DNA of 64,000 nt, taken from a virus. Below the pieces are notes generated by a model. The model searched no databases. It was given only the letters and a program-made list of their open reading frames with translations, and was not told the DNA's origin. Of the stretch, positions 1-64,000 are shown in pieces. Positions within the stretch are counted from its first letter, which is position 1; the number at the start of each line of letters is the position of its first letter. The DNA lies in IMG/VR virus record IMGVR_UViG_3300005613_000018, positions 35,610-99,609 of that record, one strand, 5' to 3'. Both the position numbers and the translations under genes were made by a program.

Positions 1-65
1 CGTTTATGACATTTGATGGTGGTAATTCTCTTTACGGTGTTGTCGGAGGTCAGAACTTCTCATGA
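1..65 (+). CDS. 3' end of an upstream virion/fibre gene (partial, ...FDGGNSLYGVVGGQNFS*)
   Basis: Open frame from window start to TGA 63-65, overlapping the ATG at 62; C-terminus resembles cyanomyovirus fibre ends. Confidence 0.55.
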   Translation, partial: FMTFDGGNSLYGVVGGQNFS

Positions 66-1714
66 GTCCTATTTCAATAAACATTTTCAGAAAAATTAAA
101 ACTCAACTAGAGTTAGATCCACCGGAATTATCATTTTCATCACAACCAACATCACAGTCAAATGATCCTGGTGAAAGTGTAACGTTTACAGGAACTGCAA
201 TAGCTGATGGTGATGGAACAATTTCATATCAATGGTATGAAAATGGAACCGCATTAAGTGATGGTGGAAGAATATCAGGTTCTTCCACTAATTCATTAAC
301 AATCACTAACTTACAAAGCCCTAGTGATAGTGATAGATCATTTTTTCTTAGAGCAACTTATACACCTGGAGCAACTTCAGGTAATGCTACAAATAGTCCT
401 ATAGATTCAAATACAGTTTCACTAACTGTTTGGCCATCACTTTCTATCACAACACAACCAACAGATCAAACAACGACTGTAGATACGACCGTTACATTTT
501 CAGCGGCTGCTTCAATTTCCGACAGTTCTTATGGCCCCATCAATTATCTTTGGACAAGAGATGGAACTACGATTCAAACTAGTACTAGTAATAGTGTTAC
601 CATCACTCCAACAACAGATGGTACATTTGATATTCAAGTAACTGCCTATGTTGACACTGACGATGGTAGAAAACAAGTAGTATCCAATACTGCAACATTA
701 ACTGCTTTAGCTATTAAAAGAAACATATTAGTTATTGAGGCTATAAAATCAGGTACTGGAGGAGATACCATAAGAACTGAAGTTGATTTTGACCCAGAGG
801 GAACTGAATACACTATTGACGGAAGTACACAGGGTTTTCCGTATGGTATTATTCAATTTTATGCAAAAGAAAAAGATCTTACTGTAGATTTAACTATGAG
901 AGGTGCTGCTGGAGTTGTAACTGGAGATCCTGTAAATCGACGAAGGACAGCAGGAAGAGGTGGTGTTTCTACAATTAGATTTACTATGGAAAAAGATGTA
1001 GAATATACACTTCTAGGAATAAGTCCAGCTTCGGCATTATTTCTTTATAGAGGATCAGTTTTACTTGCAGTTGTCGGTCAAGGTGGCAATAAAAGTGATT
1101 TTGAAAGTGAAATAGCTGGAGATGGTGGTGGAGTGAATGTAGCAGGGGGAGAGGGAAAATCTGGTTTTTATCCCGGTACATCTACAACGAATGAAAGAGC
1201 ATCTGGTGGTTCCTTAATTCCAATTGGAGAACTTACACTAAATGGTATCTGGAGTCCTATTCCCGATCAGCCAACATTGCAACCTGGTGATAGTTATCCG
1301 GAGAGAGAACTTGGAATACCAGGTCGAACAATCTCATGTACCAAAGGAACCTATTGGTTGAATCAAGGAATATCACCTTGTTCAAATAATAGTTCATCAA
1401 AAATTAAATATAGAAGCACCAGTGGTCGTGAAGAACCAAAAAGTTCTCCATTAATAAGAGGATTTAAACCAGGTTATACGATTACTAGTACTGCTGGTGA
1501 TCCAATAGTTATTCGGAATGGTAGAACCTTCATATCAAGAGGTTCTGCTGGTGGAAACGGAGCTACAGGAGGATCGGGGTCAATAAAAGGAGTTGGTGGT
1601 GGAGGAGGAAGTGGTTACTCAAATGGTGAAGTTGAAATTATACAAACACGACGAGGTGGAAATAATTCTTTAAAATCTTCAGTGACTTTTACAATATTAG
1701 AAGAAAATAAATAA
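62..1714 (+). CDS. Virion structural protein with two Ig-like domains and a glycine-rich C-terminal domain
   Basis: Two QPT..Q...V.F.....Y.W motifs typical of phage Ig domains; GGxGG-rich C-terminus. Confidence 0.7.
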   Translation: MSPISINIFRKIKTQLELDPPELSFSSQPTSQSNDPGESVTFTGTAIADGDGTISYQWYENGTALSDGGRISGSSTNSLTITNLQSPSDSDRSFFLRATYTPGATSGNATNSPIDSNTVSLTVWPSLSITTQPTDQTTTVDTTVTFSAAASISDSSYGPINYLWTRDGTTIQTSTSNSVTITPTTDGTFDIQVTAYVDTDDGRKQVVSNTATLTALAIKRNILVIEAIKSGTGGDTIRTEVDFDPEGTEYTIDGSTQGFPYGIIQFYAKEKDLTVDLTMRGAAGVVTGDPVNRRRTAGRGGVSTIRFTMEKDVEYTLLGISPASALFLYRGSVLLAVVGQGGNKSDFESEIAGDGGGVNVAGGEGKSGFYPGTSTTNERASGGSLIPIGELTLNGIWSPIPDQPTLQPGDSYPERELGIPGRTISCTKGTYWLNQGISPCSNNSSSKIKYRSTSGREEPKSSPLIRGFKPGYTITSTAGDPIVIRNGRTFISRGSAGGNGATGGSGSIKGVGGGGGSGYSNGEVEIIQTRRGGNNSLKSSVTFTILEENK

Positions 1715-1720
1715 TAACTC

Positions 1721-1726
1721 TAAATA
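1721..1726 (+). promoter_or_regulatory. T4-type late promoter core (TAAATA)
   Basis: TAAATA about 42 nt upstream of the fibre ATG at 1768. Confidence 0.55.
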
Positions 1727-1767
1727 AGAGGGTATAACTCTAAGGTGAGGAGTGCTCCCTTTCTACT

Positions 1768-4700
1768 ATGTCGATTAATAAGAAGTTTGTTGTTAAGTAC
1801 GGAATTGATGTAGCTGATGAACTTTTAATTGCATCTACAGATCTTGGAGGAGTTGGAATTGGTTCAACTCTTCCGAAAGCAAATTTAGATGTCGCTAACA
1901 ATATGAGAGGTGTAGATGGTCTCTATACCGGTATTTTGACTGCCAATAATGATTTTCATGTTGGTTCTGGTGGAACTGTCTTAACTGTTGACAGTGGAAC
2001 TTCAAATGCTGGATTCGGGATAACAAATTCTGAGTATAAATTATCTGTAGTTTCATCAGGTAACACAGCTCTTTATGTTGATGGATCTTTTGAAGTTACC
2101 GAAAATGTAAAAATTGTTGGACTAACTACATTTTCCAGTGGTATAATAGTAGTAAGTGGTGTTTCTACATTAGGTGTAACAACTGTTACTGATTTAACGT
2201 CACAACAACTTATTGTCTCTGGTGTTTCTACATTAGGTGTAACAACTCTCACCGACTTAACATCACAACAACTTATTGTAAGTGGTGTTTCTACATTTAC
2301 AGGAAATATTGACGCTGATGGTGATTTAGATGTAGATGGGCATACGGAACTTGATGACTTAAATGTTTCTGGAGTATCTACATATTCTGGATTAGTTGAT
2401 ATGGATGGTGGTGGAAGATCCACAACATTCAAAGTAGAAGATTTAACAGATAATCGTGTTGTGATATCTGGAACTGGTGGTGAACTTGAGGATGACGCTA
2501 ACTTTACCTTTGATGGTAATCAATTAACACTTGGTGCTAGATTAAATGTTTCTGGTGTAACCACTACTGGTGGTTTACTTGATATCAATGCTGGTGGTCA
2601 GGCAAACACATTTAAGGTTGAAGATCTCACAGATAATCGTGTAGTAATTGCTGGAACTGGTGGTGAACTTGAGGATGACGCTAACTTTACCTTTGATGGT
2701 AATCAATTAACACTTGGTGCTAGATTAAATGTTTCTGGTGTATCTACTTTTGCCTCCAATTTAGATGTTGATGGTCATACAGAACTAGATGATGTAAACG
2801 TTTCGGGTGTTTTAACCTCATCTGCAATTAAAGTAGGCTCAGCAGTTACTATTAACTCCTCAGGTCTAGATGTTCTCGGAATTGTAACAGCGATTGGTTT
2901 TATTGGTGATGGTTCTGGATTAACTGGTGTTGCTAATACTGATGTTATCACCTCGGACTTTATTCTGACTGGAATTCTAACTGCTAGAGATAACTTATAT
3001 GTTGGTAATCCAGTTAGTCCAGGTATTGGAATTACTCTTAATAGTAATGGTAGTGCTGTTTACAGTGGATCTATTACAGCATCTTCATTTTCCGGAGATG
3101 GTTCTAATTTAACTGGTGTAACTGCTGGATATTGGGAAAAAACAGACGTTGGTATTAACACAATATCAAGTGTTGGCATTGGAATTACAAGTCCATCAAG
3201 AAATTTAGATATTAATGGTGATATTAGAGTTCGTGGAGCTTTTTATGACACTAATAATAGTGTAGGTACTGCTGGTTCTGTCATAGCTTCTACTGGTTCA
3301 GGTTGGGAATGGGTAGTTGCTGGTTCTGGTCCTACTGGCCCTCAAGGAACCACAGGTCCAACAGGTCCAACAGGTCCTACTGGCTCAACAGGTCCAACAG
3401 GTCCTACTGGTGCTCAAGGAACCACAGGAACTGCAGGATCTACCGGTCCTCAAGGAACTACAGGAACAACAGGAAATACAGGTCCTACTGGTGCTCAAGG
3501 AACCACAGGAACTGCAGGATCTACCGGTCCTCAAGGAACCACAGGATCAACAGGTCCAACAGGTAGCACTGGCCCCACAGGTCCTCAAGGAACCACAGGA
3601 TCAACAGGTCCAACAGGTAGCACTGGCCCCACAGGTCCCACAGGTCCTACTGGTCCTCAAGGAACACAAGGTAGACAAGGAACCACAGGATCGACAGGTC
3701 CAACAGGTAGCACTGGTCCCACAGGTCCCACAGGTCCTACTGGTCCTCAAGGAACACAAGGTAGGCAAGGTAGACAAGGGACAACAGGATCAACAGGTCC
3801 AACAGGTAGCACTGGTCCCACAGGTCCCACAGGTCCTACTGGTCCTCAAGGAACACAAGGTAGGCAAGGTAGGCAAGGAACTACAGGTCCTACAGGTCCT
3901 ACAGGATCAACAGGTGGCACTGGTCCTCAAGGAACACAAGGTAGACAAGGGACAACAGGATCAACAGGTCCTGCCGGGCCCTCCAATGTTGTTAATGTGT
4001 CAACAACAACAGACACTACTACATATCCAGTGCTTGTTGGTTCTTCTACAGCTGGTAATAAAACACCATTAATTGATAGTGGTTTTGAATTCAATACTTC
4101 AACTCCAATGTTGGAGGTGAAATCTACTAGCTCCTCTGGTGGTGTGGTTGCTGGTACTTATGGATCTGGTAGATATTCACATATGTCCGCAGGTTTGCTC
4201 AATTTCTATACAGATGCTTCCTCTTATACATTTTTACAAGGAAGATCTACTGGTGGGGCAATTCGACTCTCCCTTTCATTTGATTCCAGTAAGTCGTATA
4301 TAAACAGTGCTAGTACTAACTTATTGCAATTCCAGCCATCAGGTGGCACCACACTTAACACAGGTAATTTTATTCCAACAGTTGATAATTCCTACTCACT
4401 TGGAGGTTCTGGCAACCGATGGACTGCGGTATATGCTGTAAATGGAACAATTCAAACTTCAGATCAAAGACAAAAAACAAATATCACTTCTTCCAATCTT
4501 GGTTTAGACTTTATCACTAGACTCAACCCTGTTTCATATAGATGGATTGAAGGTGGTAAAGTAGTTCAGCGTGAAGAAGATGGAGAGGTATCTAAAGATG
4601 AAAATGGAGAAATCATCACAACTTCAGTTGCGGGTGTAAGAACTCATTATGGTTTAATCTCACAAGAAGTAAAATCAACTCTTGATGAATTAAATGTTAG

Positions 4701-4860
4701 TGACTTTGCTGGTTGGGTTCTTTCAGATACAAGTGATTCTAATTCTGAACAAGGTCTTCGTTATACTGAGTTTATTTCACCAATGATTAAGGCAATTCAA
4801 GAACAACAAACAACCATCGAATCACTTACATCAAGAATCGAAGCACTTGAAGGTTCTTAA
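1768..4860 (+). CDS. Tail fibre protein with collagen-like Gly-X-Y tract and C-terminal S74-type intramolecular chaperone
   Basis: VSGVST and [11 protein letters not shown] repeats; GPT/GST/GPQ triplets at ~3322-3985; '[10 protein letters not shown]...[15 protein letters not shown]...HYGLISQEV...[16 protein letters not shown]' chaperone signature. Confidence 0.85.
2468..2742 (+). repeat. Intragenic direct repeat with 183-nt period (~90 nt identical)
   Basis: ctggaactggtggtgaacttgag...gtttctggtgta begins at both 2468 and 2651. Confidence 0.85.
3322..3985 (+). repeat. Collagen-like 9-nt tandem repeats ([15 protein letters not shown])
   Basis: Gly at every third residue in the 1768..4860 translation. 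Confidence 0.9.
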
Positions 4861-4884
4861 ACCACTTCATAAACCGTCTACAAG

Positions 4885-4913
4885 AACCCTCACAGTCTTC
4901 TGTGGGGGTTTTA
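4885..4913 (+). terminator. Rho-independent terminator after the fibre gene
   Basis: aaccctcacag-tctt-ctgtgggggtt followed by T residues. Confidence 0.65.
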
Positions 4914-4980
4914 TAGTATCTGAGTTCTATCATTCTCTGAGAGGTCTCTATGGTCGTCTGTGAGGGTTCTAATCATTCTC

Positions 4981-5009
4981 TTGACAAGTATCATTATCAT
5001 GAGTAGAAT
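4981..5009 (+). promoter_or_regulatory. sigma70-type promoter TTGACA-17-TAGAAT
   Basis: TTGACA 4981-4986, TAGAAT 5004-5009. Confidence 0.75.
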
Positions 5010-5044
5010 ACCTTTGTTAGGGATGATAAGAATGGCTTTGCGTT

Positions 5045-5079
5045 ATTGTTAGTAACCTTTAAAGTTCTCCTGTAATGTA
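5045..5079 (+). repeat. Cassette repeat copy 1
   Basis: attgttagtaacctttaaagttctcctgtaatgta. Confidence 0.8.
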
Positions 5080-5090
5080 TCCAACTGACT

Positions 5091-5285
5091 ATGAAACCTA
5101 AATTCATTTGTGTTCAACCAAAATCAAGTAAAGCAAAGAACAGATTTGCAAACTTGATGTATAATCTACATTCATGTAGAATTGAACAGGAAGATGGTGA
5201 TAAGATTTTTCTTTCATCTATCACTGGCAAATACCACTTCTGGATGAACAAAATCAACGATGAAAACTGGACGGTAATCAAATGA
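5091..5285 (+). CDS. Hypothetical phage protein
   Basis: ORF directly after repeat copy 1; overlaps the next ATG. Confidence 0.7.
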   Translation: MKPKFICVQPKSSKAKNRFANLMYNLHSCRIEQEDGDKIFLSSITGKYHFWMNKINDENWTVIK

Positions 5286-5650
5286 CCATTTCATACAACA
5301 AAACTTGGGAAGTAATGAATGGTTTGGAAGAATCATTCAATCGAATCTCAACTCTAGAGTTTATGATTGAACAACTGGGAGAAGCAGTTGATAACGAAGA
5401 TCAACGATCAGTGATTAATTTGACTCGTGCTCTTCAAAGTTTCATGCCTGTTTATGTTAATCAGTATGAAAAAGCATCACAGCGAGCATGGAATAACACT
5501 GTTGGTGAAGTTCGTAAACTAGATAATCCTTATCATAGTTACGAAACTGACAAATCTACATCTAGTCTAGAAGATGTGGACATTGATTATAATGAACTTC
5601 AAAAGTTTTTTGAAGATGACATCACCGAACAAACTTCCGAAAGAGAATGA
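5282..5650 (+). CDS. Hypothetical protein
   Basis: ATGA-coupled ORF in operon. Confidence 0.7.
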   Translation: MTISYNKTWEVMNGLEESFNRISTLEFMIEQLGEAVDNEDQRSVINLTRALQSFMPVYVNQYEKASQRAWNNTVGEVRKLDNPYHSYETDKSTSSLEDVDIDYNELQKFFEDDITEQTSERE

Positions 5651-5796
5651 TTAATCATCGTATTTTCGAACACATTGAGCCTCAAGATGTTGAGGCTTTT
5701 CTTCAAGATTGTTCCAGTGAAGCCAATAAACTTGGAATCAATCTCGAACATTACATTGAAGAATATGTAATTCTTGAGGAAATTAATTATGACTAA
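5647..5796 (+). CDS. Small hypothetical protein (49 aa, MINHRIFEH...)
   Basis: Manually translated; ATGA overlap with the upstream gene. Confidence 0.6.
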   Translation: MINHRIFEHIEPQDVEAFLQDCSSEANKLGINLEHYIEEYVILEEINYD

Positions 5797-5959
5797 AGTT
5801 CAAGATCTTATTATTGCACTGAATCAAATTGAAAACTTGGTATCACTTCTCGATGAAAATCCAGAGAAAACATTTATGTTCAATCAGCTGATTCCTGTGA
5901 AGTATGAACTTCAGAAACAAATTCAAAGTCTGACAAAAAAAGAAGTTGACATTGATTAA
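5789..5959 (+). CDS. Hypothetical protein (probable start MTKVQ)
   Basis: ORF track 5774..5959; internal ATG at 5789. Confidence 0.6.
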   Translation: MTKVQDLIIALNQIENLVSLLDENPEKTFMFNQLIPVKYELQKQIQSLTKKEVDID

Positions 5960-5974
5960 TTTTTAAGTTATAGT
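5946..5974 (+). promoter_or_regulatory. sigma70-type promoter TTGACA-17-TATAGT
   Basis: Canonical boxes and 17-nt spacing upstream of 5997. Confidence 0.7.
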
Positions 5975-5996
5975 TTGATTGTAATTTACTTTACTG

Positions 5997-6230
5997 ATGA
6001 AATACTTCTTTGTTGTTGACCATTTTGTTCCGTTTCCAACTTCCGAATACGGTGGAATTTGGAATGTAATTGCTGAAAATGAGGAAGAATGTTTTGACTT
6101 AATTTCTCATGAAGATGATGCATTTCATTTTGAGTATTATGGTAAATTAAGGGAAAATATTAGAAAATCCTCTAAATATTCCTTAGTTGATGAACTAGAG
6201 TCAAAAGTTGTAACCTCATTCCTTACCTAA
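5997..6230 (+). CDS. Hypothetical cyanophage protein
   Basis: ORF after promoter; VPFPTSEYGG motif. Confidence 0.7.
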   Translation: MKYFFVVDHFVPFPTSEYGGIWNVIAENEEECFDLISHEDDAFHFEYYGKLRENIRKSSKYSLVDELESKVVTSFLT

Positions 6231-6231
6231 T

Positions 6232-6393
6232 ATGGAAAGTACAAGAGCAATATCCATCATTCAACAACTCAACACTCACATTGCAGAATTAGAGAAAAAA
6301 ATTGTCTCTCAAAAAGAAGAGATTTTGGGACTTGAAAATCTTATTAAATTACTTCGAGCAGACATGCCAGACAATAGGGAATTTGATGAATGA
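6232..6393 (+). CDS. Small coiled-coil hypothetical protein (53 aa)
   Basis: Manually translated MESTRAISII...; fills the gap and couples to 6390. Confidence 0.6.
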   Translation: MESTRAISIIQQLNTHIAELEKKIVSQKEEILGLENLIKLLRADMPDNREFDE

Positions 6394-6572
6394 GTGAAAA
6401 AGAAAAACTTGCACTCGGTCTTATGATTGAGAGTGTTTTGAAACCTGATACAAAACTTCGAAGTTGTGCATTCAATCAAGGATGTTATGATGAGTTGATG
6501 GAGTGGAGGAAGAAAATTCTAAATCTACTCTATCAATACGAAGTTCATGAAAATTCTTTTGATATTCGATGA
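6390..6572 (+). CDS. Hypothetical protein
   Basis: Coupled ORF in operon. Confidence 0.65.
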   Translation: MSEKEKLALGLMIESVLKPDTKLRSCAFNQGCYDELMEWRKKILNLLYQYEVHENSFDIR

Positions 6573-6850
6573 AATTTCCTTTCAAAGCTCCTCTAAACCA
6601 TGAATATTGGACAGATGATTATTCTCAAACTGTCACAAGAATATGGATAAAAAATAAATCGATGGAGTTTACTTATGGTGATGAGAAACATCCAAGTTCT
6701 GTTTGGGGGTTTTGGGATAAAAAGAAAAAAGTTTTTCTGTCACCGATTAATCATAAAAAACCTGGTAAAGTTGTAAATATTGAAAATTGCACTCCATATT
6801 CTGCAATGCAACTTAATCTAAATCCACTGATGTCAGCTTTTAACTCATGA
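6569..6850 (+). CDS. Hypothetical cyanophage protein
   Basis: Coupled ORF; ends TPYSAMQLNLNPL. Confidence 0.7.
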   Translation: MKFPFKAPLNHEYWTDDYSQTVTRIWIKNKSMEFTYGDEKHPSSVWGFWDKKKKVFLSPINHKKPGKVVNIENCTPYSAMQLNLNPLMSAFNS

Positions 6851-7086
6851 CAAAATACGAGCCAGAAGTAAATGATTACGTTCAGTGGAGAAATCATCAA
6901 GGATGGGTTTATTTCAAGGATGAGGAACATATTACCATTGAAATTGGTGTCAAAGAAAAACCACATTGTGAATATGTAAAAAATAGTTTACATTGTAAAG
7001 ACCATATTTTGATTGTTTGTCAAAATTGGTATTGGCATGAACTTAAATATGTAAAATCAAGAAAATCAATTTATGAGGAACAATGA
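6847..7086 (+). CDS. Hypothetical cyanophage protein
   Basis: Coupled ORF. Confidence 0.7.
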   Translation: MTKYEPEVNDYVQWRNHQGWVYFKDEEHITIEIGVKEKPHCEYVKNSLHCKDHILIVCQNWYWHELKYVKSRKSIYEEQ

Positions 7087-7307
7087 AATCATCCGATATA
7101 GAGTTGTCAACAACATATAGACAATTTGCTTTTGAGAGAATTTCAAGAGAGATTGAAAGTTGTAATGATATTGTAATTCTGAAGGAAGCCCTTCGTTCTT
7201 ACGTTAAATTGTTTTTCAAACAACAAGAGACAATATCAAACATTGATGATTTTGAAATAAACATCGGTGGTGATATTCCTCCAGAATTTGATGACCCTTT
7301 AATGTGA
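7083..7307 (+). CDS. Hypothetical protein (possible NblA-like helical protein)
   Basis: Coupled ORF; 'LSTTYRQFAFERISREIE...KEALRSYVKLFFKQQE' loosely resembles the NblA pattern. Confidence 0.55.
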   Translation: MKSSDIELSTTYRQFAFERISREIESCNDIVILKEALRSYVKLFFKQQETISNIDDFEINIGGDIPPEFDDPLM

Positions 7308-7312
7308 GAGAA

Positions 7313-8011
7313 ATGAAAAAAACTTTATTTGGAATTGGTATTTTATTGGCATCTTTATCGATGCCAACAATTAGTAGTGCAAATAATCAAAATGATTTTC
7401 AACAGAACCCACTTGAATATCCTAATGATTACTATTCTATGCATTCGTTGGGTTGTTTACTTCTCCAAGAATGTAAAGGTGGTATTACAAAAGTTACCTC
7501 ACAGTCGGATCTGGAAAACTATTATGATTATACCATTAATGTTGGGGAAGAACTTAATCAGATGTTTAAGTCTTTCGACAAGTTAGGAATCGAAGTTTAT
7601 ATTGCACCTGAGGAATATTTCCCTGTTGGGCATCGTGGTGTTTACCATACGGTTTCAAATAATTTTTATTTGAATGAAAGATATATGTCTAAACCTCATG
7701 TTTTGATGTCTGTAATTAGACATGAAGGTTGGCATGCTGCTCAAGATTGTATGGCTGGAAGTTTAGACAATACTTTTATTGCAGTCATTAAAAATGACAA
7801 TGAAATTCCTCAGTTATGGAAAGACATTGCAAAAGATACTTATCCTTTAAATGCACTTCCTTGGGAACAAGAAGCGATGTGGGCAGGTAAAGTGGAAAAT
7901 ATGACTGCAAATGCCCTGAAAGCATGTGAAACTGGTGCTATGTGGACGATTTATCCTCCCACACCATTAACTAAAAAGTTTTTAATCGACAAGGGTTATA
8001 TTCAGGAGTAA
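7313..8011 (+). CDS. Putative exported metallopeptidase-like protein (HExxH)
   Basis: Signal-peptide-like MKKTLFGIGILLASL; RHEGWHAAQDC motif plus downstream WEQEA. Confidence 0.65.
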   Translation: MKKTLFGIGILLASLSMPTISSANNQNDFQQNPLEYPNDYYSMHSLGCLLLQECKGGITKVTSQSDLENYYDYTINVGEELNQMFKSFDKLGIEVYIAPEEYFPVGHRGVYHTVSNNFYLNERYMSKPHVLMSVIRHEGWHAAQDCMAGSLDNTFIAVIKNDNEIPQLWKDIAKDTYPLNALPWEQEAMWAGKVENMTANALKACETGAMWTIYPPTPLTKKFLIDKGYIQE

Positions 8012-8232
8012 TGTGGAGAATTTGGTGTTACGCCTTAGGTAAGAAAGAGGGTAGAGATGATAAAGATGCAGATAAGATTGCATTTGTCAGAACCATAATT
8101 ATGGTTCAGTTAGTAATCACTAACATGTTCATCATTTCTGGTAACATAAAGAACTTATGGTTTGATAATTCACCTAGATGTATTATACATAGTCGAAATG
8201 TGACACTTTCTGAAGTGTCCACGACCCCTTGA
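8011..8232 (+). CDS. Small membrane-associated hypothetical protein
   Basis: MWRIWCYALG...; hydrophobic segment. Confidence 0.65.
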   Translation: MWRIWCYALGKKEGRDDKDADKIAFVRTIIMVQLVITNMFIISGNIKNLWFDNSPRCIIHSRNVTLSEVSTTP

Positions 8233-8257
8233 CTTCTAGGTCATTATCAAATATATT
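8202..8257 (+). promoter_or_regulatory. Early promoter with upstream palindrome GACACTT-N4-AAGTGTC and TTGACT-17-TATATT
   Basis: Perfect palindrome 8202-8219; -35 at 8229-8234; -10 at 8252-8257. Confidence 0.7.
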
Positions 8258-8284
8258 ATCAAAGTAGTCACCAGGAGTTCAACA

Positions 8285-8455
8285 ATGTCCTTCACTTACA
8301 TTCCACAAAAGTCAAAGTATCGGGTTACTCTTGAAATTGATGCAATGGATGATTTCAACCCTCATCAAATTGATTGGGAAAAAATTCTTGACCTTCAAGG
8401 TTCTGAAAAAGTTGAATCTTATGTGGAGGATCTGAGCACTCCTGATTTCTGGTAA
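8285..8455 (+). CDS. Small hypothetical protein (56 aa, MSFTYIPQKSKYRVTLEI...)
   Basis: Manually translated; AGGAG RBS; follows promoter. Confidence 0.7.
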   Translation: MSFTYIPQKSKYRVTLEIDAMDDFNPHQIDWEKILDLQGSEKVESYVEDLSTPDFW

Positions 8456-8461
8456 TTTACT

Positions 8462-8620
8462 ATGAACACTGTCACTATTCAAAATCCTATGTTTGATGAA
8501 ATTAAGGATCTTCCTGGTGAGATCTTCGACATTGACGAATCTGTTTTTGATGACATTGTAAGTGAAGTCATTACAGATGACTGGTCAAATGTGATTGAAG
8601 TTGATTTCAATCAAGATTGA
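8462..8620 (+). CDS. Small acidic hypothetical protein (52 aa)
   Basis: Manually translated MNTVTIQNPMFDEIKDLPGE... Confidence 0.55.
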   Translation: MNTVTIQNPMFDEIKDLPGEIFDIDESVFDDIVSEVITDDWSNVIEVDFNQD

Positions 8621-8667
8621 TAAAAACAAGAGGAGAACTAAATAGATCTAGGTTTAGTTCTCCTCCA

Positions 8668-9297
8668 ATGAAAACTTTTTCACAATTTATGATCGAAGCA
8701 AATTATGATCCCGAAATTCAGGGTCGTAGTCAAATTCGTAAATCTGGAGAAGGTGGAAGATTATATCCATCAAAGAAAAAAACTAAACCCGAAATCCGCA
8801 GAATGAAAGCGGTTGGTGGCGGGAAAATGGAACCGGTAGGATATAAAGATAGAAAAGATATTGGTCAACAAAAACCAAAAAGTCAAACTCAACAACAACC
8901 TCAACAAGAAAGAGGTAGTAAAGAAGTCAAACAAACATACGCAGATAAAATAAAAGCTGAAAGAAGAGCTGCAGCAAAAGCAAGAGCAGCAGCTAAGAAA
9001 TCTGGTGGTGAAGTTCAGAAATCTACAACATCTTCAAGGGGAACTGAAAAACAAGCTACAAAACTCCTGAGTACAAAGAAACCTGAGAAGAAAGTATCAC
9101 CTAACTATAAACCCCAAAAAGCGTCAGGATATACACGTCAGGAACGCATGAAGATTACTCGTGCTGGTGAAAGAGAACTCTCCAAAGAGTTCAAGAGACA
9201 AGAGTTAGGTAAAGTTGAGAAAGAAACTGGTAAAAAAGCAACTGGTAAGTTGAAGACTATTGCTCTCGCTCGTGCACATCAAAGAATGAGTACATGA
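8668..9297 (+). CDS. Basic late protein with MKTFxQF...E N-terminus (probable internal head protein)
   Basis: TAAATA at ~8640; MKTFSQFMIEA resembles T4-type capsid-targeting leaders; K/R-rich. Confidence 0.6.
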   Translation: MKTFSQFMIEANYDPEIQGRSQIRKSGEGGRLYPSKKKTKPEIRRMKAVGGGKMEPVGYKDRKDIGQQKPKSQTQQQPQQERGSKEVKQTYADKIKAERRAAAKARAAAKKSGGEVQKSTTSSRGTEKQATKLLSTKKPEKKVSPNYKPQKASGYTRQERMKITRAGERELSKEFKRQELGKVEKETGKKATGKLKTIALARAHQRMST

Positions 9298-9452
9298 TTT
9301 TTAATGTTAAAGGTAGATGGACTGACTTTCGTGGAAGAAGTCATAATTTTACTATGCAATCGGATAGTGCAGATAGAGATTTGATTCGACAATTAGTTGA
9401 ATCAAGATACCCTGCAGAAAAAGTTTATATCAATAACGTAAGTCAGAATTAA
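9294..9452 (+). CDS. Small hypothetical protein (52 aa, MIFNVKGRW...SQN*)
   Basis: Manually translated; stop TAA overlaps repeat copy 2. Confidence 0.6.
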   Translation: MIFNVKGRWTDFRGRSHNFTMQSDSADRDLIRQLVESRYPAEKVYINNVSQN

Positions 9453-9490
9453 AGTTAGTAACCTCCAAAGTTCTACTGTATTGTAACCAC
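9451..9490 (+). repeat. Cassette repeat copy 2
   Basis: aaagttagtaacctccaaagttctactgtattgtaaccac. Confidence 0.9.
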
Positions 9491-9499
9491 CACTAAATC

Positions 9500-9700
9500 A
9501 TGAACAATTCTTCTCAAATCCTTCGTGAACTTCAAGATCTCAAGAAAACTCACAAAGTTCAGGGATTTCGTTACACGAATGAACAACAGGAACGTTATGA
9601 TGAACTGATGGGTCTTCGTCGGGCTTTCATTCAATACTGGAATGAAAATGGTATGGTCTGGGTTGGTCCTTCTAACGCTGGGAGTAATTTTGAAGAGTGA
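9500..9700 (+). CDS. Hypothetical protein
   Basis: ORF after repeat copy 2. Confidence 0.7.
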   Translation: MNNSSQILRELQDLKKTHKVQGFRYTNEQQERYDELMGLRRAFIQYWNENGMVWVGPSNAGSNFEE

Positions 9701-9725
9701 TTGAAAACCTTATCTGAATAAAATT

Positions 9726-10031
9726 ATGAAATTTAACACTAAAAAGTGTGACGTTTTCCAAGACGGAGAACATCTGTTTGAATTCAATCATCAAAGAATT
9801 AAATATCTTTCGAAAGATATTTTGAAAAGTTATCAAAAACAACTTGATAAACTTGCAAAAAGATACAAAAAATGTAACAGTAGTTCAAAATTTGAAAGAG
9901 CTGAAGACATGGCATCATTGTATTATGAATGGAACGCAACCACTGATGGAAGTACCATTTACATCGTACAATCAAAAGATGATCCAAATACTTTCACCTA
10001 TGTTGAAACTGGAGATGAACTTTACGTCTGA
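9726..10031 (+). CDS. Hypothetical protein
   Basis: ORF track. Confidence 0.65.
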   Translation: MKFNTKKCDVFQDGEHLFEFNHQRIKYLSKDILKSYQKQLDKLAKRYKKCNSSSKFERAEDMASLYYEWNATTDGSTIYIVQSKDDPNTFTYVETGDELYV

Positions 10032-10034
10032 CAC

Positions 10035-10062
10035 TTGACACCTCTAGATGAGGTGTTATAAT
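10035..10062 (+). promoter_or_regulatory. sigma70-type promoter TTGACA-16-(TGn)TATAAT containing an inverted repeat
   Basis: ACACCTC/GAGGTGT inverted repeat spans the spacer. Confidence 0.7.
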
Positions 10063-10158
10063 AACAATGTCGAAATAACATTACTTTTTCGATCCGTCTC
10101 TGATCTAACATTACCTGATCAAAAGAGATAAAAACACACATTATTTTGAGGTATCCTC

Positions 10159-11364
10159 ATGTCTAACAAAAAGAATTTTCTGAAGGTTTTCCCTGTCAAG
10201 AAGTCACCAAAGGTGAAAACTATTCGTAACGTAATCTCCGATTATTGTGGAGTGATTGAAGAATCTGAAGGATTTGGATTGGTTGATCCTGCTGGAAGAC
10301 CGAAGTATATTGCTCCAGAAAACTGTCAGCGCCCTGAATCCTGGAATGATGAAGATCGTAAGTATTGCTTTGAGTCTATCCTGATGGACCAACTAGAAGG
10401 TAATCTTATCTTTATCAATTTGAAGGTTGCTATCTCTAAACTAAAAGATCTTGCTCCTGAAGATCCTGCCCTTGAAGAACTTGAAAAATATGTACGTCAA
10501 AAATATGGATATATTGTCCTGGATGGAAATAATCGAATCTCTTTCCTGACTAATCTTATCACGAACCAGTATAAACTCCCTCGTGGATCTTTTCCCTATG
10601 TTTGTGATGGCAAAGTAAAAACTCTTACCATTGCAAGTAATACATACTTCTCTAACTTGAAAGAAGATGTTCAAGAACTGATCCTTGAACGTGAATTAGT
10701 TATCAGTGAATATACTCAGATCAATGGTCAGAGTATGAGTAATGTTTTCCTTGCTGCTAATGCAGGTTGTCCTCTTAATCATCAAGAACGTCGCAATGCT
10801 CGGTATAATTCTTGGGCATCATGGATTCGCAGTATTCGTCACAACAACAACGATCTGTGTATCAAAGCAGAAGGAATTAACCACAATAAGCGTCTGAAGG
10901 GTGATGAGTTTCTAACTCGAACAATTAATCTTGCTCTTCGTCTCAAATTTATCGAAGAGAGTGAAAATGTTCCTACCGTGACACAACACACCATGAACCA
11001 AATGTATAGGGGAGACTTCGTAACTGATGAACAAAAAGAATCCTTTGAGGCTAACTTCAACCTCTTGGATAATTGGATGGATCGTCTCAGTAAACAAGAA
11101 AGAATCACTGATAAGATGCTTACAGCATCCACGATGCAAAATCTTTATTGGATGATGACAAATGGATTGACTGAGTATGAAGATGTTGTTAATGTTGTTC
11201 AAATGCTCCATAAAGCAAAAACCATGTCCAAATATGTTAATGAAGATGGTAACAACTTTGCATGGGCATGTGGAGGCACCGGTTCTAAACACAATCAGAT
11301 GCGACTGAAAGTTTTCTCCGATATTTTTGATAAACTAGGGTCAAAATCAAAGATTTCCTCCTAA
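10159..11364 (+). CDS. DUF262 / ParB-Srx fold protein (GmrSD/DndB-like N-terminal domain)
   Basis: Motifs QRPESW, IVLDGNNR and FLAANAGCPLN match the DUF262 QR / DGQQR / FxxxN pattern. Confidence 0.65.
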   Translation: MSNKKNFLKVFPVKKSPKVKTIRNVISDYCGVIEESEGFGLVDPAGRPKYIAPENCQRPESWNDEDRKYCFESILMDQLEGNLIFINLKVAISKLKDLAPEDPALEELEKYVRQKYGYIVLDGNNRISFLTNLITNQYKLPRGSFPYVCDGKVKTLTIASNTYFSNLKEDVQELILERELVISEYTQINGQSMSNVFLAANAGCPLNHQERRNARYNSWASWIRSIRHNNNDLCIKAEGINHNKRLKGDEFLTRTINLALRLKFIEESENVPTVTQHTMNQMYRGDFVTDEQKESFEANFNLLDNWMDRLSKQERITDKMLTASTMQNLYWMMTNGLTEYEDVVNVVQMLHKAKTMSKYVNEDGNNFAWACGGTGSKHNQMRLKVFSDIFDKLGSKSKISS

Positions 11365-11366
11365 TA

Positions 11367-11422
11367 GACACTTTCTAAACTGTCCACCACTCCTTGACGG
11401 GGGTGGTTTTTTCATGTATATT
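11367..11422 (+). promoter_or_regulatory. Early promoter/terminator element: GACACTT-N4-AACTGTC, then a stem-loop holding TTGACG, -10 TATATT
   Basis: -35 at 11394-11399 sits in the accactcc/ggggtggt stem-loop followed by a T-run; -10 at 11417-11422. Confidence 0.7.
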
Positions 11423-11440
11423 GATTTTATTGATTGATTT

Positions 11441-12625
11441 TTGATGACTGTTTCTCTTCGTCCTCACCAAAAAGAAGCTCTTGAAGCCTTGATGAGTAAT
11501 GATAAAGGACAGTGTATCTTTCCAACTGGTGGCGGTAAGACACTGGTCGGAATTATGGATGCAAAGAAACGATTTGAGTCTGATACTCCTCGGACTATTG
11601 TTGTTGTTGCTCCTCGTATTCTGTTGGCAGAACAATTGTCTTCAGAGTATCTGGAACATATTACTAATGCAAATGTTCTTCACGTTCACAGTGGAGAGAC
11701 TAAACATTTCAAGACAACAAAGTCTGACCGTATCAAATTGTTTGTTGATATGTGTCACTCTGTGAGTGAACATGTGATTATCTTCACCACTTACAATTCC
11801 CTCCATCGTGTTCAGGAGTCTGGAATTGATGTAGATACGATTTACTTTGACGAGGCACATAACAGTGTCAAACGTAACTTTTTTGGGCCCACTGAGTATT
11901 TCTCTGGTCATGCAGATCGTTGTTTCTTCTTTACAGCAACTCGTAAGACTTCCGTCACTATCAACAAACCAGGAATGAATGATCGTGATGTTTATGGTGA
12001 TGTGATTTCTCGTGTTTCTGCACCTACACTTGTTGAGGGTGGTTACATTCTTCCTCCTAAAGTGAAAGTGATTGACATGGAAAAACATTCCACTAAAGCT
12101 ATCACTCCTGATATTGACAATGATAACATTTTGACCACGATTGATGATATTGGAATCAAAAAGATTCTGGTATGTGTGAAGACCTCTAAACAACTCATCA
12201 ATCTGTTTCAAACTGACTTTGCAGATGAGTTGACTCAACGGGGTTATTCTTACCTTTATATCACATCTAAGACTGGTGCAGTTATTGATGGTCAGAAAGT
12301 CAATCGTGAGGTGTTTTTCAACACTCTGAACACTTGGGGTAAAGATCCCAACAAGAAGTTTGTTGTTCTTCATCGTTCAATTCTGTCCGAAGGTATCAAC
12401 GTGTCAGAACTTGAGGCTGTTATCTTCCTTCGTAACATGGATGTAATCGAAATGACCCAAACTATTGGACGTGTTATCAGAAAGGGTACTGAGTCCAAAA
12501 CATTTGGATTTTGTATTGTTCCGAGTTACTCTAAAGTCGGAGTTTCCACCGAAAAGTCACTTCAAAGGTGTGTGGACATTGTGTTTGAAAAAGGTGAAAT
12601 GTTGGATTCTGTGGTTCGTAAATGA
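11441..12625 (+). CDS. Superfamily 2 (DEAH, ResIII-like) helicase
   Basis: LRPHQ Q-motif, PTGGGKT Walker A, DEAH, TAT, ILSEGIN, QTIGRVIR. Confidence 0.9.
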   Translation: MMTVSLRPHQKEALEALMSNDKGQCIFPTGGGKTLVGIMDAKKRFESDTPRTIVVVAPRILLAEQLSSEYLEHITNANVLHVHSGETKHFKTTKSDRIKLFVDMCHSVSEHVIIFTTYNSLHRVQESGIDVDTIYFDEAHNSVKRNFFGPTEYFSGHADRCFFFTATRKTSVTINKPGMNDRDVYGDVISRVSAPTLVEGGYILPPKVKVIDMEKHSTKAITPDIDNDNILTTIDDIGIKKILVCVKTSKQLINLFQTDFADELTQRGYSYLYITSKTGAVIDGQKVNREVFFNTLNTWGKDPNKKFVVLHRSILSEGINVSELEAVIFLRNMDVIEMTQTIGRVIRKGTESKTFGFCIVPSYSKVGVSTEKSLQRCVDIVFEKGEMLDSVVRK

Positions 12626-12834
12626 CCTTCAATAATTCTCACATTCTTGATCCTAATCCAGGAGTGATTGGGTTTGTTGTTGACAATGGAAAGTATGCAG
12701 CAATTCCTATTGTTGGGAATGACAAAAAACTTATGGTCATTTACAATGACTGTAAAAGTATGAAGGTATGTAGAAACAAACAATCTGCAATAAACTTCAT
12801 CGAGAAGGAGAGAAAACGAAAGAATAAAAGTTAG
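12622..12834 (+). CDS. Hypothetical protein
   Basis: Coupled to the helicase; stop TAG lies inside repeat copy 3. Confidence 0.65.
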   Translation: MTFNNSHILDPNPGVIGFVVDNGKYAAIPIVGNDKKLMVIYNDCKSMKVCRNKQSAINFIEKERKRKNKS

Positions 12835-12866
12835 TAACCTCTAAAGTTCTTCTATAGTGTAACCAC
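12827..12866 (+). repeat. Cassette repeat copy 3
   Basis: aaagttagtaacctctaaagttcttctatagtgtaaccac. Confidence 0.9.
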
Positions 12867-12878
12867 TTCTTTTTTATC

Positions 12879-13067
12879 ATGGCTCGTTACAAAGTAAATG
12901 TTGACAACATTCCTGGACATGGTGCAGGTTCTCGGAATGTAATTGTTGAAGCCGATTGTACTCAAGAGGCAAAAAACATCGCAGAAAACATCACTGGAGG
13001 AACAGCATATAATTGTTTCCTTCAACGTGAATCTGGTCGTGGTCTTTTTGGTCTTCTTTTTGGTTGA
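12879..13067 (+). CDS. Hypothetical protein
   Basis: ORF after repeat copy 3. Confidence 0.65.
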   Translation: MARYKVNVDNIPGHGAGSRNVIVEADCTQEAKNIAENITGGTAYNCFLQRESGRGLFGLLFG

Positions 13068-13070
13068 TTC

Positions 13071-13238
13071 ATGATTCAAAACAAATCACAAATTATCAAA
13101 GTTGTTCGTGAAGTTTCTAAATCACACAAATTCACAAGAGAAGAAAAGTTCACGATTTTTGTAAATGTCTGTGACAACATGTTAGAATCAGGTAAGATCA
13201 CACAAAAACAACATCACTCCTGGACAAATGTGTTCTGA
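13071..13238 (+). CDS. Small hypothetical protein (55 aa, MIQNKSQII...WTNVF*)
   Basis: Manually translated; stop 2 nt before repeat copy 4. Confidence 0.65.
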   Translation: MIQNKSQIIKVVREVSKSHKFTREEKFTIFVNVCDNMLESGKITQKQHHSWTNVF

Positions 13239-13240
13239 TT

Positions 13241-13280
13241 AAAGTTAGTAACCTCTAAAGTTCCCCTTTACTGTAACCAC
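13241..13280 (+). repeat. Cassette repeat copy 4
   Basis: aaagttagtaacctctaaagttcccctttactgtaaccac. Confidence 0.9.
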
Positions 13281-13291
13281 TGATTTCAAAT

Positions 13292-14176
13292 ATGCCACTC
13301 ACTCACATCGAACATCCTGAAGATACCATCCTCACGGGTGATATGACCGCCATTAATGTTCTTTATGGTCGTGGAAATGTTTCTGTGAAGGTTGATGGAG
13401 CTCCTGCAATTGTGTGGGGAATTGATCCTAACAATGACAAGTTCTTTGTTGCAACCAAGAGTGCATTTAACAAGAAAAAGATAAAGCGTTGTTACAGTAT
13501 TGAAGACATTTACACACTTTATGATGAGAAAACTCATGGTAGTTTGATTAAAGTTCTGGTTGCATGTTACAAACATCTTCCTGTAACAATCGGTGTCTTT
13601 CAGGGTGATTTTATTGGTTTCGGTGGTAGTGATACTTACACTCCAAACACTTTGACATACAATTTCCCTGAAGTTGTGTCTGAGGATATTATCATCGCTC
13701 CTCACACTTACTATCTTGGTGATGACTTTCCTACAATGGAAGCTTATCCTATAGAGGGTGAACTTATCAGCACTGATTCTTGTAAATTCGTTCAACCAAT
13801 TGTTGATAGAGTTTTTGGTAATAGTCGAGCTCCAAAGATTAACACCGACATGATTGACTTCCTAAGTGAGAAGGAATCAAAACAGGCAAAGATGTCAATC
13901 AACGCCATCATTCGTTCTGGTCAGGAACTTGATGAAGAGACCTTAATTGACATTGTTGGTTCTCCAATGTTGGCAAATCTTTACATGTTTGTGTTAGAGA
14001 TGAAGTATGATTTGATGGAAACTTTCATCATTTACGATTCTCCAGATTGTTATCTCAATGGTGAAAAGATTATGGGTGAAGGTTTCGTAATGACTTCTGA
14101 AGATGGTAACACAATTAAACTTGTTGATCGTCCTCAGTTTGCATACGCTAACATGACTCAAGGTCGTTTCAATTAA
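13292..14176 (+). CDS. Ligase/nucleotidyltransferase-fold protein (DUF6267-like)
   Basis: HIEHPED, SVKVDGAPA (KxDG motif I), FQGDF, GEGFV and IKLVDR motifs. Confidence 0.6.
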   Translation: MPLTHIEHPEDTILTGDMTAINVLYGRGNVSVKVDGAPAIVWGIDPNNDKFFVATKSAFNKKKIKRCYSIEDIYTLYDEKTHGSLIKVLVACYKHLPVTIGVFQGDFIGFGGSDTYTPNTLTYNFPEVVSEDIIIAPHTYYLGDDFPTMEAYPIEGELISTDSCKFVQPIVDRVFGNSRAPKINTDMIDFLSEKESKQAKMSINAIIRSGQELDEETLIDIVGSPMLANLYMFVLEMKYDLMETFIIYDSPDCYLNGEKIMGEGFVMTSEDGNTIKLVDRPQFAYANMTQGRFN

Positions 14177-14214
14177 AGTTAGTAACCTCCAAAGTTCCAC
14201 TGTATTGTAACCAC
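14175..14214 (+). repeat. Cassette repeat copy 5
   Basis: aaagttagtaacctccaaagttccactgtattgtaaccac. Confidence 0.9.
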
Positions 14215-14225
14215 GTTTTTTGATT

Positions 14226-14663
14226 ATGAGCACTCGTTCACGAATTGGTATTGAACTTGCTGACAAATCTATTCTCAGCATCTATCAACATTGGGATGGT
14301 TATCCTGAGTGGACTGGTCGCATTTTGAACACACATTACACCAATAAAGAGAAAGTTTCTGAACTGATTGATGGTGGTGATTGTTCATCTATCTGGACAA
14401 AAGATCGTTGGACTGGTAAACAACTTGCCCCATATGTGATTGAACAGAAAGAATCAAAGGAATATGGCCCACAACATTACTCTGGACGTGGTGAGGATTG
14501 TCCTCCTCGTCTTGATAATAATGTGAAAGAGTTTCTCTCTGATGGTGAAGAATACTCTTACATTTTCCGTGATGGTGAATGGATCTGTTACAACATGCAC
14601 CAGTTTGATGAGAGAAAATCTCCTGAAGTTGTTGAGATTCCAAATGGGGCACTTGCCTGTTGA
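14226..14663 (+). CDS. Hypothetical phage protein (MSTRSRIG...HWDGYP family)
   Basis: ORF bounded by repeat copies 5 and 6. Confidence 0.75.
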   Translation: MSTRSRIGIELADKSILSIYQHWDGYPEWTGRILNTHYTNKEKVSELIDGGDCSSIWTKDRWTGKQLAPYVIEQKESKEYGPQHYSGRGEDCPPRLDNNVKEFLSDGEEYSYIFRDGEWICYNMHQFDERKSPEVVEIPNGALAC

Positions 14664-14664
14664 T

Positions 14665-14703
14665 AAAGTTAGTAACCTCCAAAGTTCCACTGTATTGTAA
14701 CCA
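14665..14703 (+). repeat. Cassette repeat copy 6
   Basis: Identical to copy 5 over 39 nt. Confidence 0.9.
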
Positions 14704-14710
14704 TTGAACT

Positions 14711-15049
14711 ATGATGATCACTCAAACCAAACCCGAATTTCTGACTGAAGCACTGATTGAAGTTTTGAACAACGATCAGAAAGTCAACGCTATCGAATCT
14801 TCACGAAATACTTATACCAACTTTGAGTATGAAGTGGGTCGAAAGTATATCAAAGTTTGGTCTTATTTGATCTCTGATGGTGAACGTCTTCGTGGCCGTT
14901 CTTGTTACATGTTCGTTGATAAGAACACTGGTGAAGTGTTCAAACCAGCGTCATACAAAGCACCAGCTAAAGGTGTGAGGTATCTTATCACTCAACTGGC
15001 AGATAATCCTCACATTTGTGATCCTTACGGTTCTTTTCTTTATCTCTGA
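14711..15049 (+). CDS. Hypothetical phage protein (GRKYIKV...KPASYKAPAKGVRY family)
   Basis: ORF after repeat copy 6. Confidence 0.75.
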   Translation: MMITQTKPEFLTEALIEVLNNDQKVNAIESSRNTYTNFEYEVGRKYIKVWSYLISDGERLRGRSCYMFVDKNTGEVFKPASYKAPAKGVRYLITQLADNPHICDPYGSFLYL

Positions 15050-15126
15050 TGTTTATGTTTCGAGCATTGTATTACTTTTTTCTGGGAACATTCTTTATGA
15101 TTATCATTCGAGTTTTCTCGAATTAA
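15049..15126 (+). CDS. Putative 25-aa hydrophobic peptide (MFMFRALYYFFLGTFFMIIIRVFSN)
   Basis: TGATG coupling; stop overlaps repeat copy 7. Confidence 0.4.
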   Translation: MFMFRALYYFFLGTFFMIIIRVFSN

Positions 15127-15159
15127 AGTTAGTTACCTCGAAAGTTCCCTTATAGTGTA
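15125..15159 (+). repeat. Cassette repeat copy 7
   Basis: aaagttagttacctcgaaagttcccttatagtgta. Confidence 0.9.
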
Positions 15160-15180
15160 GGAACCACACTCTTAAAAACA

Positions 15181-15447
15181 ATGTCTGATTACATGGTCAA
15201 GATGGGTTCGAAACCTGAAACTTACGAAGATCATTGTCATGATACAATGAGTAAAATGTTGTCGGTAATTCGTTACCTTATGAAGGGTGAGAATGATCGT
15301 GCAAAGTATTGGTTTGAAGAGTTTGTTCTTCCTGGACTTGAAGAAGTGTATAAAGGTCAAGATCCTAAGTATGGTGTAAGTTCCTTCTCTATGTTATATC
15401 GTGAAGGTAACTTTGACTGGGATCTAATCTGTTCCTCTCCTCTCTGA
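15181..15447 (+). CDS. Hypothetical protein
   Basis: Bounded by repeat copies 7 and 8. Confidence 0.7.
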   Translation: MSDYMVKMGSKPETYEDHCHDTMSKMLSVIRYLMKGENDRAKYWFEEFVLPGLEEVYKGQDPKYGVSSFSMLYREGNFDWDLICSSPL

Positions 15448-15450
15448 ATT

Positions 15451-15484
15451 AAAGTTAGTAACCTCTAAAGTTCCCCTATAGTAT
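15451..15484 (+). repeat. Cassette repeat copy 8
   Basis: aaagttagtaacctctaaagttcccctatagtat. Confidence 0.9.
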
Positions 15485-15644
15485 GAACAACAACTATCTC
15501 ACTGATTACATCGAATCCAAAGGTTACACTGTAAGAGAGTGTTACCGTCCAGCTAAAAAGGAAGTTCCTGACAACATGAAAGATCGTTATTCTTCCTATG
15601 AAGAGTATCAAGAAGCACTGTACGATTTCCTCAACGGTCAATGA
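15483..15644 (+). CDS. Small hypothetical protein (53 aa, MNNNYLTDY...NGQ*)
   Basis: Manually translated; ATG overlaps the repeat end; couples to 15641. Confidence 0.55.
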   Translation: MNNNYLTDYIESKGYTVRECYRPAKKEVPDNMKDRYSSYEEYQEALYDFLNGQ

Positions 15645-15832
15645 AAACAACAACAGCAACTTATCAGATTGAAGTGACAACTGATGAAGGATATTTGGCA
15701 TTCATCAAAGTCATGCCCACACGTCCAAAAACACATAAGGGCATTCAATCACAGAACAATAAGTTATCAAAATGGGTAGAAAAAAAATATCCTAACTTTA
15801 CTTCTTACGACATTTCTCTTCTCGAATTATGA
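15641..15832 (+). CDS. Hypothetical protein
   Basis: Coupled ORF. Confidence 0.65.
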   Translation: MKTTTATYQIEVTTDEGYLAFIKVMPTRPKTHKGIQSQNNKLSKWVEKKYPNFTSYDISLLEL

Positions 15833-16029
15833 ATTCAATCTCAGAAAAGTTTATCGAAGATCGTCTTGTTTATCTGATTGAAAGACTGAATAGTGCAGTG
15901 AAAGTTTGTCATGAAGCAGTCGAGATTGAAGATCAAGGTTATCCTTACGCAACAGGATATAGTCGGTCAGCAATGCAATCAGTATCAGAAGAACTTCAAA
16001 ACATTGTGAAGGAGATTCAACAGAATTAA
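15829..16029 (+). CDS. Hypothetical protein (GYPYATGYSRS motif)
   Basis: Coupled ORF; stop overlaps repeat copy 9. Confidence 0.65.
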   Translation: MNSISEKFIEDRLVYLIERLNSAVKVCHEAVEIEDQGYPYATGYSRSAMQSVSEELQNIVKEIQQN

Positions 16030-16067
16030 AGTTAGTAACCTCCAAAGTTCTCCTATAGTGTAACCAC
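16028..16067 (+). repeat. Cassette repeat copy 9
   Basis: aaagttagtaacctccaaagttctcctatagtgtaaccac. Confidence 0.9.
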
Positions 16068-16087
16068 TACGTGACCCACTGATTCCC

Positions 16088-16258
16088 ATGACTGAAATGA
16101 CCTACTATGTGATGTTTCAATCTGAAGAACTGGAAATTCCTGAATACATTGGGCCTTTCTATTCTGAAGAGGACGCATCAGATTACGCTGATTACAACAA
16201 TCAAGGATTAGCTAACAATGGTGTTCCTGGATGGAAATCATCTTATGGAGTTGTCTAG
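16088..16258 (+). CDS. Small hypothetical protein (56 aa, MTEMTYYVMF...YIGPF)
   Basis: Manually translated; bounded by repeat copies 9 and 10. Confidence 0.65.
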   Translation: MTEMTYYVMFQSEELEIPEYIGPFYSEEDASDYADYNNQGLANNGVPGWKSSYGVV

Positions 16259-16263
16259 GAATT

Positions 16264-16297
16264 AAAGTTAGTTACCTCGAAAGTTCCCCTATAGTAT
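16264..16297 (+). repeat. Cassette repeat copy 10
   Basis: aaagttagttacctcgaaagttcccctatagtat. Confidence 0.9.
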
Positions 16298-16538
16298 GAA
16301 CAACACTCAAATGACTCTCACAGAACGAAACGAAAGGCTTTACGAACTTCGTCAGAAACTTAACAAGGCTCGTGCAGAAGTTGCATGGATTGAACAAGAA
16401 ATTTGGTTGGTAAAAGATCAATACGATCGTCAAGGTCGTGACATTTATCAAGAAATGTTTGGTGAAAAGAACACTTTATGGGATCATCTTGATCGTATGA
16501 GTGACACTCCCATGGCTGAAGCAATTTACGGAGGTTGA
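16296..16538 (+). CDS. Hypothetical coiled-coil protein (start may be 16311)
   Basis: ORF track. Confidence 0.7.
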   Translation: MNNTQMTLTERNERLYELRQKLNKARAEVAWIEQEIWLVKDQYDRQGRDIYQEMFGEKNTLWDHLDRMSDTPMAEAIYGG

Positions 16539-16541
16539 ATC

Positions 16542-16742
16542 ATGACTCTTCACGAACAACAACTCGATCAACTCAAACTCAATTACGCCGAGATGATTGT
16601 TGATGGTATGGATATGAATACTCTCATCACTTTTGCAGTTGAGAGTATTGAACAGAACATGAAAGATTGGGATGAAGAGGATGTTAAGTCTGAAATCTTA
16701 GATCTTTATGGTGAAGAAACATGGGAAAGTCTTCAGGAATAA
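16542..16742 (+). CDS. Hypothetical acidic protein
   Basis: GGAGG RBS; stop overlaps repeat copy 11. Confidence 0.7.
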   Translation: MTLHEQQLDQLKLNYAEMIVDGMDMNTLITFAVESIEQNMKDWDEEDVKSEILDLYGEETWESLQE

Positions 16743-16774
16743 AGTTAGTTACCTCTAAAGTTCCCTTATAGTAT
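16741..16774 (+). repeat. Cassette repeat copy 11
   Basis: aaagttagttacctctaaagttcccttatagtat. Confidence 0.9.
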
Positions 16775-16967
16775 GAACAACATTCAAACGACCATGAAGA
16801 ACACTATCGAACCTAAGTTTCTTATCTACGGTGAATTCATTCGTCCGAATGGTCATCAGAAATATGACATCTTGGGTTACATCGCTTCAACAAGAGAGGA
16901 GGCAATTCTCAACTGTCGTCGTAACAATCCTCACTTCCACATTATCACTGTACGGGAAGAATCCTGA
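16773..16967 (+). CDS. Hypothetical protein (start may be 16794)
   Basis: Bounded by repeat copies 11 and 12. Confidence 0.65.
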   Translation: MNNIQTTMKNTIEPKFLIYGEFIRPNGHQKYDILGYIASTREEAILNCRRNNPHFHIITVREES

Positions 16968-16972
16968 CTATT

Positions 16973-17012
16973 ATTGTTAGTTACCTCGAAAGTTCTTCTA
17001 TAGTGTAACCAC
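16973..17012 (+). repeat. Cassette repeat copy 12
   Basis: attgttagttacctcgaaagttcttctatagtgtaaccac. Confidence 0.88.
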
Positions 17013-17046
17013 TACGTGGCACACTACGTGACCCACTAATTTCATC

Positions 17047-17394
17047 ATGAGAAAGATCGAATCTCAAATGTGTCAGGCAATTCAGTCAAGTCAGAACTGG
17101 CAATCAGCTAACACTTGTGTCACATTTGACGAGAAAACTTCCACCTCTTCTGTTTATCTTCATGGTAATCTGATCGCTACTGTGACAGATAATGATATGA
17201 CGATTTATGATGGTGGCTATCAATCAAACACCACAAAATCACGATTAAACGCATTATGTAATGAATTTTGTATTTCTGGTGAAGGAGTTTTTCAAAAGAA
17301 TTTCAATTGGTATGTAAGAAAGTTTGTCGGATGTATCAATGGAGAGAATATCTTTCAGACTGAAGAATTCACTGATGGTTACATCTTCACCTGA
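17047..17394 (+). CDS. Hypothetical cyanophage protein (MRKIE...TTKSRLNAL family)
   Basis: Bounded by repeat copies 12 and 13. Confidence 0.75.
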   Translation: MRKIESQMCQAIQSSQNWQSANTCVTFDEKTSTSSVYLHGNLIATVTDNDMTIYDGGYQSNTTKSRLNALCNEFCISGEGVFQKNFNWYVRKFVGCINGENIFQTEEFTDGYIFT

Positions 17395-17399
17395 CTATT

Positions 17400-17439
17400 A
17401 AAGTTAGTTACCTCCAAACTTCCCCCATTACATAACCAC
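17400..17439 (+). repeat. Cassette repeat copy 13 (degenerate 3' half)
   Basis: aaagttagttacctccaaacttcccccattacataaccac. Confidence 0.8.
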
Positions 17440-17465
17440 TACGTGACCCACTACGTTCAATCATT

Positions 17466-17798
17466 ATGTTCACAACTGAAATGACCTTTGAAGTTATGAA
17501 TCCTGAATTTGCTGGATGTTATCTGGCTGTGTGTGATGGTGATATTTCTACCACTAAGTTCTTTGACACTAAGAATGAAATGTTTGGTTGGATTCTTGAT
17601 ATGTTAGAGAATAAAGGTTATGATGAAGTTCAAACTACTGTTATGGGTAAAAATGGTGAAGTAGAAGAAAAACTTCTCTGTAAAAAAGTGACCTATCTTC
17701 GTGATGAAGATTGTTATAAAGGTGGAAAATATGAACCTGAGATTGGTACTGATATTCGAGCAATTTACCATTATGAAGATAAGTTCTCTTGGGTCTGA
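17466..17798 (+). CDS. Hypothetical protein
   Basis: ORF after repeat copy 13. Confidence 0.7.
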   Translation: MFTTEMTFEVMNPEFAGCYLAVCDGDISTTKFFDTKNEMFGWILDMLENKGYDEVQTTVMGKNGEVEEKLLCKKVTYLRDEDCYKGGKYEPEIGTDIRAIYHYEDKFSWV

Positions 17799-17842
17799 TT
17801 TATCTCTTTTAATGTAACTCAAACTATCTAAATAACATTGCT

Positions 17843-17915
17843 TGTGTGTAGTTACCGAGCAGACTTGGGAGGCTTTGGGCCTCCTTTGTCGTATAAATAA
17901 GTATAACTACACACA
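17843..17915 (+). promoter_or_regulatory. Late promoter TATAAATA inside a hairpin that masks the endonuclease translation-start region
   Basis: 12-bp inverted repeat tgtgtgtagtta (17843-54) / taactacacaca (17904-15); inner ggaggc/gcctcc stem; TATAAATA at 17892-99. Confidence 0.75.
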
Positions 17916-17919
17916 CGGC

Positions 17920-18537
17920 ATGAATAACTTTTACACTTACGCTTTTTTGCGTGAGGATGGTTCTCCTTACTACATTGGCAAAGGTAGTGGATGTAGAGCT
18001 ACAAAAAAGAGATATGTGGGTGCAAAACGACCCAAAGATAAGAGCAGGATTATTATACTCAAAAACAACTTATCAGAGGAAGACGCATTTAAGCATGAAA
18101 TTTATATGATCAACATATATGGTCGTAAGAACAATCATACGGGCATTCTTCATAACTTCACAGACGGAGGTGAGGGATGTAGTGGTATGAAACACACCGA
18201 AGAGTTCAAGAGAATTAGAAGTGAAAAATATACAGGAAAAAAGAGACAACCTCACACAGAGGAGACTAAACAAAAGTTGAGGATTTCTCGCTCCAATCAA
18301 ACTGACCCCCGATTAGGTACAACACACACAGAGGAGACAAAGAAGAGACTGAGTGAACTTAAATGCAAATATGTGTATGAGTTGACATCACCTAAAGGGC
18401 GGAAATATGTTGCCAATAGTTCTAATTTATTCTGTAAAGAATACCCTGACTTAGAGTTAAATCCCGTTTGTATTCGTCGTGCCTCAACATCATCAAACAT
18501 GTATAAGGGTTGGTATATCATAAGACGAGAGAGATAG
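17920..18537 (+). CDS. GIY-YIG-type homing endonuclease with NUMOD3 repeats
   Basis: FYTYAFLRED..PYYIGKG...R, HE..MI..YGR, N.TDGGEG and three HTEE motifs; ATG 17920 follows a late promoter. Confidence 0.8.
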   Translation: MNNFYTYAFLREDGSPYYIGKGSGCRATKKRYVGAKRPKDKSRIIILKNNLSEEDAFKHEIYMINIYGRKNNHTGILHNFTDGGEGCSGMKHTEEFKRIRSEKYTGKKRQPHTEETKQKLRISRSNQTDPRLGTTHTEETKKRLSELKCKYVYELTSPKGRKYVANSSNLFCKEYPDLELNPVCIRRASTSSNMYKGWYIIRRER

Positions 18538-18571
18538 AGTTAGTAACCTCTAAAGTTCTTCTATAGTGTAA
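18536..18571 (+). repeat. Cassette repeat copy 14
   Basis: agagttagtaacctctaaagttcttctatagtgtaa. Confidence 0.9.
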
Positions 18572-18585
18572 TCAGTTATGCACTC

Positions 18586-18852
18586 ATGATTGAATCTAAC
18601 CTCTCCAAAATCAAACCTTGCTTAAGAACAACTGGCCAAGTAACTGGCAATTGGGGAAGACCAAAAGTTAGGACTCATGGTAACACTGACTTAGGATTTA
18701 CCACTAAAGAGAACATTACTATGACAACACAAGATGATTATTTGAAGAGAATGTATCAGGCTTTTGATAGAACTGATGACCCTAAAATGAAGAAATTCAT
18801 TTATAATGAGATCCGAAAGATTATGGTTCAAAGAGGATTGTGGAATGACTGA
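18586..18852 (+). CDS. Hypothetical cyanophage protein
   Basis: ORF after repeat copy 14. Confidence 0.7.
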   Translation: MIESNLSKIKPCLRTTGQVTGNWGRPKVRTHGNTDLGFTTKENITMTTQDDYLKRMYQAFDRTDDPKMKKFIYNEIRKIMVQRGLWND

Positions 18853-18853
18853 T

Positions 18854-19675
18854 TTAAGGTAAAAGAGAGGAAGGTTTTCTTCCTCTTCTTCCACATTTTG
18901 TTCCTTGTAATCTTGCAGCTTTTTTGGCTGTTTCTGAATTAAATCCACATTTTGATGGTGTCCAATTTGATGGAACTTCATTTCTCCACAGATACCAACC
19001 TTTACAACTATGTTTGTTATCATCTGGTGAATTTATAGAAAGGTGGATATTACCATTTGATGTCCTTTGACCTGATATAAACTCAGCACAATCAGCCTGA
19101 GTTGGCCATTCACCACGTTCACCATTTTTATGTAATCCGTATATTTTACCTCTTCTATTCACTCTTGATTTTTTATCAACTAAGTTCTCATTTTTCCAAC
19201 TCCATCTATATCCACCAGCTTGAAATGTAGTTCCTTTAATGCACGCAGTAATTGATGATTTCATCACACCTAATTCTTTTGATGCTATTCCTCTACTATC
19301 ATAATCACGAATATGTTCTCCCTCTAATGTATAACAACTGATAGGTTTAATGTTACTATTAGAGAGGTTATAAAGGTCTCTTAATACACCACTACCACCT
19401 AATGTTGAGTTGTATCCATTGTGATAACTATCTAACTTTTCTATCCAGTATTTCTCTCTCTCACTTACAACATCTTCATTACAGGTTTCTATTACATAGA
19501 AGGTAAAATTATCAACTCCTTCCTCACATATTGCATTACAGATGTCCATATTATTATAAGGTGATGTAGCGTTGTAGATGTGTTCTTTCCACCTAATATG
19601 AGGGTCTTTCTTTCTCGTTAGACCGACATATTTCCTATTGGTTTCTTTATGCTGAATGACATAGATTGAAGCCAT
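18854..19675 (-). CDS. GIY-YIG homing endonuclease with NUMOD1-like domain
   Basis: SIYVI...KYVGLT...RWKEH, EREKYWI...NGYNSTLGG; C-terminal YDSRGIASKELG...GGYRW. Confidence 0.85.
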   Translation of the reverse strand: MASIYVIQHKETNRKYVGLTRKKDPHIRWKEHIYNATSPYNNMDICNAICEEGVDNFTFYVIETCNEDVVSEREKYWIEKLDSYHNGYNSTLGGSGVLRDLYNLSNSNIKPISCYTLEGEHIRDYDSRGIASKELGVMKSSITACIKGTTFQAGGYRWSWKNENLVDKKSRVNRRGKIYGLHKNGERGEWPTQADCAEFISGQRTSNGNIHLSINSPDDNKHSCKGWYLWRNEVPSNWTPSKCGFNSETAKKAARLQGTKCGRRGRKPSSLLP

Positions 19676-19696
19676 TGGATAATACTCAATTAGATT

Positions 19697-19704
19697 TATT
19701 TATA
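19697..19704 (-). promoter_or_regulatory. T4-type late promoter TATAAATA for the minus-strand endonuclease
   Basis: tatttata on + strand, 21 nt upstream of the ATG at 19675. Confidence 0.7.
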
Positions 19705-19768
19705 TAGGGTAAGTGTTAAAAATAGACCCCTAATTGATTAAAGAAAGGTAAAGTTCTATTTTATACAT

Positions 19769-19789
19769 TGTGGAAAAACCTGTGGAAAA
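19769..19789 (-). promoter_or_regulatory. Two tandem DnaA-box matches (TTTTCCACA)
   Basis: tgtggaaaa at 19769-77 and 19781-89. Confidence 0.55.
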
Positions 19790-19803
19790 CTATGTTAATG
19801 AAG

Positions 19804-19905
19804 GAGTTAATCTTCTCTTTTATCTTATAAACCTCTGAGTTAATGTTCTCTTTTATCTTATAAACCTTCGAGTTAATGTTCTGGAAACTCTTATAAACCT
19901 TCGAG
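19804..19905 (+). repeat. Three 33-bp tandem repeats (GAGTTAATSTTCT...TCTTATAAACCT)
   Basis: Units start at 19804, 19837 and 19870. Confidence 0.9.
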
Positions 19906-20250
19906 GCCTTGTGATCTAAGATGTTCTAACATAAGGAGAACGATTTGTCAACCCCCAGACTCTGAAATCCTCACAATCCCCCCTCTCAAAGTGTCATAAA
20001 GACACACAGATTTCTTATGATTCTAAGCACTAAAAAAACCAATTAAGGGTGAGTTTTTTATAACTCCTTGGCAACCCTTTGATATTCAGTTGTCTGCTAT
20101 TTGTCGATCCTTGAGTGTTAACCAGTTTATGTGGAGTTTGTGTCTGACCATTGACCCCGTAGGATGGTTCAGTGTTATAAACTCAACGACCAGTTATTGA
20201 ACACAGTGGAACAAATAACTCAACTATTTATAACAAACTCATTTTGAATT

Positions 20251-20285
20251 AAAGTTAGTAACCTCCAAAGTTCCCTTATAGTGTA
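20251..20285 (+). repeat. Cassette repeat copy 15
   Basis: aaagttagtaacctccaaagttcccttatagtgta. Confidence 0.9.
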
Positions 20286-20301
20286 GGACATCAATCACCA
20301 A

Positions 20302-20556
20302 ATGACAACCACTTTCCAAACCAATCTTACCGACACCAGCTACAACGGTTGGACGAATTATGAGACTTGGAATGTAGCCCTTTGGATCAACAATGACGAG
20401 GGTTTGTATCACTTGGCTCAGGAAGCAGGTAGTTATGAAGATTTCGTAGATTACCTGGAAGCATGTTCTTTCAACAAATTATCTACGAAAGATGGTGTTA
20501 ACTACCGTGATCCTAAAGTTAACACTCTCGAACTGAATGAAGACCTCTTTGATTGA
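20302..20556 (+). CDS. Hypothetical phage protein (YNGWTNYETWNVALW family)
   Basis: ORF after repeat copy 15. Confidence 0.75.
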   Translation: MTTTFQTNLTDTSYNGWTNYETWNVALWINNDEGLYHLAQEAGSYEDFVDYLEACSFNKLSTKDGVNYRDPKVNTLELNEDLFD

Positions 20557-20600
20557 CACTTACTCTCAAGACAGTTAATCACACTTTTTCTCCTTATTTC

Positions 20601-20717
20601 ATGACTTCCTATCAACAACTCCTACAGTCCATTGATGAGATTCAGGCAAGTGGCAAGAAAGTAACAGTGAAGGTTCTTCCTTCAGCTACACGTCGGAAAC
20701 GTAAATCGATGATCTGA
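20601..20717 (+). CDS. Small hypothetical protein (38 aa)
   Basis: Manually translated MTSYQQLLQSIDEIQ... Confidence 0.5.
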   Translation: MTSYQQLLQSIDEIQASGKKVTVKVLPSATRRKRKSMI

Positions 20718-20788
20718 TCACACTTACATCTTGACCTGATGATGTCATTAAACTCATCAACAGTTCCATACACTTTTCTCTTTTGATT

Positions 20789-20923
20789 ATGTCCAAGTCC
20801 ATCATGATCTCTCTGCTTCGTAAGGGTCACACTGGTAACGAAATCCTTGAGATTCTTGAAGCTATTGTCTCTGAAGATATGAGTCAGGTGAATGAGCCTA
20901 CTCTGGAGGAATTGGAGTTCTGA
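20789..20923 (+). CDS. Small hypothetical protein (44 aa, MSKSIMISLLRKG...)
   Basis: Manually translated. Confidence 0.55.
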   Translation: MSKSIMISLLRKGHTGNEILEILEAIVSEDMSQVNEPTLEELEF

Positions 20924-20947
20924 TATACACATAAGGGGGGACAGTAG

Positions 20948-20976
20948 TTGACACTCTTCTCCCCTTATAGTAGAAT
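20948..20976 (+). promoter_or_regulatory. sigma70-type promoter TTGACA-17-TAGAAT upstream of a structured non-coding region
   Basis: Canonical boxes; -35 lies within an ataagggg/ccccttat inverted repeat. Confidence 0.65.
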
Positions 20977-21319
20977 GACAGTATAATCGAATCGACAGGC
21001 TTATGGGGGTTTGTGTGTAACCCCGTGGATCGTGTAACGTGATATAAGTATAAGGGTTTAAGGTATAATGGCCTGTAGGGGTTCTGAGTGGGGTCTGAAA
21101 GGGTTATAATATATGACCCCCCCGAATAAAAATCGCTAACTTCCCTAACCTACAGAGGTGACAAAAACCGCGCGTTATTTTCCGCTCAATAAAAAATTCC
21201 CCCAGGATTTTTTGAACCTCTCAGACCTTTTTCATAAAAAATTTCCCCCGGCAAAATCCCCCTTTCAGAGAATATGTGAGTCATATATAAAGTGAAATTC
21301 ATTCAAAAAATTTTTAGAA

Positions 21320-21952
21320 ATGATTAAGTATCGAATGTATGAAAGAGAATTGACAGGAGGTGGTGTCTGGCAAGATCATGATTGTGTTGATAATTTTGAA
21401 GAATATAATATAAATTTGGACAAGTATGGTCTTGGTAGAACATCGAGTAATGAGACATCACCTCATAATTATATTCATGTATTTGCTACTCATGAATATG
21501 TAAAGACATTAGAACAACATGTATTAGATTTTTTCGATATATCTGTCAACTTTCCTGTCACGTTCTTCACAAGAAAGGTTCCATTTACCTCAGATTTTAG
21601 ATGTGGATTTAGTTTTGATACTTATGAGACATTTAATTCAACATATTATGATCAGGCTATAATGACACGTAACATGTTAAATGGATTATATGAGAGTATA
21701 AACTTATCAGGGGATTTTACAAGTACTGGTGACTTTATTGATGATTCAATTCATATTGAAATCAATCCCATACAAACTCAGGAAACTTACAACAGAATTA
21801 AACAAATAATTACTGATACATATGGAGTCAGTAATTTTGTATATCCTGACAGTGTGTTTGCCAATGGACTTCCAGTTTACTTCCATTTCAAGATAAAATA
21901 TGGAACAGATGGATTAGTCATTAAATTTTATAATTTAGATAAGAATGTATAA
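21320..21952 (+). CDS. Hypothetical protein
   Basis: 210-aa ORF, no motif recognised. Confidence 0.7.
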   Translation: MIKYRMYERELTGGGVWQDHDCVDNFEEYNINLDKYGLGRTSSNETSPHNYIHVFATHEYVKTLEQHVLDFFDISVNFPVTFFTRKVPFTSDFRCGFSFDTYETFNSTYYDQAIMTRNMLNGLYESINLSGDFTSTGDFIDDSIHIEINPIQTQETYNRIKQIITDTYGVSNFVYPDSVFANGLPVYFHFKIKYGTDGLVIKFYNLDKNV

Positions 21953-21972
21953 GTTTCTCAGAGAAATGGTTC

Positions 21973-22001
21973 TTGACAGGAGAGATAAATCTAAGTAGAA
22001 T
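21973..22001 (+). promoter_or_regulatory. sigma70-type promoter TTGACA-17-TAGAAT
   Basis: Upstream of 22031. Confidence 0.7.
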
Positions 22002-22030
22002 GAAGTGATGATTGGAGTGTTTATCAGAGG

Positions 22031-23155
22031 ATGATTTTATCACCAGATGATGCAAGATATGTTGCAAAGAAATTTAAAGAATATTATCTCAAATTTGAAA
22101 GTATTTCTGATTATCAATTAGAATGTCTGAAGTATCGAAACTTTGAGAATTCATTGTTTAGTGATAATGATTATGTCTTTGATAATTTTGACATGAGCCC
22201 TGAAGATATGAACTTCAAGATTCATAGTATTGATACAATGGAACAGGGAAAAGAAAAGTATCATTTACTTTTCAGTAATCTTCTTGAGCTCACTGGAAGT
22301 AATCAGATTGAGAGAAGTATTCCAGGAAGAAAGTTAAGGTGGTTAATTGAAGAAACGAATACAGGAAAGTATGTCGGAATGATCCGAATGGGTTCACCGA
22401 CCACTTATTCAAAACCACGTAATGATCTATTAGGTGAAGTTGTAGATCTGAAGAACTTAAATCATAGAATGGTGATGGGATTTAATATTGTTCCGACACA
22501 ACCATTTGGGTACAATTATCTCGGTGGCAAGTTGCTCTCGTTACTCTGTTGTTCACATGAGATGAAGAGACAGTTTGATGAAAAGTATCAGACTGATCTA
22601 GCCTTCTTTGAGACCACATCTCTCTATGGAAGTAGTAAATCATCATCACAGTATGATGGGTTAAAACCTTATATCAAATACATTGGTCTCAGTGTAAGTG
22701 ATTTAGTACCCTTAATTCAGGGCGAACTCTATGATGAGTTATGTGATTATTTCAAAGTTCGAAATCATAACAAACATCTTGTCCCATTGACTGCATCATC
22801 TCGTAAGAGAAAGATGCAAACTAAATGGGTATCTGAAGTGAAAAAGAGTCTCAAGGAGTTTCCTGATGAAAAGGAAGACTTTATGAAAACAATTGATTAT
22901 GCAAAAAATCTGACAGAACGAAAGAGAACTTTTAGTTGTAATTATGGATTTATGAATTCAAAAGAAGTTATTATAGGTAAGGAAGATAAACTGATTCCAA
23001 ATCCTGAAAACTATCATAAGTTTGAATTGAATAATCTCATTGAGTATTGGCGTAAAAAGGCCACAAAACGATATGAGAAACTGAAAAAAGAAGGTCGATT
23101 GAGAACTGAAATTGAGACATGGACATCTCAAAAATCAATTGATATGATCCGTTAA
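22031..23155 (+). CDS. DUF4338 / DruA-like domain protein
   Basis: PGRKLRW, PTQPFGYNYLGGKLL and FETTSLYG...SQY motifs. Confidence 0.65.
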   Translation: MILSPDDARYVAKKFKEYYLKFESISDYQLECLKYRNFENSLFSDNDYVFDNFDMSPEDMNFKIHSIDTMEQGKEKYHLLFSNLLELTGSNQIERSIPGRKLRWLIEETNTGKYVGMIRMGSPTTYSKPRNDLLGEVVDLKNLNHRMVMGFNIVPTQPFGYNYLGGKLLSLLCCSHEMKRQFDEKYQTDLAFFETTSLYGSSKSSSQYDGLKPYIKYIGLSVSDLVPLIQGELYDELCDYFKVRNHNKHLVPLTASSRKRKMQTKWVSEVKKSLKEFPDEKEDFMKTIDYAKNLTERKRTFSCNYGFMNSKEVIIGKEDKLIPNPENYHKFELNNLIEYWRKKATKRYEKLKKEGRLRTEIETWTSQKSIDMIR

Positions 23156-23191
23156 TGAAAACTATATAATCAAGAGTCTTAAGAAAATTAT

Positions 23192-23353
23192 ATGAAAGAA
23201 TTAAGATATCATATCTATGTGAACAATAAATGTGTATCACATAATCTCGATGAAGAGAGTTTCATAGGTCTTTTTGAATATTACAATCATGTATCAAATC
23301 ATGTAACGTATGAAGTTGTGGAAGTTTCACAATATCAAGAGGCAAGTTACTAG
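23192..23353 (+). CDS. Small hypothetical protein (53 aa)
   Basis: Manually translated MKELRYHIY...EASY*. Confidence 0.55.
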   Translation: MKELRYHIYVNNKCVSHNLDEESFIGLFEYYNHVSNHVTYEVVEVSQYQEASY

Positions 23354-23379
23354 ACAAAGACTAAATATCCAAGTATAAT
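23351..23379 (+). promoter_or_regulatory. sigma70-type promoter TAGACA-17-TATAAT
   Basis: Upstream of 23408. Confidence 0.65.
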
Positions 23380-23407
23380 GAAATTTGAAATGGAGTGACT
23401 CTAATTC

Positions 23408-24217
23408 ATGGCTAAAGGATTTACCGTAAAAGCATCAGCACCAAAGAAACAAGAAAAAACTGAACTTTGGGATTATGATGCAATCAAACAACGAATGAAA
23501 GGAAAGGCAATTGTATTCTGTCTTCCTGGACGTGGTGTATCATATATGTTTTTGAAGAATTTTGTACAACTTTGTTTTGATCTTGTACAAAATGGAATGA
23601 GTATTCAAATTAGCCAAGATTATTCTTCTATGGTTAATTTTGCTCGTTGTAAAGTTCTTGGAGCGAATGTTCTTCGAGGACCTGATCAAATTCCTTGGGA
23701 TGGTAAGCTTCATTATGATTACCAACTTTGGATTGATAGTGATATCATCTTTGATAGTAATAAGTTTTGGCAGTTATGTGATCTTGCACTTCCAGCTGAA
23801 GCAATTGATGAAGATGGTAATGAAATTGAAGGAGCTGATAATCCAATCAGTGCTGGATGGTATAGTACAGAAGATGGACGTACCACATCCGTTGCACATT
23901 GGTTGGATGAAGATGACTTCCGTAACAATGGTGGAGTCATGAATCATGAAATGGTTGATGGTATTACCAAACGTAAGAAACCCTTTATGGTAGACTATAC
24001 TGGTTTCGGTTGGGTTATGATTCGTAACGGTGTCTTTGAGAATGAGAAGATGAAGTATCCTTGGTTTGCTCCCAAGATGCAAGTCTTTGAATCTGGAGCT
24101 GTTCAAGATATGTGTGGTGAAGATGTTTCATTCTGTCTCGATGCAATTGAGGCTGGTTATGAAATCTGGTGTGATCCACGTATTCGTGTAGGACATGAAA
24201 AGACAAGGATTATCTAA
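23408..24217 (+). CDS. Glycosyltransferase-like (GT-A fold) protein
   Basis: LWIDSDI (DxD), TGFGWVMI, GEDVSFC and VGHEK motifs. Confidence 0.75.
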   Translation: MAKGFTVKASAPKKQEKTELWDYDAIKQRMKGKAIVFCLPGRGVSYMFLKNFVQLCFDLVQNGMSIQISQDYSSMVNFARCKVLGANVLRGPDQIPWDGKLHYDYQLWIDSDIIFDSNKFWQLCDLALPAEAIDEDGNEIEGADNPISAGWYSTEDGRTTSVAHWLDEDDFRNNGGVMNHEMVDGITKRKKPFMVDYTGFGWVMIRNGVFENEKMKYPWFAPKMQVFESGAVQDMCGEDVSFCLDAIEAGYEIWCDPRIRVGHEKTRII

Positions 24218-24333
24218 TGTTCGGTAAAAGAAAAAAATCAAAAGTGAATTGGAGTTCGGGAGACAAAAGAAAAAGAAAAGGAGGATCTCGAACCTCTTCT
24301 CAAAAATCAACTTCTAGAAAACGTCGAAAGTAA
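24217..24333 (+). CDS. Tiny highly basic protein (38 aa)
   Basis: MFGKRKKSKVNWSSGDKRKRKGGSRTSSQKSTSRKRRK; TAATG coupling. Confidence 0.5.
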   Translation: MFGKRKKSKVNWSSGDKRKRKGGSRTSSQKSTSRKRRK

Positions 24334-24341
24334 AATTAATT

Positions 24342-24488
24342 ATGGCAAAATTCAAAAAATCTCTGATGGGTTCGGCATTCATTGAACCTCAACCAAAGAA
24401 AACTCGTCAAGGATCTGGCAAACATACAAAGTGTGCAGCATCTAGTCGAAATGGAAAACCAAAGCGTTATAGGGGTCAAGGACGATAA
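24342..24488 (+). CDS. Small basic cyanophage protein (48 aa, ...KKTRQG...KRYRGQGR)
   Basis: Manually translated; followed by a terminator. Confidence 0.7.
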   Translation: MAKFKKSLMGSAFIEPQPKKTRQGSGKHTKCAASSRNGKPKRYRGQGR

Positions 24489-24498
24489 GTTATATTTC

Positions 24499-24524
24499 AA
24501 CCAGGTTTTTAACCTGGTTTTTTA
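24499..24524 (+). terminator. Rho-independent terminator
   Basis: aaccaggtt-ttt-aacctggtt followed by a T-run. Confidence 0.7.
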
Positions 24525-24571
24525 TTGCCAGACCTTATACATAAAGCATAGTGATTATCATTAGGAGACTT

Positions 24572-24733
24572 ATGGAAAAAGAATTTCTTAGGGAGATTAG
24601 TAATGATGATCGAACACCAAAAAGAAAAAAATCTCAACTTGATGAAGATGGGTTTTTTTTGTCAGACGATTGTTCTAGTCCTGATCATAAGTGTACTTGT
24701 AATTCTAAACAAGTAGTCATAACTGAATTTTAG
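24572..24733 (+). CDS. Small hypothetical protein (MEKEFLREI...)
   Basis: AGGAG RBS before ATG 24572. Confidence 0.55.
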   Translation: MEKEFLREISNDDRTPKRKKSQLDEDGFFLSDDCSSPDHKCTCNSKQVVITEF

Positions 24734-24768
24734 TCTAATAAATAAATCAGGTTTGTTGCAACTAGTCA

Positions 24769-25170
24769 GTGCCTCTTGAACGTGTCAGTAAAGGTTTTAA
24801 AGACATCAGTGCTACTTTTCAGATCAGTCCAATCAACTCTGATCTGATTTCACTGAAGAACGCTAACGCCATCGCAAGATCAGTTCGTAATCTTGTATTT
24901 ACACAACCCGGTGATAAACCTTTCCAACCCACAGTTGGTTCAAGAGTATCTGAATTATTATTTGAGAATTTTGATAAATTAACTGCCACTTCAATTCGAA
25001 GTGAAATTGAAAATACAATCAATGAGTATGAACCTCGGGTCAAATTGAATGAAGTCATAGTAGAACCAGACTTCGATAGTTATGAGTTTAATGTGACTAT
25101 AAAATATTTCATTGTAGGTATTGATGTACCAGTTCAACAACTCACATTCATCTTGGAACCCACTAGGTAA
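24769..25170 (+). CDS. gp25: Baseplate wedge subunit gp25
   Basis: FKDIS...AIARSVRNLV.T.PG.KPF.P..GS...LLFE...YEPRV; precedes gp6. Confidence 0.92.
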   Translation: MPLERVSKGFKDISATFQISPINSDLISLKNANAIARSVRNLVFTQPGDKPFQPTVGSRVSELLFENFDKLTATSIRSEIENTINEYEPRVKLNEVIVEPDFDSYEFNVTIKYFIVGIDVPVQQLTFILEPTR

Positions 25171-27261
25171 ATGCCTTTAGTTAATTTTAGCAATCTAGAC
25201 TTTGATCAGATTAGAGACTCTATCAAGAGTTATCTTCGATCAAATTCCAATTTTACAGATTATGACTTTGAGGGATCTAATCTTTCAACGATTATCGATA
25301 CTCTTGCATATAATACTTACATAACCTCATACAACGCCAACATGGTGACGAATGAGGTGTTTATTGATAGTGCGACTTTAAGGGAAAATGTAGTTTCCCT
25401 AGCTCGTAATATAGGATATCTTCCAAGATCAAGAAAATCAGCTGTAGCAAATATATCTTTTAGTGTTGATGCATCAAATACAACAGCTGTCACCGTCACA
25501 TTAAAAGCTGGAACGGCATTTATTTCAAGTCGTGCTTTTGGTAATGAAAGTTATATATTCTCAATTCCTGATGATATTACAGTTCCTGTAGACTCCACTG
25601 GAACTGCCAACTTCACCAACATTGATATTTACGAAGGAACATATATTAAAAACACTTACACTGTAAATTCAAGAACTCCAAATCAAAAATTCATTATACC
25701 AAATAGTGGATGTGATACTTCTCTGATTAGAGTTATTGTAAAAACTTCTCAAAGTGCTATAGATGTTGGAACTTCGGAAAAGTTTTTACAATATGATAAT
25801 CTTTATGAAATTGGGCCAAATTCACCGATTTACTTTTTAGAAGAAATTGATAGTGAAAGATATGAGTTGTTATTTGGTGATGGTATATTTGGAAAGAAAC
25901 TAGAAGAACCAAATTTTGTTGAAGTCAGTTATATCGTTTCTAATGGTGAGAATGCAAACAATATATCCAATTTCACATTTTCAGGAACACTTAGAGATAA
26001 TAGTGGAAACTCTATTACATCGGGAGTTTCATTAATTGCTACAAATTATCAGTCATTTGGTGGCAAGTCTATTGAAAGTGTCGAATCGATTAAAAAATAC
26101 GCTCCTAGAATTTACGCTTCTCAAAATAGAGCAGTTACTTCTTCCGACTATGAAGCATTGATTCCTAAAATTTATCCAGAATCTGAATCCGTATCTGCCT
26201 TTGGTGGGGAAGAACTCACACCACCTTCATATGGGAAAGTCTTTATCAGTATTAAACCATATAATGGTGTATATCTATCTTCAACCATAAAAAGTAATAT
26301 ACTCTCAGAACTCAGAAAATATACTGTAGCTGGAATTATCCCAGAAATTATTGATCTGAAATACCTTTACATAGAATCAAATTCTAATGTTTATTATAAT
26401 ACAAATCTCGCACCATCTTCATCATATGTAAAAGACACTATTGTCCAAAACATCACAAATTACTCCAACTCGTCGGATCTTAATAAGTTTGGAGCTAGAT
26501 TTAAGTACAGTAAATATCTCAACATCATTGATAATAGTAATGAATCAATTACATCTAATATTACAACTGTCAACATAAGAAGAGATATGGCAGCTTTTTT
26601 AAATCAGTTTGCTGAATATGAGATTTGTTTTGGTAATAGATTTCATATCAAAAATCATGGACATTCCTCTACTTACGATGGTAATGTTATTGGATATAAT
26701 ATCAAATCATCTGGATTTACCGTGAGTGGAATTTCTGGAACAGTTTATCTTGGTGATGTTCCAAACAGTGATTTGGAAACTGGAACTATTTTCTTATTTA
26801 AATTGAATTCACCTACAGAACCAGTAGTTATAAAAAAAGGTATTGGTACAATTGATTATATTAAAGGGGAAATTAAACTTAACCCTATAAAAATACTATC
26901 GACAAAAGTTAACAAAGATATTCCACTAGTTGAGATATCTGCAACTCCATATTCAAATGATGTTATTGGTTTACAAGATTTATATCTACAACTCGATCTA
27001 AGTTCTGTTTCGGTTACTATGGTTCCAGATCAAATTGCATCTGGAGATGATATTTCGGGTACAAATTATAAAGTAAGTTCTAGTTATTCTAATGGTAGTT
27101 TAGTTCGTGGAACACCAGTATTCACTTCTCCGACATCTACCTCTTCAACGACCTCTTTAACGTCCACTTCTTCAGTATATACTACTACCAGTACTTCAAC
27201 TTCTCCTTCTACAAGTATGGTAAATAGTAGTAATAATGGTTCAACAACCTCCACTTATTAA
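25171..27261 (+). CDS. gp6: Baseplate wedge subunit gp6
   Basis: LDFDQI...FTDYDFEGS, SATLRENVVSLA, FGDGIFGK and QNRAVT..DY motifs. Confidence 0.93.
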   Translation: MPLVNFSNLDFDQIRDSIKSYLRSNSNFTDYDFEGSNLSTIIDTLAYNTYITSYNANMVTNEVFIDSATLRENVVSLARNIGYLPRSRKSAVANISFSVDASNTTAVTVTLKAGTAFISSRAFGNESYIFSIPDDITVPVDSTGTANFTNIDIYEGTYIKNTYTVNSRTPNQKFIIPNSGCDTSLIRVIVKTSQSAIDVGTSEKFLQYDNLYEIGPNSPIYFLEEIDSERYELLFGDGIFGKKLEEPNFVEVSYIVSNGENANNISNFTFSGTLRDNSGNSITSGVSLIATNYQSFGGKSIESVESIKKYAPRIYASQNRAVTSSDYEALIPKIYPESESVSAFGGEELTPPSYGKVFISIKPYNGVYLSSTIKSNILSELRKYTVAGIIPEIIDLKYLYIESNSNVYYNTNLAPSSSYVKDTIVQNITNYSNSSDLNKFGARFKYSKYLNIIDNSNESITSNITTVNIRRDMAAFLNQFAEYEICFGNRFHIKNHGHSSTYDGNVIGYNIKSSGFTVSGISGTVYLGDVPNSDLETGTIFLFKLNSPTEPVVIKKGIGTIDYIKGEIKLNPIKILSTKVNKDIPLVEISATPYSNDVIGLQDLYLQLDLSSVSVTMVPDQIASGDDISGTNYKVSSSYSNGSLVRGTPVFTSPTSTSSTTSLTSTSSVYTTTSTSTSPSTSMVNSSNNGSTTSTY

Positions 27262-27273
27262 GATATATTAGAA

Positions 27274-30200
27274 ATGGCAGTAGATAGAGTAAAGTTCCAA
27301 AATATTGTCGCTAGTCAACTTCCAAGATATGTACGAGAAGATTTTCCTCTTCTCGTAGATTTTCTTGAGCAGTACTATCTCTCTCAAGAAGTTCAAAGTG
27401 GAACTCTTGATTTAATTCAAAATATTGATCAATATGTAAAAGTTGAAGAACTTACAAATCTTAAGAACTCTACAGTTCTTGGTGCCGATCTTTCCATCAC
27501 AGGAACAACCATTACATGTTCTTTAGATGATAACTTTACTGAAGGATTTGTAGACACTAATGGATTGATTAAAATTGATGATGAAATAATTTTTTATGAA
27601 ACTAAAACTGATACTACATTTGAAGGTTGTGTAAGAGGTTTTAGTGGAGTAACCTCTTATCAAAAATCGAATACACCAGATGAGTTAGTTTTTAGTAATT
27701 CTTCAATTACATCTCATAAATCAGGTGCTATAATTTATAATTTGAACGTTATTTTTCTACAGGAATTTCTTAAAAAACTGAAAAATCAGATCACACCAGG
27801 ATTTCAGGATAGATCTTTAGCCTCTAATTTAAATCAGAAGAATTTTATCTATAATGTTGACAGTTTTTACAAAACTAAGGGAACTGATAGATCCTTTAAA
27901 ATTCTTTTTGGTGCTTTGTATGGAGAGGATGTAGAAGTCATACACCCAAGTGAATATCTTTTTAGGCCATCAGATGCAGACTATCGAGTTACTCAAGATT
28001 TTGTTGTGAAGGCAGTTCGAGGAAATCCACTCGAACTTAAGAACTTAACTCTATATCAAAATACTACAGGAGCTAGAGGATCTGTATCCGATGTAGAAAA
28101 AATTAATTATAGTGAAGGAGATTACTATAAAATAAGTGTTGACTATGGATATCAAAGAGATATTGATGTTGATGGAACAATTTACAGTCAATTTTCTCCA
28201 AATCCAGTTACAAAAATATTGAATGATGTAAGTATAAATTCTACTACTATTGATGTAGACTCGACCTCATCATTCCCAGAGGCCGGTTCTCTTGCAGTTA
28301 AGGACATTGATAATAATGATCTACTCTTATCATATAGTGGAAAAAATATTACTCAATTTTTAAATGTTACTGGTGTAAGAAATAGGATCAGTTCGAAAAG
28401 TGATATCGAATTGAATGATTATTCTTACGCTTTTGTTGGATTTGATAGAAGTAGAGAAATTAGAGTGAGAATTACATCGACTCTAAAGGATCTACAATTA
28501 TCAAAATCTCACTCTTATAAAAAAGGTGATCTTATTAGTGTAAAGAATTTTGGATATACTAAAACTAATGAAAAGTTAAAAAATTGGAATTATAATGTCA
28601 AATCAAAATTTGATGTTAAGAGTGTTAATCAAATTGATTTGAGTGAGGAAAAATATTCTATCAAAACATATAATGATATTGAATTGAAACCAGGATACAA
28701 TTTTTTAATTCAAAATTCTACTAAAACTGTATCAACTATTGGGTATGTGTTGAGTGTTAATTCTTCAAATTCTTTTATTGCTAAAATTTCTGCAAATTTA
28801 AATTTAAATGATACTTATACAATAGAAAATCAAATATTGAAGGGCAATTCTACCGAATATCCTATACTGAAACAATATTTTGCCAATGTTCAAAATACAT
28901 ATGTGAATTCTTCTGATAATATTTTAGTATCTAGTAATTCCATTCCTAATTATTACAATATAATTACTAATCCATATGATAAAAAAATTAAATTTAGTGG
29001 AACTTTTACTTCCACACAAACTTTAAATTTATTGAATCATGGTTTTTATACTGGTGATGTTGTTTACTATCAACCATCTATTATTGAAACTGTATCAACT
29101 GATGTTGATGGTATACAGACTATAACCGAATCTATAAATGGATTTGAAGATGTTGATGAGGGTGTATATTATGTCGGTAGAGTAGATAGTAATAATTTTA
29201 AACTTGCTAGAAGTAAGGGCAATTTATTTGTAAATAAATTTATAACTTTAAACGGTACTGTTAAGGATAATGAAATTATATATTATAATTTCTTTAATAA
29301 AAATGTTCTGCCACAATCAATTTATAGAGAAATAACTAATCCTTCAAATATTGAAACTACTTATGAAACTGAGCCAGGATATACTGGAATTTTAATCAAC
29401 GGTGTTGAAATTTTAAATTATAAATCCTCTGACGTAGTGTACTATGGTGAAATTGAAGAAATTGTGATTTCTTCACCTGGAAGTGGATATGATGTAATTA
29501 ATCCACCTAGTTTGATCATTAGTGATGAAGTTGGAACTGGAGCTACTGGTAAGTGTTCAGTATCTGGAAAATTAGAAAGAATTGAAATAATTGATCCAGG
29601 ATTTGATTATGTCAATACTCCCATTGTGAAGATAAATGGTGGTAATGGAAGAGATGCTGCTGCAGAAGTTAATTTAATTTCTTTAGATAATGAGGTTATT
29701 TTTAACTCGGAGTCCACTTCTTCGGATGTAAATCTGACAAATGATACGATTGGATTTTCAACATTCCATAAATTCAGAGATTATGAAAAAATTGTTTATC
29801 TAACAAATTCACAAACATCTGTTGGTGGTATTTCAACAGGATCTTTTTATTATGTTGGTATTGTAAATGATAAAACTATAAAACTTTACAAAAATCAAAG
29901 TGACTCAATTTCTGGAATTAATACAATATCTTTAACATCTTATGGAACTGGCACACAAATAATCAAATCATCCGAAAAGAAACAAGTAGTATCTGATATT
30001 TTAGTTACAAATTCTGGATATGGTTATGAAAACAAAGAAAGAATTATACCAACATCTGGTATTAGTACATCATTGAATCAGATTTTAATATCTAATCACG
30101 GATATTCATCTAAAGACATTGTTAGATATACTGCTGGATCATCACCTATTTCAGGAATATCTGAAAATAAAAATTATTATGTTGTGAAAGTTGACGATGA

Positions 30201-33200
30201 TAAATTCTCATTGACAGAAATTGGTACAGGATCAACCGCTGCTGATTATTATTATAACAATAATATCTTTAAAAATTTAACTTCTGATGGTAATGGTTCA
30301 TTTAACTACGAACCAATAACGGTAACTGTTGATGGTATAATTGGTGTATCGACTTCTTCAGGTCAAGATTTTTCTTGTAAGGTTCAACCAATTTTCAGAG
30401 GTTCTTTAGATTCGATAAGTTTAGAAAGTGGTGGAAGTAAATATGGTTCCTCTGAAGTTATCAATTTCAATAGACAACCAAGTATTTCATTTTTTAGTGG
30501 AGAAAATGCACAATTAGTTCCAATCATAAAGAATGGCCAGATAACAAAAGTTGAAGTTACTAACTCCGGAAGGGGATATAATTCACCACCAAATCTTACT
30601 ATAGTAAGTGGAACTGGTAAGAATGCTGTATTGACTCCAGTTATATCAAATGGTGAAATAACTGAGGTGAAAGTTATTAAAGGTGGTGCTGGATATGTGA
30701 GAGATAAAACTTCTATCATTATAACTCCTGCAGGATCAGGTGCAAAATCTGATGTTGGTATCAAAATTTGGACAGTCAATTTATTTGAGAGAAATTTTGA
30801 TAACATTAGAGATGACGATGGATTTATTTCTGGGAATATAAGTGATGAGAGTCTTCAATATTCACACTTATATGCTCCAAGACCTTTAAGGAAAAGTACT
30901 TATTCGATATCTGGAAATGATGAGGATAATACCGTTTATGGTACTCCTGATTTGATTTTTGATGGGACTGAAATTGATAGTAGATACCATTCCCCAATTA
31001 TAGGTTGGGCATATGATGGAAATCCAATTTATGGCCCATATGGTTTCTCAAATAAGGATGGTACTGGATCAATTCGTAGAATGAAATCTGGATATGTAAA
31101 TCAATCAATGAAATTGGATAGACCTAATTTTAGTTCGGGATTTTTTATTGAAGATTTTAGATATGTTGGAAATGGTGATCTAGATGAAAACAATGGAAGA
31201 TATTGTGTAACCCCAGATTATCCAAATGGTGTCTATGCATATTTTTCAACTATAAATCAAAATGTGGATAGTGATGGCCCATTCGTTGATCACAGAAGAC
31301 CAGTTTTTCCATATTTAATTGGTAATACCTACAAATCGATTCCAAATAATTTCAATTTCAGAAGTATATCTAATCAAACTGATTATAATTTACAAACTAA
31401 TACTTGGTTAAGATATATTATACCATATCACATAAGGAGGAGTAATAGTAGATATGATTATATCTTTGATTCAGATTCAATCAAAAAACAAACAATTGAA
31501 GTAACTTCATCACTTAGAGGTGAAGTTCAAAGTGTAGGAATAATTACTGGTGGAGACAACTACAAAATTGGAGATGAGGTTGTTTTCAATAATGAAAACA
31601 CTGGTGGATTTGATGCAACAGCTAAAGTTTCTAGAATCAGTGGTAAGGAAATTGATACGATAAGTCTTAATACTGAGACTAATAGTAATGTTGAATTTTT
31701 ACCAATATCAAATCTATTCACAGGTTTTACTACAACTCCTCACAATTTATTATCCAATGATGTAGTTCAAATTGTTGGTCTTTCTAGTTATTACAAAGGA
31801 TTTGATGGTTCTTATGTTGTAGGAATCAATACATCTACATGGACTTTAACATCAGGAATTCAATCAGCAACATCTACTGGAATAGTTACTTACATCAATG
31901 TATCTGGATCTTTTGATTATCCAATTGTGAGAGAAAATGATATTCTTGGAATTGGTACAGAAAAAGTAAAAGTATTGAATATTGATAGGTTAAATTCAAG
32001 ATTCCGTGTATTGAGAGAACAGGAATCTACAGTTGGATCTGCACACACTAGATCTACAAAAATTTACGAAGATAGTTCAAAATTTACTGTAAATGTAGGT
32101 TCAATAAAAACTACTAGAATCTTTAAGGTCAATAGAGAACTCTATTTTGATCCTTCAGAATCTGTTGGAATTGGAACAGCACTTGGAACAGGTATTGGTA
32201 ATACGATTACATTTTCCAATCCAGGTGCTGGAATTACACAAGTTTTTGTATCTCCACAAAGAATTTATTATCCAAAGCATGGATTAAAACTAAATGATCC
32301 AATTACTTATTCTTCAAACGGTGGAACTTCCATTCAAGTTTGGAATGGTACTGATTCGTATAAAGATCTCACGGATTATCCAAATCTGTTTGCTGCTAAC
32401 ATTACCGATAACCATATTGGTATAAGTTCCAATAAAATTGGAATAGGTACTACAGGATCTTATATTGGTTTGGGGACAGATAGTGCACTTCTTTATTTTA
32501 CAAGTGTTGGAACTGGAAATACACATAGTTTTAAAACAAATCTCAATAATGTTCTAAGTGGTAAAGTTGATAAAAATGTTGTTACTGTATCCACAGCATC
32601 ATCACATTCTTTGACTGTAAGAGATAAAATTAATATCAATGTGAAACCAAAAGATGTTATCACTGTTCAAGTGAAGTATGATGATTATAATAGAAGAATA
32701 GTATTTGATCCAAAATCATTCACCTCTGGTGATGTTAACATTACAAAAAATACTATTCAATTTTCTTCTGGAGACTTCAAGACTGGAGATAGAGTGATAC
32801 ATATTTCCTCATCACCATCTGGAGGTTTGATTAATGAGGAAATGTATTATGTAATTACTTACGATCAAACAGAAATTAGATTGGTTAGAAATCATAGTGA
32901 TTTGACATCTCAATCACCAAATTTTGTCAATATCACTACTGCTGGAAGTGGAACACTTTCAAGAATTAATCCAAGTGTAAATGTAAGTAAAAACAATACT
33001 TTAAAGTTTGATTTATCAGACTCTTCTTTAGCATTTACTAATAATTCTAATTTATATTCAGCATTTAATCTGAATTTGTATAGTGATAAAAATTTCTTAA
33101 ACGAATTTCTTTCTTTACCAGAAACCTCTTCATTTGAGGTGAAGAGAAATGGTAGACCAGGTATAGATTCTAATGCAAACCTAACTTTATTTGTAAGTGA

Positions 33201-36200
33201 TTTTGTTCCATCTATTTTATATTACAAATTCAATCAATTGAATCTTGACATTTTACCAGATTTTAAAAAATCTGTTATTGATAACACTGTTAATGGAAGT
33301 AATCAAATCAATCTCATCGAATCACCATATAATGGATCATATTCAATTACTAGTGTCGGGTCAACAACATTTACTTATAATATAACTTCATCACCCAAAG
33401 TTACCACATATAATTCTTCAAATTCTTCATCATCTTATAATACAAATTCTTCATCGGCTCTAGGATCTGTAGAAAAAGTAGATGTTTTAAATGGTGGAAG
33501 TTCTTATGAAACTTTACCAGGAATAACAACAGTATCAAGTACCAATGGAACTGGTGTAATTTTAGAAGCTTTCAGTGAAAACATTGGAAAAATCACTGGG
33601 TATAAGTTTAATGAAATCGGATTCAATTATCCTACAGATAATACGATAAGATTAACTGCCAATTTACCAGAAATTTTAAATATAGATCCATTCTCCTCTT
33701 TTGAAAGTATTGGTATTACTTCTGGTGGTCGAAACTATCTGGTGGCTCCAAAATTAGTAGTTCTTGATGGATTTACAAATGAAGTTGTTAAAGATATTGA
33801 TATATTTTACAATTTAGGAGATACTGAGGTAACAATTTTGCAGAATACTTTTGGAATTTACAACATAAATCCAAGAATCATTCCAACAAATAACAGTAAT
33901 GGTGTAGGAATTTCTTCAATAATATACACATCTTCAACTAAAAATGTCCGTGTTTATTTGAATGAACTCTTTGGTGCTTCTGATACTTTCCCATTTGCAA
34001 TTGGATCAAAAGTTTTAGTTGAGGGGGTGAGTGTTGGTTCTGGTTCTACTGGAAAAGGTTATAATTCTCAAAAATATAATTATCAACTCTTTAGTCTTAC
34101 TGGAGTCAACACATCTCTTGGTGGATCTGGTGCATATGTAGATTACAGTCTTGAAGGATTTATTAGTAGTGGTGAAACTCCAGGATCTATGGATTTAATA
34201 AATTCTTATGGTAGAATAATTCCAGAAGACCAGTTCCCTATATTTAATCCTACCCTTAAAACAAATCAATTGTTGGTCGGTGAGACAGTGGTATCTGGGT
34301 CAAAAGTTGGGATTGTACAAAGATGGAATTCTACAGCTGAATACTTATTTGTTTCTTCCTCCGATGAATTTTTAGATGGTGAAATAATTCAAGGATTAAC
34401 ATCCAAGTCAAAAGCTGCAATTAAAAAACAAATTGAATTTGACGCAGAAATCATTGTTGGTTCTGGCACTACATTCATTAACGGTTGGGAACAAATTTAC
34501 GGATTCTTAAATAATAATTTACAAAAAATACCAAATAATGAATACTATCAAAAATTCTCATATTCTCTCAAATCAAGAATACCCTATGACACTTGGAATG
34601 ATCCAGTAAGTTCACTTGATCATACAGCTGGATTTGAGAAGTTCTCCGATCTTCAAGTAATAAGTATTCGAGATGATAGTCGTCCATCAGTTACCTTACC
34701 AGAAGATAGTAATTTAGAACTAACTGTTGATATTGTTGGTGAAGCTGATCTCAATTGTGTTTATGATTTTGACAATGTTACTGAGACAGTTATAAACAAT
34801 GATGGTACTTTAATATCTAAAGAAATAAATTTCAATAATAAATTCTTAGTAGATTTTTATGAGTCTATAGGAAATAGGGTTCTTTATATTGATGACATTA
34901 GTTATCTATTTAATAGTAACATTAGACCAACACAATTCACTTCAGTTTCAAAATTCCCACTATCATATAGATATAATAAAATAATTACTTTTGCAAAAGA
35001 TACTGTTTATAGCGACGAAAGACAAGCCTCGATCGTTTCTTTGATACAAAAAGCTAATACTGCTTATCTACAAGAATATGCAACTATTGATACAGTAACG
35101 GAATTAGGATCTTTTGATTATCTTGTTCCAACTGATAATCCTAATGGAGAATGGAATTTAACATTCTATCCAATTAAATCAGAATACAATAACTATGATT
35201 TATCTACAGTTTCATTCAGTAGTATAGATGGTATTGTTGGTGTCGGAAGTACGGATATTGGAGACATTGTTCATATAAGTTCTTCTCAGACAAATGTTGC
35301 TGTAGCTACGACCACTACAATCGTATCAATTTCTTCAACTTATAGATCTGCAAAAATACTTGTAGATCTGGAAGATACTTCTCAAGAACATTATGGAACA
35401 GAACTGAGTATTATTCATGATGGAACTAATGTCTATGAACTGGAGTATGGATCTATTGTTACAAATGGAACTTCTGGATTTGGAACTTTCTATTCTTATA
35501 TTGATGGTGGAAATATTAAGATAGACTTTACACCAAGTGTTGGTGTCGCATTGACAGCAAATGCATCAATTGTTTCAATATCCGACAACTCTACTGGTAT
35601 TGGAAGTATTCGTTTAAGTGTTGCTGATTTAATAACAAATTATAAATCTATTCCTTCTTCTGGTTCACCATCAGCTGTAGGCATAGCTTCTTATGATCAA
35701 AGATTCTACAATACATCATATAATATTATAACCGTCGAAGACACTACTAATAGTCAGTATGAAACATTCGAGGTTCTTGTTTTAAATTCATCCAATATTC
35801 AAACTTTTGTTGAATATGGAAATGTTCAATCTGGTGGATCAATTGGAACTATAGGTATAAGTTCCACTGGCAATTACATTAGTATTGATTTCACTCCCAA
35901 TCCAAGTACGGCAGTTCAAGTCAGAACATTTGAAATTCCAATACAAATTTTTGACGATAATACTAGACCTGAAGAAATTGATTTAAATAATGAATCAATT
36001 ATTTGCAATGACGGAAGATATACAGGATCTCTTCTTGATCTAAAAACAACATTTGACATTACACATAAAGGAATTGATGTTTTTGAAAGGGAAATTGATG
36101 GGTCAAGTACAGAATTTGTTGATTTAGTTGATAATCAAATAATTATTACTGAACATTTCTTTGTTACTGGAGAAAAAATTGATTATCAAGCTGTTGTTAA

Positions 36201-39200
36201 TGGATTGAACCCTAATGCTAGCCCAATTTCAATAGCCTCCACAAATGTACCAGGTGTTGGAGTTACGGATAAACTGCCATCAACAGTTTATGTTGTGAAG
36301 GATTCTGATGTAAGAATAAGACTTGCAGGTTCGGCTGAAGATGCATTAGCATCTGACCCAGTAACATTTGATTTTACTTCAGTTGGAGTTGGTACTGTTC
36401 ATAGACTCACTTCTACTAATCAAAATTCTAAAGTTTTGATTGCGGTTGATAATATGATTCAATCACCTATTGTTTCTTCTGGAGTCACAGCCCTCCTAAA
36501 TGAGAATATTGTTTTTGATACCAGATTTGAAATATCTGGTGTTACTTCGATTAGTTCTAGTGATCTTCTTCAAATTGATGATGAAATTGTCTATGTTACA
36601 GATGTTGGTATTGGTGGTGAAAATAATGTTGACGTAAGAAGAGCATGGATGGGTACAGTTATTGCAAGCCATAATACAAATTCATTAGTTACCAAAATTA
36701 TTGGAAATTATAATATTACCAGAAACACATTGAATTTTTCACAAGCTCCATATGGTCAGGTTCCATTGAGTACTTCATTTCTTGGACCTGAAGAAGTTGA
36801 TTGGACAGGTATAACTACTAATTCAACTTTCCAAGGAAGAACCTTCTTAAGATCTGGTATTGAAAATAGTTCAGAACACACTTATTCTGATAATTATATT
36901 TTTGATGATATATCTGAAGAATTCACTGGTGTTCAAAGTTCTTTTACATTAAAATCTAATGAATCCAATGTATCAGGAATATCTACTTGGAATTCAATTA
37001 TACTAGTTAATGGTATATTCCAACAACCTAGGAGAATTTCTGATTTTTCACAAAGTGGTGATTATGATCTTCAGGAGGGAAGTGGAATCACAACTATAAC
37101 ATTTACTGGATCTAATAGTGTTCCAGAAGGATATGATCCAAATAGAACTAGTCTTCCATTGGGTGGTTCAATTATCTCTCTCGCTTCCACTGAAGGATTT
37201 GGATATCAACCTTTAGTTGCAGCTGGAGGAACAGCTGTTGTTTCGACTTCCGGAACTATTTCCTCAATTAGTATTGGAAATAGTGGATCTGGTTACAGAG
37301 TAGGAGTTCAAACAATAGTCAATGTTGGAGTTCAAACATATAGTTCAGGAACTCCTAATATAGAATTTATTGGAACTGCATCAATTAGTGGGGGAAACAT
37401 TGTTAGTGTTGCGATTACTAATCCTGGAAGTGGATATACATCAACCAATCCACCATTGGTTGTTTTCGATGAACCACTAAGATATGAAGACATTCCACTT
37501 CAATATAGTTCTGTTTCTGCAGTTGGATCGGGACTAAGTGCAACTGTCAATATAACAGTTGGTCAGGGTTCTAGTATAATTAACTTTACTCTTCAAGATA
37601 CTGGATATGGATTTGGAAATGGTGAAATATTAACTGTTCCTATTGGTGGGACAACAGGAATTCCTACAGATACTAGTAAAACATTTAGTGAGTTTCGATT
37701 AACAATCGATAGAATATATAATGATAGTTTCAATGGTTGGAGTATTGGTGTTCTTGATGTTCTAGATAACATCGATCAATTTTTTGATGGGACAAGAAAA
37801 TCATTTAGACTGAGAAAGAATGGTGAACTGTTCGCAATCTCATCATCCAAAGGTTCGAATATTGATGTTGAACAAACTTTATTGATTTTCATAAATGATA
37901 TCCTTCAAGAACCATCTCTTTCTTATAGTATGAAAGGAAGTAGTATTATAGAATTTGATGAACCACCAACTCAAGGTGATACTTCTAAGATTTTATTTTA
38001 TAAAGGAAGTGGTGATGATGTTGATGTTATTTTTAGAGATATTTTACCTACTGTTAAAGTTGGTGACTCTTTAAATATCAATAATGATCCAAACAAAGGT
38101 CAAAGTTCTGGTTTAGATCAAGATGATAGAATTGTAACTGATATACTAACTGTAGATAGTGTTAATACAAATCCTTATCTTGGCCCAGGAATAACCACAG
38201 ATGCAACTTTATCGAGACCAGTCACTTGGTGTAAACAAACAACGGATAAAGTGATTGATGGCATAAAGATTGGAAAGGATAGAGAAAATTATGAACCTTT
38301 AATATACCCATCCTCTTTTATCATCCAATCTGTCGGTGTCGGATCTACATTAGTTTATGTAGATAGTGTTAGACCGTTATTCAATTCACAAAATGAAGCT
38401 TTGGTAAAGGCTTTTCAAGATAAGATAGACATCACTTCACAAGATGTTACTGTTGGAGCTTCAGCTACTGTTACTGTTTCCTCAGCTGGAACAATCACTT
38501 CAGTAAATATTGTAAATGCTGGTTCTGGATATACAGATGCACCATCAGTTACTATTGGAAATCCAATTGGTCTTGGAACTGAATCTAGAGCTACTGTAAC
38601 TTCTACAATTTCTGTTGGAGGAACTGTTACTGGATTTACCATTACAAGTCCAGGAACCGGATATACTTCCACTAATTTACCACCAGTATTGATTTCAGAA
38701 CAAAATACAGTTAGAGTAGGAGAAGTTGGTGTTTCTTCTTATCAAGGTGACTATGGAACTTTAGTAGGATTTGGTTTGACTACACAAAGTTCTCAAAATA
38801 AACTCATAGTTGATTTTTATATTCCTACCGATTCTTTTATGAGAGATGATGACTATGTTGGCACCGGAATTACAATAAGTGGAATTTCTACCGGAGATTA
38901 CTTTACCTTATTTAACACGAATGTAGCTATTACTACAACAGGAACTGTTATATCTGAATCGATAGATGGAACTGTTATTGGAGTAACTACGACATTCCTT
39001 GATAATGTATATCAGGTTTCTAGTGTTTATACAGAACAGAGTGAAGTCATCGGTGTTGGTACTACAGCTATAAGAAGAGTATTTGCAAATATAGTTGGTT
39101 ACTCGACAGTATCATTTGACAGTCTTTCAGAATCTTTTGATTCTACTAGTTTCACTTTTGATAGTAATGTTTTTGATGTTTTAGGTGGTGGAATTTCTTC

Positions 39201-39360
39201 TGATAGAAACTTTGGAGACTTTAGTTGGGGTAAGATTGTACTAACCACACCACTGAAAAGGAATTCATTCAATTTCTATGGTAATAATGGATATAGTGGA
39301 ATATCTACATCGGCTGTTGTTTCAAGATCTAACCCTTTAAAATTTAAAAACTATATTTAA
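27274..39360 (+). CDS. gp7: Very large baseplate wedge initiator (gp7-like), 4028 aa
   Basis: QLP.YVREDFP..VDFL.QYY, FYKTKGT..SFKILF, HSPIIGWAYDGNPIYGPYG and YYQKFSYSLKS; lies between gp6 and gp8. Confidence 0.8.
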   Translation: MAVDRVKFQNIVASQLPRYVREDFPLLVDFLEQYYLSQEVQSGTLDLIQNIDQYVKVEELTNLKNSTVLGADLSITGTTITCSLDDNFTEGFVDTNGLIKIDDEIIFYETKTDTTFEGCVRGFSGVTSYQKSNTPDELVFSNSSITSHKSGAIIYNLNVIFLQEFLKKLKNQITPGFQDRSLASNLNQKNFIYNVDSFYKTKGTDRSFKILFGALYGEDVEVIHPSEYLFRPSDADYRVTQDFVVKAVRGNPLELKNLTLYQNTTGARGSVSDVEKINYSEGDYYKISVDYGYQRDIDVDGTIYSQFSPNPVTKILNDVSINSTTIDVDSTSSFPEAGSLAVKDIDNNDLLLSYSGKNITQFLNVTGVRNRISSKSDIELNDYSYAFVGFDRSREIRVRITSTLKDLQLSKSHSYKKGDLISVKNFGYTKTNEKLKNWNYNVKSKFDVKSVNQIDLSEEKYSIKTYNDIELKPGYNFLIQNSTKTVSTIGYVLSVNSSNSFIAKISANLNLNDTYTIENQILKGNSTEYPILKQYFANVQNTYVNSSDNILVSSNSIPNYYNIITNPYDKKIKFSGTFTSTQTLNLLNHGFYTGDVVYYQPSIIETVSTDVDGIQTITESINGFEDVDEGVYYVGRVDSNNFKLARSKGNLFVNKFITLNGTVKDNEIIYYNFFNKNVLPQSIYREITNPSNIETTYETEPGYTGILINGVEILNYKSSDVVYYGEIEEIVISSPGSGYDVINPPSLIISDEVGTGATGKCSVSGKLERIEIIDPGFDYVNTPIVKINGGNGRDAAAEVNLISLDNEVIFNSESTSSDVNLTNDTIGFSTFHKFRDYEKIVYLTNSQTSVGGISTGSFYYVGIVNDKTIKLYKNQSDSISGINTISLTSYGTGTQIIKSSEKKQVVSDILVTNSGYGYENKERIIPTSGISTSLNQILISNHGYSSKDIVRYTAGSSPISGISENKNYYVVKVDDDKFSLTEIGTGSTAADYYYNNNIFKNLTSDGNGSFNYEPITVTVDGIIGVSTSSGQDFSCKVQPIFRGSLDSISLESGGSKYGSSEVINFNRQPSISFFSGENAQLVPIIKNGQITKVEVTNSGRGYNSPPNLTIVSGTGKNAVLTPVISNGEITEVKVIKGGAGYVRDKTSIIITPAGSGAKSDVGIKIWTVNLFERNFDNIRDDDGFISGNISDESLQYSHLYAPRPLRKSTYSISGNDEDNTVYGTPDLIFDGTEIDSRYHSPIIGWAYDGNPIYGPYGFSNKDGTGSIRRMKSGYVNQSMKLDRPNFSSGFFIEDFRYVGNGDLDENNGRYCVTPDYPNGVYAYFSTINQNVDSDGPFVDHRRPVFPYLIGNTYKSIPNNFNFRSISNQTDYNLQTNTWLRYIIPYHIRRSNSRYDYIFDSDSIKKQTIEVTSSLRGEVQSVGIITGGDNYKIGDEVVFNNENTGGFDATAKVSRISGKEIDTISLNTETNSNVEFLPISNLFTGFTTTPHNLLSNDVVQIVGLSSYYKGFDGSYVVGINTSTWTLTSGIQSATSTGIVTYINVSGSFDYPIVRENDILGIGTEKVKVLNIDRLNSRFRVLREQESTVGSAHTRSTKIYEDSSKFTVNVGSIKTTRIFKVNRELYFDPSESVGIGTALGTGIGNTITFSNPGAGITQVFVSPQRIYYPKHGLKLNDPITYSSNGGTSIQVWNGTDSYKDLTDYPNLFAANITDNHIGISSNKIGIGTTGSYIGLGTDSALLYFTSVGTGNTHSFKTNLNNVLSGKVDKNVVTVSTASSHSLTVRDKININVKPKDVITVQVKYDDYNRRIVFDPKSFTSGDVNITKNTIQFSSGDFKTGDRVIHISSSPSGGLINEEMYYVITYDQTEIRLVRNHSDLTSQSPNFVNITTAGSGTLSRINPSVNVSKNNTLKFDLSDSSLAFTNNSNLYSAFNLNLYSDKNFLNEFLSLPETSSFEVKRNGRPGIDSNANLTLFVSDFVPSILYYKFNQLNLDILPDFKKSVIDNTVNGSNQINLIESPYNGSYSITSVGSTTFTYNITSSPKVTTYNSSNSSSSYNTNSSSALGSVEKVDVLNGGSSYETLPGITTVSSTNGTGVILEAFSENIGKITGYKFNEIGFNYPTDNTIRLTANLPEILNIDPFSSFESIGITSGGRNYLVAPKLVVLDGFTNEVVKDIDIFYNLGDTEVTILQNTFGIYNINPRIIPTNNSNGVGISSIIYTSSTKNVRVYLNELFGASDTFPFAIGSKVLVEGVSVGSGSTGKGYNSQKYNYQLFSLTGVNTSLGGSGAYVDYSLEGFISSGETPGSMDLINSYGRIIPEDQFPIFNPTLKTNQLLVGETVVSGSKVGIVQRWNSTAEYLFVSSSDEFLDGEIIQGLTSKSKAAIKKQIEFDAEIIVGSGTTFINGWEQIYGFLNNNLQKIPNNEYYQKFSYSLKSRIPYDTWNDPVSSLDHTAGFEKFSDLQVISIRDDSRPSVTLPEDSNLELTVDIVGEADLNCVYDFDNVTETVINNDGTLISKEINFNNKFLVDFYESIGNRVLYIDDISYLFNSNIRPTQFTSVSKFPLSYRYNKIITFAKDTVYSDERQASIVSLIQKANTAYLQEYATIDTVTELGSFDYLVPTDNPNGEWNLTFYPIKSEYNNYDLSTVSFSSIDGIVGVGSTDIGDIVHISSSQTNVAVATTTTIVSISSTYRSAKILVDLEDTSQEHYGTELSIIHDGTNVYELEYGSIVTNGTSGFGTFYSYIDGGNIKIDFTPSVGVALTANASIVSISDNSTGIGSIRLSVADLITNYKSIPSSGSPSAVGIASYDQRFYNTSYNIITVEDTTNSQYETFEVLVLNSSNIQTFVEYGNVQSGGSIGTIGISSTGNYISIDFTPNPSTAVQVRTFEIPIQIFDDNTRPEEIDLNNESIICNDGRYTGSLLDLKTTFDITHKGIDVFEREIDGSSTEFVDLVDNQIIITEHFFVTGEKIDYQAVVNGLNPNASPISIASTNVPGVGVTDKLPSTVYVVKDSDVRIRLAGSAEDALASDPVTFDFTSVGVGTVHRLTSTNQNSKVLIAVDNMIQSPIVSSGVTALLNENIVFDTRFEISGVTSISSSDLLQIDDEIVYVTDVGIGGENNVDVRRAWMGTVIASHNTNSLVTKIIGNYNITRNTLNFSQAPYGQVPLSTSFLGPEEVDWTGITTNSTFQGRTFLRSGIENSSEHTYSDNYIFDDISEEFTGVQSSFTLKSNESNVSGISTWNSIILVNGIFQQPRRISDFSQSGDYDLQEGSGITTITFTGSNSVPEGYDPNRTSLPLGGSIISLASTEGFGYQPLVAAGGTAVVSTSGTISSISIGNSGSGYRVGVQTIVNVGVQTYSSGTPNIEFIGTASISGGNIVSVAITNPGSGYTSTNPPLVVFDEPLRYEDIPLQYSSVSAVGSGLSATVNITVGQGSSIINFTLQDTGYGFGNGEILTVPIGGTTGIPTDTSKTFSEFRLTIDRIYNDSFNGWSIGVLDVLDNIDQFFDGTRKSFRLRKNGELFAISSSKGSNIDVEQTLLIFINDILQEPSLSYSMKGSSIIEFDEPPTQGDTSKILFYKGSGDDVDVIFRDILPTVKVGDSLNINNDPNKGQSSGLDQDDRIVTDILTVDSVNTNPYLGPGITTDATLSRPVTWCKQTTDKVIDGIKIGKDRENYEPLIYPSSFIIQSVGVGSTLVYVDSVRPLFNSQNEALVKAFQDKIDITSQDVTVGASATVTVSSAGTITSVNIVNAGSGYTDAPSVTIGNPIGLGTESRATVTSTISVGGTVTGFTITSPGTGYTSTNLPPVLISEQNTVRVGEVGVSSYQGDYGTLVGFGLTTQSSQNKLIVDFYIPTDSFMRDDDYVGTGITISGISTGDYFTLFNTNVAITTTGTVISESIDGTVIGVTTTFLDNVYQVSSVYTEQSEVIGVGTTAIRRVFANIVGYSTVSFDSLSESFDSTSFTFDSNVFDVLGGGISSDRNFGDFSWGKIVLTTPLKRNSFNFYGNNGYSGISTSAVVSRSNPLKFKNYI

Positions 39361-39363
39361 TAT

Positions 39364-39371
39364 TATAAATA
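39364..39371 (+). promoter_or_regulatory. T4-type late promoter TATAAATA
   Basis: Exact consensus upstream of 39391. Confidence 0.75.
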
Positions 39372-39390
39372 ATCAAAAAGAATAAAAATA

Positions 39391-40248
39391 ATGTCAAAAT
39401 TAGGAATTAGTACGGGAACAACTCCTAATGATGGAACCGGAGACACTTTACTTCAAGGTGCAGTAAAGGTAAATTCAAATTTTGATGAAGTTTATACTTT
39501 TTTGGGTGACGGATCTTCATTAACAACAATTGATAATAATAAGTTAACAAATTCTACAGTTTCTTATGGTGGTGTTCAATTATCTTTAGGTACTGCAGAT
39601 GCAACACCAGCATTTGATTTAAGTGATGCTACCAATTACCCATATTCAAGCCTTACTGGTATCACTACTGAAATTGTAGGAGATACCTCACCACGACTTG
39701 GTGGTAATTTAAATCTTAATAGTAATGATATTACTGGAACTGGTAATGTAAACATTACTGGATCTGTCACCGCAACATCATTTAGTGGGAGTGGATCCAA
39801 TATTACTGGTATTTCTACTCTCAACATCACTAATTATGGTGTTGGATTTGGTAATACAAATACACTACAAAGTAGAACAATAGTTTCTGGTTCAACAACA
39901 TCTATTGCAAACAATGGAATTGGAAATACTGACATTACTGGATTTAAGTCCTATTCACTAATGAAGGTTGGTTTATCTACAGAAGGGTGGTTAAGAATAT
40001 ATACTGATAGTGTATCAAGAGATACTGATGTTTCCAGAAGTGTTGGAGAAGATCCTTTACCTGGAAGTGGAGTGATTGCTGAAGTTGTAACAACAGGAAT
40101 CTCGACAACACAAATTATTTCACCTTTTGTAACTGGTGGTAATTTGGATGAACCAGAAACTACAACAATCTATGTATCAATTAAGAATCTTTCAGGTTCT
40201 ACTCAAGCAATTACAGCAAATCTCACAATTCTTCAACTGGAGGCATAA
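39391..40248 (+). CDS. Baseplate/fibre-associated structural protein (gp9/gp10-like N-terminus)
   Basis: GTTPNDGTGDTL..GAVKVNSNFDEVY. Confidence 0.7.
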   Translation: MSKLGISTGTTPNDGTGDTLLQGAVKVNSNFDEVYTFLGDGSSLTTIDNNKLTNSTVSYGGVQLSLGTADATPAFDLSDATNYPYSSLTGITTEIVGDTSPRLGGNLNLNSNDITGTGNVNITGSVTATSFSGSGSNITGISTLNITNYGVGFGNTNTLQSRTIVSGSTTSIANNGIGNTDITGFKSYSLMKVGLSTEGWLRIYTDSVSRDTDVSRSVGEDPLPGSGVIAEVVTTGISTTQIISPFVTGGNLDEPETTTIYVSIKNLSGSTQAITANLTILQLEA

Positions 40249-40255
40249 GTAAAAA

Positions 40256-41794
40256 ATGGCTATTACAACGACTACAATTGCAAAGGCAGCAGGTTGGGCA
40301 AGAACTGATGTTATTGATCAACTAGAACAAGCATTCACTTGGTTGGAACTACACGGAACTGAAATCTCAGGGTTAGTTACGAGTATTAGTGATTATAGTG
40401 GAGGTGGAACTGTTGGTTCTGCTGGCACTGATTATTTTGATGTTCCTGTTACAACAACATCTGGTATTGGAACTGGTGCAACTTTTGAGGTTTATAGAAA
40501 TGGTGGGACCGTAAATACAATTTATGTAAATCGTCCTGGATATGGTTATACTGATGGTGAATATGTGACTCTATCTGCAGAAGATATTGGTGGTTCTGCT
40601 AATGGTGCTGTTGCAATTGGTATTACAGTAGCAGTTGATGGTGGTGCAACTCCTGTTGGTTATGGATCAACTAATCAATTCTTTGATAAGAACTTTTCTC
40701 CTGCGGTTGATTCAACTCGGCCTTGGGGTGTATTAAAACAAGATTTTGATACAAATAAAAGATTTGGAGTGACTTACAGAGGTTTTAAACCTTATGATGA
40801 TTATAGGATGAGTTTTACTGCAGGATCTTCATTTTTTCCATTTGATACAACTAACACTTCAGATAAAGGTGGAAGATATAGAGATTCATTCAGAGGAACT
40901 AAACATTTAGACATTTCAGTATTCTCTGATTCTACTAATAATTCGTTAGATTATAATATAGATGATAGTTCACAAATTTCTGCAGTATATGGGGGTTTTC
41001 AATATGCAACAATTAACTCTCCAACAACTCATGATTTAAAATTAAATGTCTATCGTTCATCTATTGATCCTTCCTTTGCAGTTCTTTCTTTTAATCAACC
41101 ATCTGTCAGTGGCGTTATAAATGACAGTACATTTAGTACTTTTATCATTCACAATTTTACTTCAGATCTTTGGGATTTGGATGAAGTATTTTCTGCGGGA
41201 ATGACTTTTATTGATGTGGATCCATCATTAAATCAATCTGAGGGAAACACTGCAATGATAGGATTTAAAACTATATTAGTTGGAAATAGATATGCACCAA
41301 GTGATAATAGTACCAGTACAAGAACTGCGGAAGCAGGATGGGCACAAATTTATGATGGTTCTTATCAAGACGCGCGTCCAATAAAAACTTATAGTATAAC
41401 TTCATCACAAACAAATTATACAGATTCTGCTAACATCTCTGATGGGTATAATACTATAGATCCATCACACGCAACAATTTATTCAAGAACTGGTGGATTT
41501 AAAGATCGAGGAATAATTGAAAATAATGCTACTGCTTATGGAAACAGATATCCAATCACAACATATCGTTCAGTGATTAAAGGAATTCCAATTAATGGAA
41601 ATCTGATTCCTTGTCCTTATTATATGCCTGATGATTTTGTAGTAATTGATTTACAACTGGATACATCAGGACAAGATATTGTTCAGGGTGATACGATTAC
41701 AATCAGTGGATCTGAAGTTTATACTGTGATTACTGGTTCTTATAATAAGAGTAATGAAACTGCTGGCGTATTCTTCTGTGCGAGGACTGTTTGA
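40256..41794 (+). CDS. Virion structural protein (hypothetical)
   Basis: G.GATF.V...PG.GY repeat shared with baseplate proteins; lies in the late operon. Confidence 0.65.
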   Translation: MAITTTTIAKAAGWARTDVIDQLEQAFTWLELHGTEISGLVTSISDYSGGGTVGSAGTDYFDVPVTTTSGIGTGATFEVYRNGGTVNTIYVNRPGYGYTDGEYVTLSAEDIGGSANGAVAIGITVAVDGGATPVGYGSTNQFFDKNFSPAVDSTRPWGVLKQDFDTNKRFGVTYRGFKPYDDYRMSFTAGSSFFPFDTTNTSDKGGRYRDSFRGTKHLDISVFSDSTNNSLDYNIDDSSQISAVYGGFQYATINSPTTHDLKLNVYRSSIDPSFAVLSFNQPSVSGVINDSTFSTFIIHNFTSDLWDLDEVFSAGMTFIDVDPSLNQSEGNTAMIGFKTILVGNRYAPSDNSTSTRTAEAGWAQIYDGSYQDARPIKTYSITSSQTNYTDSANISDGYNTIDPSHATIYSRTGGFKDRGIIENNATAYGNRYPITTYRSVIKGIPINGNLIPCPYYMPDDFVVIDLQLDTSGQDIVQGDTITISGSEVYTVITGSYNKSNETAGVFFCARTV

Positions 41795-42006
41795 TGACTA
41801 ATTTTACAATTCCAAATTTATCAAGTGCTGTAGTTGGATTTGCAACTACAGCATTTTCTCCAACAGAAACATCATTTACTGTTGAGAATACAGAACCAGG
41901 TGGAAAAAATCGTGATATAACAGTAGAAGAAACTAGAAGAGGATGGTTAGATGGAAGAAGACCAGTAAGTGGGCAAATGTATCCCAGAGGTGTATATAAT
42001 AAATAG
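41794..42006 (+). CDS. Small hypothetical protein
   Basis: Coupled ORF ending GWLDGRRP..GQMYPRG. Confidence 0.6.
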   Translation: MTNFTIPNLSSAVVGFATTAFSPTETSFTVENTEPGGKNRDITVEETRRGWLDGRRPVSGQMYPRGVYNK

Positions 42007-42024
42007 AAAAAAACATTTGTAAAA

Positions 42025-43581
42025 ATGGCAGCTATAATCACTGATCAACTTCGTATATTAAATGCGAAAAATTTTGTTAGTGGGGTTCAATCTACTTCCA
42101 ATTCTTATTATACGTTTATTGGATTACCAAATGCATCTGACTATCAATCGGATTGGGATACGAATCCCCCATCCCCAAAAGATAGTTTAGATCAATCTAA
42201 TGATTATTGGGACACGATGTTAGCCTTAAAAAAGGTCAACTCTAGTGACATTAGTCAGGTTGTCAGAAAAATCACCTGGCAATCTGGAACCACTTATGAT
42301 ATGTGGAGAAATGATATAACAAGAGACAATCCATCTCTACCATCATCATCATTTGACATCTATGATTCTAATTTTTATGTAATGAATAGTGATTATAGAG
42401 TTTACATCTGTCTCTATAATAATGCTTCTCCAGAAAATAATTTTAATGGTGGGCCTTCTCTTGATGAACCAACTTTTACTGATTTAGAACCAAGAGAAGC
42501 TGGTAGTAGTGGTGATGGATACATTTGGAAGTATCTTTATACTATCAAACCAAGTCAAGCTATTAAATTTGACTCTACAAATTATATTCCTGTACCAACT
42601 AATTGGGAAACTAGTTCTGAAAATACTGCGGTAAGAAATAATGCTTCAAGTGGTGGACAACTTAAAGTAGTTACTATCAGAAATCGTGGAGTCGGATTAG
42701 GTTCTCCAAATATAACTTATACCGGTGTTCCAATCAAAGGTGATGGAAGTGGTGCTACGGCTACTATAGTAATCAATAATGATTCCAAAGTAGAATCAAT
42801 TACTATTTCTAAGGGTGGTAGTGGATATACATATGGCACTGTAGATTTGAAATCTGGAAATGTACCAACTGGAACGACTTCACCAGTATTTGACGTAATT
42901 ATCCCACCTCCTGGTGGACATGGTTTTGATATATACCGTGAACTTGGTGCATATAACGTACTGGCATATTCTAGATTTGAGAATGACACTGATAACCCAG
43001 ATTTTATCACTGGTAATCAGTTTGCTAGAGTTGGATTGGTAGAAAATCCACAAGCTTATAATTCTACATCACTCTTAACAACTGATAAAGCAAGTGCTAC
43101 ATATGCACTCAGATTGACAGGAGCTGGTTACAGTTCTGCAACATTTACAGCAGATTCGGAAATTAGACAAACAGTTGGTCTTGGTTCTACATCTGTTGGA
43201 AGAGTCGTTTCATATGATCCTGTTACAGGAGTATTAAAGTATTGGCAGGATAGAACAAATGTTGGATTCAATTCTGATGGGACAAAAAATTCGAGTCCTA
43301 CGTATGGATTTGAAGCTCTTAGATTTACACCATCACCAAGTTCTGGTGGAAGTGTAGTGATTGTTGGTGGAAGTACAAATCTTTCAATTAGTACTTCTTT
43401 TACAGGTATATCTACGGTAATAAATAATAGAACCTACTACTTGGGTCAAAACTTCGTAAGGGGTGTTGCACAACCAGAGTCCAAAAAGTATTCTGGAAAT
43501 ATCATTTATGTTGACAACAGACCTTCTGTAACAAGATCATCTTCTCAAAAAGAAGACGTAAAAATAATTTTACAATTCTAA
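42025..43581 (+). CDS. gp8: Baseplate wedge subunit gp8
   Basis: MAAIITDQLRI.NA, YRVYICL.N, DGYIWKYLYTI and QKEDVKIILQF. Confidence 0.9.
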   Translation: MAAIITDQLRILNAKNFVSGVQSTSNSYYTFIGLPNASDYQSDWDTNPPSPKDSLDQSNDYWDTMLALKKVNSSDISQVVRKITWQSGTTYDMWRNDITRDNPSLPSSSFDIYDSNFYVMNSDYRVYICLYNNASPENNFNGGPSLDEPTFTDLEPREAGSSGDGYIWKYLYTIKPSQAIKFDSTNYIPVPTNWETSSENTAVRNNASSGGQLKVVTIRNRGVGLGSPNITYTGVPIKGDGSGATATIVINNDSKVESITISKGGSGYTYGTVDLKSGNVPTGTTSPVFDVIIPPPGGHGFDIYRELGAYNVLAYSRFENDTDNPDFITGNQFARVGLVENPQAYNSTSLLTTDKASATYALRLTGAGYSSATFTADSEIRQTVGLGSTSVGRVVSYDPVTGVLKYWQDRTNVGFNSDGTKNSSPTYGFEALRFTPSPSSGGSVVIVGGSTNLSISTSFTGISTVINNRTYYLGQNFVRGVAQPESKKYSGNIIYVDNRPSVTRSSSQKEDVKIILQF

Positions 43582-43587
43582 AGAATT

Positions 43588-46500
43588 ATGCCACAGGAAA
43601 CTAATCTCAACGTCGCCCCTTATTTTGACGATTTTGACTCACAAAAAGACTATTATAAGGTTCTGTTTAAACCAGGTTTTCCGGTTCAAGCTAGAGAATT
43701 AACGACACTTCAATCGATTCTTCAAAATCAAGTAGAAAGTGTTGGAGATCACCTTTTCAAAGAAGGTGCTATGGTAATTCCTGGTGGACTTTCTTACCAG
43801 AAAAATTTTTATGCCATTCAAATTGATTCAGACTATCTTGGAATTCCGGTTACATTATATCTAGATCAATTGATTGGTAAAACGATTACTGGTGCAACTT
43901 CAGGTATAACAGCAAGAGTAGTAAAATATATCACCAGTTCTCAATCCGAGAGAGGAAACTGTACATTATACATTGATTATATCGATAGTAGCTCTACAGA
44001 TTTATCTTCCTCAACATTTTTAGATAATGAAGTTCTTTTAACTAACGAAAGTATTAATTACGCTACGACTTTCATTTCTGCTGGTGAAGGTTTTGCTAAA
44101 GCTATTTCACAAGATGCTTCAGCTATTGGATCATCAATGAGTATTAGTGATGGTGTCTACTTCCTGAGAGGATATTTTGTAAATGTTTCTAGTCAAACTT
44201 TAATTTTAGATCAGTATAGTAATAATTCAAGTTATAGAATTGGTTTCAATGTAGTCGAACAAATTATTTCTTCCGATGTTGATGAATCTTTAAATGATAA
44301 TGCAAAAGGATTTAATAATTATACGGCTCCAGGTGCAGATAGATTAAAGATTACTGCAACACTTTCAAAAAAATCATCTGATGATTATAATGATCAAAAT
44401 TTTATCCAATTAGCAGAAGTAAAAAATGGAGTTCTAAGAGATATAGTAACTAATACAGAGTATAATATTATTTCTGAAGAATTTGCTAGAAGAACTTTTG
44501 AGGAATCTGGAAATTATTATGTAAAGGAGTTTGTAACTAAAGTTGTTAATAGTTTAAATAATGGTTTTGGTAATAGAGGTTTATTTAATGAAAATCAATT
44601 AACTCCTTCAGGAAATGTTCCCTCAGATGATATTGGTATCTATAAAATTTCACCTGGAAAAGCTTATGTGAGAGGGTTTGAAGTTGAGACGATATCTCCC
44701 ACTTTAATTGATTTTGAAAAACCAAGAACAACTAAAACTTTAGAAGATCAAGGAATAAATTTTGGTTTTGGGCCATCTTTTGTCGTTAATAGTGTGAATG
44801 GTTGTCCATCAGTAGGAATCAATACATCTTATACTATCAGTATGAGAGATGAGAGAGTCGGAACTGATTATACAGTCACTGCTGGTAAAGAAATTGGTAT
44901 CGCTAGACTTTATGATTTTAATTTAAAATCTGGTTCATATGATTCCACTTATCCAGAATTAAATAAGTGGAATATTTCTTTGTGGGATATTAGTAAGTAT
45001 TCGGATATTACTGTAAACGAATCAGTTTCACTTACAATACCAACATATATTGAGGGTAGAACTAGTGGAGCTACTGGATATTTAAGACATGCTATTGTTG
45101 GAACAGCAATCACAGCATATGATGTTGAGGGAGAATTTATTGAAGGGGAAAGACTCTTATTTAACGGTGTAGAAGATAATTCTAGATCAACTAGAGAAGT
45201 TACTAATTATAAAATATCCGATTTCCAATCAATGCATGGCATTGTTGGATCAGGTCAAACGTTTAGTGCTAATTTCATTCCTTCCACAAGATTGGTATTT
45301 GGAAATGCATCAATTACAGCCGCTAGTAATGGAATTTCTACAGTAACAGCACCAAATGCAGATTTTCTTGGAATCGTAAAAACTGGTAATCTTTTAGGAT
45401 ATCAAAGAGCTTCTTTAGATTATCAATCTTTTGCTAAAGTAGAAAGTGTATCACAAACACAAATCACAATTTCTGGAATAACTACGGTCTCTGGTTTTGT
45501 AGATGGTGCACTACCATCCACTACAATTGAAGTTAATGATCTTTCATTGTTAGGAACCACTTTCCAACAAAAATCTCCAAGTGGAAATACCTCCCCCAAT
45601 AACTCCATTTATAGTTCATTCTCTAAAGAAAATATTTCTAATGTATCTCTGAATGATGCTACGTTAATCATAAGAAGACCTTATGATGTAACTATAACGG
45701 ATGGTTCTACGGCAACTATAACTGCAGGTGAAAATGAAGTTTTCCTTCCATATACTCAGAAAAGATATACATTAATTCTTGATGATGGTACTACAGAAAT
45801 ATTATCAGCATCTAAATTAACATTTGGTTCCGGAAGTACAAATCTCACCGTTAATGGATTATCAGGAAGTGGTTCTGCCCAATTAGTCACTACTATCAGA
45901 AAAGATAAAATATTTGAAAAGGTAAAAGTAAATAACACATCATTATCCACTATTATAAACAAGTCTTCTCAATCAAATTCTGGTGTTGGTGCAACAACAC
46001 TAAATGATGGTCTTACTTATGGTAACTATCCTTTTGGTACTAGGGTTCAGGACTCAAAAATTTCTTTAAATGTTCCCGATGTTGTTAGAGTTTTTGGAGT
46101 ATTTGAATCAAAAACAACTAGTGATCCAGAATCACCAAACATGACAACTTCTTTGATGAGTGGTTCTACATCTACAACCAATGATCTTATAATCTCTGAA
46201 CAAATTGTTGGAAGTACTAGTGGAGCTTTGGCCAAGTATATTTTTAGAAAAAGTGATACTTCTATTAATTTCATATATGAAAATCAAAATACTTTCCAAA
46301 ATGGTGAAGTTGTAACATTTACTTCTTCAGGAGTGACTGCAGTAGTATCTGATTTGAGTATCGGAAGTAAAAATATAACTTCTAGATTCTCTCTGGATCA
46401 GGCTCAAGAAGAAACATTTTATGATTATTCTAGAATTGTTAGGAATGAAGATGTAATATCACCGTCTAAAAAAATTATTGTATACTATCAATCAGCTTCA

Positions 46501-49500
46501 TATGATTCTTCAGATACTGGTGATATTACAACTGTAAATTCATACGATAATTTTGATTACTCAACAGAAATTGGATCAACTAAATCTGGAATTAGATGTT
46601 CGGATATTATTGATGCTAGACTTCGTACATCCGGATTTACTGTATCTGAAAATACTAGATCTCCATTTGAATTTTTTGGAAGATCATTTACTAGTGGTCA
46701 ACACAGTTCTAAAGATATTTTAGCTTCAGATGAATCAATCACAGTAGATTATTCTTATTATCTTCCAAGATATGATAGTATTTTAATCACTAAAAAGGGT
46801 GAGTTTGTAGTCAAACAAGGAATTCCATCAGATATTCCTACTCTTCCTACAATTAGTAGTGGGACAATGGAAATCGCTAATGTATTTCTTCCAGCATATC
46901 TTTACAGTGTTTCAGATGCTCAAGTCTCATTTATCAACCATAAGAGATATCAAATGCAGGATATCTCAAGACTGGAAAGTAGAATTAACAATCTCGAATA
47001 TTATACTTCTCTCAATATTCTAGAACAAAAAACAATCAATCAATTTACTCCTGATGAAAATGGATTAAATCGTTTTAAATCAGGTATAGCTGTTGATAAT
47101 TTCAATACTAGAGATATTCAGGATAATGCAGTTGGTGTTAAAAACGCTATTGATAAATCTAAACATGTATTGAGACCTTCACACTATACTACTGCAATTA
47201 ACTTGAATCTTGCTACGGAAGGAAGTTCGAATGACGATACTAGATTTTCTACAATTATAGGTGATGGCATTAGAAGAACTAATCAGGCAATTTCTCTTGA
47301 TTATTCAGAAGTTTCTTGGTTAAATCAACCATTTGCAACAAGAACTGAATCTGTCACTCCATTTTTAGTTACTTTTTATCAAGGACAATTATCTTTTGAA
47401 CCTACAGTTGACGTTTGGATTGATACTATAACTATTGAGCCAAGAAATATTCAAGGGGGAGTTACTACTACAGACTTATTACCAGTTAATGTCGAAATAA
47501 ACCGCCGGGGTAATAATGAAGATGCTCCAAGAGTTGGTCCACTTCCAGCAGTAATAAATGATGACAGAGAAGCTGCGTGGGGTCGGGGTCGTGAACGTAA
47601 ACCTGAAGAAGGCCGTGGTGGTGGGCCACAACGAGTTGGGAGAAGTACAAGAGAAAGAAGTGAGGCGAATGGAGGTACTTGGAGACAAGGAACTGCAGAA
47701 GAATTTCGGATGTTTGCTGGTGATGCGTCCGCCGATCGCTGGGCCACGATGAATGCTCGGGGTGTTCCAGGATCTTTTATGGTAGAAGTTGGTGGCAATA
47801 ATCAAGTCATAGTAGAACCAGCAACACCCGATCGTACAGTTCAAGTTGGTTTCGAAGAAACAATTACCGAAGGTGAAGTAACAACAGAATCTCTTGGAAA
47901 TAGAATTGTTAGACGTGAAATTATTGCAAACATGAGAACTCGTAATATCGAGTTCACTGCGAAAAGGATGAAACCTTATACAAGAGTCTATTCTTTTTGG
48001 GATGAGGTTGATGTAACAAGATTCTGTGTAAACAAATTAATTGAAATCCAAATGGTTTCCGGCACATTCCAAGTTGGAGAGACCGTTCGTAGTAATACAT
48101 CTACATCGATACAAGTGGTTCCTGGAGCTGGATTTGGTCTTCCACAGATGACGTTCAGAGTAGCTTCAACAAATCATAAATCAGGGCCTTATAATAATCC
48201 AACTGACACATATGTAAATAATCCATATGATAGAAATAATAGTATTCCGGCAAGTTATTCGGAAACATCTTCAATTCTCAATATAGACACATTCAGTTTG
48301 GCTGATGAAGGATTCCCAGAATTCTCAGGTTATCTCGCAAATGGAATGACACTACAGGGTGAGACGAGTGGTGCTATTGCAACGGTATCTAATCTCAGAC
48401 TTGTAACTGATGAAGTTGGTTCCTTAATCGGTTGCTATAGAGTACCTGATTCTAGAAATACATCATTCCCGACTTTCTCTACAGGTAGAAATAAAATGAG
48501 GCTCACTAGTAGCCCAACTAATAGTAAAGTTGAGGGAACATATACAACAGCTGCTGATGAAATTTTCTACTCTCAAGGAGATCTTGACACAACTCAGGAA
48601 GTAACACTTTCCACCAGAAATATTATTAGAGAACAAACTCCGATTTTTGAAACTATTCCTGGTACTCCTGAAGTGGTCGAAGTAGGAGATCCTGGACTTA
48701 CAGGAAGATTCACTGACCCTCTGGCACAATCATTTACTGTCGATGATGAAACTGGAATTTTTGTTTCCTCTTGTGATGTATTCTTTGAGTCAGTTCCAAC
48801 AGATAATATTCCAGTAGCTTTTGATATCAGAGAGATGCAATTGGGAATTCCATCTCAAAAAATTCTAGCATATTCAAGAGTAGTAAAAAATTCTCAAGAA
48901 ATTACAACATCATCAGATGGTAGTGTTGCTACAAAGTTCACATTTGAATCCCCAGTTTATTTGGAACCCGGAAGAGAATATGCAATCGTATTGTTAGCAA
49001 ATTCTCCCGGATATAACGTTTGGATTTCTAGACTTGGTGAAATTGAAGTTTCTACTATCAATCAACCAGAATCCTCTCAAACTCTGGTATCTACTCAACC
49101 ACTTCTTGGATCATTGTTCAAGTCACAAAATGCTTCTACATGGACACCAAGTCAGTACGAAGATCTGAAGTTTGAACTTTTTAGATGTGAATTCGTTTCT
49201 AGTGGAAATGTACAGCTATTCAATCCAGATTTGAATAAAGATATTGAATTTATTGGGAGAGATTCAGTAACTACTGACCCATATACAATCAGAGTTGGTC
49301 TTGGAACAACAGTTGTAAATTCCGATTTGAGTAACTTAGTACCAGGAAATACCGTTACACAAAATCTTACACAGGCTACTGGAGACTTTGTTGGATTTGC
49401 TGGTTCTGCGACATCATCACTGACAGTTACAAATGCTGGTGTTGGTTATACACCTTCTTCTGGAAGTTTTGTATTTAATGATGTTGCACTTACAACGGTT

Positions 49501-51186
49501 ACGGGTAATGGTATTAATGCTACTGCCAATGTAACTGTTAATAATGGAAGTGTTTCTTCTGCAACTATCGTAAATGGTGGTGTTGGTTATAGAGTTGGTG
49601 ATGTTGTAACTCCAACTTCTCTTGGAACATTGACTCTTGGAACTGGTATTAGATTATCAATTTCTGAAATTTATGGAGAAAATGAATTAATCATTACCAA
49701 TGTTCAGGGTGAATTTGGAACACTTGCTAGTAATACATTAACTTATGTGAATAGTAGTGGTATTACAACAACATTAAACTATGAAGCAAGTTTTGGAAAT
49801 GGTATTGTACCTGTTTCACCAATCAGAGTTGATACTGATGGAGTACATCTCAAAATTTTCTGTAGAAATCATGGAATGCATTCCGAAACAAATCTTGTAA
49901 CATTAAGTGATATTACTGGAGATACTGATCCAACACCACTAACGGCACCATATGGAATAACAAACACTTCTTCAATTTCGGTTACTGATTCTTCAGATTT
50001 CACCGAATTTGAAAATGTGAGTGTTGCTTCAACAAATCCAGGTTATGTAAAAATTGGTGGTGAAATTATTTCTTATACCGGAACAGATGGAAATACTTTG
50101 ACTGGAATTACTAGAGGAATTGATAGTACTTTAGTTGGTTCTTACAGTTCTAGTGATTTAGTTTATAAGTATGAATTAAATGGAGTATCTTTGAGAAGAA
50201 TTAATAAAACTCATGAGTTAAATGAAGTTACTATTAGTAATCCAATAACTCTTGATTCTTATCATGTAAAAATTGATATGTCTGAGAATGGAACTGATAG
50301 AACAAGCTCTTCAAGTTTCCCAGAACTCCATTTCAATGAAAAATTTGAAGGTGGTGGGGTAAATGGAAAATCTACATATAATATTCAATTTGAAAAGATT
50401 AGTCCAAATATCAACACAATCACACCAACTGGAACATCAATTGATGCTACTTGTAGAACAGTTAGTGGCACTAGTATTTCGGGTAGTGAAATTTCATTTG
50501 TTGATAAAGGAACAGAACCCATGAGTCTTAGTGATGTTACTAGGTTCGATTCTCCAAGAATTATCGCATCTAAAATTAATGAGACTACCTTCTTGACAGA
50601 GTTTCCACAAAATAGATCATTTACAGCAAACTTCAATTTATCAACTGAGGATTCGAGAATTGCACCAATACTTGATTTGAATAATTCTTCTATAGTATTT
50701 ACGACTAATAGGGTCAATCAAGCAACTACTGATTATATTAATGACTTTGATGTGAAAGGTATAAGAAATGACAAGAATAATTTCTATTATGTAACTAAGA
50801 ACATTACTCTCGGAAATCCAGGAACATCTATAGAACTTTACATAGATGCTTACATACACAATCAAGCTGATGTTAGAGCTTTCTACGCTTTAGATCCAAA
50901 GAATGATATTCTTGATACTATTTTCACTCCATTCCCTGGTTATAATAATATAGAACCTAACGGAGCTGTAACCAATACTAATTTGAATGATGGAACTACT
51001 AATGCTCAAGTCTCGAAAGTGGATAGTTTAATTCCAATTCCAATGAGATCTCATTATAAAGAATATAAGTTTAGTGTAGATCGTCTATCATCATTCAATT
51101 CTTTAAGAATTAAACTGATTGGTACTTCTACTAATCAAGCTTTCCCTCCAATGATCAAAAACTTGAGAGTTATATCTTATGCATAA
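43588..51186 (+). CDS. VrlC-like / DUF4815 large virion structural protein
   Basis: LNVAPYFDDF...YYKVLFKPG.PVQARELT.LQSILQNQ, APGADRLK, DPLAQSF and SLFKSQNASTW. Confidence 0.85.
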   Translation: MPQETNLNVAPYFDDFDSQKDYYKVLFKPGFPVQARELTTLQSILQNQVESVGDHLFKEGAMVIPGGLSYQKNFYAIQIDSDYLGIPVTLYLDQLIGKTITGATSGITARVVKYITSSQSERGNCTLYIDYIDSSSTDLSSSTFLDNEVLLTNESINYATTFISAGEGFAKAISQDASAIGSSMSISDGVYFLRGYFVNVSSQTLILDQYSNNSSYRIGFNVVEQIISSDVDESLNDNAKGFNNYTAPGADRLKITATLSKKSSDDYNDQNFIQLAEVKNGVLRDIVTNTEYNIISEEFARRTFEESGNYYVKEFVTKVVNSLNNGFGNRGLFNENQLTPSGNVPSDDIGIYKISPGKAYVRGFEVETISPTLIDFEKPRTTKTLEDQGINFGFGPSFVVNSVNGCPSVGINTSYTISMRDERVGTDYTVTAGKEIGIARLYDFNLKSGSYDSTYPELNKWNISLWDISKYSDITVNESVSLTIPTYIEGRTSGATGYLRHAIVGTAITAYDVEGEFIEGERLLFNGVEDNSRSTREVTNYKISDFQSMHGIVGSGQTFSANFIPSTRLVFGNASITAASNGISTVTAPNADFLGIVKTGNLLGYQRASLDYQSFAKVESVSQTQITISGITTVSGFVDGALPSTTIEVNDLSLLGTTFQQKSPSGNTSPNNSIYSSFSKENISNVSLNDATLIIRRPYDVTITDGSTATITAGENEVFLPYTQKRYTLILDDGTTEILSASKLTFGSGSTNLTVNGLSGSGSAQLVTTIRKDKIFEKVKVNNTSLSTIINKSSQSNSGVGATTLNDGLTYGNYPFGTRVQDSKISLNVPDVVRVFGVFESKTTSDPESPNMTTSLMSGSTSTTNDLIISEQIVGSTSGALAKYIFRKSDTSINFIYENQNTFQNGEVVTFTSSGVTAVVSDLSIGSKNITSRFSLDQAQEETFYDYSRIVRNEDVISPSKKIIVYYQSASYDSSDTGDITTVNSYDNFDYSTEIGSTKSGIRCSDIIDARLRTSGFTVSENTRSPFEFFGRSFTSGQHSSKDILASDESITVDYSYYLPRYDSILITKKGEFVVKQGIPSDIPTLPTISSGTMEIANVFLPAYLYSVSDAQVSFINHKRYQMQDISRLESRINNLEYYTSLNILEQKTINQFTPDENGLNRFKSGIAVDNFNTRDIQDNAVGVKNAIDKSKHVLRPSHYTTAINLNLATEGSSNDDTRFSTIIGDGIRRTNQAISLDYSEVSWLNQPFATRTESVTPFLVTFYQGQLSFEPTVDVWIDTITIEPRNIQGGVTTTDLLPVNVEINRRGNNEDAPRVGPLPAVINDDREAAWGRGRERKPEEGRGGGPQRVGRSTRERSEANGGTWRQGTAEEFRMFAGDASADRWATMNARGVPGSFMVEVGGNNQVIVEPATPDRTVQVGFEETITEGEVTTESLGNRIVRREIIANMRTRNIEFTAKRMKPYTRVYSFWDEVDVTRFCVNKLIEIQMVSGTFQVGETVRSNTSTSIQVVPGAGFGLPQMTFRVASTNHKSGPYNNPTDTYVNNPYDRNNSIPASYSETSSILNIDTFSLADEGFPEFSGYLANGMTLQGETSGAIATVSNLRLVTDEVGSLIGCYRVPDSRNTSFPTFSTGRNKMRLTSSPTNSKVEGTYTTAADEIFYSQGDLDTTQEVTLSTRNIIREQTPIFETIPGTPEVVEVGDPGLTGRFTDPLAQSFTVDDETGIFVSSCDVFFESVPTDNIPVAFDIREMQLGIPSQKILAYSRVVKNSQEITTSSDGSVATKFTFESPVYLEPGREYAIVLLANSPGYNVWISRLGEIEVSTINQPESSQTLVSTQPLLGSLFKSQNASTWTPSQYEDLKFELFRCEFVSSGNVQLFNPDLNKDIEFIGRDSVTTDPYTIRVGLGTTVVNSDLSNLVPGNTVTQNLTQATGDFVGFAGSATSSLTVTNAGVGYTPSSGSFVFNDVALTTVTGNGINATANVTVNNGSVSSATIVNGGVGYRVGDVVTPTSLGTLTLGTGIRLSISEIYGENELIITNVQGEFGTLASNTLTYVNSSGITTTLNYEASFGNGIVPVSPIRVDTDGVHLKIFCRNHGMHSETNLVTLSDITGDTDPTPLTAPYGITNTSSISVTDSSDFTEFENVSVASTNPGYVKIGGEIISYTGTDGNTLTGITRGIDSTLVGSYSSSDLVYKYELNGVSLRRINKTHELNEVTISNPITLDSYHVKIDMSENGTDRTSSSSFPELHFNEKFEGGGVNGKSTYNIQFEKISPNINTITPTGTSIDATCRTVSGTSISGSEISFVDKGTEPMSLSDVTRFDSPRIIASKINETTFLTEFPQNRSFTANFNLSTEDSRIAPILDLNNSSIVFTTNRVNQATTDYINDFDVKGIRNDKNNFYYVTKNITLGNPGTSIELYIDAYIHNQADVRAFYALDPKNDILDTIFTPFPGYNNIEPNGAVTNTNLNDGTTNAQVSKVDSLIPIPMRSHYKEYKFSVDRLSSFNSLRIKLIGTSTNQAFPPMIKNLRVISYA

Positions 51187-51412
51187 TAAAAGACTTATAC
51201 CGGTAAAGGATAGTAAAGGTCTCTTCAGAGATGAAGAGACTGGAGCTATTCTTAATAAAAATGATATTGAATACTCAACTTATATTGAAAATAGAAAGAA
51301 ACTTCTTTCTGACAAAGAAAGAATTAATAATTTAGAAAATCAATTAACTGATGTTAAGAGTGATATCAAAGACATTAAAGACTTGCTTCTTAAAGCCCTT
51401 AAAGATATCTAA
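51179..51412 (+). CDS. Small coiled-coil protein preceding gp13
   Basis: LFRDEETGAILN motif; position before the neck genes. Confidence 0.75.
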   Translation: MHNKRLIPVKDSKGLFRDEETGAILNKNDIEYSTYIENRKKLLSDKERINNLENQLTDVKSDIKDIKDLLLKALKDI

Positions 51413-51439
51413 AGCTTTCTCTTTAACCCCAACAAAGGT

Positions 51440-51468
51440 ATTCTACTGGTGATACTACTTCTTGTCAA
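51440..51468 (-). promoter_or_regulatory. Antisense sigma70-type promoter TTGACA-17-TAGAAT
   Basis: tgtcaa at 51463-68 and attcta at 51440-45 on + strand. Confidence 0.65.
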
Positions 51469-51503
51469 GTATTCATAAATAGATAAAAAAGTAATTATTA
51501 TAA

Positions 51504-52349
51504 ATGGCACAGCCTTCTACACGACAAGAATTAATTGATTATTGTTTAAGGCAGTTAGGAGCTCCTGTTCTTGAAATTAATGTTGCTGATGAACAGATTC
51601 AGGATTTAGTTGATGATGCTGTCCAATACTTTCAAGAAAGGCACTTTGATGGTGTCATTCAGACATATTTGAAATATAAAGTTACACAGGCTGATATTGA
51701 TAGAGGAAAAGCTCGTCCTACTACTGGAACTGGGATAACAACTGAAACATCTACTACAACAATAGTTGGTACTGCTACTACTTTTTCATACTATGAAAAT
51801 AGTAATTATCTTCAAGTTCCTTCAGATATTATAGGAATCAATAAAGTATTTCAGTATGATGATGCTCAATCTGTAAGCTCATCAAATATGTTTAGTTTTA
51901 AATATCAGTTATTTTTGAATGATATTTATTACTGGGGAACTACTGATTTGTTGAGTTATTCTATGGCTATGTCATATCTTGAGACCATGAATTTTCTTCT
52001 CAATACACATAAACAGATTAGATTTAATCAAAGACAAGACAGAATGTATTTGGATGTTGACTGGAGTAACTTAAGAGCTGGTCAATATTTGATTATTGAT
52101 TGTTGGAGATCAATGGATCCAAGTGATTATTCAAGAGTTTGGAATGATTCTTTCTTGAAACCTTATTTGACCGCATTGATTAAAAGACAATGGGGTCAAA
52201 ATTTGATCAAGTTTCAAGGTGTAAAACTTCCAGGTGGTATTGAGTTTAATGGAAGACAACTTTATGATGATGCTCAGTTGGAACTTGATAGAATTAAAGA
52301 AAAAATGAGTAGTACTTATGAAATTCCTCCACTAGACATGATCGGATAA
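51504..52349 (+). CDS. gp13: Neck protein gp13
   Basis: RQELIDYCLR.LGAPVLEINV...QWGQNLIKF.GV.LPGG; CATAAATA upstream. Confidence 0.93.
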   Translation: MAQPSTRQELIDYCLRQLGAPVLEINVADEQIQDLVDDAVQYFQERHFDGVIQTYLKYKVTQADIDRGKARPTTGTGITTETSTTTIVGTATTFSYYENSNYLQVPSDIIGINKVFQYDDAQSVSSSNMFSFKYQLFLNDIYYWGTTDLLSYSMAMSYLETMNFLLNTHKQIRFNQRQDRMYLDVDWSNLRAGQYLIIDCWRSMDPSDYSRVWNDSFLKPYLTALIKRQWGQNLIKFQGVKLPGGIEFNGRQLYDDAQLELDRIKEKMSSTYEIPPLDMIG

Positions 52350-52350
52350 T

Positions 52351-53745
52351 ATGTTAAATCCATTTTTTCTCAACGGAAGTAAAACAGAACAAAGCCTCAT
52401 ACAGGATTTAGTCAACGAACAGTTGAAAATGTATGGTGTTGAGATTTTTTATCTTCCTCGTACTTATGTGACTAAAAATACTGTAATAAAAGAAGTTATT
52501 CAGTCAGAGTTTAATGACGCATATCCAATTGAGGCTTATGTTGATAGTTATGAAGGATATGGTGGCCAGGGAACTATTTTATCAAAATTTGGTATTCAGA
52601 ATTTAGATGATCTGACATTAATTATTTCAAGAGAAAGATATGAAAACTATATTGCTCCATTAATTAGAGATCAACCTAATATTGAATTAACTGCAAGACC
52701 AAAAGAAGGTGATTTGATATATTTTCCTCTTGGTGATAGGATATTTGAAATTAAGTATGTAGAACATGAACAACCTTTCTATCAATTAAATAAAAATTAT
52801 GTCTATCAATTGAGATGTGAACTCTTCAGATATGAAGATGAAGTTCTTGATACTGGTATTGATGAAATTGATGACGATATTTCACAGATTGGTTATATTC
52901 AAACTTTAACACTGATAGGATCTGGAGTTACAGCTTCTGCTACAGCTTCCTATTGTGCTTCTGGTTCAGTTAGAAAAATTTATATTACAAATATGGGAGG
53001 TTCTTATACTTCTCAACCAACAATCGGTATTTCTTCAGCACCATCTGGAGGAATTACAGCTGTTGGAATAGCTTCTATTACGACCAACTATGTAAATTGT
53101 AATGGTCAAAACGGTGGTAAAATACAAGCTATTAACCTAATTAATGCTGGTTGTGGATATACTGTTGCTCCTTGGGTCACTATTCAAGGTGGTGGAGGAG
53201 TTGGTGCTGCTGCTACCGCTGGAATAACAACGGGATCTGTTGGAGTTGTAACAGTAACAAGTGGTGGTTCTGGATATACTTCTGCTCCAACTGTCACATT
53301 CAGTTCACCAGGTGGATCTGGAACTGCTGCTCAAGGTATATCAACAATTAGTTCTGCTGGTATTGTTACGGCAATTTATATTACTGATAGTGGAGTTGGT
53401 TATTCTACTGCTCCAACCATTACAATTTCTGGTCCAGTTGGATCTTCAAGTACAATTGGAATTGGTACATTTGCTTTTAATGAAATTGTTACGGGACAAA
53501 CTTCTGGTGTCACGGCTAGAGTGAAAAAATGGACTACATCAACTAAAAAATTAGAAATTTCTATAGTTGATGGTCAGTTTGTCAGTGGCGAACTGATTGT
53601 TGGTCAAGATTCTAGTGCTACATATCTAATCGGAACCGTAGATACTGATGATTTAGTAACACCTTTTGCTGATAATGATACTATAGAAACAGAAGCCGAT
53701 GCGATATTAGATTTCTCTGAAACTAATCCATTTGGAATGCCATAG
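52351..53745 (+). CDS. gp14: Neck protein gp14
   Basis: EQ.LIQDLVNEQ..MYG....YLPR, RPKEGDLIYFP, PFYQL and DFSETNPFG. Confidence 0.93.
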   Translation: MLNPFFLNGSKTEQSLIQDLVNEQLKMYGVEIFYLPRTYVTKNTVIKEVIQSEFNDAYPIEAYVDSYEGYGGQGTILSKFGIQNLDDLTLIISRERYENYIAPLIRDQPNIELTARPKEGDLIYFPLGDRIFEIKYVEHEQPFYQLNKNYVYQLRCELFRYEDEVLDTGIDEIDDDISQIGYIQTLTLIGSGVTASATASYCASGSVRKIYITNMGGSYTSQPTIGISSAPSGGITAVGIASITTNYVNCNGQNGGKIQAINLINAGCGYTVAPWVTIQGGGGVGAAATAGITTGSVGVVTVTSGGSGYTSAPTVTFSSPGGSGTAAQGISTISSAGIVTAIYITDSGVGYSTAPTITISGPVGSSSTIGIGTFAFNEIVTGQTSGVTARVKKWTTSTKKLEISIVDGQFVSGELIVGQDSSATYLIGTVDTDDLVTPFADNDTIETEADAILDFSETNPFGMP

Positions 53746-53787
53746 ATTAAAAGTTGTTAAATAGTAATAGACTAATACCGTAAGATA

Positions 53788-54792
53788 ATGTTTGAGTATT
53801 TTTATAACGAGATTTTCAGATCCGTAATTATTGGATTTGGTACTTTGTTTAATGGAATTGAAGTCAAACATAAAAACTCTGACGATGATACGGTAAGTGT
53901 TATCAAAGTTCCTTTGGCTTATGGACCTACTCAGAAGTTTCTTGCAAGAATGGAACAAGAGGCTAATTTAAATAAGCCAACTCAAATGACTTTACCGAGA
54001 ATGTCATTTGAATTTGTAAACTTACAGTATGATCCAACTCGTAAGTCTACTCAAACTCAAACAATTATTAATCAAACACCTGACGGGGATAATATTAAGA
54101 AGAGTTATGTTCCCGTTCCTTATAATATGTCATTTACTTTGTCTATTATGACAAAATTGAATGATGATATGCTTCAAATTATTGAACAGATTTTGCCATA
54201 TTTTCAACCGGCATATAATCTTTCAATTAATTTTCTTGGTGATCTAAAGGAAAAAAGAGACATTCCAATTCAATTGGATTCTATTGATATGACTGATGAT
54301 TATGAGGGTAATTTTGATACTAGAAGATCATTAATTTATACTTTAAACTTTACTGCAAAAACTTATTTGTTCGGTCCTATCAGCGACGTTACGGATCAGA
54401 TCATCAAAAAAGTTACTGTTGGTTATGTGGCTGGAAGTGGTCCAAGAGATCCAAACGCTACAAGAGATCTTACTTATCAGGTCACACCAAGAGCTACAAA
54501 AGATTACAATGGAAGTGTTGTAACACTCTTATCACAAAACTTAAATCTTGTTGATACTGTTTTTGAAGTTGAAGATTCGAGTTCTGTTACATCAAACACT
54601 TACATTTACATTGGTGAAGAAGAAATGTATGTGGAGTCAATTACTGGCAATAAACTTGTAGTCAAGAGGGCTCAAGATAATACGACATTACAGAATCATG
54701 TTCTTGGATCTAAGATTTATAGTATTACTTCTGAAGATAATAACCTAATTCAATTCGGAGATGATTTTGGATTTAATGGTGATATTTTTTGA
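53788..54792 (+). CDS. gp15: Tail sheath stabilizer / tail terminator gp15
   Basis: YFYNE...FGTLFN, VPLAYGP.QKF, LPRMSFE and EQILPYFQP. Confidence 0.93.
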   Translation: MFEYFYNEIFRSVIIGFGTLFNGIEVKHKNSDDDTVSVIKVPLAYGPTQKFLARMEQEANLNKPTQMTLPRMSFEFVNLQYDPTRKSTQTQTIINQTPDGDNIKKSYVPVPYNMSFTLSIMTKLNDDMLQIIEQILPYFQPAYNLSINFLGDLKEKRDIPIQLDSIDMTDDYEGNFDTRRSLIYTLNFTAKTYLFGPISDVTDQIIKKVTVGYVAGSGPRDPNATRDLTYQVTPRATKDYNGSVVTLLSQNLNLVDTVFEVEDSSSVTSNTYIYIGEEEMYVESITGNKLVVKRAQDNTTLQNHVLGSKIYSITSEDNNLIQFGDDFGFNGDIF

Positions 54793-54805
54793 TAGGAGAT
54801 GAGTT

Positions 54806-55231
54806 ATGAAAGATAAGTTTGAAAAATTGGATGAAACATTTGATGTTGATGTGACACCCATTGTGCCCGAAAAGAAAAAGATTGAGAGTGAAATAGAAAA
54901 TATTTCTTCTTCTGTTGAAGATATTCGAAAAGATTATGAATATACTAGGGGTAATCTATATTCTCTGATTGAGAAAGGTCAAGAGGCTATTAATGGAATA
55001 CTTGAGTTAGCACAAGAAAGTGAAATGCCTCGTGCTTATGAAGTTGCCGGTCAGTTAATCAAGAGTGTTTCAGACGCTACTGACAAACTGATGGATTTAC
55101 AGAAAAAACTTAAAGATGTTAATAAGGAAGAAGAGACAAAAGGTCCAACCAATGTTACAAATGCACTCTTTGTTGGATCAACTGCAGAACTTCAAAAACT
55201 TTTAAAAAAGAATATAGATATAGAAAACTGA
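54806..55231 (+). CDS. gp16: Terminase small subunit gp16
   Basis: DYEYTRGNLY.LIEKGQEAI...PRAYEV...NALFVGSTAELQK. Confidence 0.93.
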   Translation: MKDKFEKLDETFDVDVTPIVPEKKKIESEIENISSSVEDIRKDYEYTRGNLYSLIEKGQEAINGILELAQESEMPRAYEVAGQLIKSVSDATDKLMDLQKKLKDVNKEEETKGPTNVTNALFVGSTAELQKLLKKNIDIEN

Positions 55232-55259
55232 TAAATACATAGAGTAGGATTGGTGTGTT

Positions 55260-55595
55260 ATGTCGGCAGTACCAACGGTAAATATATCGATTGATAGTGG
55301 TACTAACTTTACTGCCACATATACGATTTCGAATTCAGATGGCAGTGTTTTGGATTTGACTGGATATACCGCAACATCGAAGATTAGAAAATATCCAACT
55401 TCAACGACTTCTAGTAGTTTTTCTGTAGGTATAGCTTCAACTACAGGAAAGATTACAATTTCTATGGGAAGTACTTCAACAACTGATTTGACTGAAGGTA
55501 GAAATTATTATGACATTACAATTACATCTCCTTCTAGCACTATTTCAAAAGTTATTCAGGGGATGGCTATAGTAAATCCAACTGTGTCTGAATAG
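55260..55595 (+). CDS. Small virion structural protein
   Basis: [10 protein letters not shown]...LDLTGYT...GRNYYDI; ATAAATA at 55231. Confidence 0.7.
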
Positions 55596-55597
55596 TA

Positions 55598-58500
55598 ATG
55601 TCAGAATATAACGTAAATTACAACGGCGGAGAAACCTATAGAGTTTCTGCTAAGGAAAATACAAATTACGATATTTCTGTTTCATCGGCTGGTGTTCAGG
55701 GTATTCAAGGAATCCAAGGAATTCAAGGTATCCAAGGTGACTTTGGACTTCAGGGTACTGATGGTGCCTTTGTTGCTCAAGGTATTCAAGGAACTCAAGG
55801 TATCCAGGGTCTTCAGGGTATTCAAGGTATTCAAGGTATCCAGGGAACACAAGGTACTCAAGCTTCTCAAGGAACACAAGGTGTTCAGGGTATTCAAGGA
55901 ATTCAAGGTATTGGTGTTCAGGGTACTCAAGGAATTCAAGGTACTCAAGGTATCCAGGGTATTCAGGGTATTCAAGGAATTCAAGGTATTGGTGTTCAAG
56001 GTATCCAGGGAACACAAGGTATCCAAGGAATTCAAGGTACTCAAGGTATCCAGGGTATTCAGGGTATTCAAGGAATTCAAGGTATTGGTGTTCAAGGTAT
56101 CCAGGGAACACAAGGTATCCAGGGAACACAAGGTATCCAAGGAATTCAAGGTATTAGTGTTCAAGGAATTCAAGGTATCCAGGGAACACAAGGTATCCAG
56201 GGAACACAAGGTATCCAAGGAATTCAAGGTATTAGTGTTCAAGGTGTTCAAGGTATTAGTGTTCAAGGAATTCAAGGTACTCAAGGTATTCAGGGTATTC
56301 AGGGCATTCAAGGAATTCAAGGAACACAAGGTACTCAAGGAACACAAGGTATCCAAGGAGTTCAAGGTCCTTTTGGTATCCAAGGTAATAATGGTCTTCA
56401 GGGCCTTCAGGGTATCCAAGGAGTTCAAGGTCCTTTTGGTATCCAAGGTAATAATGGTCTTCAGGGCCTTCAGGGTATCCAAGGAGTTCAAGGTGGTATT
56501 GGATCAACCGGATCTCAAGGTATCCAAGGAATTCAAGGTATCCAGGGTATCCAAGGAGTTCAAGGTGGTATTGGATCAACCGGATCTCAAGGTATCCAAG
56601 GAATTCAAGGTATCCAAGGTATCCAAGGAGTTCAAGGTGGTATTGGATCAATCGGATCTCAAGGTATCCAAGGTATCCAAGGAGTTCAAGGTGGTATTGG
56701 ATCAACCGGATCTCAAGGTATCCAAGGTATCCAAGGAACTCAAGCTTCTCAAGGGACACAAGGTATTCAGGGAATTCAAGGAATTCAGGGAATTCAAGGA
56801 ATTCAAGGTATTCAGGGTATTCAAGGAATTAGTGGAAATACTGGTCCTTCCGGTCCACAAGGAACTTATGGAGATACAGGTAACACTGGCCCTACCGGTC
56901 CTCAAGGAACTACAGGAACTCAAGGAACCTTTGGATCTATAGGTTCTCAAGGAATTCAAGGTAATGTAGGAATAACTGGTGGCACTGGTCCTACCGGTGC
57001 ACAAGGAACTTATGGAAACACTGGTTCTCAAGGAACTGTAGGAGATACAGGTCCTACTGGCCTTCAAGGAACCACAGGAGATACTGGCTCTCAAGGAACC
57101 ACAGGTTCTCAAGGAACCACAGGTTCTCAAGGAACTGTAGGAGATACAGGTGACACTGGTCCCACAGGTTCTCAAGGAACTACAGGAGATACTGGTACTC
57201 AAGGTATTCAGGGAATTCAAGGTATCCAGGGAACACAAGGTATTCAGGGTATTCAAGGTATTAGTGTTCAGGGTATTCAAGGTATTCAAGCTTCTCAAGG
57301 AACACAAGGTGTTCAAGGTATCCAGGGCATTCAAGGAACACAGGGAACAACTGGTGATTTTGGTGGAGCTACTTTTGAATATAATTTTGATAGTGATACT
57401 AATGATAGTGATCCAGGGTCTGGTGATTTAAAACTCAATAATGCAAATCTAACTTTATCCACCGAATTATTCATTGATGATGAAGACAATAATGGAACTG
57501 ATATAACTAATTTCTTACAGACCATTGATGATTCGACATCAACCATTAAAGGTCATTTCAGAATATCTAAAGAAACTGATTCATCCTCATTTGTCCTGTA
57601 TTCAATTACTTCAATTACAGACAATACTGGATATTTTGGAGTAAATTGTTCTTATGTTTCCGGAAGTGTAACTTCTTTTACTAATGGTGAGGAATTAAGA
57701 ATTACATTTGCTAGAACTGGTGATCAGGGTGATACTGGTTCACAAGGAGTTCAAGGAACAAGAGGTCTTCAGGGTCTTCAAGGTATTCAAGGACTTGATG
57801 GTACTCAAGGCATTCAAGGAATACAAGGAATACAAGGTATTCAAGGAATACAGGGTATTTTTGGAACTCAAGGAACTGATGGTGCCTTTGTTGCTCAAGG
57901 AATTCAAGGTATCCAAGGAATTCAAGGTACTCAAGGTACTCAAGGTATTCAGGGTATTCAGGGTATTCAAGGTATTCAGGGTATTCAAGGTATTCAGGGT
58001 ATTCAAGGTATTCAGGGTATTCAAGGTATCCAGGGAACACAAGGTATCCAGGGTATCCAGGGAATACAAGGAATTCAAGGTATCCAAGGAATTCAAGGTA
58101 CTCAGGGTATTCAAGGTATTCAGGGCATTCAAGGTATCCAGGGAACACAAGGTATCCAGGGAACACAAGGTACTCAAGGTATTCAAGGTATTCAGGGTAT
58201 TCAGGGTATTCAGGGTATTCAAGGTATTCAAGGTATCCAGGGTATTCAGGGTATCCAGGGAACACAAGGTATCCAGGGAACACAAGGTACTCAAGGTATC
58301 CAGGGTATTCAGGGTATCCAGGGTATTCAGGGTATTCAAGGTATTCAAGGTATCCAGGGAACACAAGGTATTCAAGGTATCCAGGGAACACAAGGTACTC
58401 AAGGAATTCAAGGAATTCAAGGAATTAGTGTTCAAGGTATCCAAGGAACACAAGGTATTTTTGGAACTCAAGGTACTGATGGTGCTTTCGTGTCACAAGG

Positions 58501-60898
58501 TATTCAGGGTACTCAAGGGATCCAGGGAATTCAAGCTTCTCAAGGAACTACAGGTCCAACAGGTCCAACAGGTTCTCAAGGAACAACAGGTCCAACAGGT
58601 CCCACAGGTCCTCAAGGAACAACAGGAACAACAGGGCCCACAGGTTCTCAAGGAACAACAGGTCCCACAGGTCCCACAGGTCCCACAGGTCCCACAGGTC
58701 CTCAAGGAACAACAGGAACTACAGGTCCAACAGGACCTCAAGGAACACAAGGTAGGCAAGGAACTACAGGATCAACAGGTGGTACAGGTCCAACAGGACC
58801 TCAAGGAACACAAGGTAGGCAAGGAGTACAGGGTCCTGGTGGTTTAACAACGACTGACGCAACTACTCTTGGTGGAATTAGCCCTGGAAGTTTCTTAAGG
58901 TCTGATGCTGCTGATACATCCTCACAGAAAATAGCATTTCAAGCAAATGCAACAAACAACTGGGACACTATTGCAACAGCAACAGGATCTCTGGGTTGTC
59001 TTGAGGTTTATAACTCGGGAGCTGGCAATGATGCCTTTATGACCTTCCACGTTGGTGGTGACTTTGCATGTTATTTTGGTCTAGACGGAGGTATTAACGA
59101 CATTGCAGTTGGTGGTTGGTCTATGGGTGCCAACTCATATAGAGTCTGGCACGCAGGTAATGATGGTTCTGGGTCTGGGCTGGATGCTGACCTCTGGGAT
59201 GGAAATCAATTTAGTTCTTATTTAAACCAAGCAGTATTGACAACTTCTAGTCCAACTTTTACTAATGTATATGTCAATGATTGGTTCAGGAATAATGCTT
59301 CTGGAGAAGGTCTTTACAATCAAGCAACTGCTCAGCATTGGTACTCTGATGATGATGACTATTGGAATATTGCTGGTGGTACAGCAGCAAACGGAATTCG
59401 TTTCCGAGATGAATATGCCGGAACAATTCGTGGATACGTTTATGCAAACAATTCCAATCAAATTGGATTCTTAGATTCTGATGGACAATGGGCAATTAGA
59501 CACACTCGTGATTCAAGAACTGAGTTTCTTATTAATAATACTGAGTATGCTGAGATTAATACTGATTATTTAACTCACACATCAGATATTAGAACACCTA
59601 TTTTCTATGATTCCAATAATACTGGGTTTTACATAGATCCTGCAAGTACCAGTAATTTAAATGCAGTAACTTGCGAAAGCATTACAATGAACAGGGATGG
59701 TAATGCTGGTGACGCTATAGTAATAAATCACGTTGAAAACTCAGATTGGTCATTTTTGTTCTATTCGAGTAGTGTTGGAAATGATAACGCTTCTGGATTC
59801 TGGGTAGGGTCTAATGGTTATCCAGACATGCGATTAAGACGTGAAGATGGTACTATAAGGGCATTAATTTCTTCATGGGAAAGATCATATACGAACTTTG
59901 GATTCACAGATAATACTGATATTAGATCTCCAATCTTCTACGATTCCAATAATACTGGTTATTATGCTGACCCTGCTTCTACTTCAAGATTCAATGGAAT
60001 AACACCAAATATAATAAATTCTGCATTTAGTGGTTCTGATAGTAATCTTGTAAGATCTTCATATCCATATTCATTTGGATTCCAAGAAGATGGTGCTTGG
60101 AGCGGCACTTATCCAGATTTAGTTCTCCAGTATCATACTGGTGTAACAATGGCCGCCAACTCAAATTATAATGGTATATCTTTCTATGATGATTATAACA
60201 ATAGTACTCTAAGATTTAGAATTAATGGTGGATCTGGATATACTTACAAATATAATTGGATGTATACTAATACCACTGGATATCATTCCGATACTAATGC
60301 TTGGCATATTGAACCAAATACAGTAACCTCATACGGTTCTATGAATATTCGTGGAGTCAGAAATGGTTGGTATGGAATTTCTTGGCACGAAGCAGGAAAT
60401 GATCCTCATGTTATGTTTGATGCATCAGGAAATGGTGGATTTTATCATCAAACTGGTGGAAGATGGTCTGCTTATTATTCTTATGGTAATAATTGTCTTG
60501 GTATCACTGGTTCAACTACTTCGGCTTCTTATTCGTTATATGTCAGTGGTGCAATATATGCAACGGGAAACGTGGTTGCTTACTCAGACAGAAGAAAGAA
60601 AACTAACATTGAGACAATTGGAAATGCATTAGATAAAGTATTGAATCTTAGAGGTGTTACTTATAACAAATTAGACACTCATGATAATCCTAATGAGAAA
60701 ACAGAAACTGGTGTAATCGCTCAAGAGGTAGAAGAAGTGTTCCCAGAAGTTGTTACTTATGCGGAAGATAATGATGAGTATGGAGTTTCTTATGGAAACT
60801 TTGCAGGTTTGTTCATTGAAGCATTCAAGGAACAACAAAAGACGATAAATATGTTGAAAGAGGAAGTAGAAAACCTTAAGTTGAAATTAGGAGAATAA
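55598..60898 (+). CDS. Long collagen-like tail fibre with C-terminal S74-type chaperone
   Basis: Two long Gly-X-Y tracts; [10 protein letters not shown]; [10 protein letters not shown]...LRGVTY...[15 protein letters not shown] chaperone. Confidence 0.88.
55691..57360 (+). repeat. Collagen 9-nt tandem repeat tract 1 (GIQ/GTQ, then GPT/GST)
   Basis: ggtattcaa/ggaattcaa/ggtatccag units. Confidence 0.92.
57716..58842 (+). repeat. Collagen 9-nt tandem repeat tract 2
   Basis: Same GIQ units, ending in GPT/GRQ units. Confidence 0.92.
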
Positions 60899-60899
60899 A

Positions 60900-61322
60900 A
60901 TGGCATTACTAAGAGATTTTGAAATACCAAGTACTGGTTTAGTAGTACCAAATGCATATCATGTAATTGTAAAAGTGAATGTAGAGAAAAGATTGAATGA
61001 CATTCCACCTCCACCAGACCCAAGTAGACCCAATGGATTAACTGCTAACAGTGGACCTGAAGTATACTGGAAATCTGGATATATAGGCAAAATTGCTATT
61101 GAAATTTTTAGCTCCCAAGAAGCAAGGAACGAAGGTAAATCCCCCATTGGCGCAATTGCAGTTAATCCAACTGATGTTCAAATTAATGGAGTTCTTTCAT
61201 CAGATATTAAACAGTTTGACTTAAACTTTTTCATTGATCCGACAAGTCAATTGAGTATTATTGATCAAGCTTATCAGCATCTTATGGGATTAGAATATTA
61301 TAGTGGAGCCATTCAGAATTAG
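60900..61322 (+). CDS. Fibre-associated hypothetical protein
   Basis: Directly after the fibre; ends QAYQHLM. Confidence 0.65.
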   Translation: MALLRDFEIPSTGLVVPNAYHVIVKVNVEKRLNDIPPPPDPSRPNGLTANSGPEVYWKSGYIGKIAIEIFSSQEARNEGKSPIGAIAVNPTDVQINGVLSSDIKQFDLNFFIDPTSQLSIIDQAYQHLMGLEYYSGAIQN

Positions 61323-61357
61323 ATCTATATCGAAGCAATTAAAGAATAACAAAACGA

Positions 61358-61365
61358 TATAAATA
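61358..61365 (+). promoter_or_regulatory. T4-type late promoter TATAAATA
   Basis: Exact consensus. Confidence 0.7.
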
Positions 61366-61398
61366 ATCTCAAACAGATAATTGCTGAATTGAAAAACA

Positions 61399-61602
61399 AT
61401 GATTGATCACGAAAAGCATTTGAAGACCATTCTTGAAACTCAAAAACAACTTTCTGCAGAAATTGGTGAATTGAATAATATTCTTTCTATTAAGAAAGAA
61501 CAATTCACAAAGTATCAAGGTATTGTTGAGTATTTGAGTTCTAATGGTGTAAAACCAGAAGAAAACGAAATTACCGAACTCCCTAACGAACAGGCACAGT
61601 AA
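61399..61602 (+). CDS. Small coiled-coil hypothetical protein
   Basis: ORF after late promoter. Confidence 0.65.
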   Translation: MIDHEKHLKTILETQKQLSAEIGELNNILSIKKEQFTKYQGIVEYLSSNGVKPEENEITELPNEQAQ

Positions 61603-61943
61603 TGAACTACACTTGGGAAATTACCAGTATCAAAAGAAAAGATACATCCACACTGAATAATATAATTGTTCAGACTTATTGGAGAAAGACTGGAACTGAT
61701 GAGAATGGAAATACTGGAAGTTTTGCCGGTGCAACTCCATTTGATCTTTCAACCGTAGATTCAGACAACTTTGTCGCTTATGAGGATCTGACGGAAGAGA
61801 TGGTTCTTGGTTGGATTCAATCGGTAGTTGTTGGTGGATACGAAGAACATGTCAATGAAAAAATTGCAGAAGAAATTGATCAACAGGTAAATCCAATAAC
61901 TGAAGTTACTGAAGAATTTCCTTGGTCCCCAGTTACAGAGTAA
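61602..61943 (+). CDS. Fibre-associated protein (YTW.I...Y.DLTEE.VLGW family)
   Basis: Motif pattern seen next to phage fibre genes. Confidence 0.7.
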   Translation: MNYTWEITSIKRKDTSTLNNIIVQTYWRKTGTDENGNTGSFAGATPFDLSTVDSDNFVAYEDLTEEMVLGWIQSVVVGGYEEHVNEKIAEEIDQQVNPITEVTEEFPWSPVTE

Positions 61944-61971
61944 TTGAGATAATCAAAAAGCAACAAGATTG

Positions 61972-61979
61972 TATAAATA
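61972..61979 (+). promoter_or_regulatory. T4-type late promoter TATAAATA
   Basis: Exact consensus. Confidence 0.7.
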
Positions 61980-62000
61980 ATTTAAGGAAAAGATTGACCT

Positions 62001-62333
62001 ATGATTGTATATACATTTGATATTGCCTCACTGAAAAAGAAGACTGTGAATGGTGTTGAAAATACAGTCTTCTCAGTGGTTTGGGAAAAAACTGGATATG
62101 ACCCTGATGGGTATACCGGATCCTTCAAGATCTCAACTCAGTTGGATGTGAGTGGTGTTGGTATTGGTACGGGTTATATTGATTATGATAGTCTAACAAA
62201 GCAAGATGTCATAAACTGGATTAAATCTTTAACTAACGAAGAGGATGTGAACGAAGTAATCGCTGAAGGTATTCAAAGATCTCGTGATCGTGAAACAAAA
62301 GTTGAAAGTGGGGATTTTCCTTGGGGGGTGTAA
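62001..62333 (+). CDS. Paralogue of 61602..61943
   Basis: Shared YT..I.S.K.K, W.KTG.D..G.TGSF, Y..LT...V..WI and FPW. Confidence 0.7.
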   Translation: MIVYTFDIASLKKKTVNGVENTVFSVVWEKTGYDPDGYTGSFKISTQLDVSGVGIGTGYIDYDSLTKQDVINWIKSLTNEEDVNEVIAEGIQRSRDRETKVESGDFPWGV

Positions 62334-62343
62334 ATAATTAAAA

Positions 62344-62790
62344 ATGAAAACTTTAGAGGAACTTAAAGAACTTGCAAGTAACTTAGATGGCTACAATAAG
62401 AGAGTTGTTGAATTGGTAATAGATGGGTGGAATCTAGCTACATACAGGAGAGAAGAAAATAATGAATATGGTTGTATGGTCTACGTTTCAGACTCAAATT
62501 ACAACACAAGTTCATTAGAGGACCAAAAATCTTTTTTCTACTCTAATGGATTTACCGTTATTCAAAATATATACGTCCCAAATTGGACAGATGAGGAAAA
62601 ACTTTTCAGTATTAGTAAAAAAGTTACATCGATGTATGATATCGATAAAAATAATACTGAATTTCTAGAAATGATTAAAATTGTTAGAGGTCCTAAAATT
62701 GTTTTAATTTCTGGAAAAGAAATCGTACAACTTTCAGATAGAGATATATTTTTATATATTGAAGGAAAAGTAGACATCGAGGTAGAGTAA
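62344..62790 (+). CDS. Hypothetical protein
   Basis: ORF track. Confidence 0.65.
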   Translation: MKTLEELKELASNLDGYNKRVVELVIDGWNLATYRREENNEYGCMVYVSDSNYNTSSLEDQKSFFYSNGFTVIQNIYVPNWTDEEKLFSISKKVTSMYDIDKNNTEFLEMIKIVRGPKIVLISGKEIVQLSDRDIFLYIEGKVDIEVE

Positions 62791-64000
62791 TGACATTACC
62801 AACAGGTACAATCACCATGAACCAGGTGAATGTTGAACTTGGAAATCCTGGAACTAGTCAAATTAGTTTAAATGATACTGCCGTCAGAAATCTCGCCTCA
62901 ATACCATCAGGCACCATTAGCATGGATGACCTTAGAGGTAAAAGTTCATTTGGTGTAGTTGGTGGAACACCGTATAGTGTAGGTGAAAACGAATATAATG
63001 TCTTTACCAGTTCCGGACCACTAACAATATCTGGTGGTCCTTTGACACTTGAATATTTGATGATTGGTGGTGGAGGTGGTGCAGGTGCTGCACGAGGAGG
63101 TTCAGGTACTGCTCCTTATAACCCTAGTACTGGCCGTGGAAGTTTACCACAATGGTGTGGTGGTGGTGGTGGTGCAGGTGCATATCGTCGTGGTATTATA
63201 GAAGTTCCTGGAAATATGTCTACAACGGTGACAGTTGGTGCTGGTGGAGGCTCTGGTTCAACAACACCGACAACTGCCACAAATGGTGGGGAAGGTGGTA
63301 ATAGTTCTTTTACAGCACCACCAGATATTGGAGGTTTTACTGTATATGCTGGTGGAGGTGGAGGAGGAGCTAGTGTAACGATACCAGGAGCAAGTGAGTA
63401 CGGTAATGCATATACACCTAGACCACAATACCCCACAGCACCTGCTAGACCCAGATCCAAGGGTTCAGGTGGTGGAGCTTGTGGACCTCCTGGTCAGTCT
63501 CCTTACCCATATCCAGCAAATCCAGAAAATTACTCGACTGCAAGCGCCTCAGTTCAACAAGAGGCTCTTGAAAACGGTCTTTCAGGTGGAAATTATTATG
63601 GTAACGCGTTACCAGGTGGTTTGGCAGGTGGTGGTGGAGCACTTATAAGAGGCCATGAAACTTATAGGCTCCCTGGCCCTCCGAGTACTCCTGTCTTTAC
63701 TACCGGTGCACCAAATGAATGTGGTGGAGGTGGAATTGCAATTCCTGCTATATTCGCTGATGATATTGGTCCTGTTGTTGGTGAACCTCAAGCGTATCAG
63801 ACATTTGTTTATAATGGAGCTCCAGCTGGGGAGGCTATACGAACAAGTGTGATTGGCGGAGGTGGTGGTGGAGGATATCCTGGGTTTGCTGTAAATGAAT
63901 ATGGCCCACCAGTCAGGAGAAGAGTCTTCCCAGAACCTTGCTCGATTGGTGGAGTAGATAATGCCGCAAGCCCCGCCACAATTCCTACTGGAGGTGGATG
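62790..64000 (+). CDS. Glycine-rich virion protein (partial, runs off the window)
   Basis: MTLPTGTITMNQVNVELG...ISMDDLRGK then LEYLMIGGGGGAG; missing from the ORF track, consistent with no stop before the window end. Confidence 0.75.
   Translation, partial: MTLPTGTITMNQVNVELGNPGTSQISLNDTAVRNLASIPSGTISMDDLRGKSSFGVVGGTPYSVGENEYNVFTSSGPLTISGGPLTLEYLMIGGGGGAGAARGGSGTAPYNPSTGRGSLPQWCGGGGGAGAYRRGIIEVPGNMSTTVTVGAGGGSGSTTPTTATNGGEGGNSSFTAPPDIGGFTVYAGGGGGGASVTIPGASEYGNAYTPRPQYPTAPARPRSKGSGGGACGPPGQSPYPYPANPENYSTASASVQQEALENGLSGGNYYGNALPGGLAGGGGALIRGHETYRLPGPPSTPVFTTGAPNECGGGGIAIPAIFADDIGPVVGEPQAYQTFVYNGAPAGEAIRTSVIGGGGGGGYPGFAVNEYGPPVRRRVFPEPCSIGGVDNAASPATIPTGGG

Follow-up and report, generated by a model that had tools for sequence, protein, structure and literature searches.

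What does a short repeat that recurs between the small genes of a phage do, and does it help to shuffle them? The question is raised by a window of 64,000 nucleotides (positions 35,610 to 99,609 of IMG/VR record IMGVR_UViG_3300005613_000018). The virus is an uncultured T4-like cyanomyovirus, a virus of marine cyanobacteria, and the repeats, here called M, form an array in the hyperplastic arm, the stretch of small genes that lies between those for tail fibres and those for the baseplate. A pattern search allowing up to three mismatches found 15 copies, all on the plus strand, versus 0.00 expected in shuffled sequences. A position weight matrix (36 nt wide, 39 bits), run over both strands of the whole 99.6-kb record as the original prediction had proposed, scored these copies at 41-57 bits and everything else at 12 bits or less, and thus no M was found beyond the 15. 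Both searches confirmed the 15 co-oriented intergenic copies first described from this DNA; the copies are real, and none is attributable to chance. Also as described, 12 of the 15 lie within 12.8-18.6 kb, with spacings of 232-1136 bp and one to three ORFs between neighbours. When 38 related IMG/VR loci were included, all 224 copies were on the coding strand and none on the opposite strand. In most copies the stop codon of the preceding gene ends at -7 to +10 nt relative to M, and in 127 of 218 copies the distance from the first base of M to the next start codon is 45-54 nt.

Copy 1 (5045-5084), which has the weakest upstream box (ATTGTTAGTAACCTTT) and a sigma70-like site 36 nt upstream, heads the block w4-w19, and copy 2 (9451-9490) heads w20-w21-(w22)-helicase-w24. 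Copy 3 (12827-12866) heads w25-w26, and copy 4 (13241-13280) heads a DUF6267 gene (13292-14176), with M found before its homologues in 21 of 23 loci. Then follow copy 5 (14175-14214) before w28, copy 6 (14665-14704) before w29 (DUF7717) and w30, copy 7 (15125-15164) before w31, and copy 8 (15451-15490), which contains the ATG of w32 immediately 3' of TATAGT. Copies 9 (16028-16067), 10 (16264-16303) and 11 (16741-16780) head w35, w36-w37 and w38, respectively. Copy 12 (16973-17012) heads a Kyano_Gp96-family gene (17047-17394), with M preceding the homologues in 14 of 14 loci. Copy 13 (17400-17439), with a degenerate -10-like box (CATTACAT), heads w40 and w41; copy 14 (18536-18575) heads w42 and lies, along with the endonuclease-like w41, within a window-specific segment (17804-18590); and copy 15 (20251-20290) heads w46 (DUF7249).

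Numbered from the first A of AAAGTT, M is about 40 nt long and comprises an invariant box, GTTAGTWACCTC, at +4 to +15, where a -35 element would sit, a second box, AAAGTTC, at +17 to +23, and a -10-like box, TATAGT, at +27 to +32. The AAAGTT direct repeat of 16-nt period and the TAnnnT hexamer originally noted are thus both present, the latter as TATAGT/TGTATT, behind which AACCAC is frequent. A conserved A at +39 is likely to be the start site of transcription. Over 156 distinct contexts, positions 5-9, 11-13 and 18-19 are invariant, and positions 4, 15, 17, 22, 23, 29 and 32 are nearly so. Identity between orthologous copies of M is 0.76-0.91, compared with 0.45-0.77 at third codon positions and 0.17-0.80 in leaders, which fits selection on M. 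The near-palindrome GTTAGTAAC, also part of the first description, was recovered in 9 of the 15 copies but fails in the remainder because a variable position is T; its counterparts in relatives, TTAGTTAC in P-TIM68 and TTACTCAC in S-B05, have lost the palindrome, and therefore it is not a conserved feature of M. At the -35 place the hexamer is GTTAGT or TTAGTW, matching TTGACA at three of six positions at best, and none of the copies passed a sigma70 promoter scan at a 9-of-12 threshold. RNA folds of seven copies with their flanks were not stabler than shuffles (z 0.0 to +1.5), and the only terminator-like stem seen beside the 15 copies was a weak one of 5 pairs at 16953. With that exception, M has neither a TTGACA -35 nor a terminator stem, in agreement with the original prediction.

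Judged from its sequence, the most likely role of M is that of a phage-specific signal for the start of transcription. The strand, the position, the fixed -10-like box and the signs of selection all favour the dedicated promoter or activator site first suggested, although we still infer this function. We consider it rather probable that M is a bipartite, factor-dependent phage promoter that heads about 15 short units and is also a substrate for homologous crossovers. The lack of RNA structure, the confinement of M to one or two regions in P-TIM68 and S-B05, which points to a restricted regulon, and the lineage-specific upstream box (below) also count in favour of a promoter. In this proposal, the -10-like box would be used by host RNA polymerase, the upstream box would be read by a sequence-specific factor of host or phage origin, and a leader of roughly 6-15 nt would separate the start site from the start codon. 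Because terminators are absent between the units, these would be nested into read-through transcripts. No candidate factor for the upstream box was found. The N-terminus of w32 is confirmed by 86% identity to Syn9 gp80, and a transcript begun at copy 8, in which the w32 start codon lies, could not encode w32; one P-TIM68 gene presents the same problem. This start codon, the three-of-six match to TTGACA, and a G at the -11 position of TATAGT in 17% of M copies were counted against the promoter reading.

An alternative is that M acts on RNA, either as an unstructured processing site at which a long early transcript is cut into units or as a landing site that aids ribosomes on leaders without a Shine-Dalgarno sequence. 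M has less secondary structure than shuffled sequence, the leaders behind it in the window are without Shine-Dalgarno sequences, read-through RNA from units without terminators would include it, and the w32 start codon within copy 8 agrees with M being transcribed. We nevertheless regard an action on RNA as improbable: a near-invariant unpaired run of 35 nt with many G/C is unlike known RNase E or standby sites, the combination of a TATAGT at fixed distance with a lineage-specific upstream box is typical of DNA recognition, and the start codon is found anywhere from -2 to +40 nt after the box.

The M family is also found in cultured cyanomyoviruses, in at least four groups (P-TIM68; S-B05 and its relatives; SynMITS9220M01; and S-SM2, with a different upstream box), at about 13-15 copies per genome: P-TIM68 has 13 copies in one 9-kb region, and S-B05 has 14 in two regions. 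Each genome has a single upstream box, the same in all of its copies, and the box varies by lineage, being GTTAGTWACCTC in this window and P-TIM68, TTACTCACCTC in S-B05 and SynMITS9220M01, AGGGGGGTCGC in S-SM2 and AG-345-O18, and TTAGGCACC in the related locus L032. The other half, AAAGYGTCC-TATAGT, is common to SynMITS9220M01, S-SM2 and AG-345-O18, and the window form of AAAGYGTCC is AAAGTTCC. The GTTAGTWACCTC core was not found in Syn9, P-TIM40, S-PM2, P-SSM2, S-SKS1 or S-SCSM1, and the M core was not in excess in 401 sampled cyanobacterial genomes. That one half is shared and the other private suggests exchanges of promoter specificity between lineages. As a tentative extension, which we think possible though not probable, a lineage-specific phage-encoded activator may read the interchangeable upstream box and co-evolve with it, while the core AAAGYGTCC-TATAGT is shared. 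If true, this would be the cyanophage equivalent of the sigma appropriation carried out by MotA/AsiA, in phages that have neither protein, and the approximately 15 transcription units of each genome would form a temporal class of their own.

Comparison with known regulatory elements helps to place M. Doron et al. reportedly described, in 2016, an early-gene regulatory element of T4-like cyanophages. Like M, it is a non-sigma70 signal before small genes in the same arm of Kyanoviridae genomes, where host-like TTGACA promoters and T4-type late promoters are in use as well. Sequences upstream of genes in Syn9 and S-PM2 contain AAGTGTCC, which resembles the M-family half AAAGYGTCC, and common descent of the two is possible. 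However, the Syn9/S-PM2 box lies in an inverted repeat, GACAC...GTGTC, which precedes the -10 by about 35 nt, whereas in M the box is directly adjacent to the -10 and its partner is an unrelated box, lineage-specific and without a palindrome; the two boxes of M are a direct repeat (AAAGTT, 16-nt period) or unrelated, and do not form an inverted-repeat two-box site. In architecture, M is like the MotA-dependent middle promoters of T4, which have a TAnnnT -10, no sigma70 -35 and an activator box, (a/t)(a/t)(a/t)TGCTTtA, centred near -30. The M box GTTAGTWACCTC is, however, unrelated to the TGCTT of the MotA box, and T4-like cyanophages have been reported to be without motA and asiA (PMC5780444). 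CGRE1, the site of PMM1637 (GntR/PlmA-type) before yfr2 sRNA genes of marine picocyanobacteria, is a palindrome of 21-22 nt, with its start at -55 to -57, in which GTTG/GTTA and its inverted repeat are 13-14 nt apart (PMC6191309). M shares the GTTA but not the dyad, and CGRE1-like GTTR-N13-14-YAAC sites were not enriched in the record (15 found versus 16.8 expected).

Whether M is also a recombination point was addressed by aligning close relatives, as originally suggested. The M zones, with 6.9% of the bases, hold 11 of the 23 unique homology breakpoints (p = 1e-7), but 10 of the 23 are at junctions without M. The zones account for 13-15 of 45 gene junctions, and the excess of breakpoints over other junctions is modest (p = 0.02-0.06). 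Several of the non-M breakpoints flank homing-endonuclease genes. The clearest case of exchange is L046, which corresponds to the window up to the copy at 15125 joined to the window from the copy at 16264, with the switch inside 30 nt common to both; copies 7 and 10 are thus the two arms of an M-by-M crossover, copy 7 in comparison with L046, L040 and L034. In addition, L019, L034 and L045 have M-x32-x33-M where L021 and the window have a single M, at copy 2. The conserved helicase, DUF6267, w28, w20 and Gp96-like genes are M-headed units whose order differs between lineages. Relative to M, the left ends of homology blocks are at -16 to +3, apart from one at +55, and the right ends are at +34 to +46. 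The recombination point first claimed thus holds as regards the crossover inside M and the cassette contrast, and in related phages genes have at times been swapped, lost or gained by crossover within M. Since M is a direct repeat of 40-50 bp, crossover between copies is possible: general homologous recombination of the phage would act between them and would delete, insert or re-order units of M plus gene(s), without a site-specific recombinase.

It should be noted that breakpoints could lie at module edges because intact units are selected, and not because of a mechanistic hot spot. On this basis M could be a promoter only, its link to rearrangement being a by-product, since most viable recombinants must break at gene boundaries and leave each gene with a promoter; M would then mark module edges without a raised rate of strand exchange within it. 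Gene adjacency is nearly as conserved across M as elsewhere (same successor gene in 39% versus 50% without M; per-gene test p = 0.09), which agrees with this explanation, as do the borderline enrichment and the breakpoints at junctions without M. Moreover, the successor gene differs in 99% of the pairs in which M follows a gene in one locus but not in the other, and hence M travels with a gene. We consider a purely promoter role unlikely, though worth keeping in view, because the homology switch in L046 falls within 30 nt that two M copies have in common, the block ends are those expected for exchange within M, and relatives differ by an exact M-cassette-M versus single-M contrast.

The repeat between every one to three unrelated small genes has a surface likeness to an integron, to which the array was initially compared. 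M would then be a site-specific recombinase site like attC, with enzyme-driven excision and integration of cassettes, which we judge very improbable. M has no inverted-repeat hairpin, and the breakpoints in it are not at one fixed position; an attC hairpin was rejected as a candidate structure, the 9-nt near-palindrome not being conserved. Matches to PF00589 (Phage_integrase) were absent from the 99.6-kb record, which is about 47% complete, and from the complete P-TIM68, S-B05 and SynMITS9220M01 genomes, whereas 14 of 14 control genomes matched; the search covered tyrosine and not serine recombinases. The remark that no integrase is visible is thereby extended, for tyrosine recombinases, to the record and three complete genomes, and M is not integron-like because neither integrase nor hairpin was found. 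In addition, integron cassettes are promoterless and share one common promoter, while each M unit starts with its own -10-bearing element, a putative promoter.

A closer parallel is provided by the PeSL elements of the T4-type phages RB49/phi1, T4/PST and KVP40/nt-1, which consist of a terminator stem-loop and a sigma70-like promoter whose -35 (TTGACA/TTTACW) and -10 boxes are separated by 17 nt, and which give mini-circles when neighbouring copies recombine (Arbiol et al., 2010, PMC2839356; Comeau et al., 2014, PMC4122927); cyanophages were not treated in these reports. Both PeSL and M are conserved repeats between the small genes of hyperplastic regions, run in the direction of those genes and are 0.2-1.1 kb apart. 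In both, close relatives differ by indels, replacements and re-ordering whose ends fall in or beside the repeat, a crossover can be localized to its interior, and a single copy in one relative stands where another has a cassette between two copies. The analogy drawn at the outset therefore fits in behaviour but not in anatomy: M has no stem-loop, for which there is no room because the upstream stop codon abuts M, and an invariant 12-nt box replaces the sigma70-type, TTGACA-like -35. Shuffling at comparable repeats is already known in coliphages; M extends it to cyanophages and to a terminator-less repeat, and helps to explain the mosaic small-gene arm of these genomes. Among the viruses that infect the main primary producers of the ocean, T4-like cyanophages rank with the most abundant, and the timing of their gene expression is only partly understood because the MotA/AsiA switch of T4 is absent. 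M offers a concrete, testable signal of fixed 40-nt sequence that can be assayed in existing phage-host pairs.

Other signals are present in the region. The motif TATAAATA, initially taken for late promoters, is not enriched in the whole window (6 found versus 6.95 expected). It occurs at 17892, in the homing-endonuclease-like w41 (NUMOD3, 17842-18537, plus strand), which is missing in L026 and L033, and 22 nt upstream of the start of a GIY-YIG homing-endonuclease gene (18854-19675, minus strand) at a non-M breakpoint. The TTGACA promoters predicted elsewhere were found, as strong TTGACA-N17-TAnAAT sites, at 4981, 5946, 10035, 20948, 21973 and 23351, and such sigma70-like sites are a second promoter class beside M: TTGACA-17-TAGAAT at 4981-5009 (plus strand), and further sites at 5946-5974, 20948-20976, 21973-22001 and 23351-23379. 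A window-specific insertion (10035-11407, plus strand), which is not bounded by M, has a perfect TTGACA-16-TATAAT promoter, an ORF of 401 aa (10159-11364) with a below-threshold match to GmrSD_N, and a terminator-like hairpin at 11386-11407.

A pattern search recovered 15 copies of the ~40-nt intergenic element M in the window, all on the + strand, and none in shuffled sequences. When a 36-nt weight matrix (39 bits) built from these copies was scanned along both strands of the whole 99.6-kb record (an IMG/VR fragment estimated to be 47% complete, of which the window is the right-hand 64 kb), the 15 copies scored 41-57 bits and no further site exceeded 12 bits, which confirmed the original prediction of a repeat-delimited array of co-oriented copies. 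Its interpretation, that M is both a promoter or activator site and a recombination point, was supported in part. Twelve of the 15 copies lie within 12.8-18.6 kb, at a spacing of 232-1136 bp. The array occupies a stretch of short + strand ORFs that follows a collagen-repeat tail-fibre gene (1768-4860). Very large ORFs come after this stretch, and their synteny with regions annotated in P-TIM68 and Syn9 suggests that they encode baseplate and fibre proteins. The tail-fibre protein (1030 aa) combines collagen triple-helix repeats with an endosialidase-chaperone (Peptidase_S74) domain at the C-terminus, and its internal repeats produce many staggered matches to relatives. Most ORFs between M copies have no assigned function, the exceptions being ResIII/DEAD helicase, DUF6267, DUF7717, Kyano_Gp96 and DUF7249 genes. 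The source is an uncultured T4-like cyanomyovirus (Kyanoviridae). At the nucleotide level the window has short matches, to Synechococcus phages, and 464 cyanophage records contain a homologue of its DUF6267 gene (13292-14176), the best being that of P-TIM68 (52%).

Conservation of M was analyzed in the window and 38 related IMG/VR loci, which together provided 224 copies in 156 distinct contexts, all 224 on the coding strand. Because an exact match to part of M had served to retrieve the loci, at least one copy in each is ascertained; the extra copies found there by the matrix were equally conserved. With the first A of AAAGTT as position 1, positions 5-9, 11-13 and 18-19 are invariant across the 156 contexts and positions 4, 15, 17, 22, 23, 29 and 32 nearly so; T27 A28 T29 A30 G31 T32 form a TATAGT box, and A39 is conserved. 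The stop codon of the upstream gene ends, in most copies, within -7 to +10 nt of position 1, leaving no room for a terminator between that gene and M. For 127 of 218 copies, the distance from position 1 to the next start codon is 45-54 nt; the class at 30-34 nt arises largely, as an artefact, from GTG or ATG within M. Terminator prediction beside the 15 window copies found none, save a weak 5-pair stem at 16953, and RNA folding of M revealed no more structure than in shuffled sequence. Orthologous copies, defined as those preceding the same downstream gene in different loci, are 0.76-0.91 identical, compared with 0.45-0.77 at third codon positions of the gene behind M, 0.17-0.80 in the leader and 0.35-0.65 in the 40 nt upstream; the constraint on M is that on first and second codon positions. 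In addition, the window contains four copies (0.3 expected) of another short repeat, ACTACGTG(A/G)C(C/A)CACT, all in the leaders right after M copies 9 (16066-16080), 12 (17011-17037, two overlapping) and 13 (17438-17452); this repeat could be an operator or leader element.

Strong TTGACA-N17-TAnAAT sites are also present in the region, at 4981, 5946, 10035, 20948, 21973 and 23351, and M is thus a second promoter-like class rather than a variant of them. The corresponding arm of P-TIM68 has the same two-class order, with TTGACA-type sites in the left part and M in the right. Indirect signs are consistent with M being a promoter, including the strand and position of all copies, the fixed -10-like box, a purine conserved where transcription would start, the shortness of the leaders, purifying selection on M and the absence of RNA structure. 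It would serve a restricted set of genes, as a complete genome has about 13-15 M units. Doron et al. in 2016 reportedly found that early genes of Syn9 and P-TIM40 are driven by a novel element and middle genes by host-like promoters; if that logic applies, the M-headed genes would be early, judged by position only. Some candidate start codons overlap M. In three window copies, ATGAACAAC directly follows TATAGT; the S-B05 homologue of the window ORF w36 begins at the second ATG, an in-frame downstream ATG is also present in w38, and the first ATG of each probably belongs to M. The N-terminus of w32 agrees with that of Syn9 gp80 (86% identity) to within one residue, which places the w32 start codon within the element and ahead of the predicted transcription start. 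This is a cost to the promoter model, which does not predict it. As the units have no terminators between them, read-through is possible, and w32 would be translated from RNA begun at the preceding M copy.

The element is not confined to the window and its relatives. P-TIM68 has 13 M copies in one 9-kb region, with the same GTTAGTTACCTC box and TAnTAATG box, and S-B05 has 14 in two regions, with TTACTCACCTC as the upstream box in nearly all; S-B43, RN05-S and RB11-B also match M, and SynMITS9220M01 carries at least seven copies of the S-B05-type element. The same downstream half, AAAGYGTCC[C/T]TATAGT, was observed in 12 copies in S-SM2 and nine in the single-cell virus AG-345-O18, where the upstream box, AGGGGGGTCGC, is unrelated to that of M. 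A further contig, L032 (IMG/VR 3300005512_001100, oriented coordinates 1950-9260), combines five variant elements of the form TTAGGCACC...GCATTGTCCC, with TTAGGCACC as a different upstream box, and two canonical M copies at the 3' end, indicative of either a recombinant genome or one recognition system tolerant of both boxes. The GTTAGTWACCTC core was absent from Syn9, P-TIM40, S-PM2, P-SSM2, S-SKS1 and S-SCSM1. The shared downstream half and the differing upstream boxes indicate that the M family is bipartite: the shared half abuts the -10-like box, and the other half is an 11-12-nt box at the -35 position, uniform within a genome and different between lineages. A literature search with the motif string returned nothing relevant, and the present case adds the specific element, its occurrence in cultured phages and the upstream-box swap on a shared core.

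The invariant bases of M lie at the sigma70 -35 position and along the spacer. This placement and the lineage-specific box suggest that a further sequence-specific factor takes part in recognition. Several candidate readers and site types were rejected. Mimicry of a host site was not supported, as the TTAGTWACCTCNAAA core was no more frequent than a reversed control in a sample of 401 cyanobacterial genomes, with at most two matches per genome, and a one-genome-per-species scan gave single scattered matches only, among the matches listed (120 loci). BLAST aligned TCCTATAGTG with T7 promoters in reverse complement (E = 0.8), but a T7-type promoter was rejected: the match is on the wrong strand, T4-like phages are not known to carry a T7-type polymerase, and it was taken as chance. 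By-eye comparison found the hallmark bases of the HLR1 (RpaB), NtcA and LexA boxes (TTACA; GTA-N8-TAC) missing, and a pattern test found the CGRE1/PlmA-type (PMM1637) dyad of picocyanobacteria absent from M (PMC6191309). Among phage proteins, the 269-aa phrog_1574 protein (23408-24217) has counterparts of 74-84% identity in M-bearing phages, but it also occurs in P-SSM2, S-SCSM1 and S-SKS1, which lack M. Only 10 records of the phage collection contain the ORF w18 (8617-9297, probable true start 8668); nine of these also have an M-family element, the other being a 17-kb fragment. The lysine/arginine-rich, low-complexity product of w18 looks disordered, shows no sign of a DNA-binding fold of the specific kind and is present with both upstream-box types; it was therefore rejected as the specificity factor and could be a gene co-travelling with M.

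Comparison of the window with loci at ≥80% identity over ≥150 nt placed 23 distinct breakpoints of homology within 4.9-21.3 kb, 11 in M zones, 10 at other gene junctions and two within genes. The expectation that breakpoints would fall in the repeat was borne out in part, and one crossover lies inside M itself, but the excess over other junctions is small: M zones make up 6.9% of bases (p = 1e-7) but 13-15 of 45 junctions (p = 0.02-0.06). Homology blocks start at -16 to +3 of M, with one at +55, and end at +34 to +46. In L046, as in L040 and L034, the window sequence through the copy M-15125 is fused to that from M-16264, and the L046 switch falls inside 30 nt common to both copies, the outcome being a 1.1-kb M-by-M deletion or insertion. 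Similarly, the w18/w20 junction has three alleles, namely a single M (L021), two M copies flanking the cassette genes x32 and x33 (L019, L034 and L045), and w19 inserted immediately ahead of M (window). Across more distant loci, conserved genes occur as M-headed units in differing order. Gene adjacency is retained in 39% of locus pairs with M versus 50% without (per-gene p = 0.09), and when only one locus of a pair has M, 99% of pairs differ in the following gene, so that M moves with a gene. In addition, w32 (86% identity to Syn9 gp80) and w33 (87% to an S-SCSM1 protein and 69% to one of Syn9), at 15483-15832, have flanking genes that are unrelated and lack such matches, which indicates that distant cyanomyovirus genera exchange single small genes.

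In behaviour, M resembles the PeSLs of coliphages and vibriophages (PMC2839356, PMC4122927), and this analogy of the original prediction stands; in anatomy it fails, as M lacks two defining PeSL features, the stem-loop and the sigma70-type -35. The integron analogy was not upheld: M has no hairpin and is not integron-like, and no tyrosine recombinase was found in the 99.6-kb record or in three complete genomes carrying M. Resemblance to T4 middle promoters is in layout only, and the Syn9-type cyanophage element differs in geometry, although M may have a half-site in common with it.

Many of the non-M breakpoints are explained otherwise than by M. A NUMOD3 endonuclease-like gene (phrog_314, 17842-18537, + strand) and a GIY-YIG gene with an I-HmuI-like NUMOD domain (18854-19675, - strand), both homing-endonuclease-like, each adjoin a breakpoint versus L026 and L033, and each has TATAAATA near its probable start (17892, +, and 19697, -). 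In relatives, the space between the helicase gene and w24 contains inserted HNH or HNH-AP2 genes, neither of which is in the window: an HNH-AP2 endonuclease gene in L034 (2837-3316, - strand), L040 and L046, and a different, weakly HNH-like ORF in L021 (5021-5473, + strand; E = 0.008, below the Pfam cut-off). A window-specific 1.33-kb segment (10037-11366), missing in L019, L021, L034 and L045, has a perfect sigma70 promoter, TTGACA-16-TATAAT with TG (from 10035), and an ORF of 401 aa whose match to GmrSD_N is weak (E = 2e-4, short of the Pfam cut-off), and a G+C-rich terminator-like hairpin lies just past it (11386-11407); 10035-11407 is a self-contained promoter-gene-terminator insertion without M borders. 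Further along, a sigma70-like promoter at 21973 precedes a 374-aa ORF (22031-23155; phrog_19197) that matches the Pfam domain of the Druantia defence protein DruA (E = 2.5e-11).
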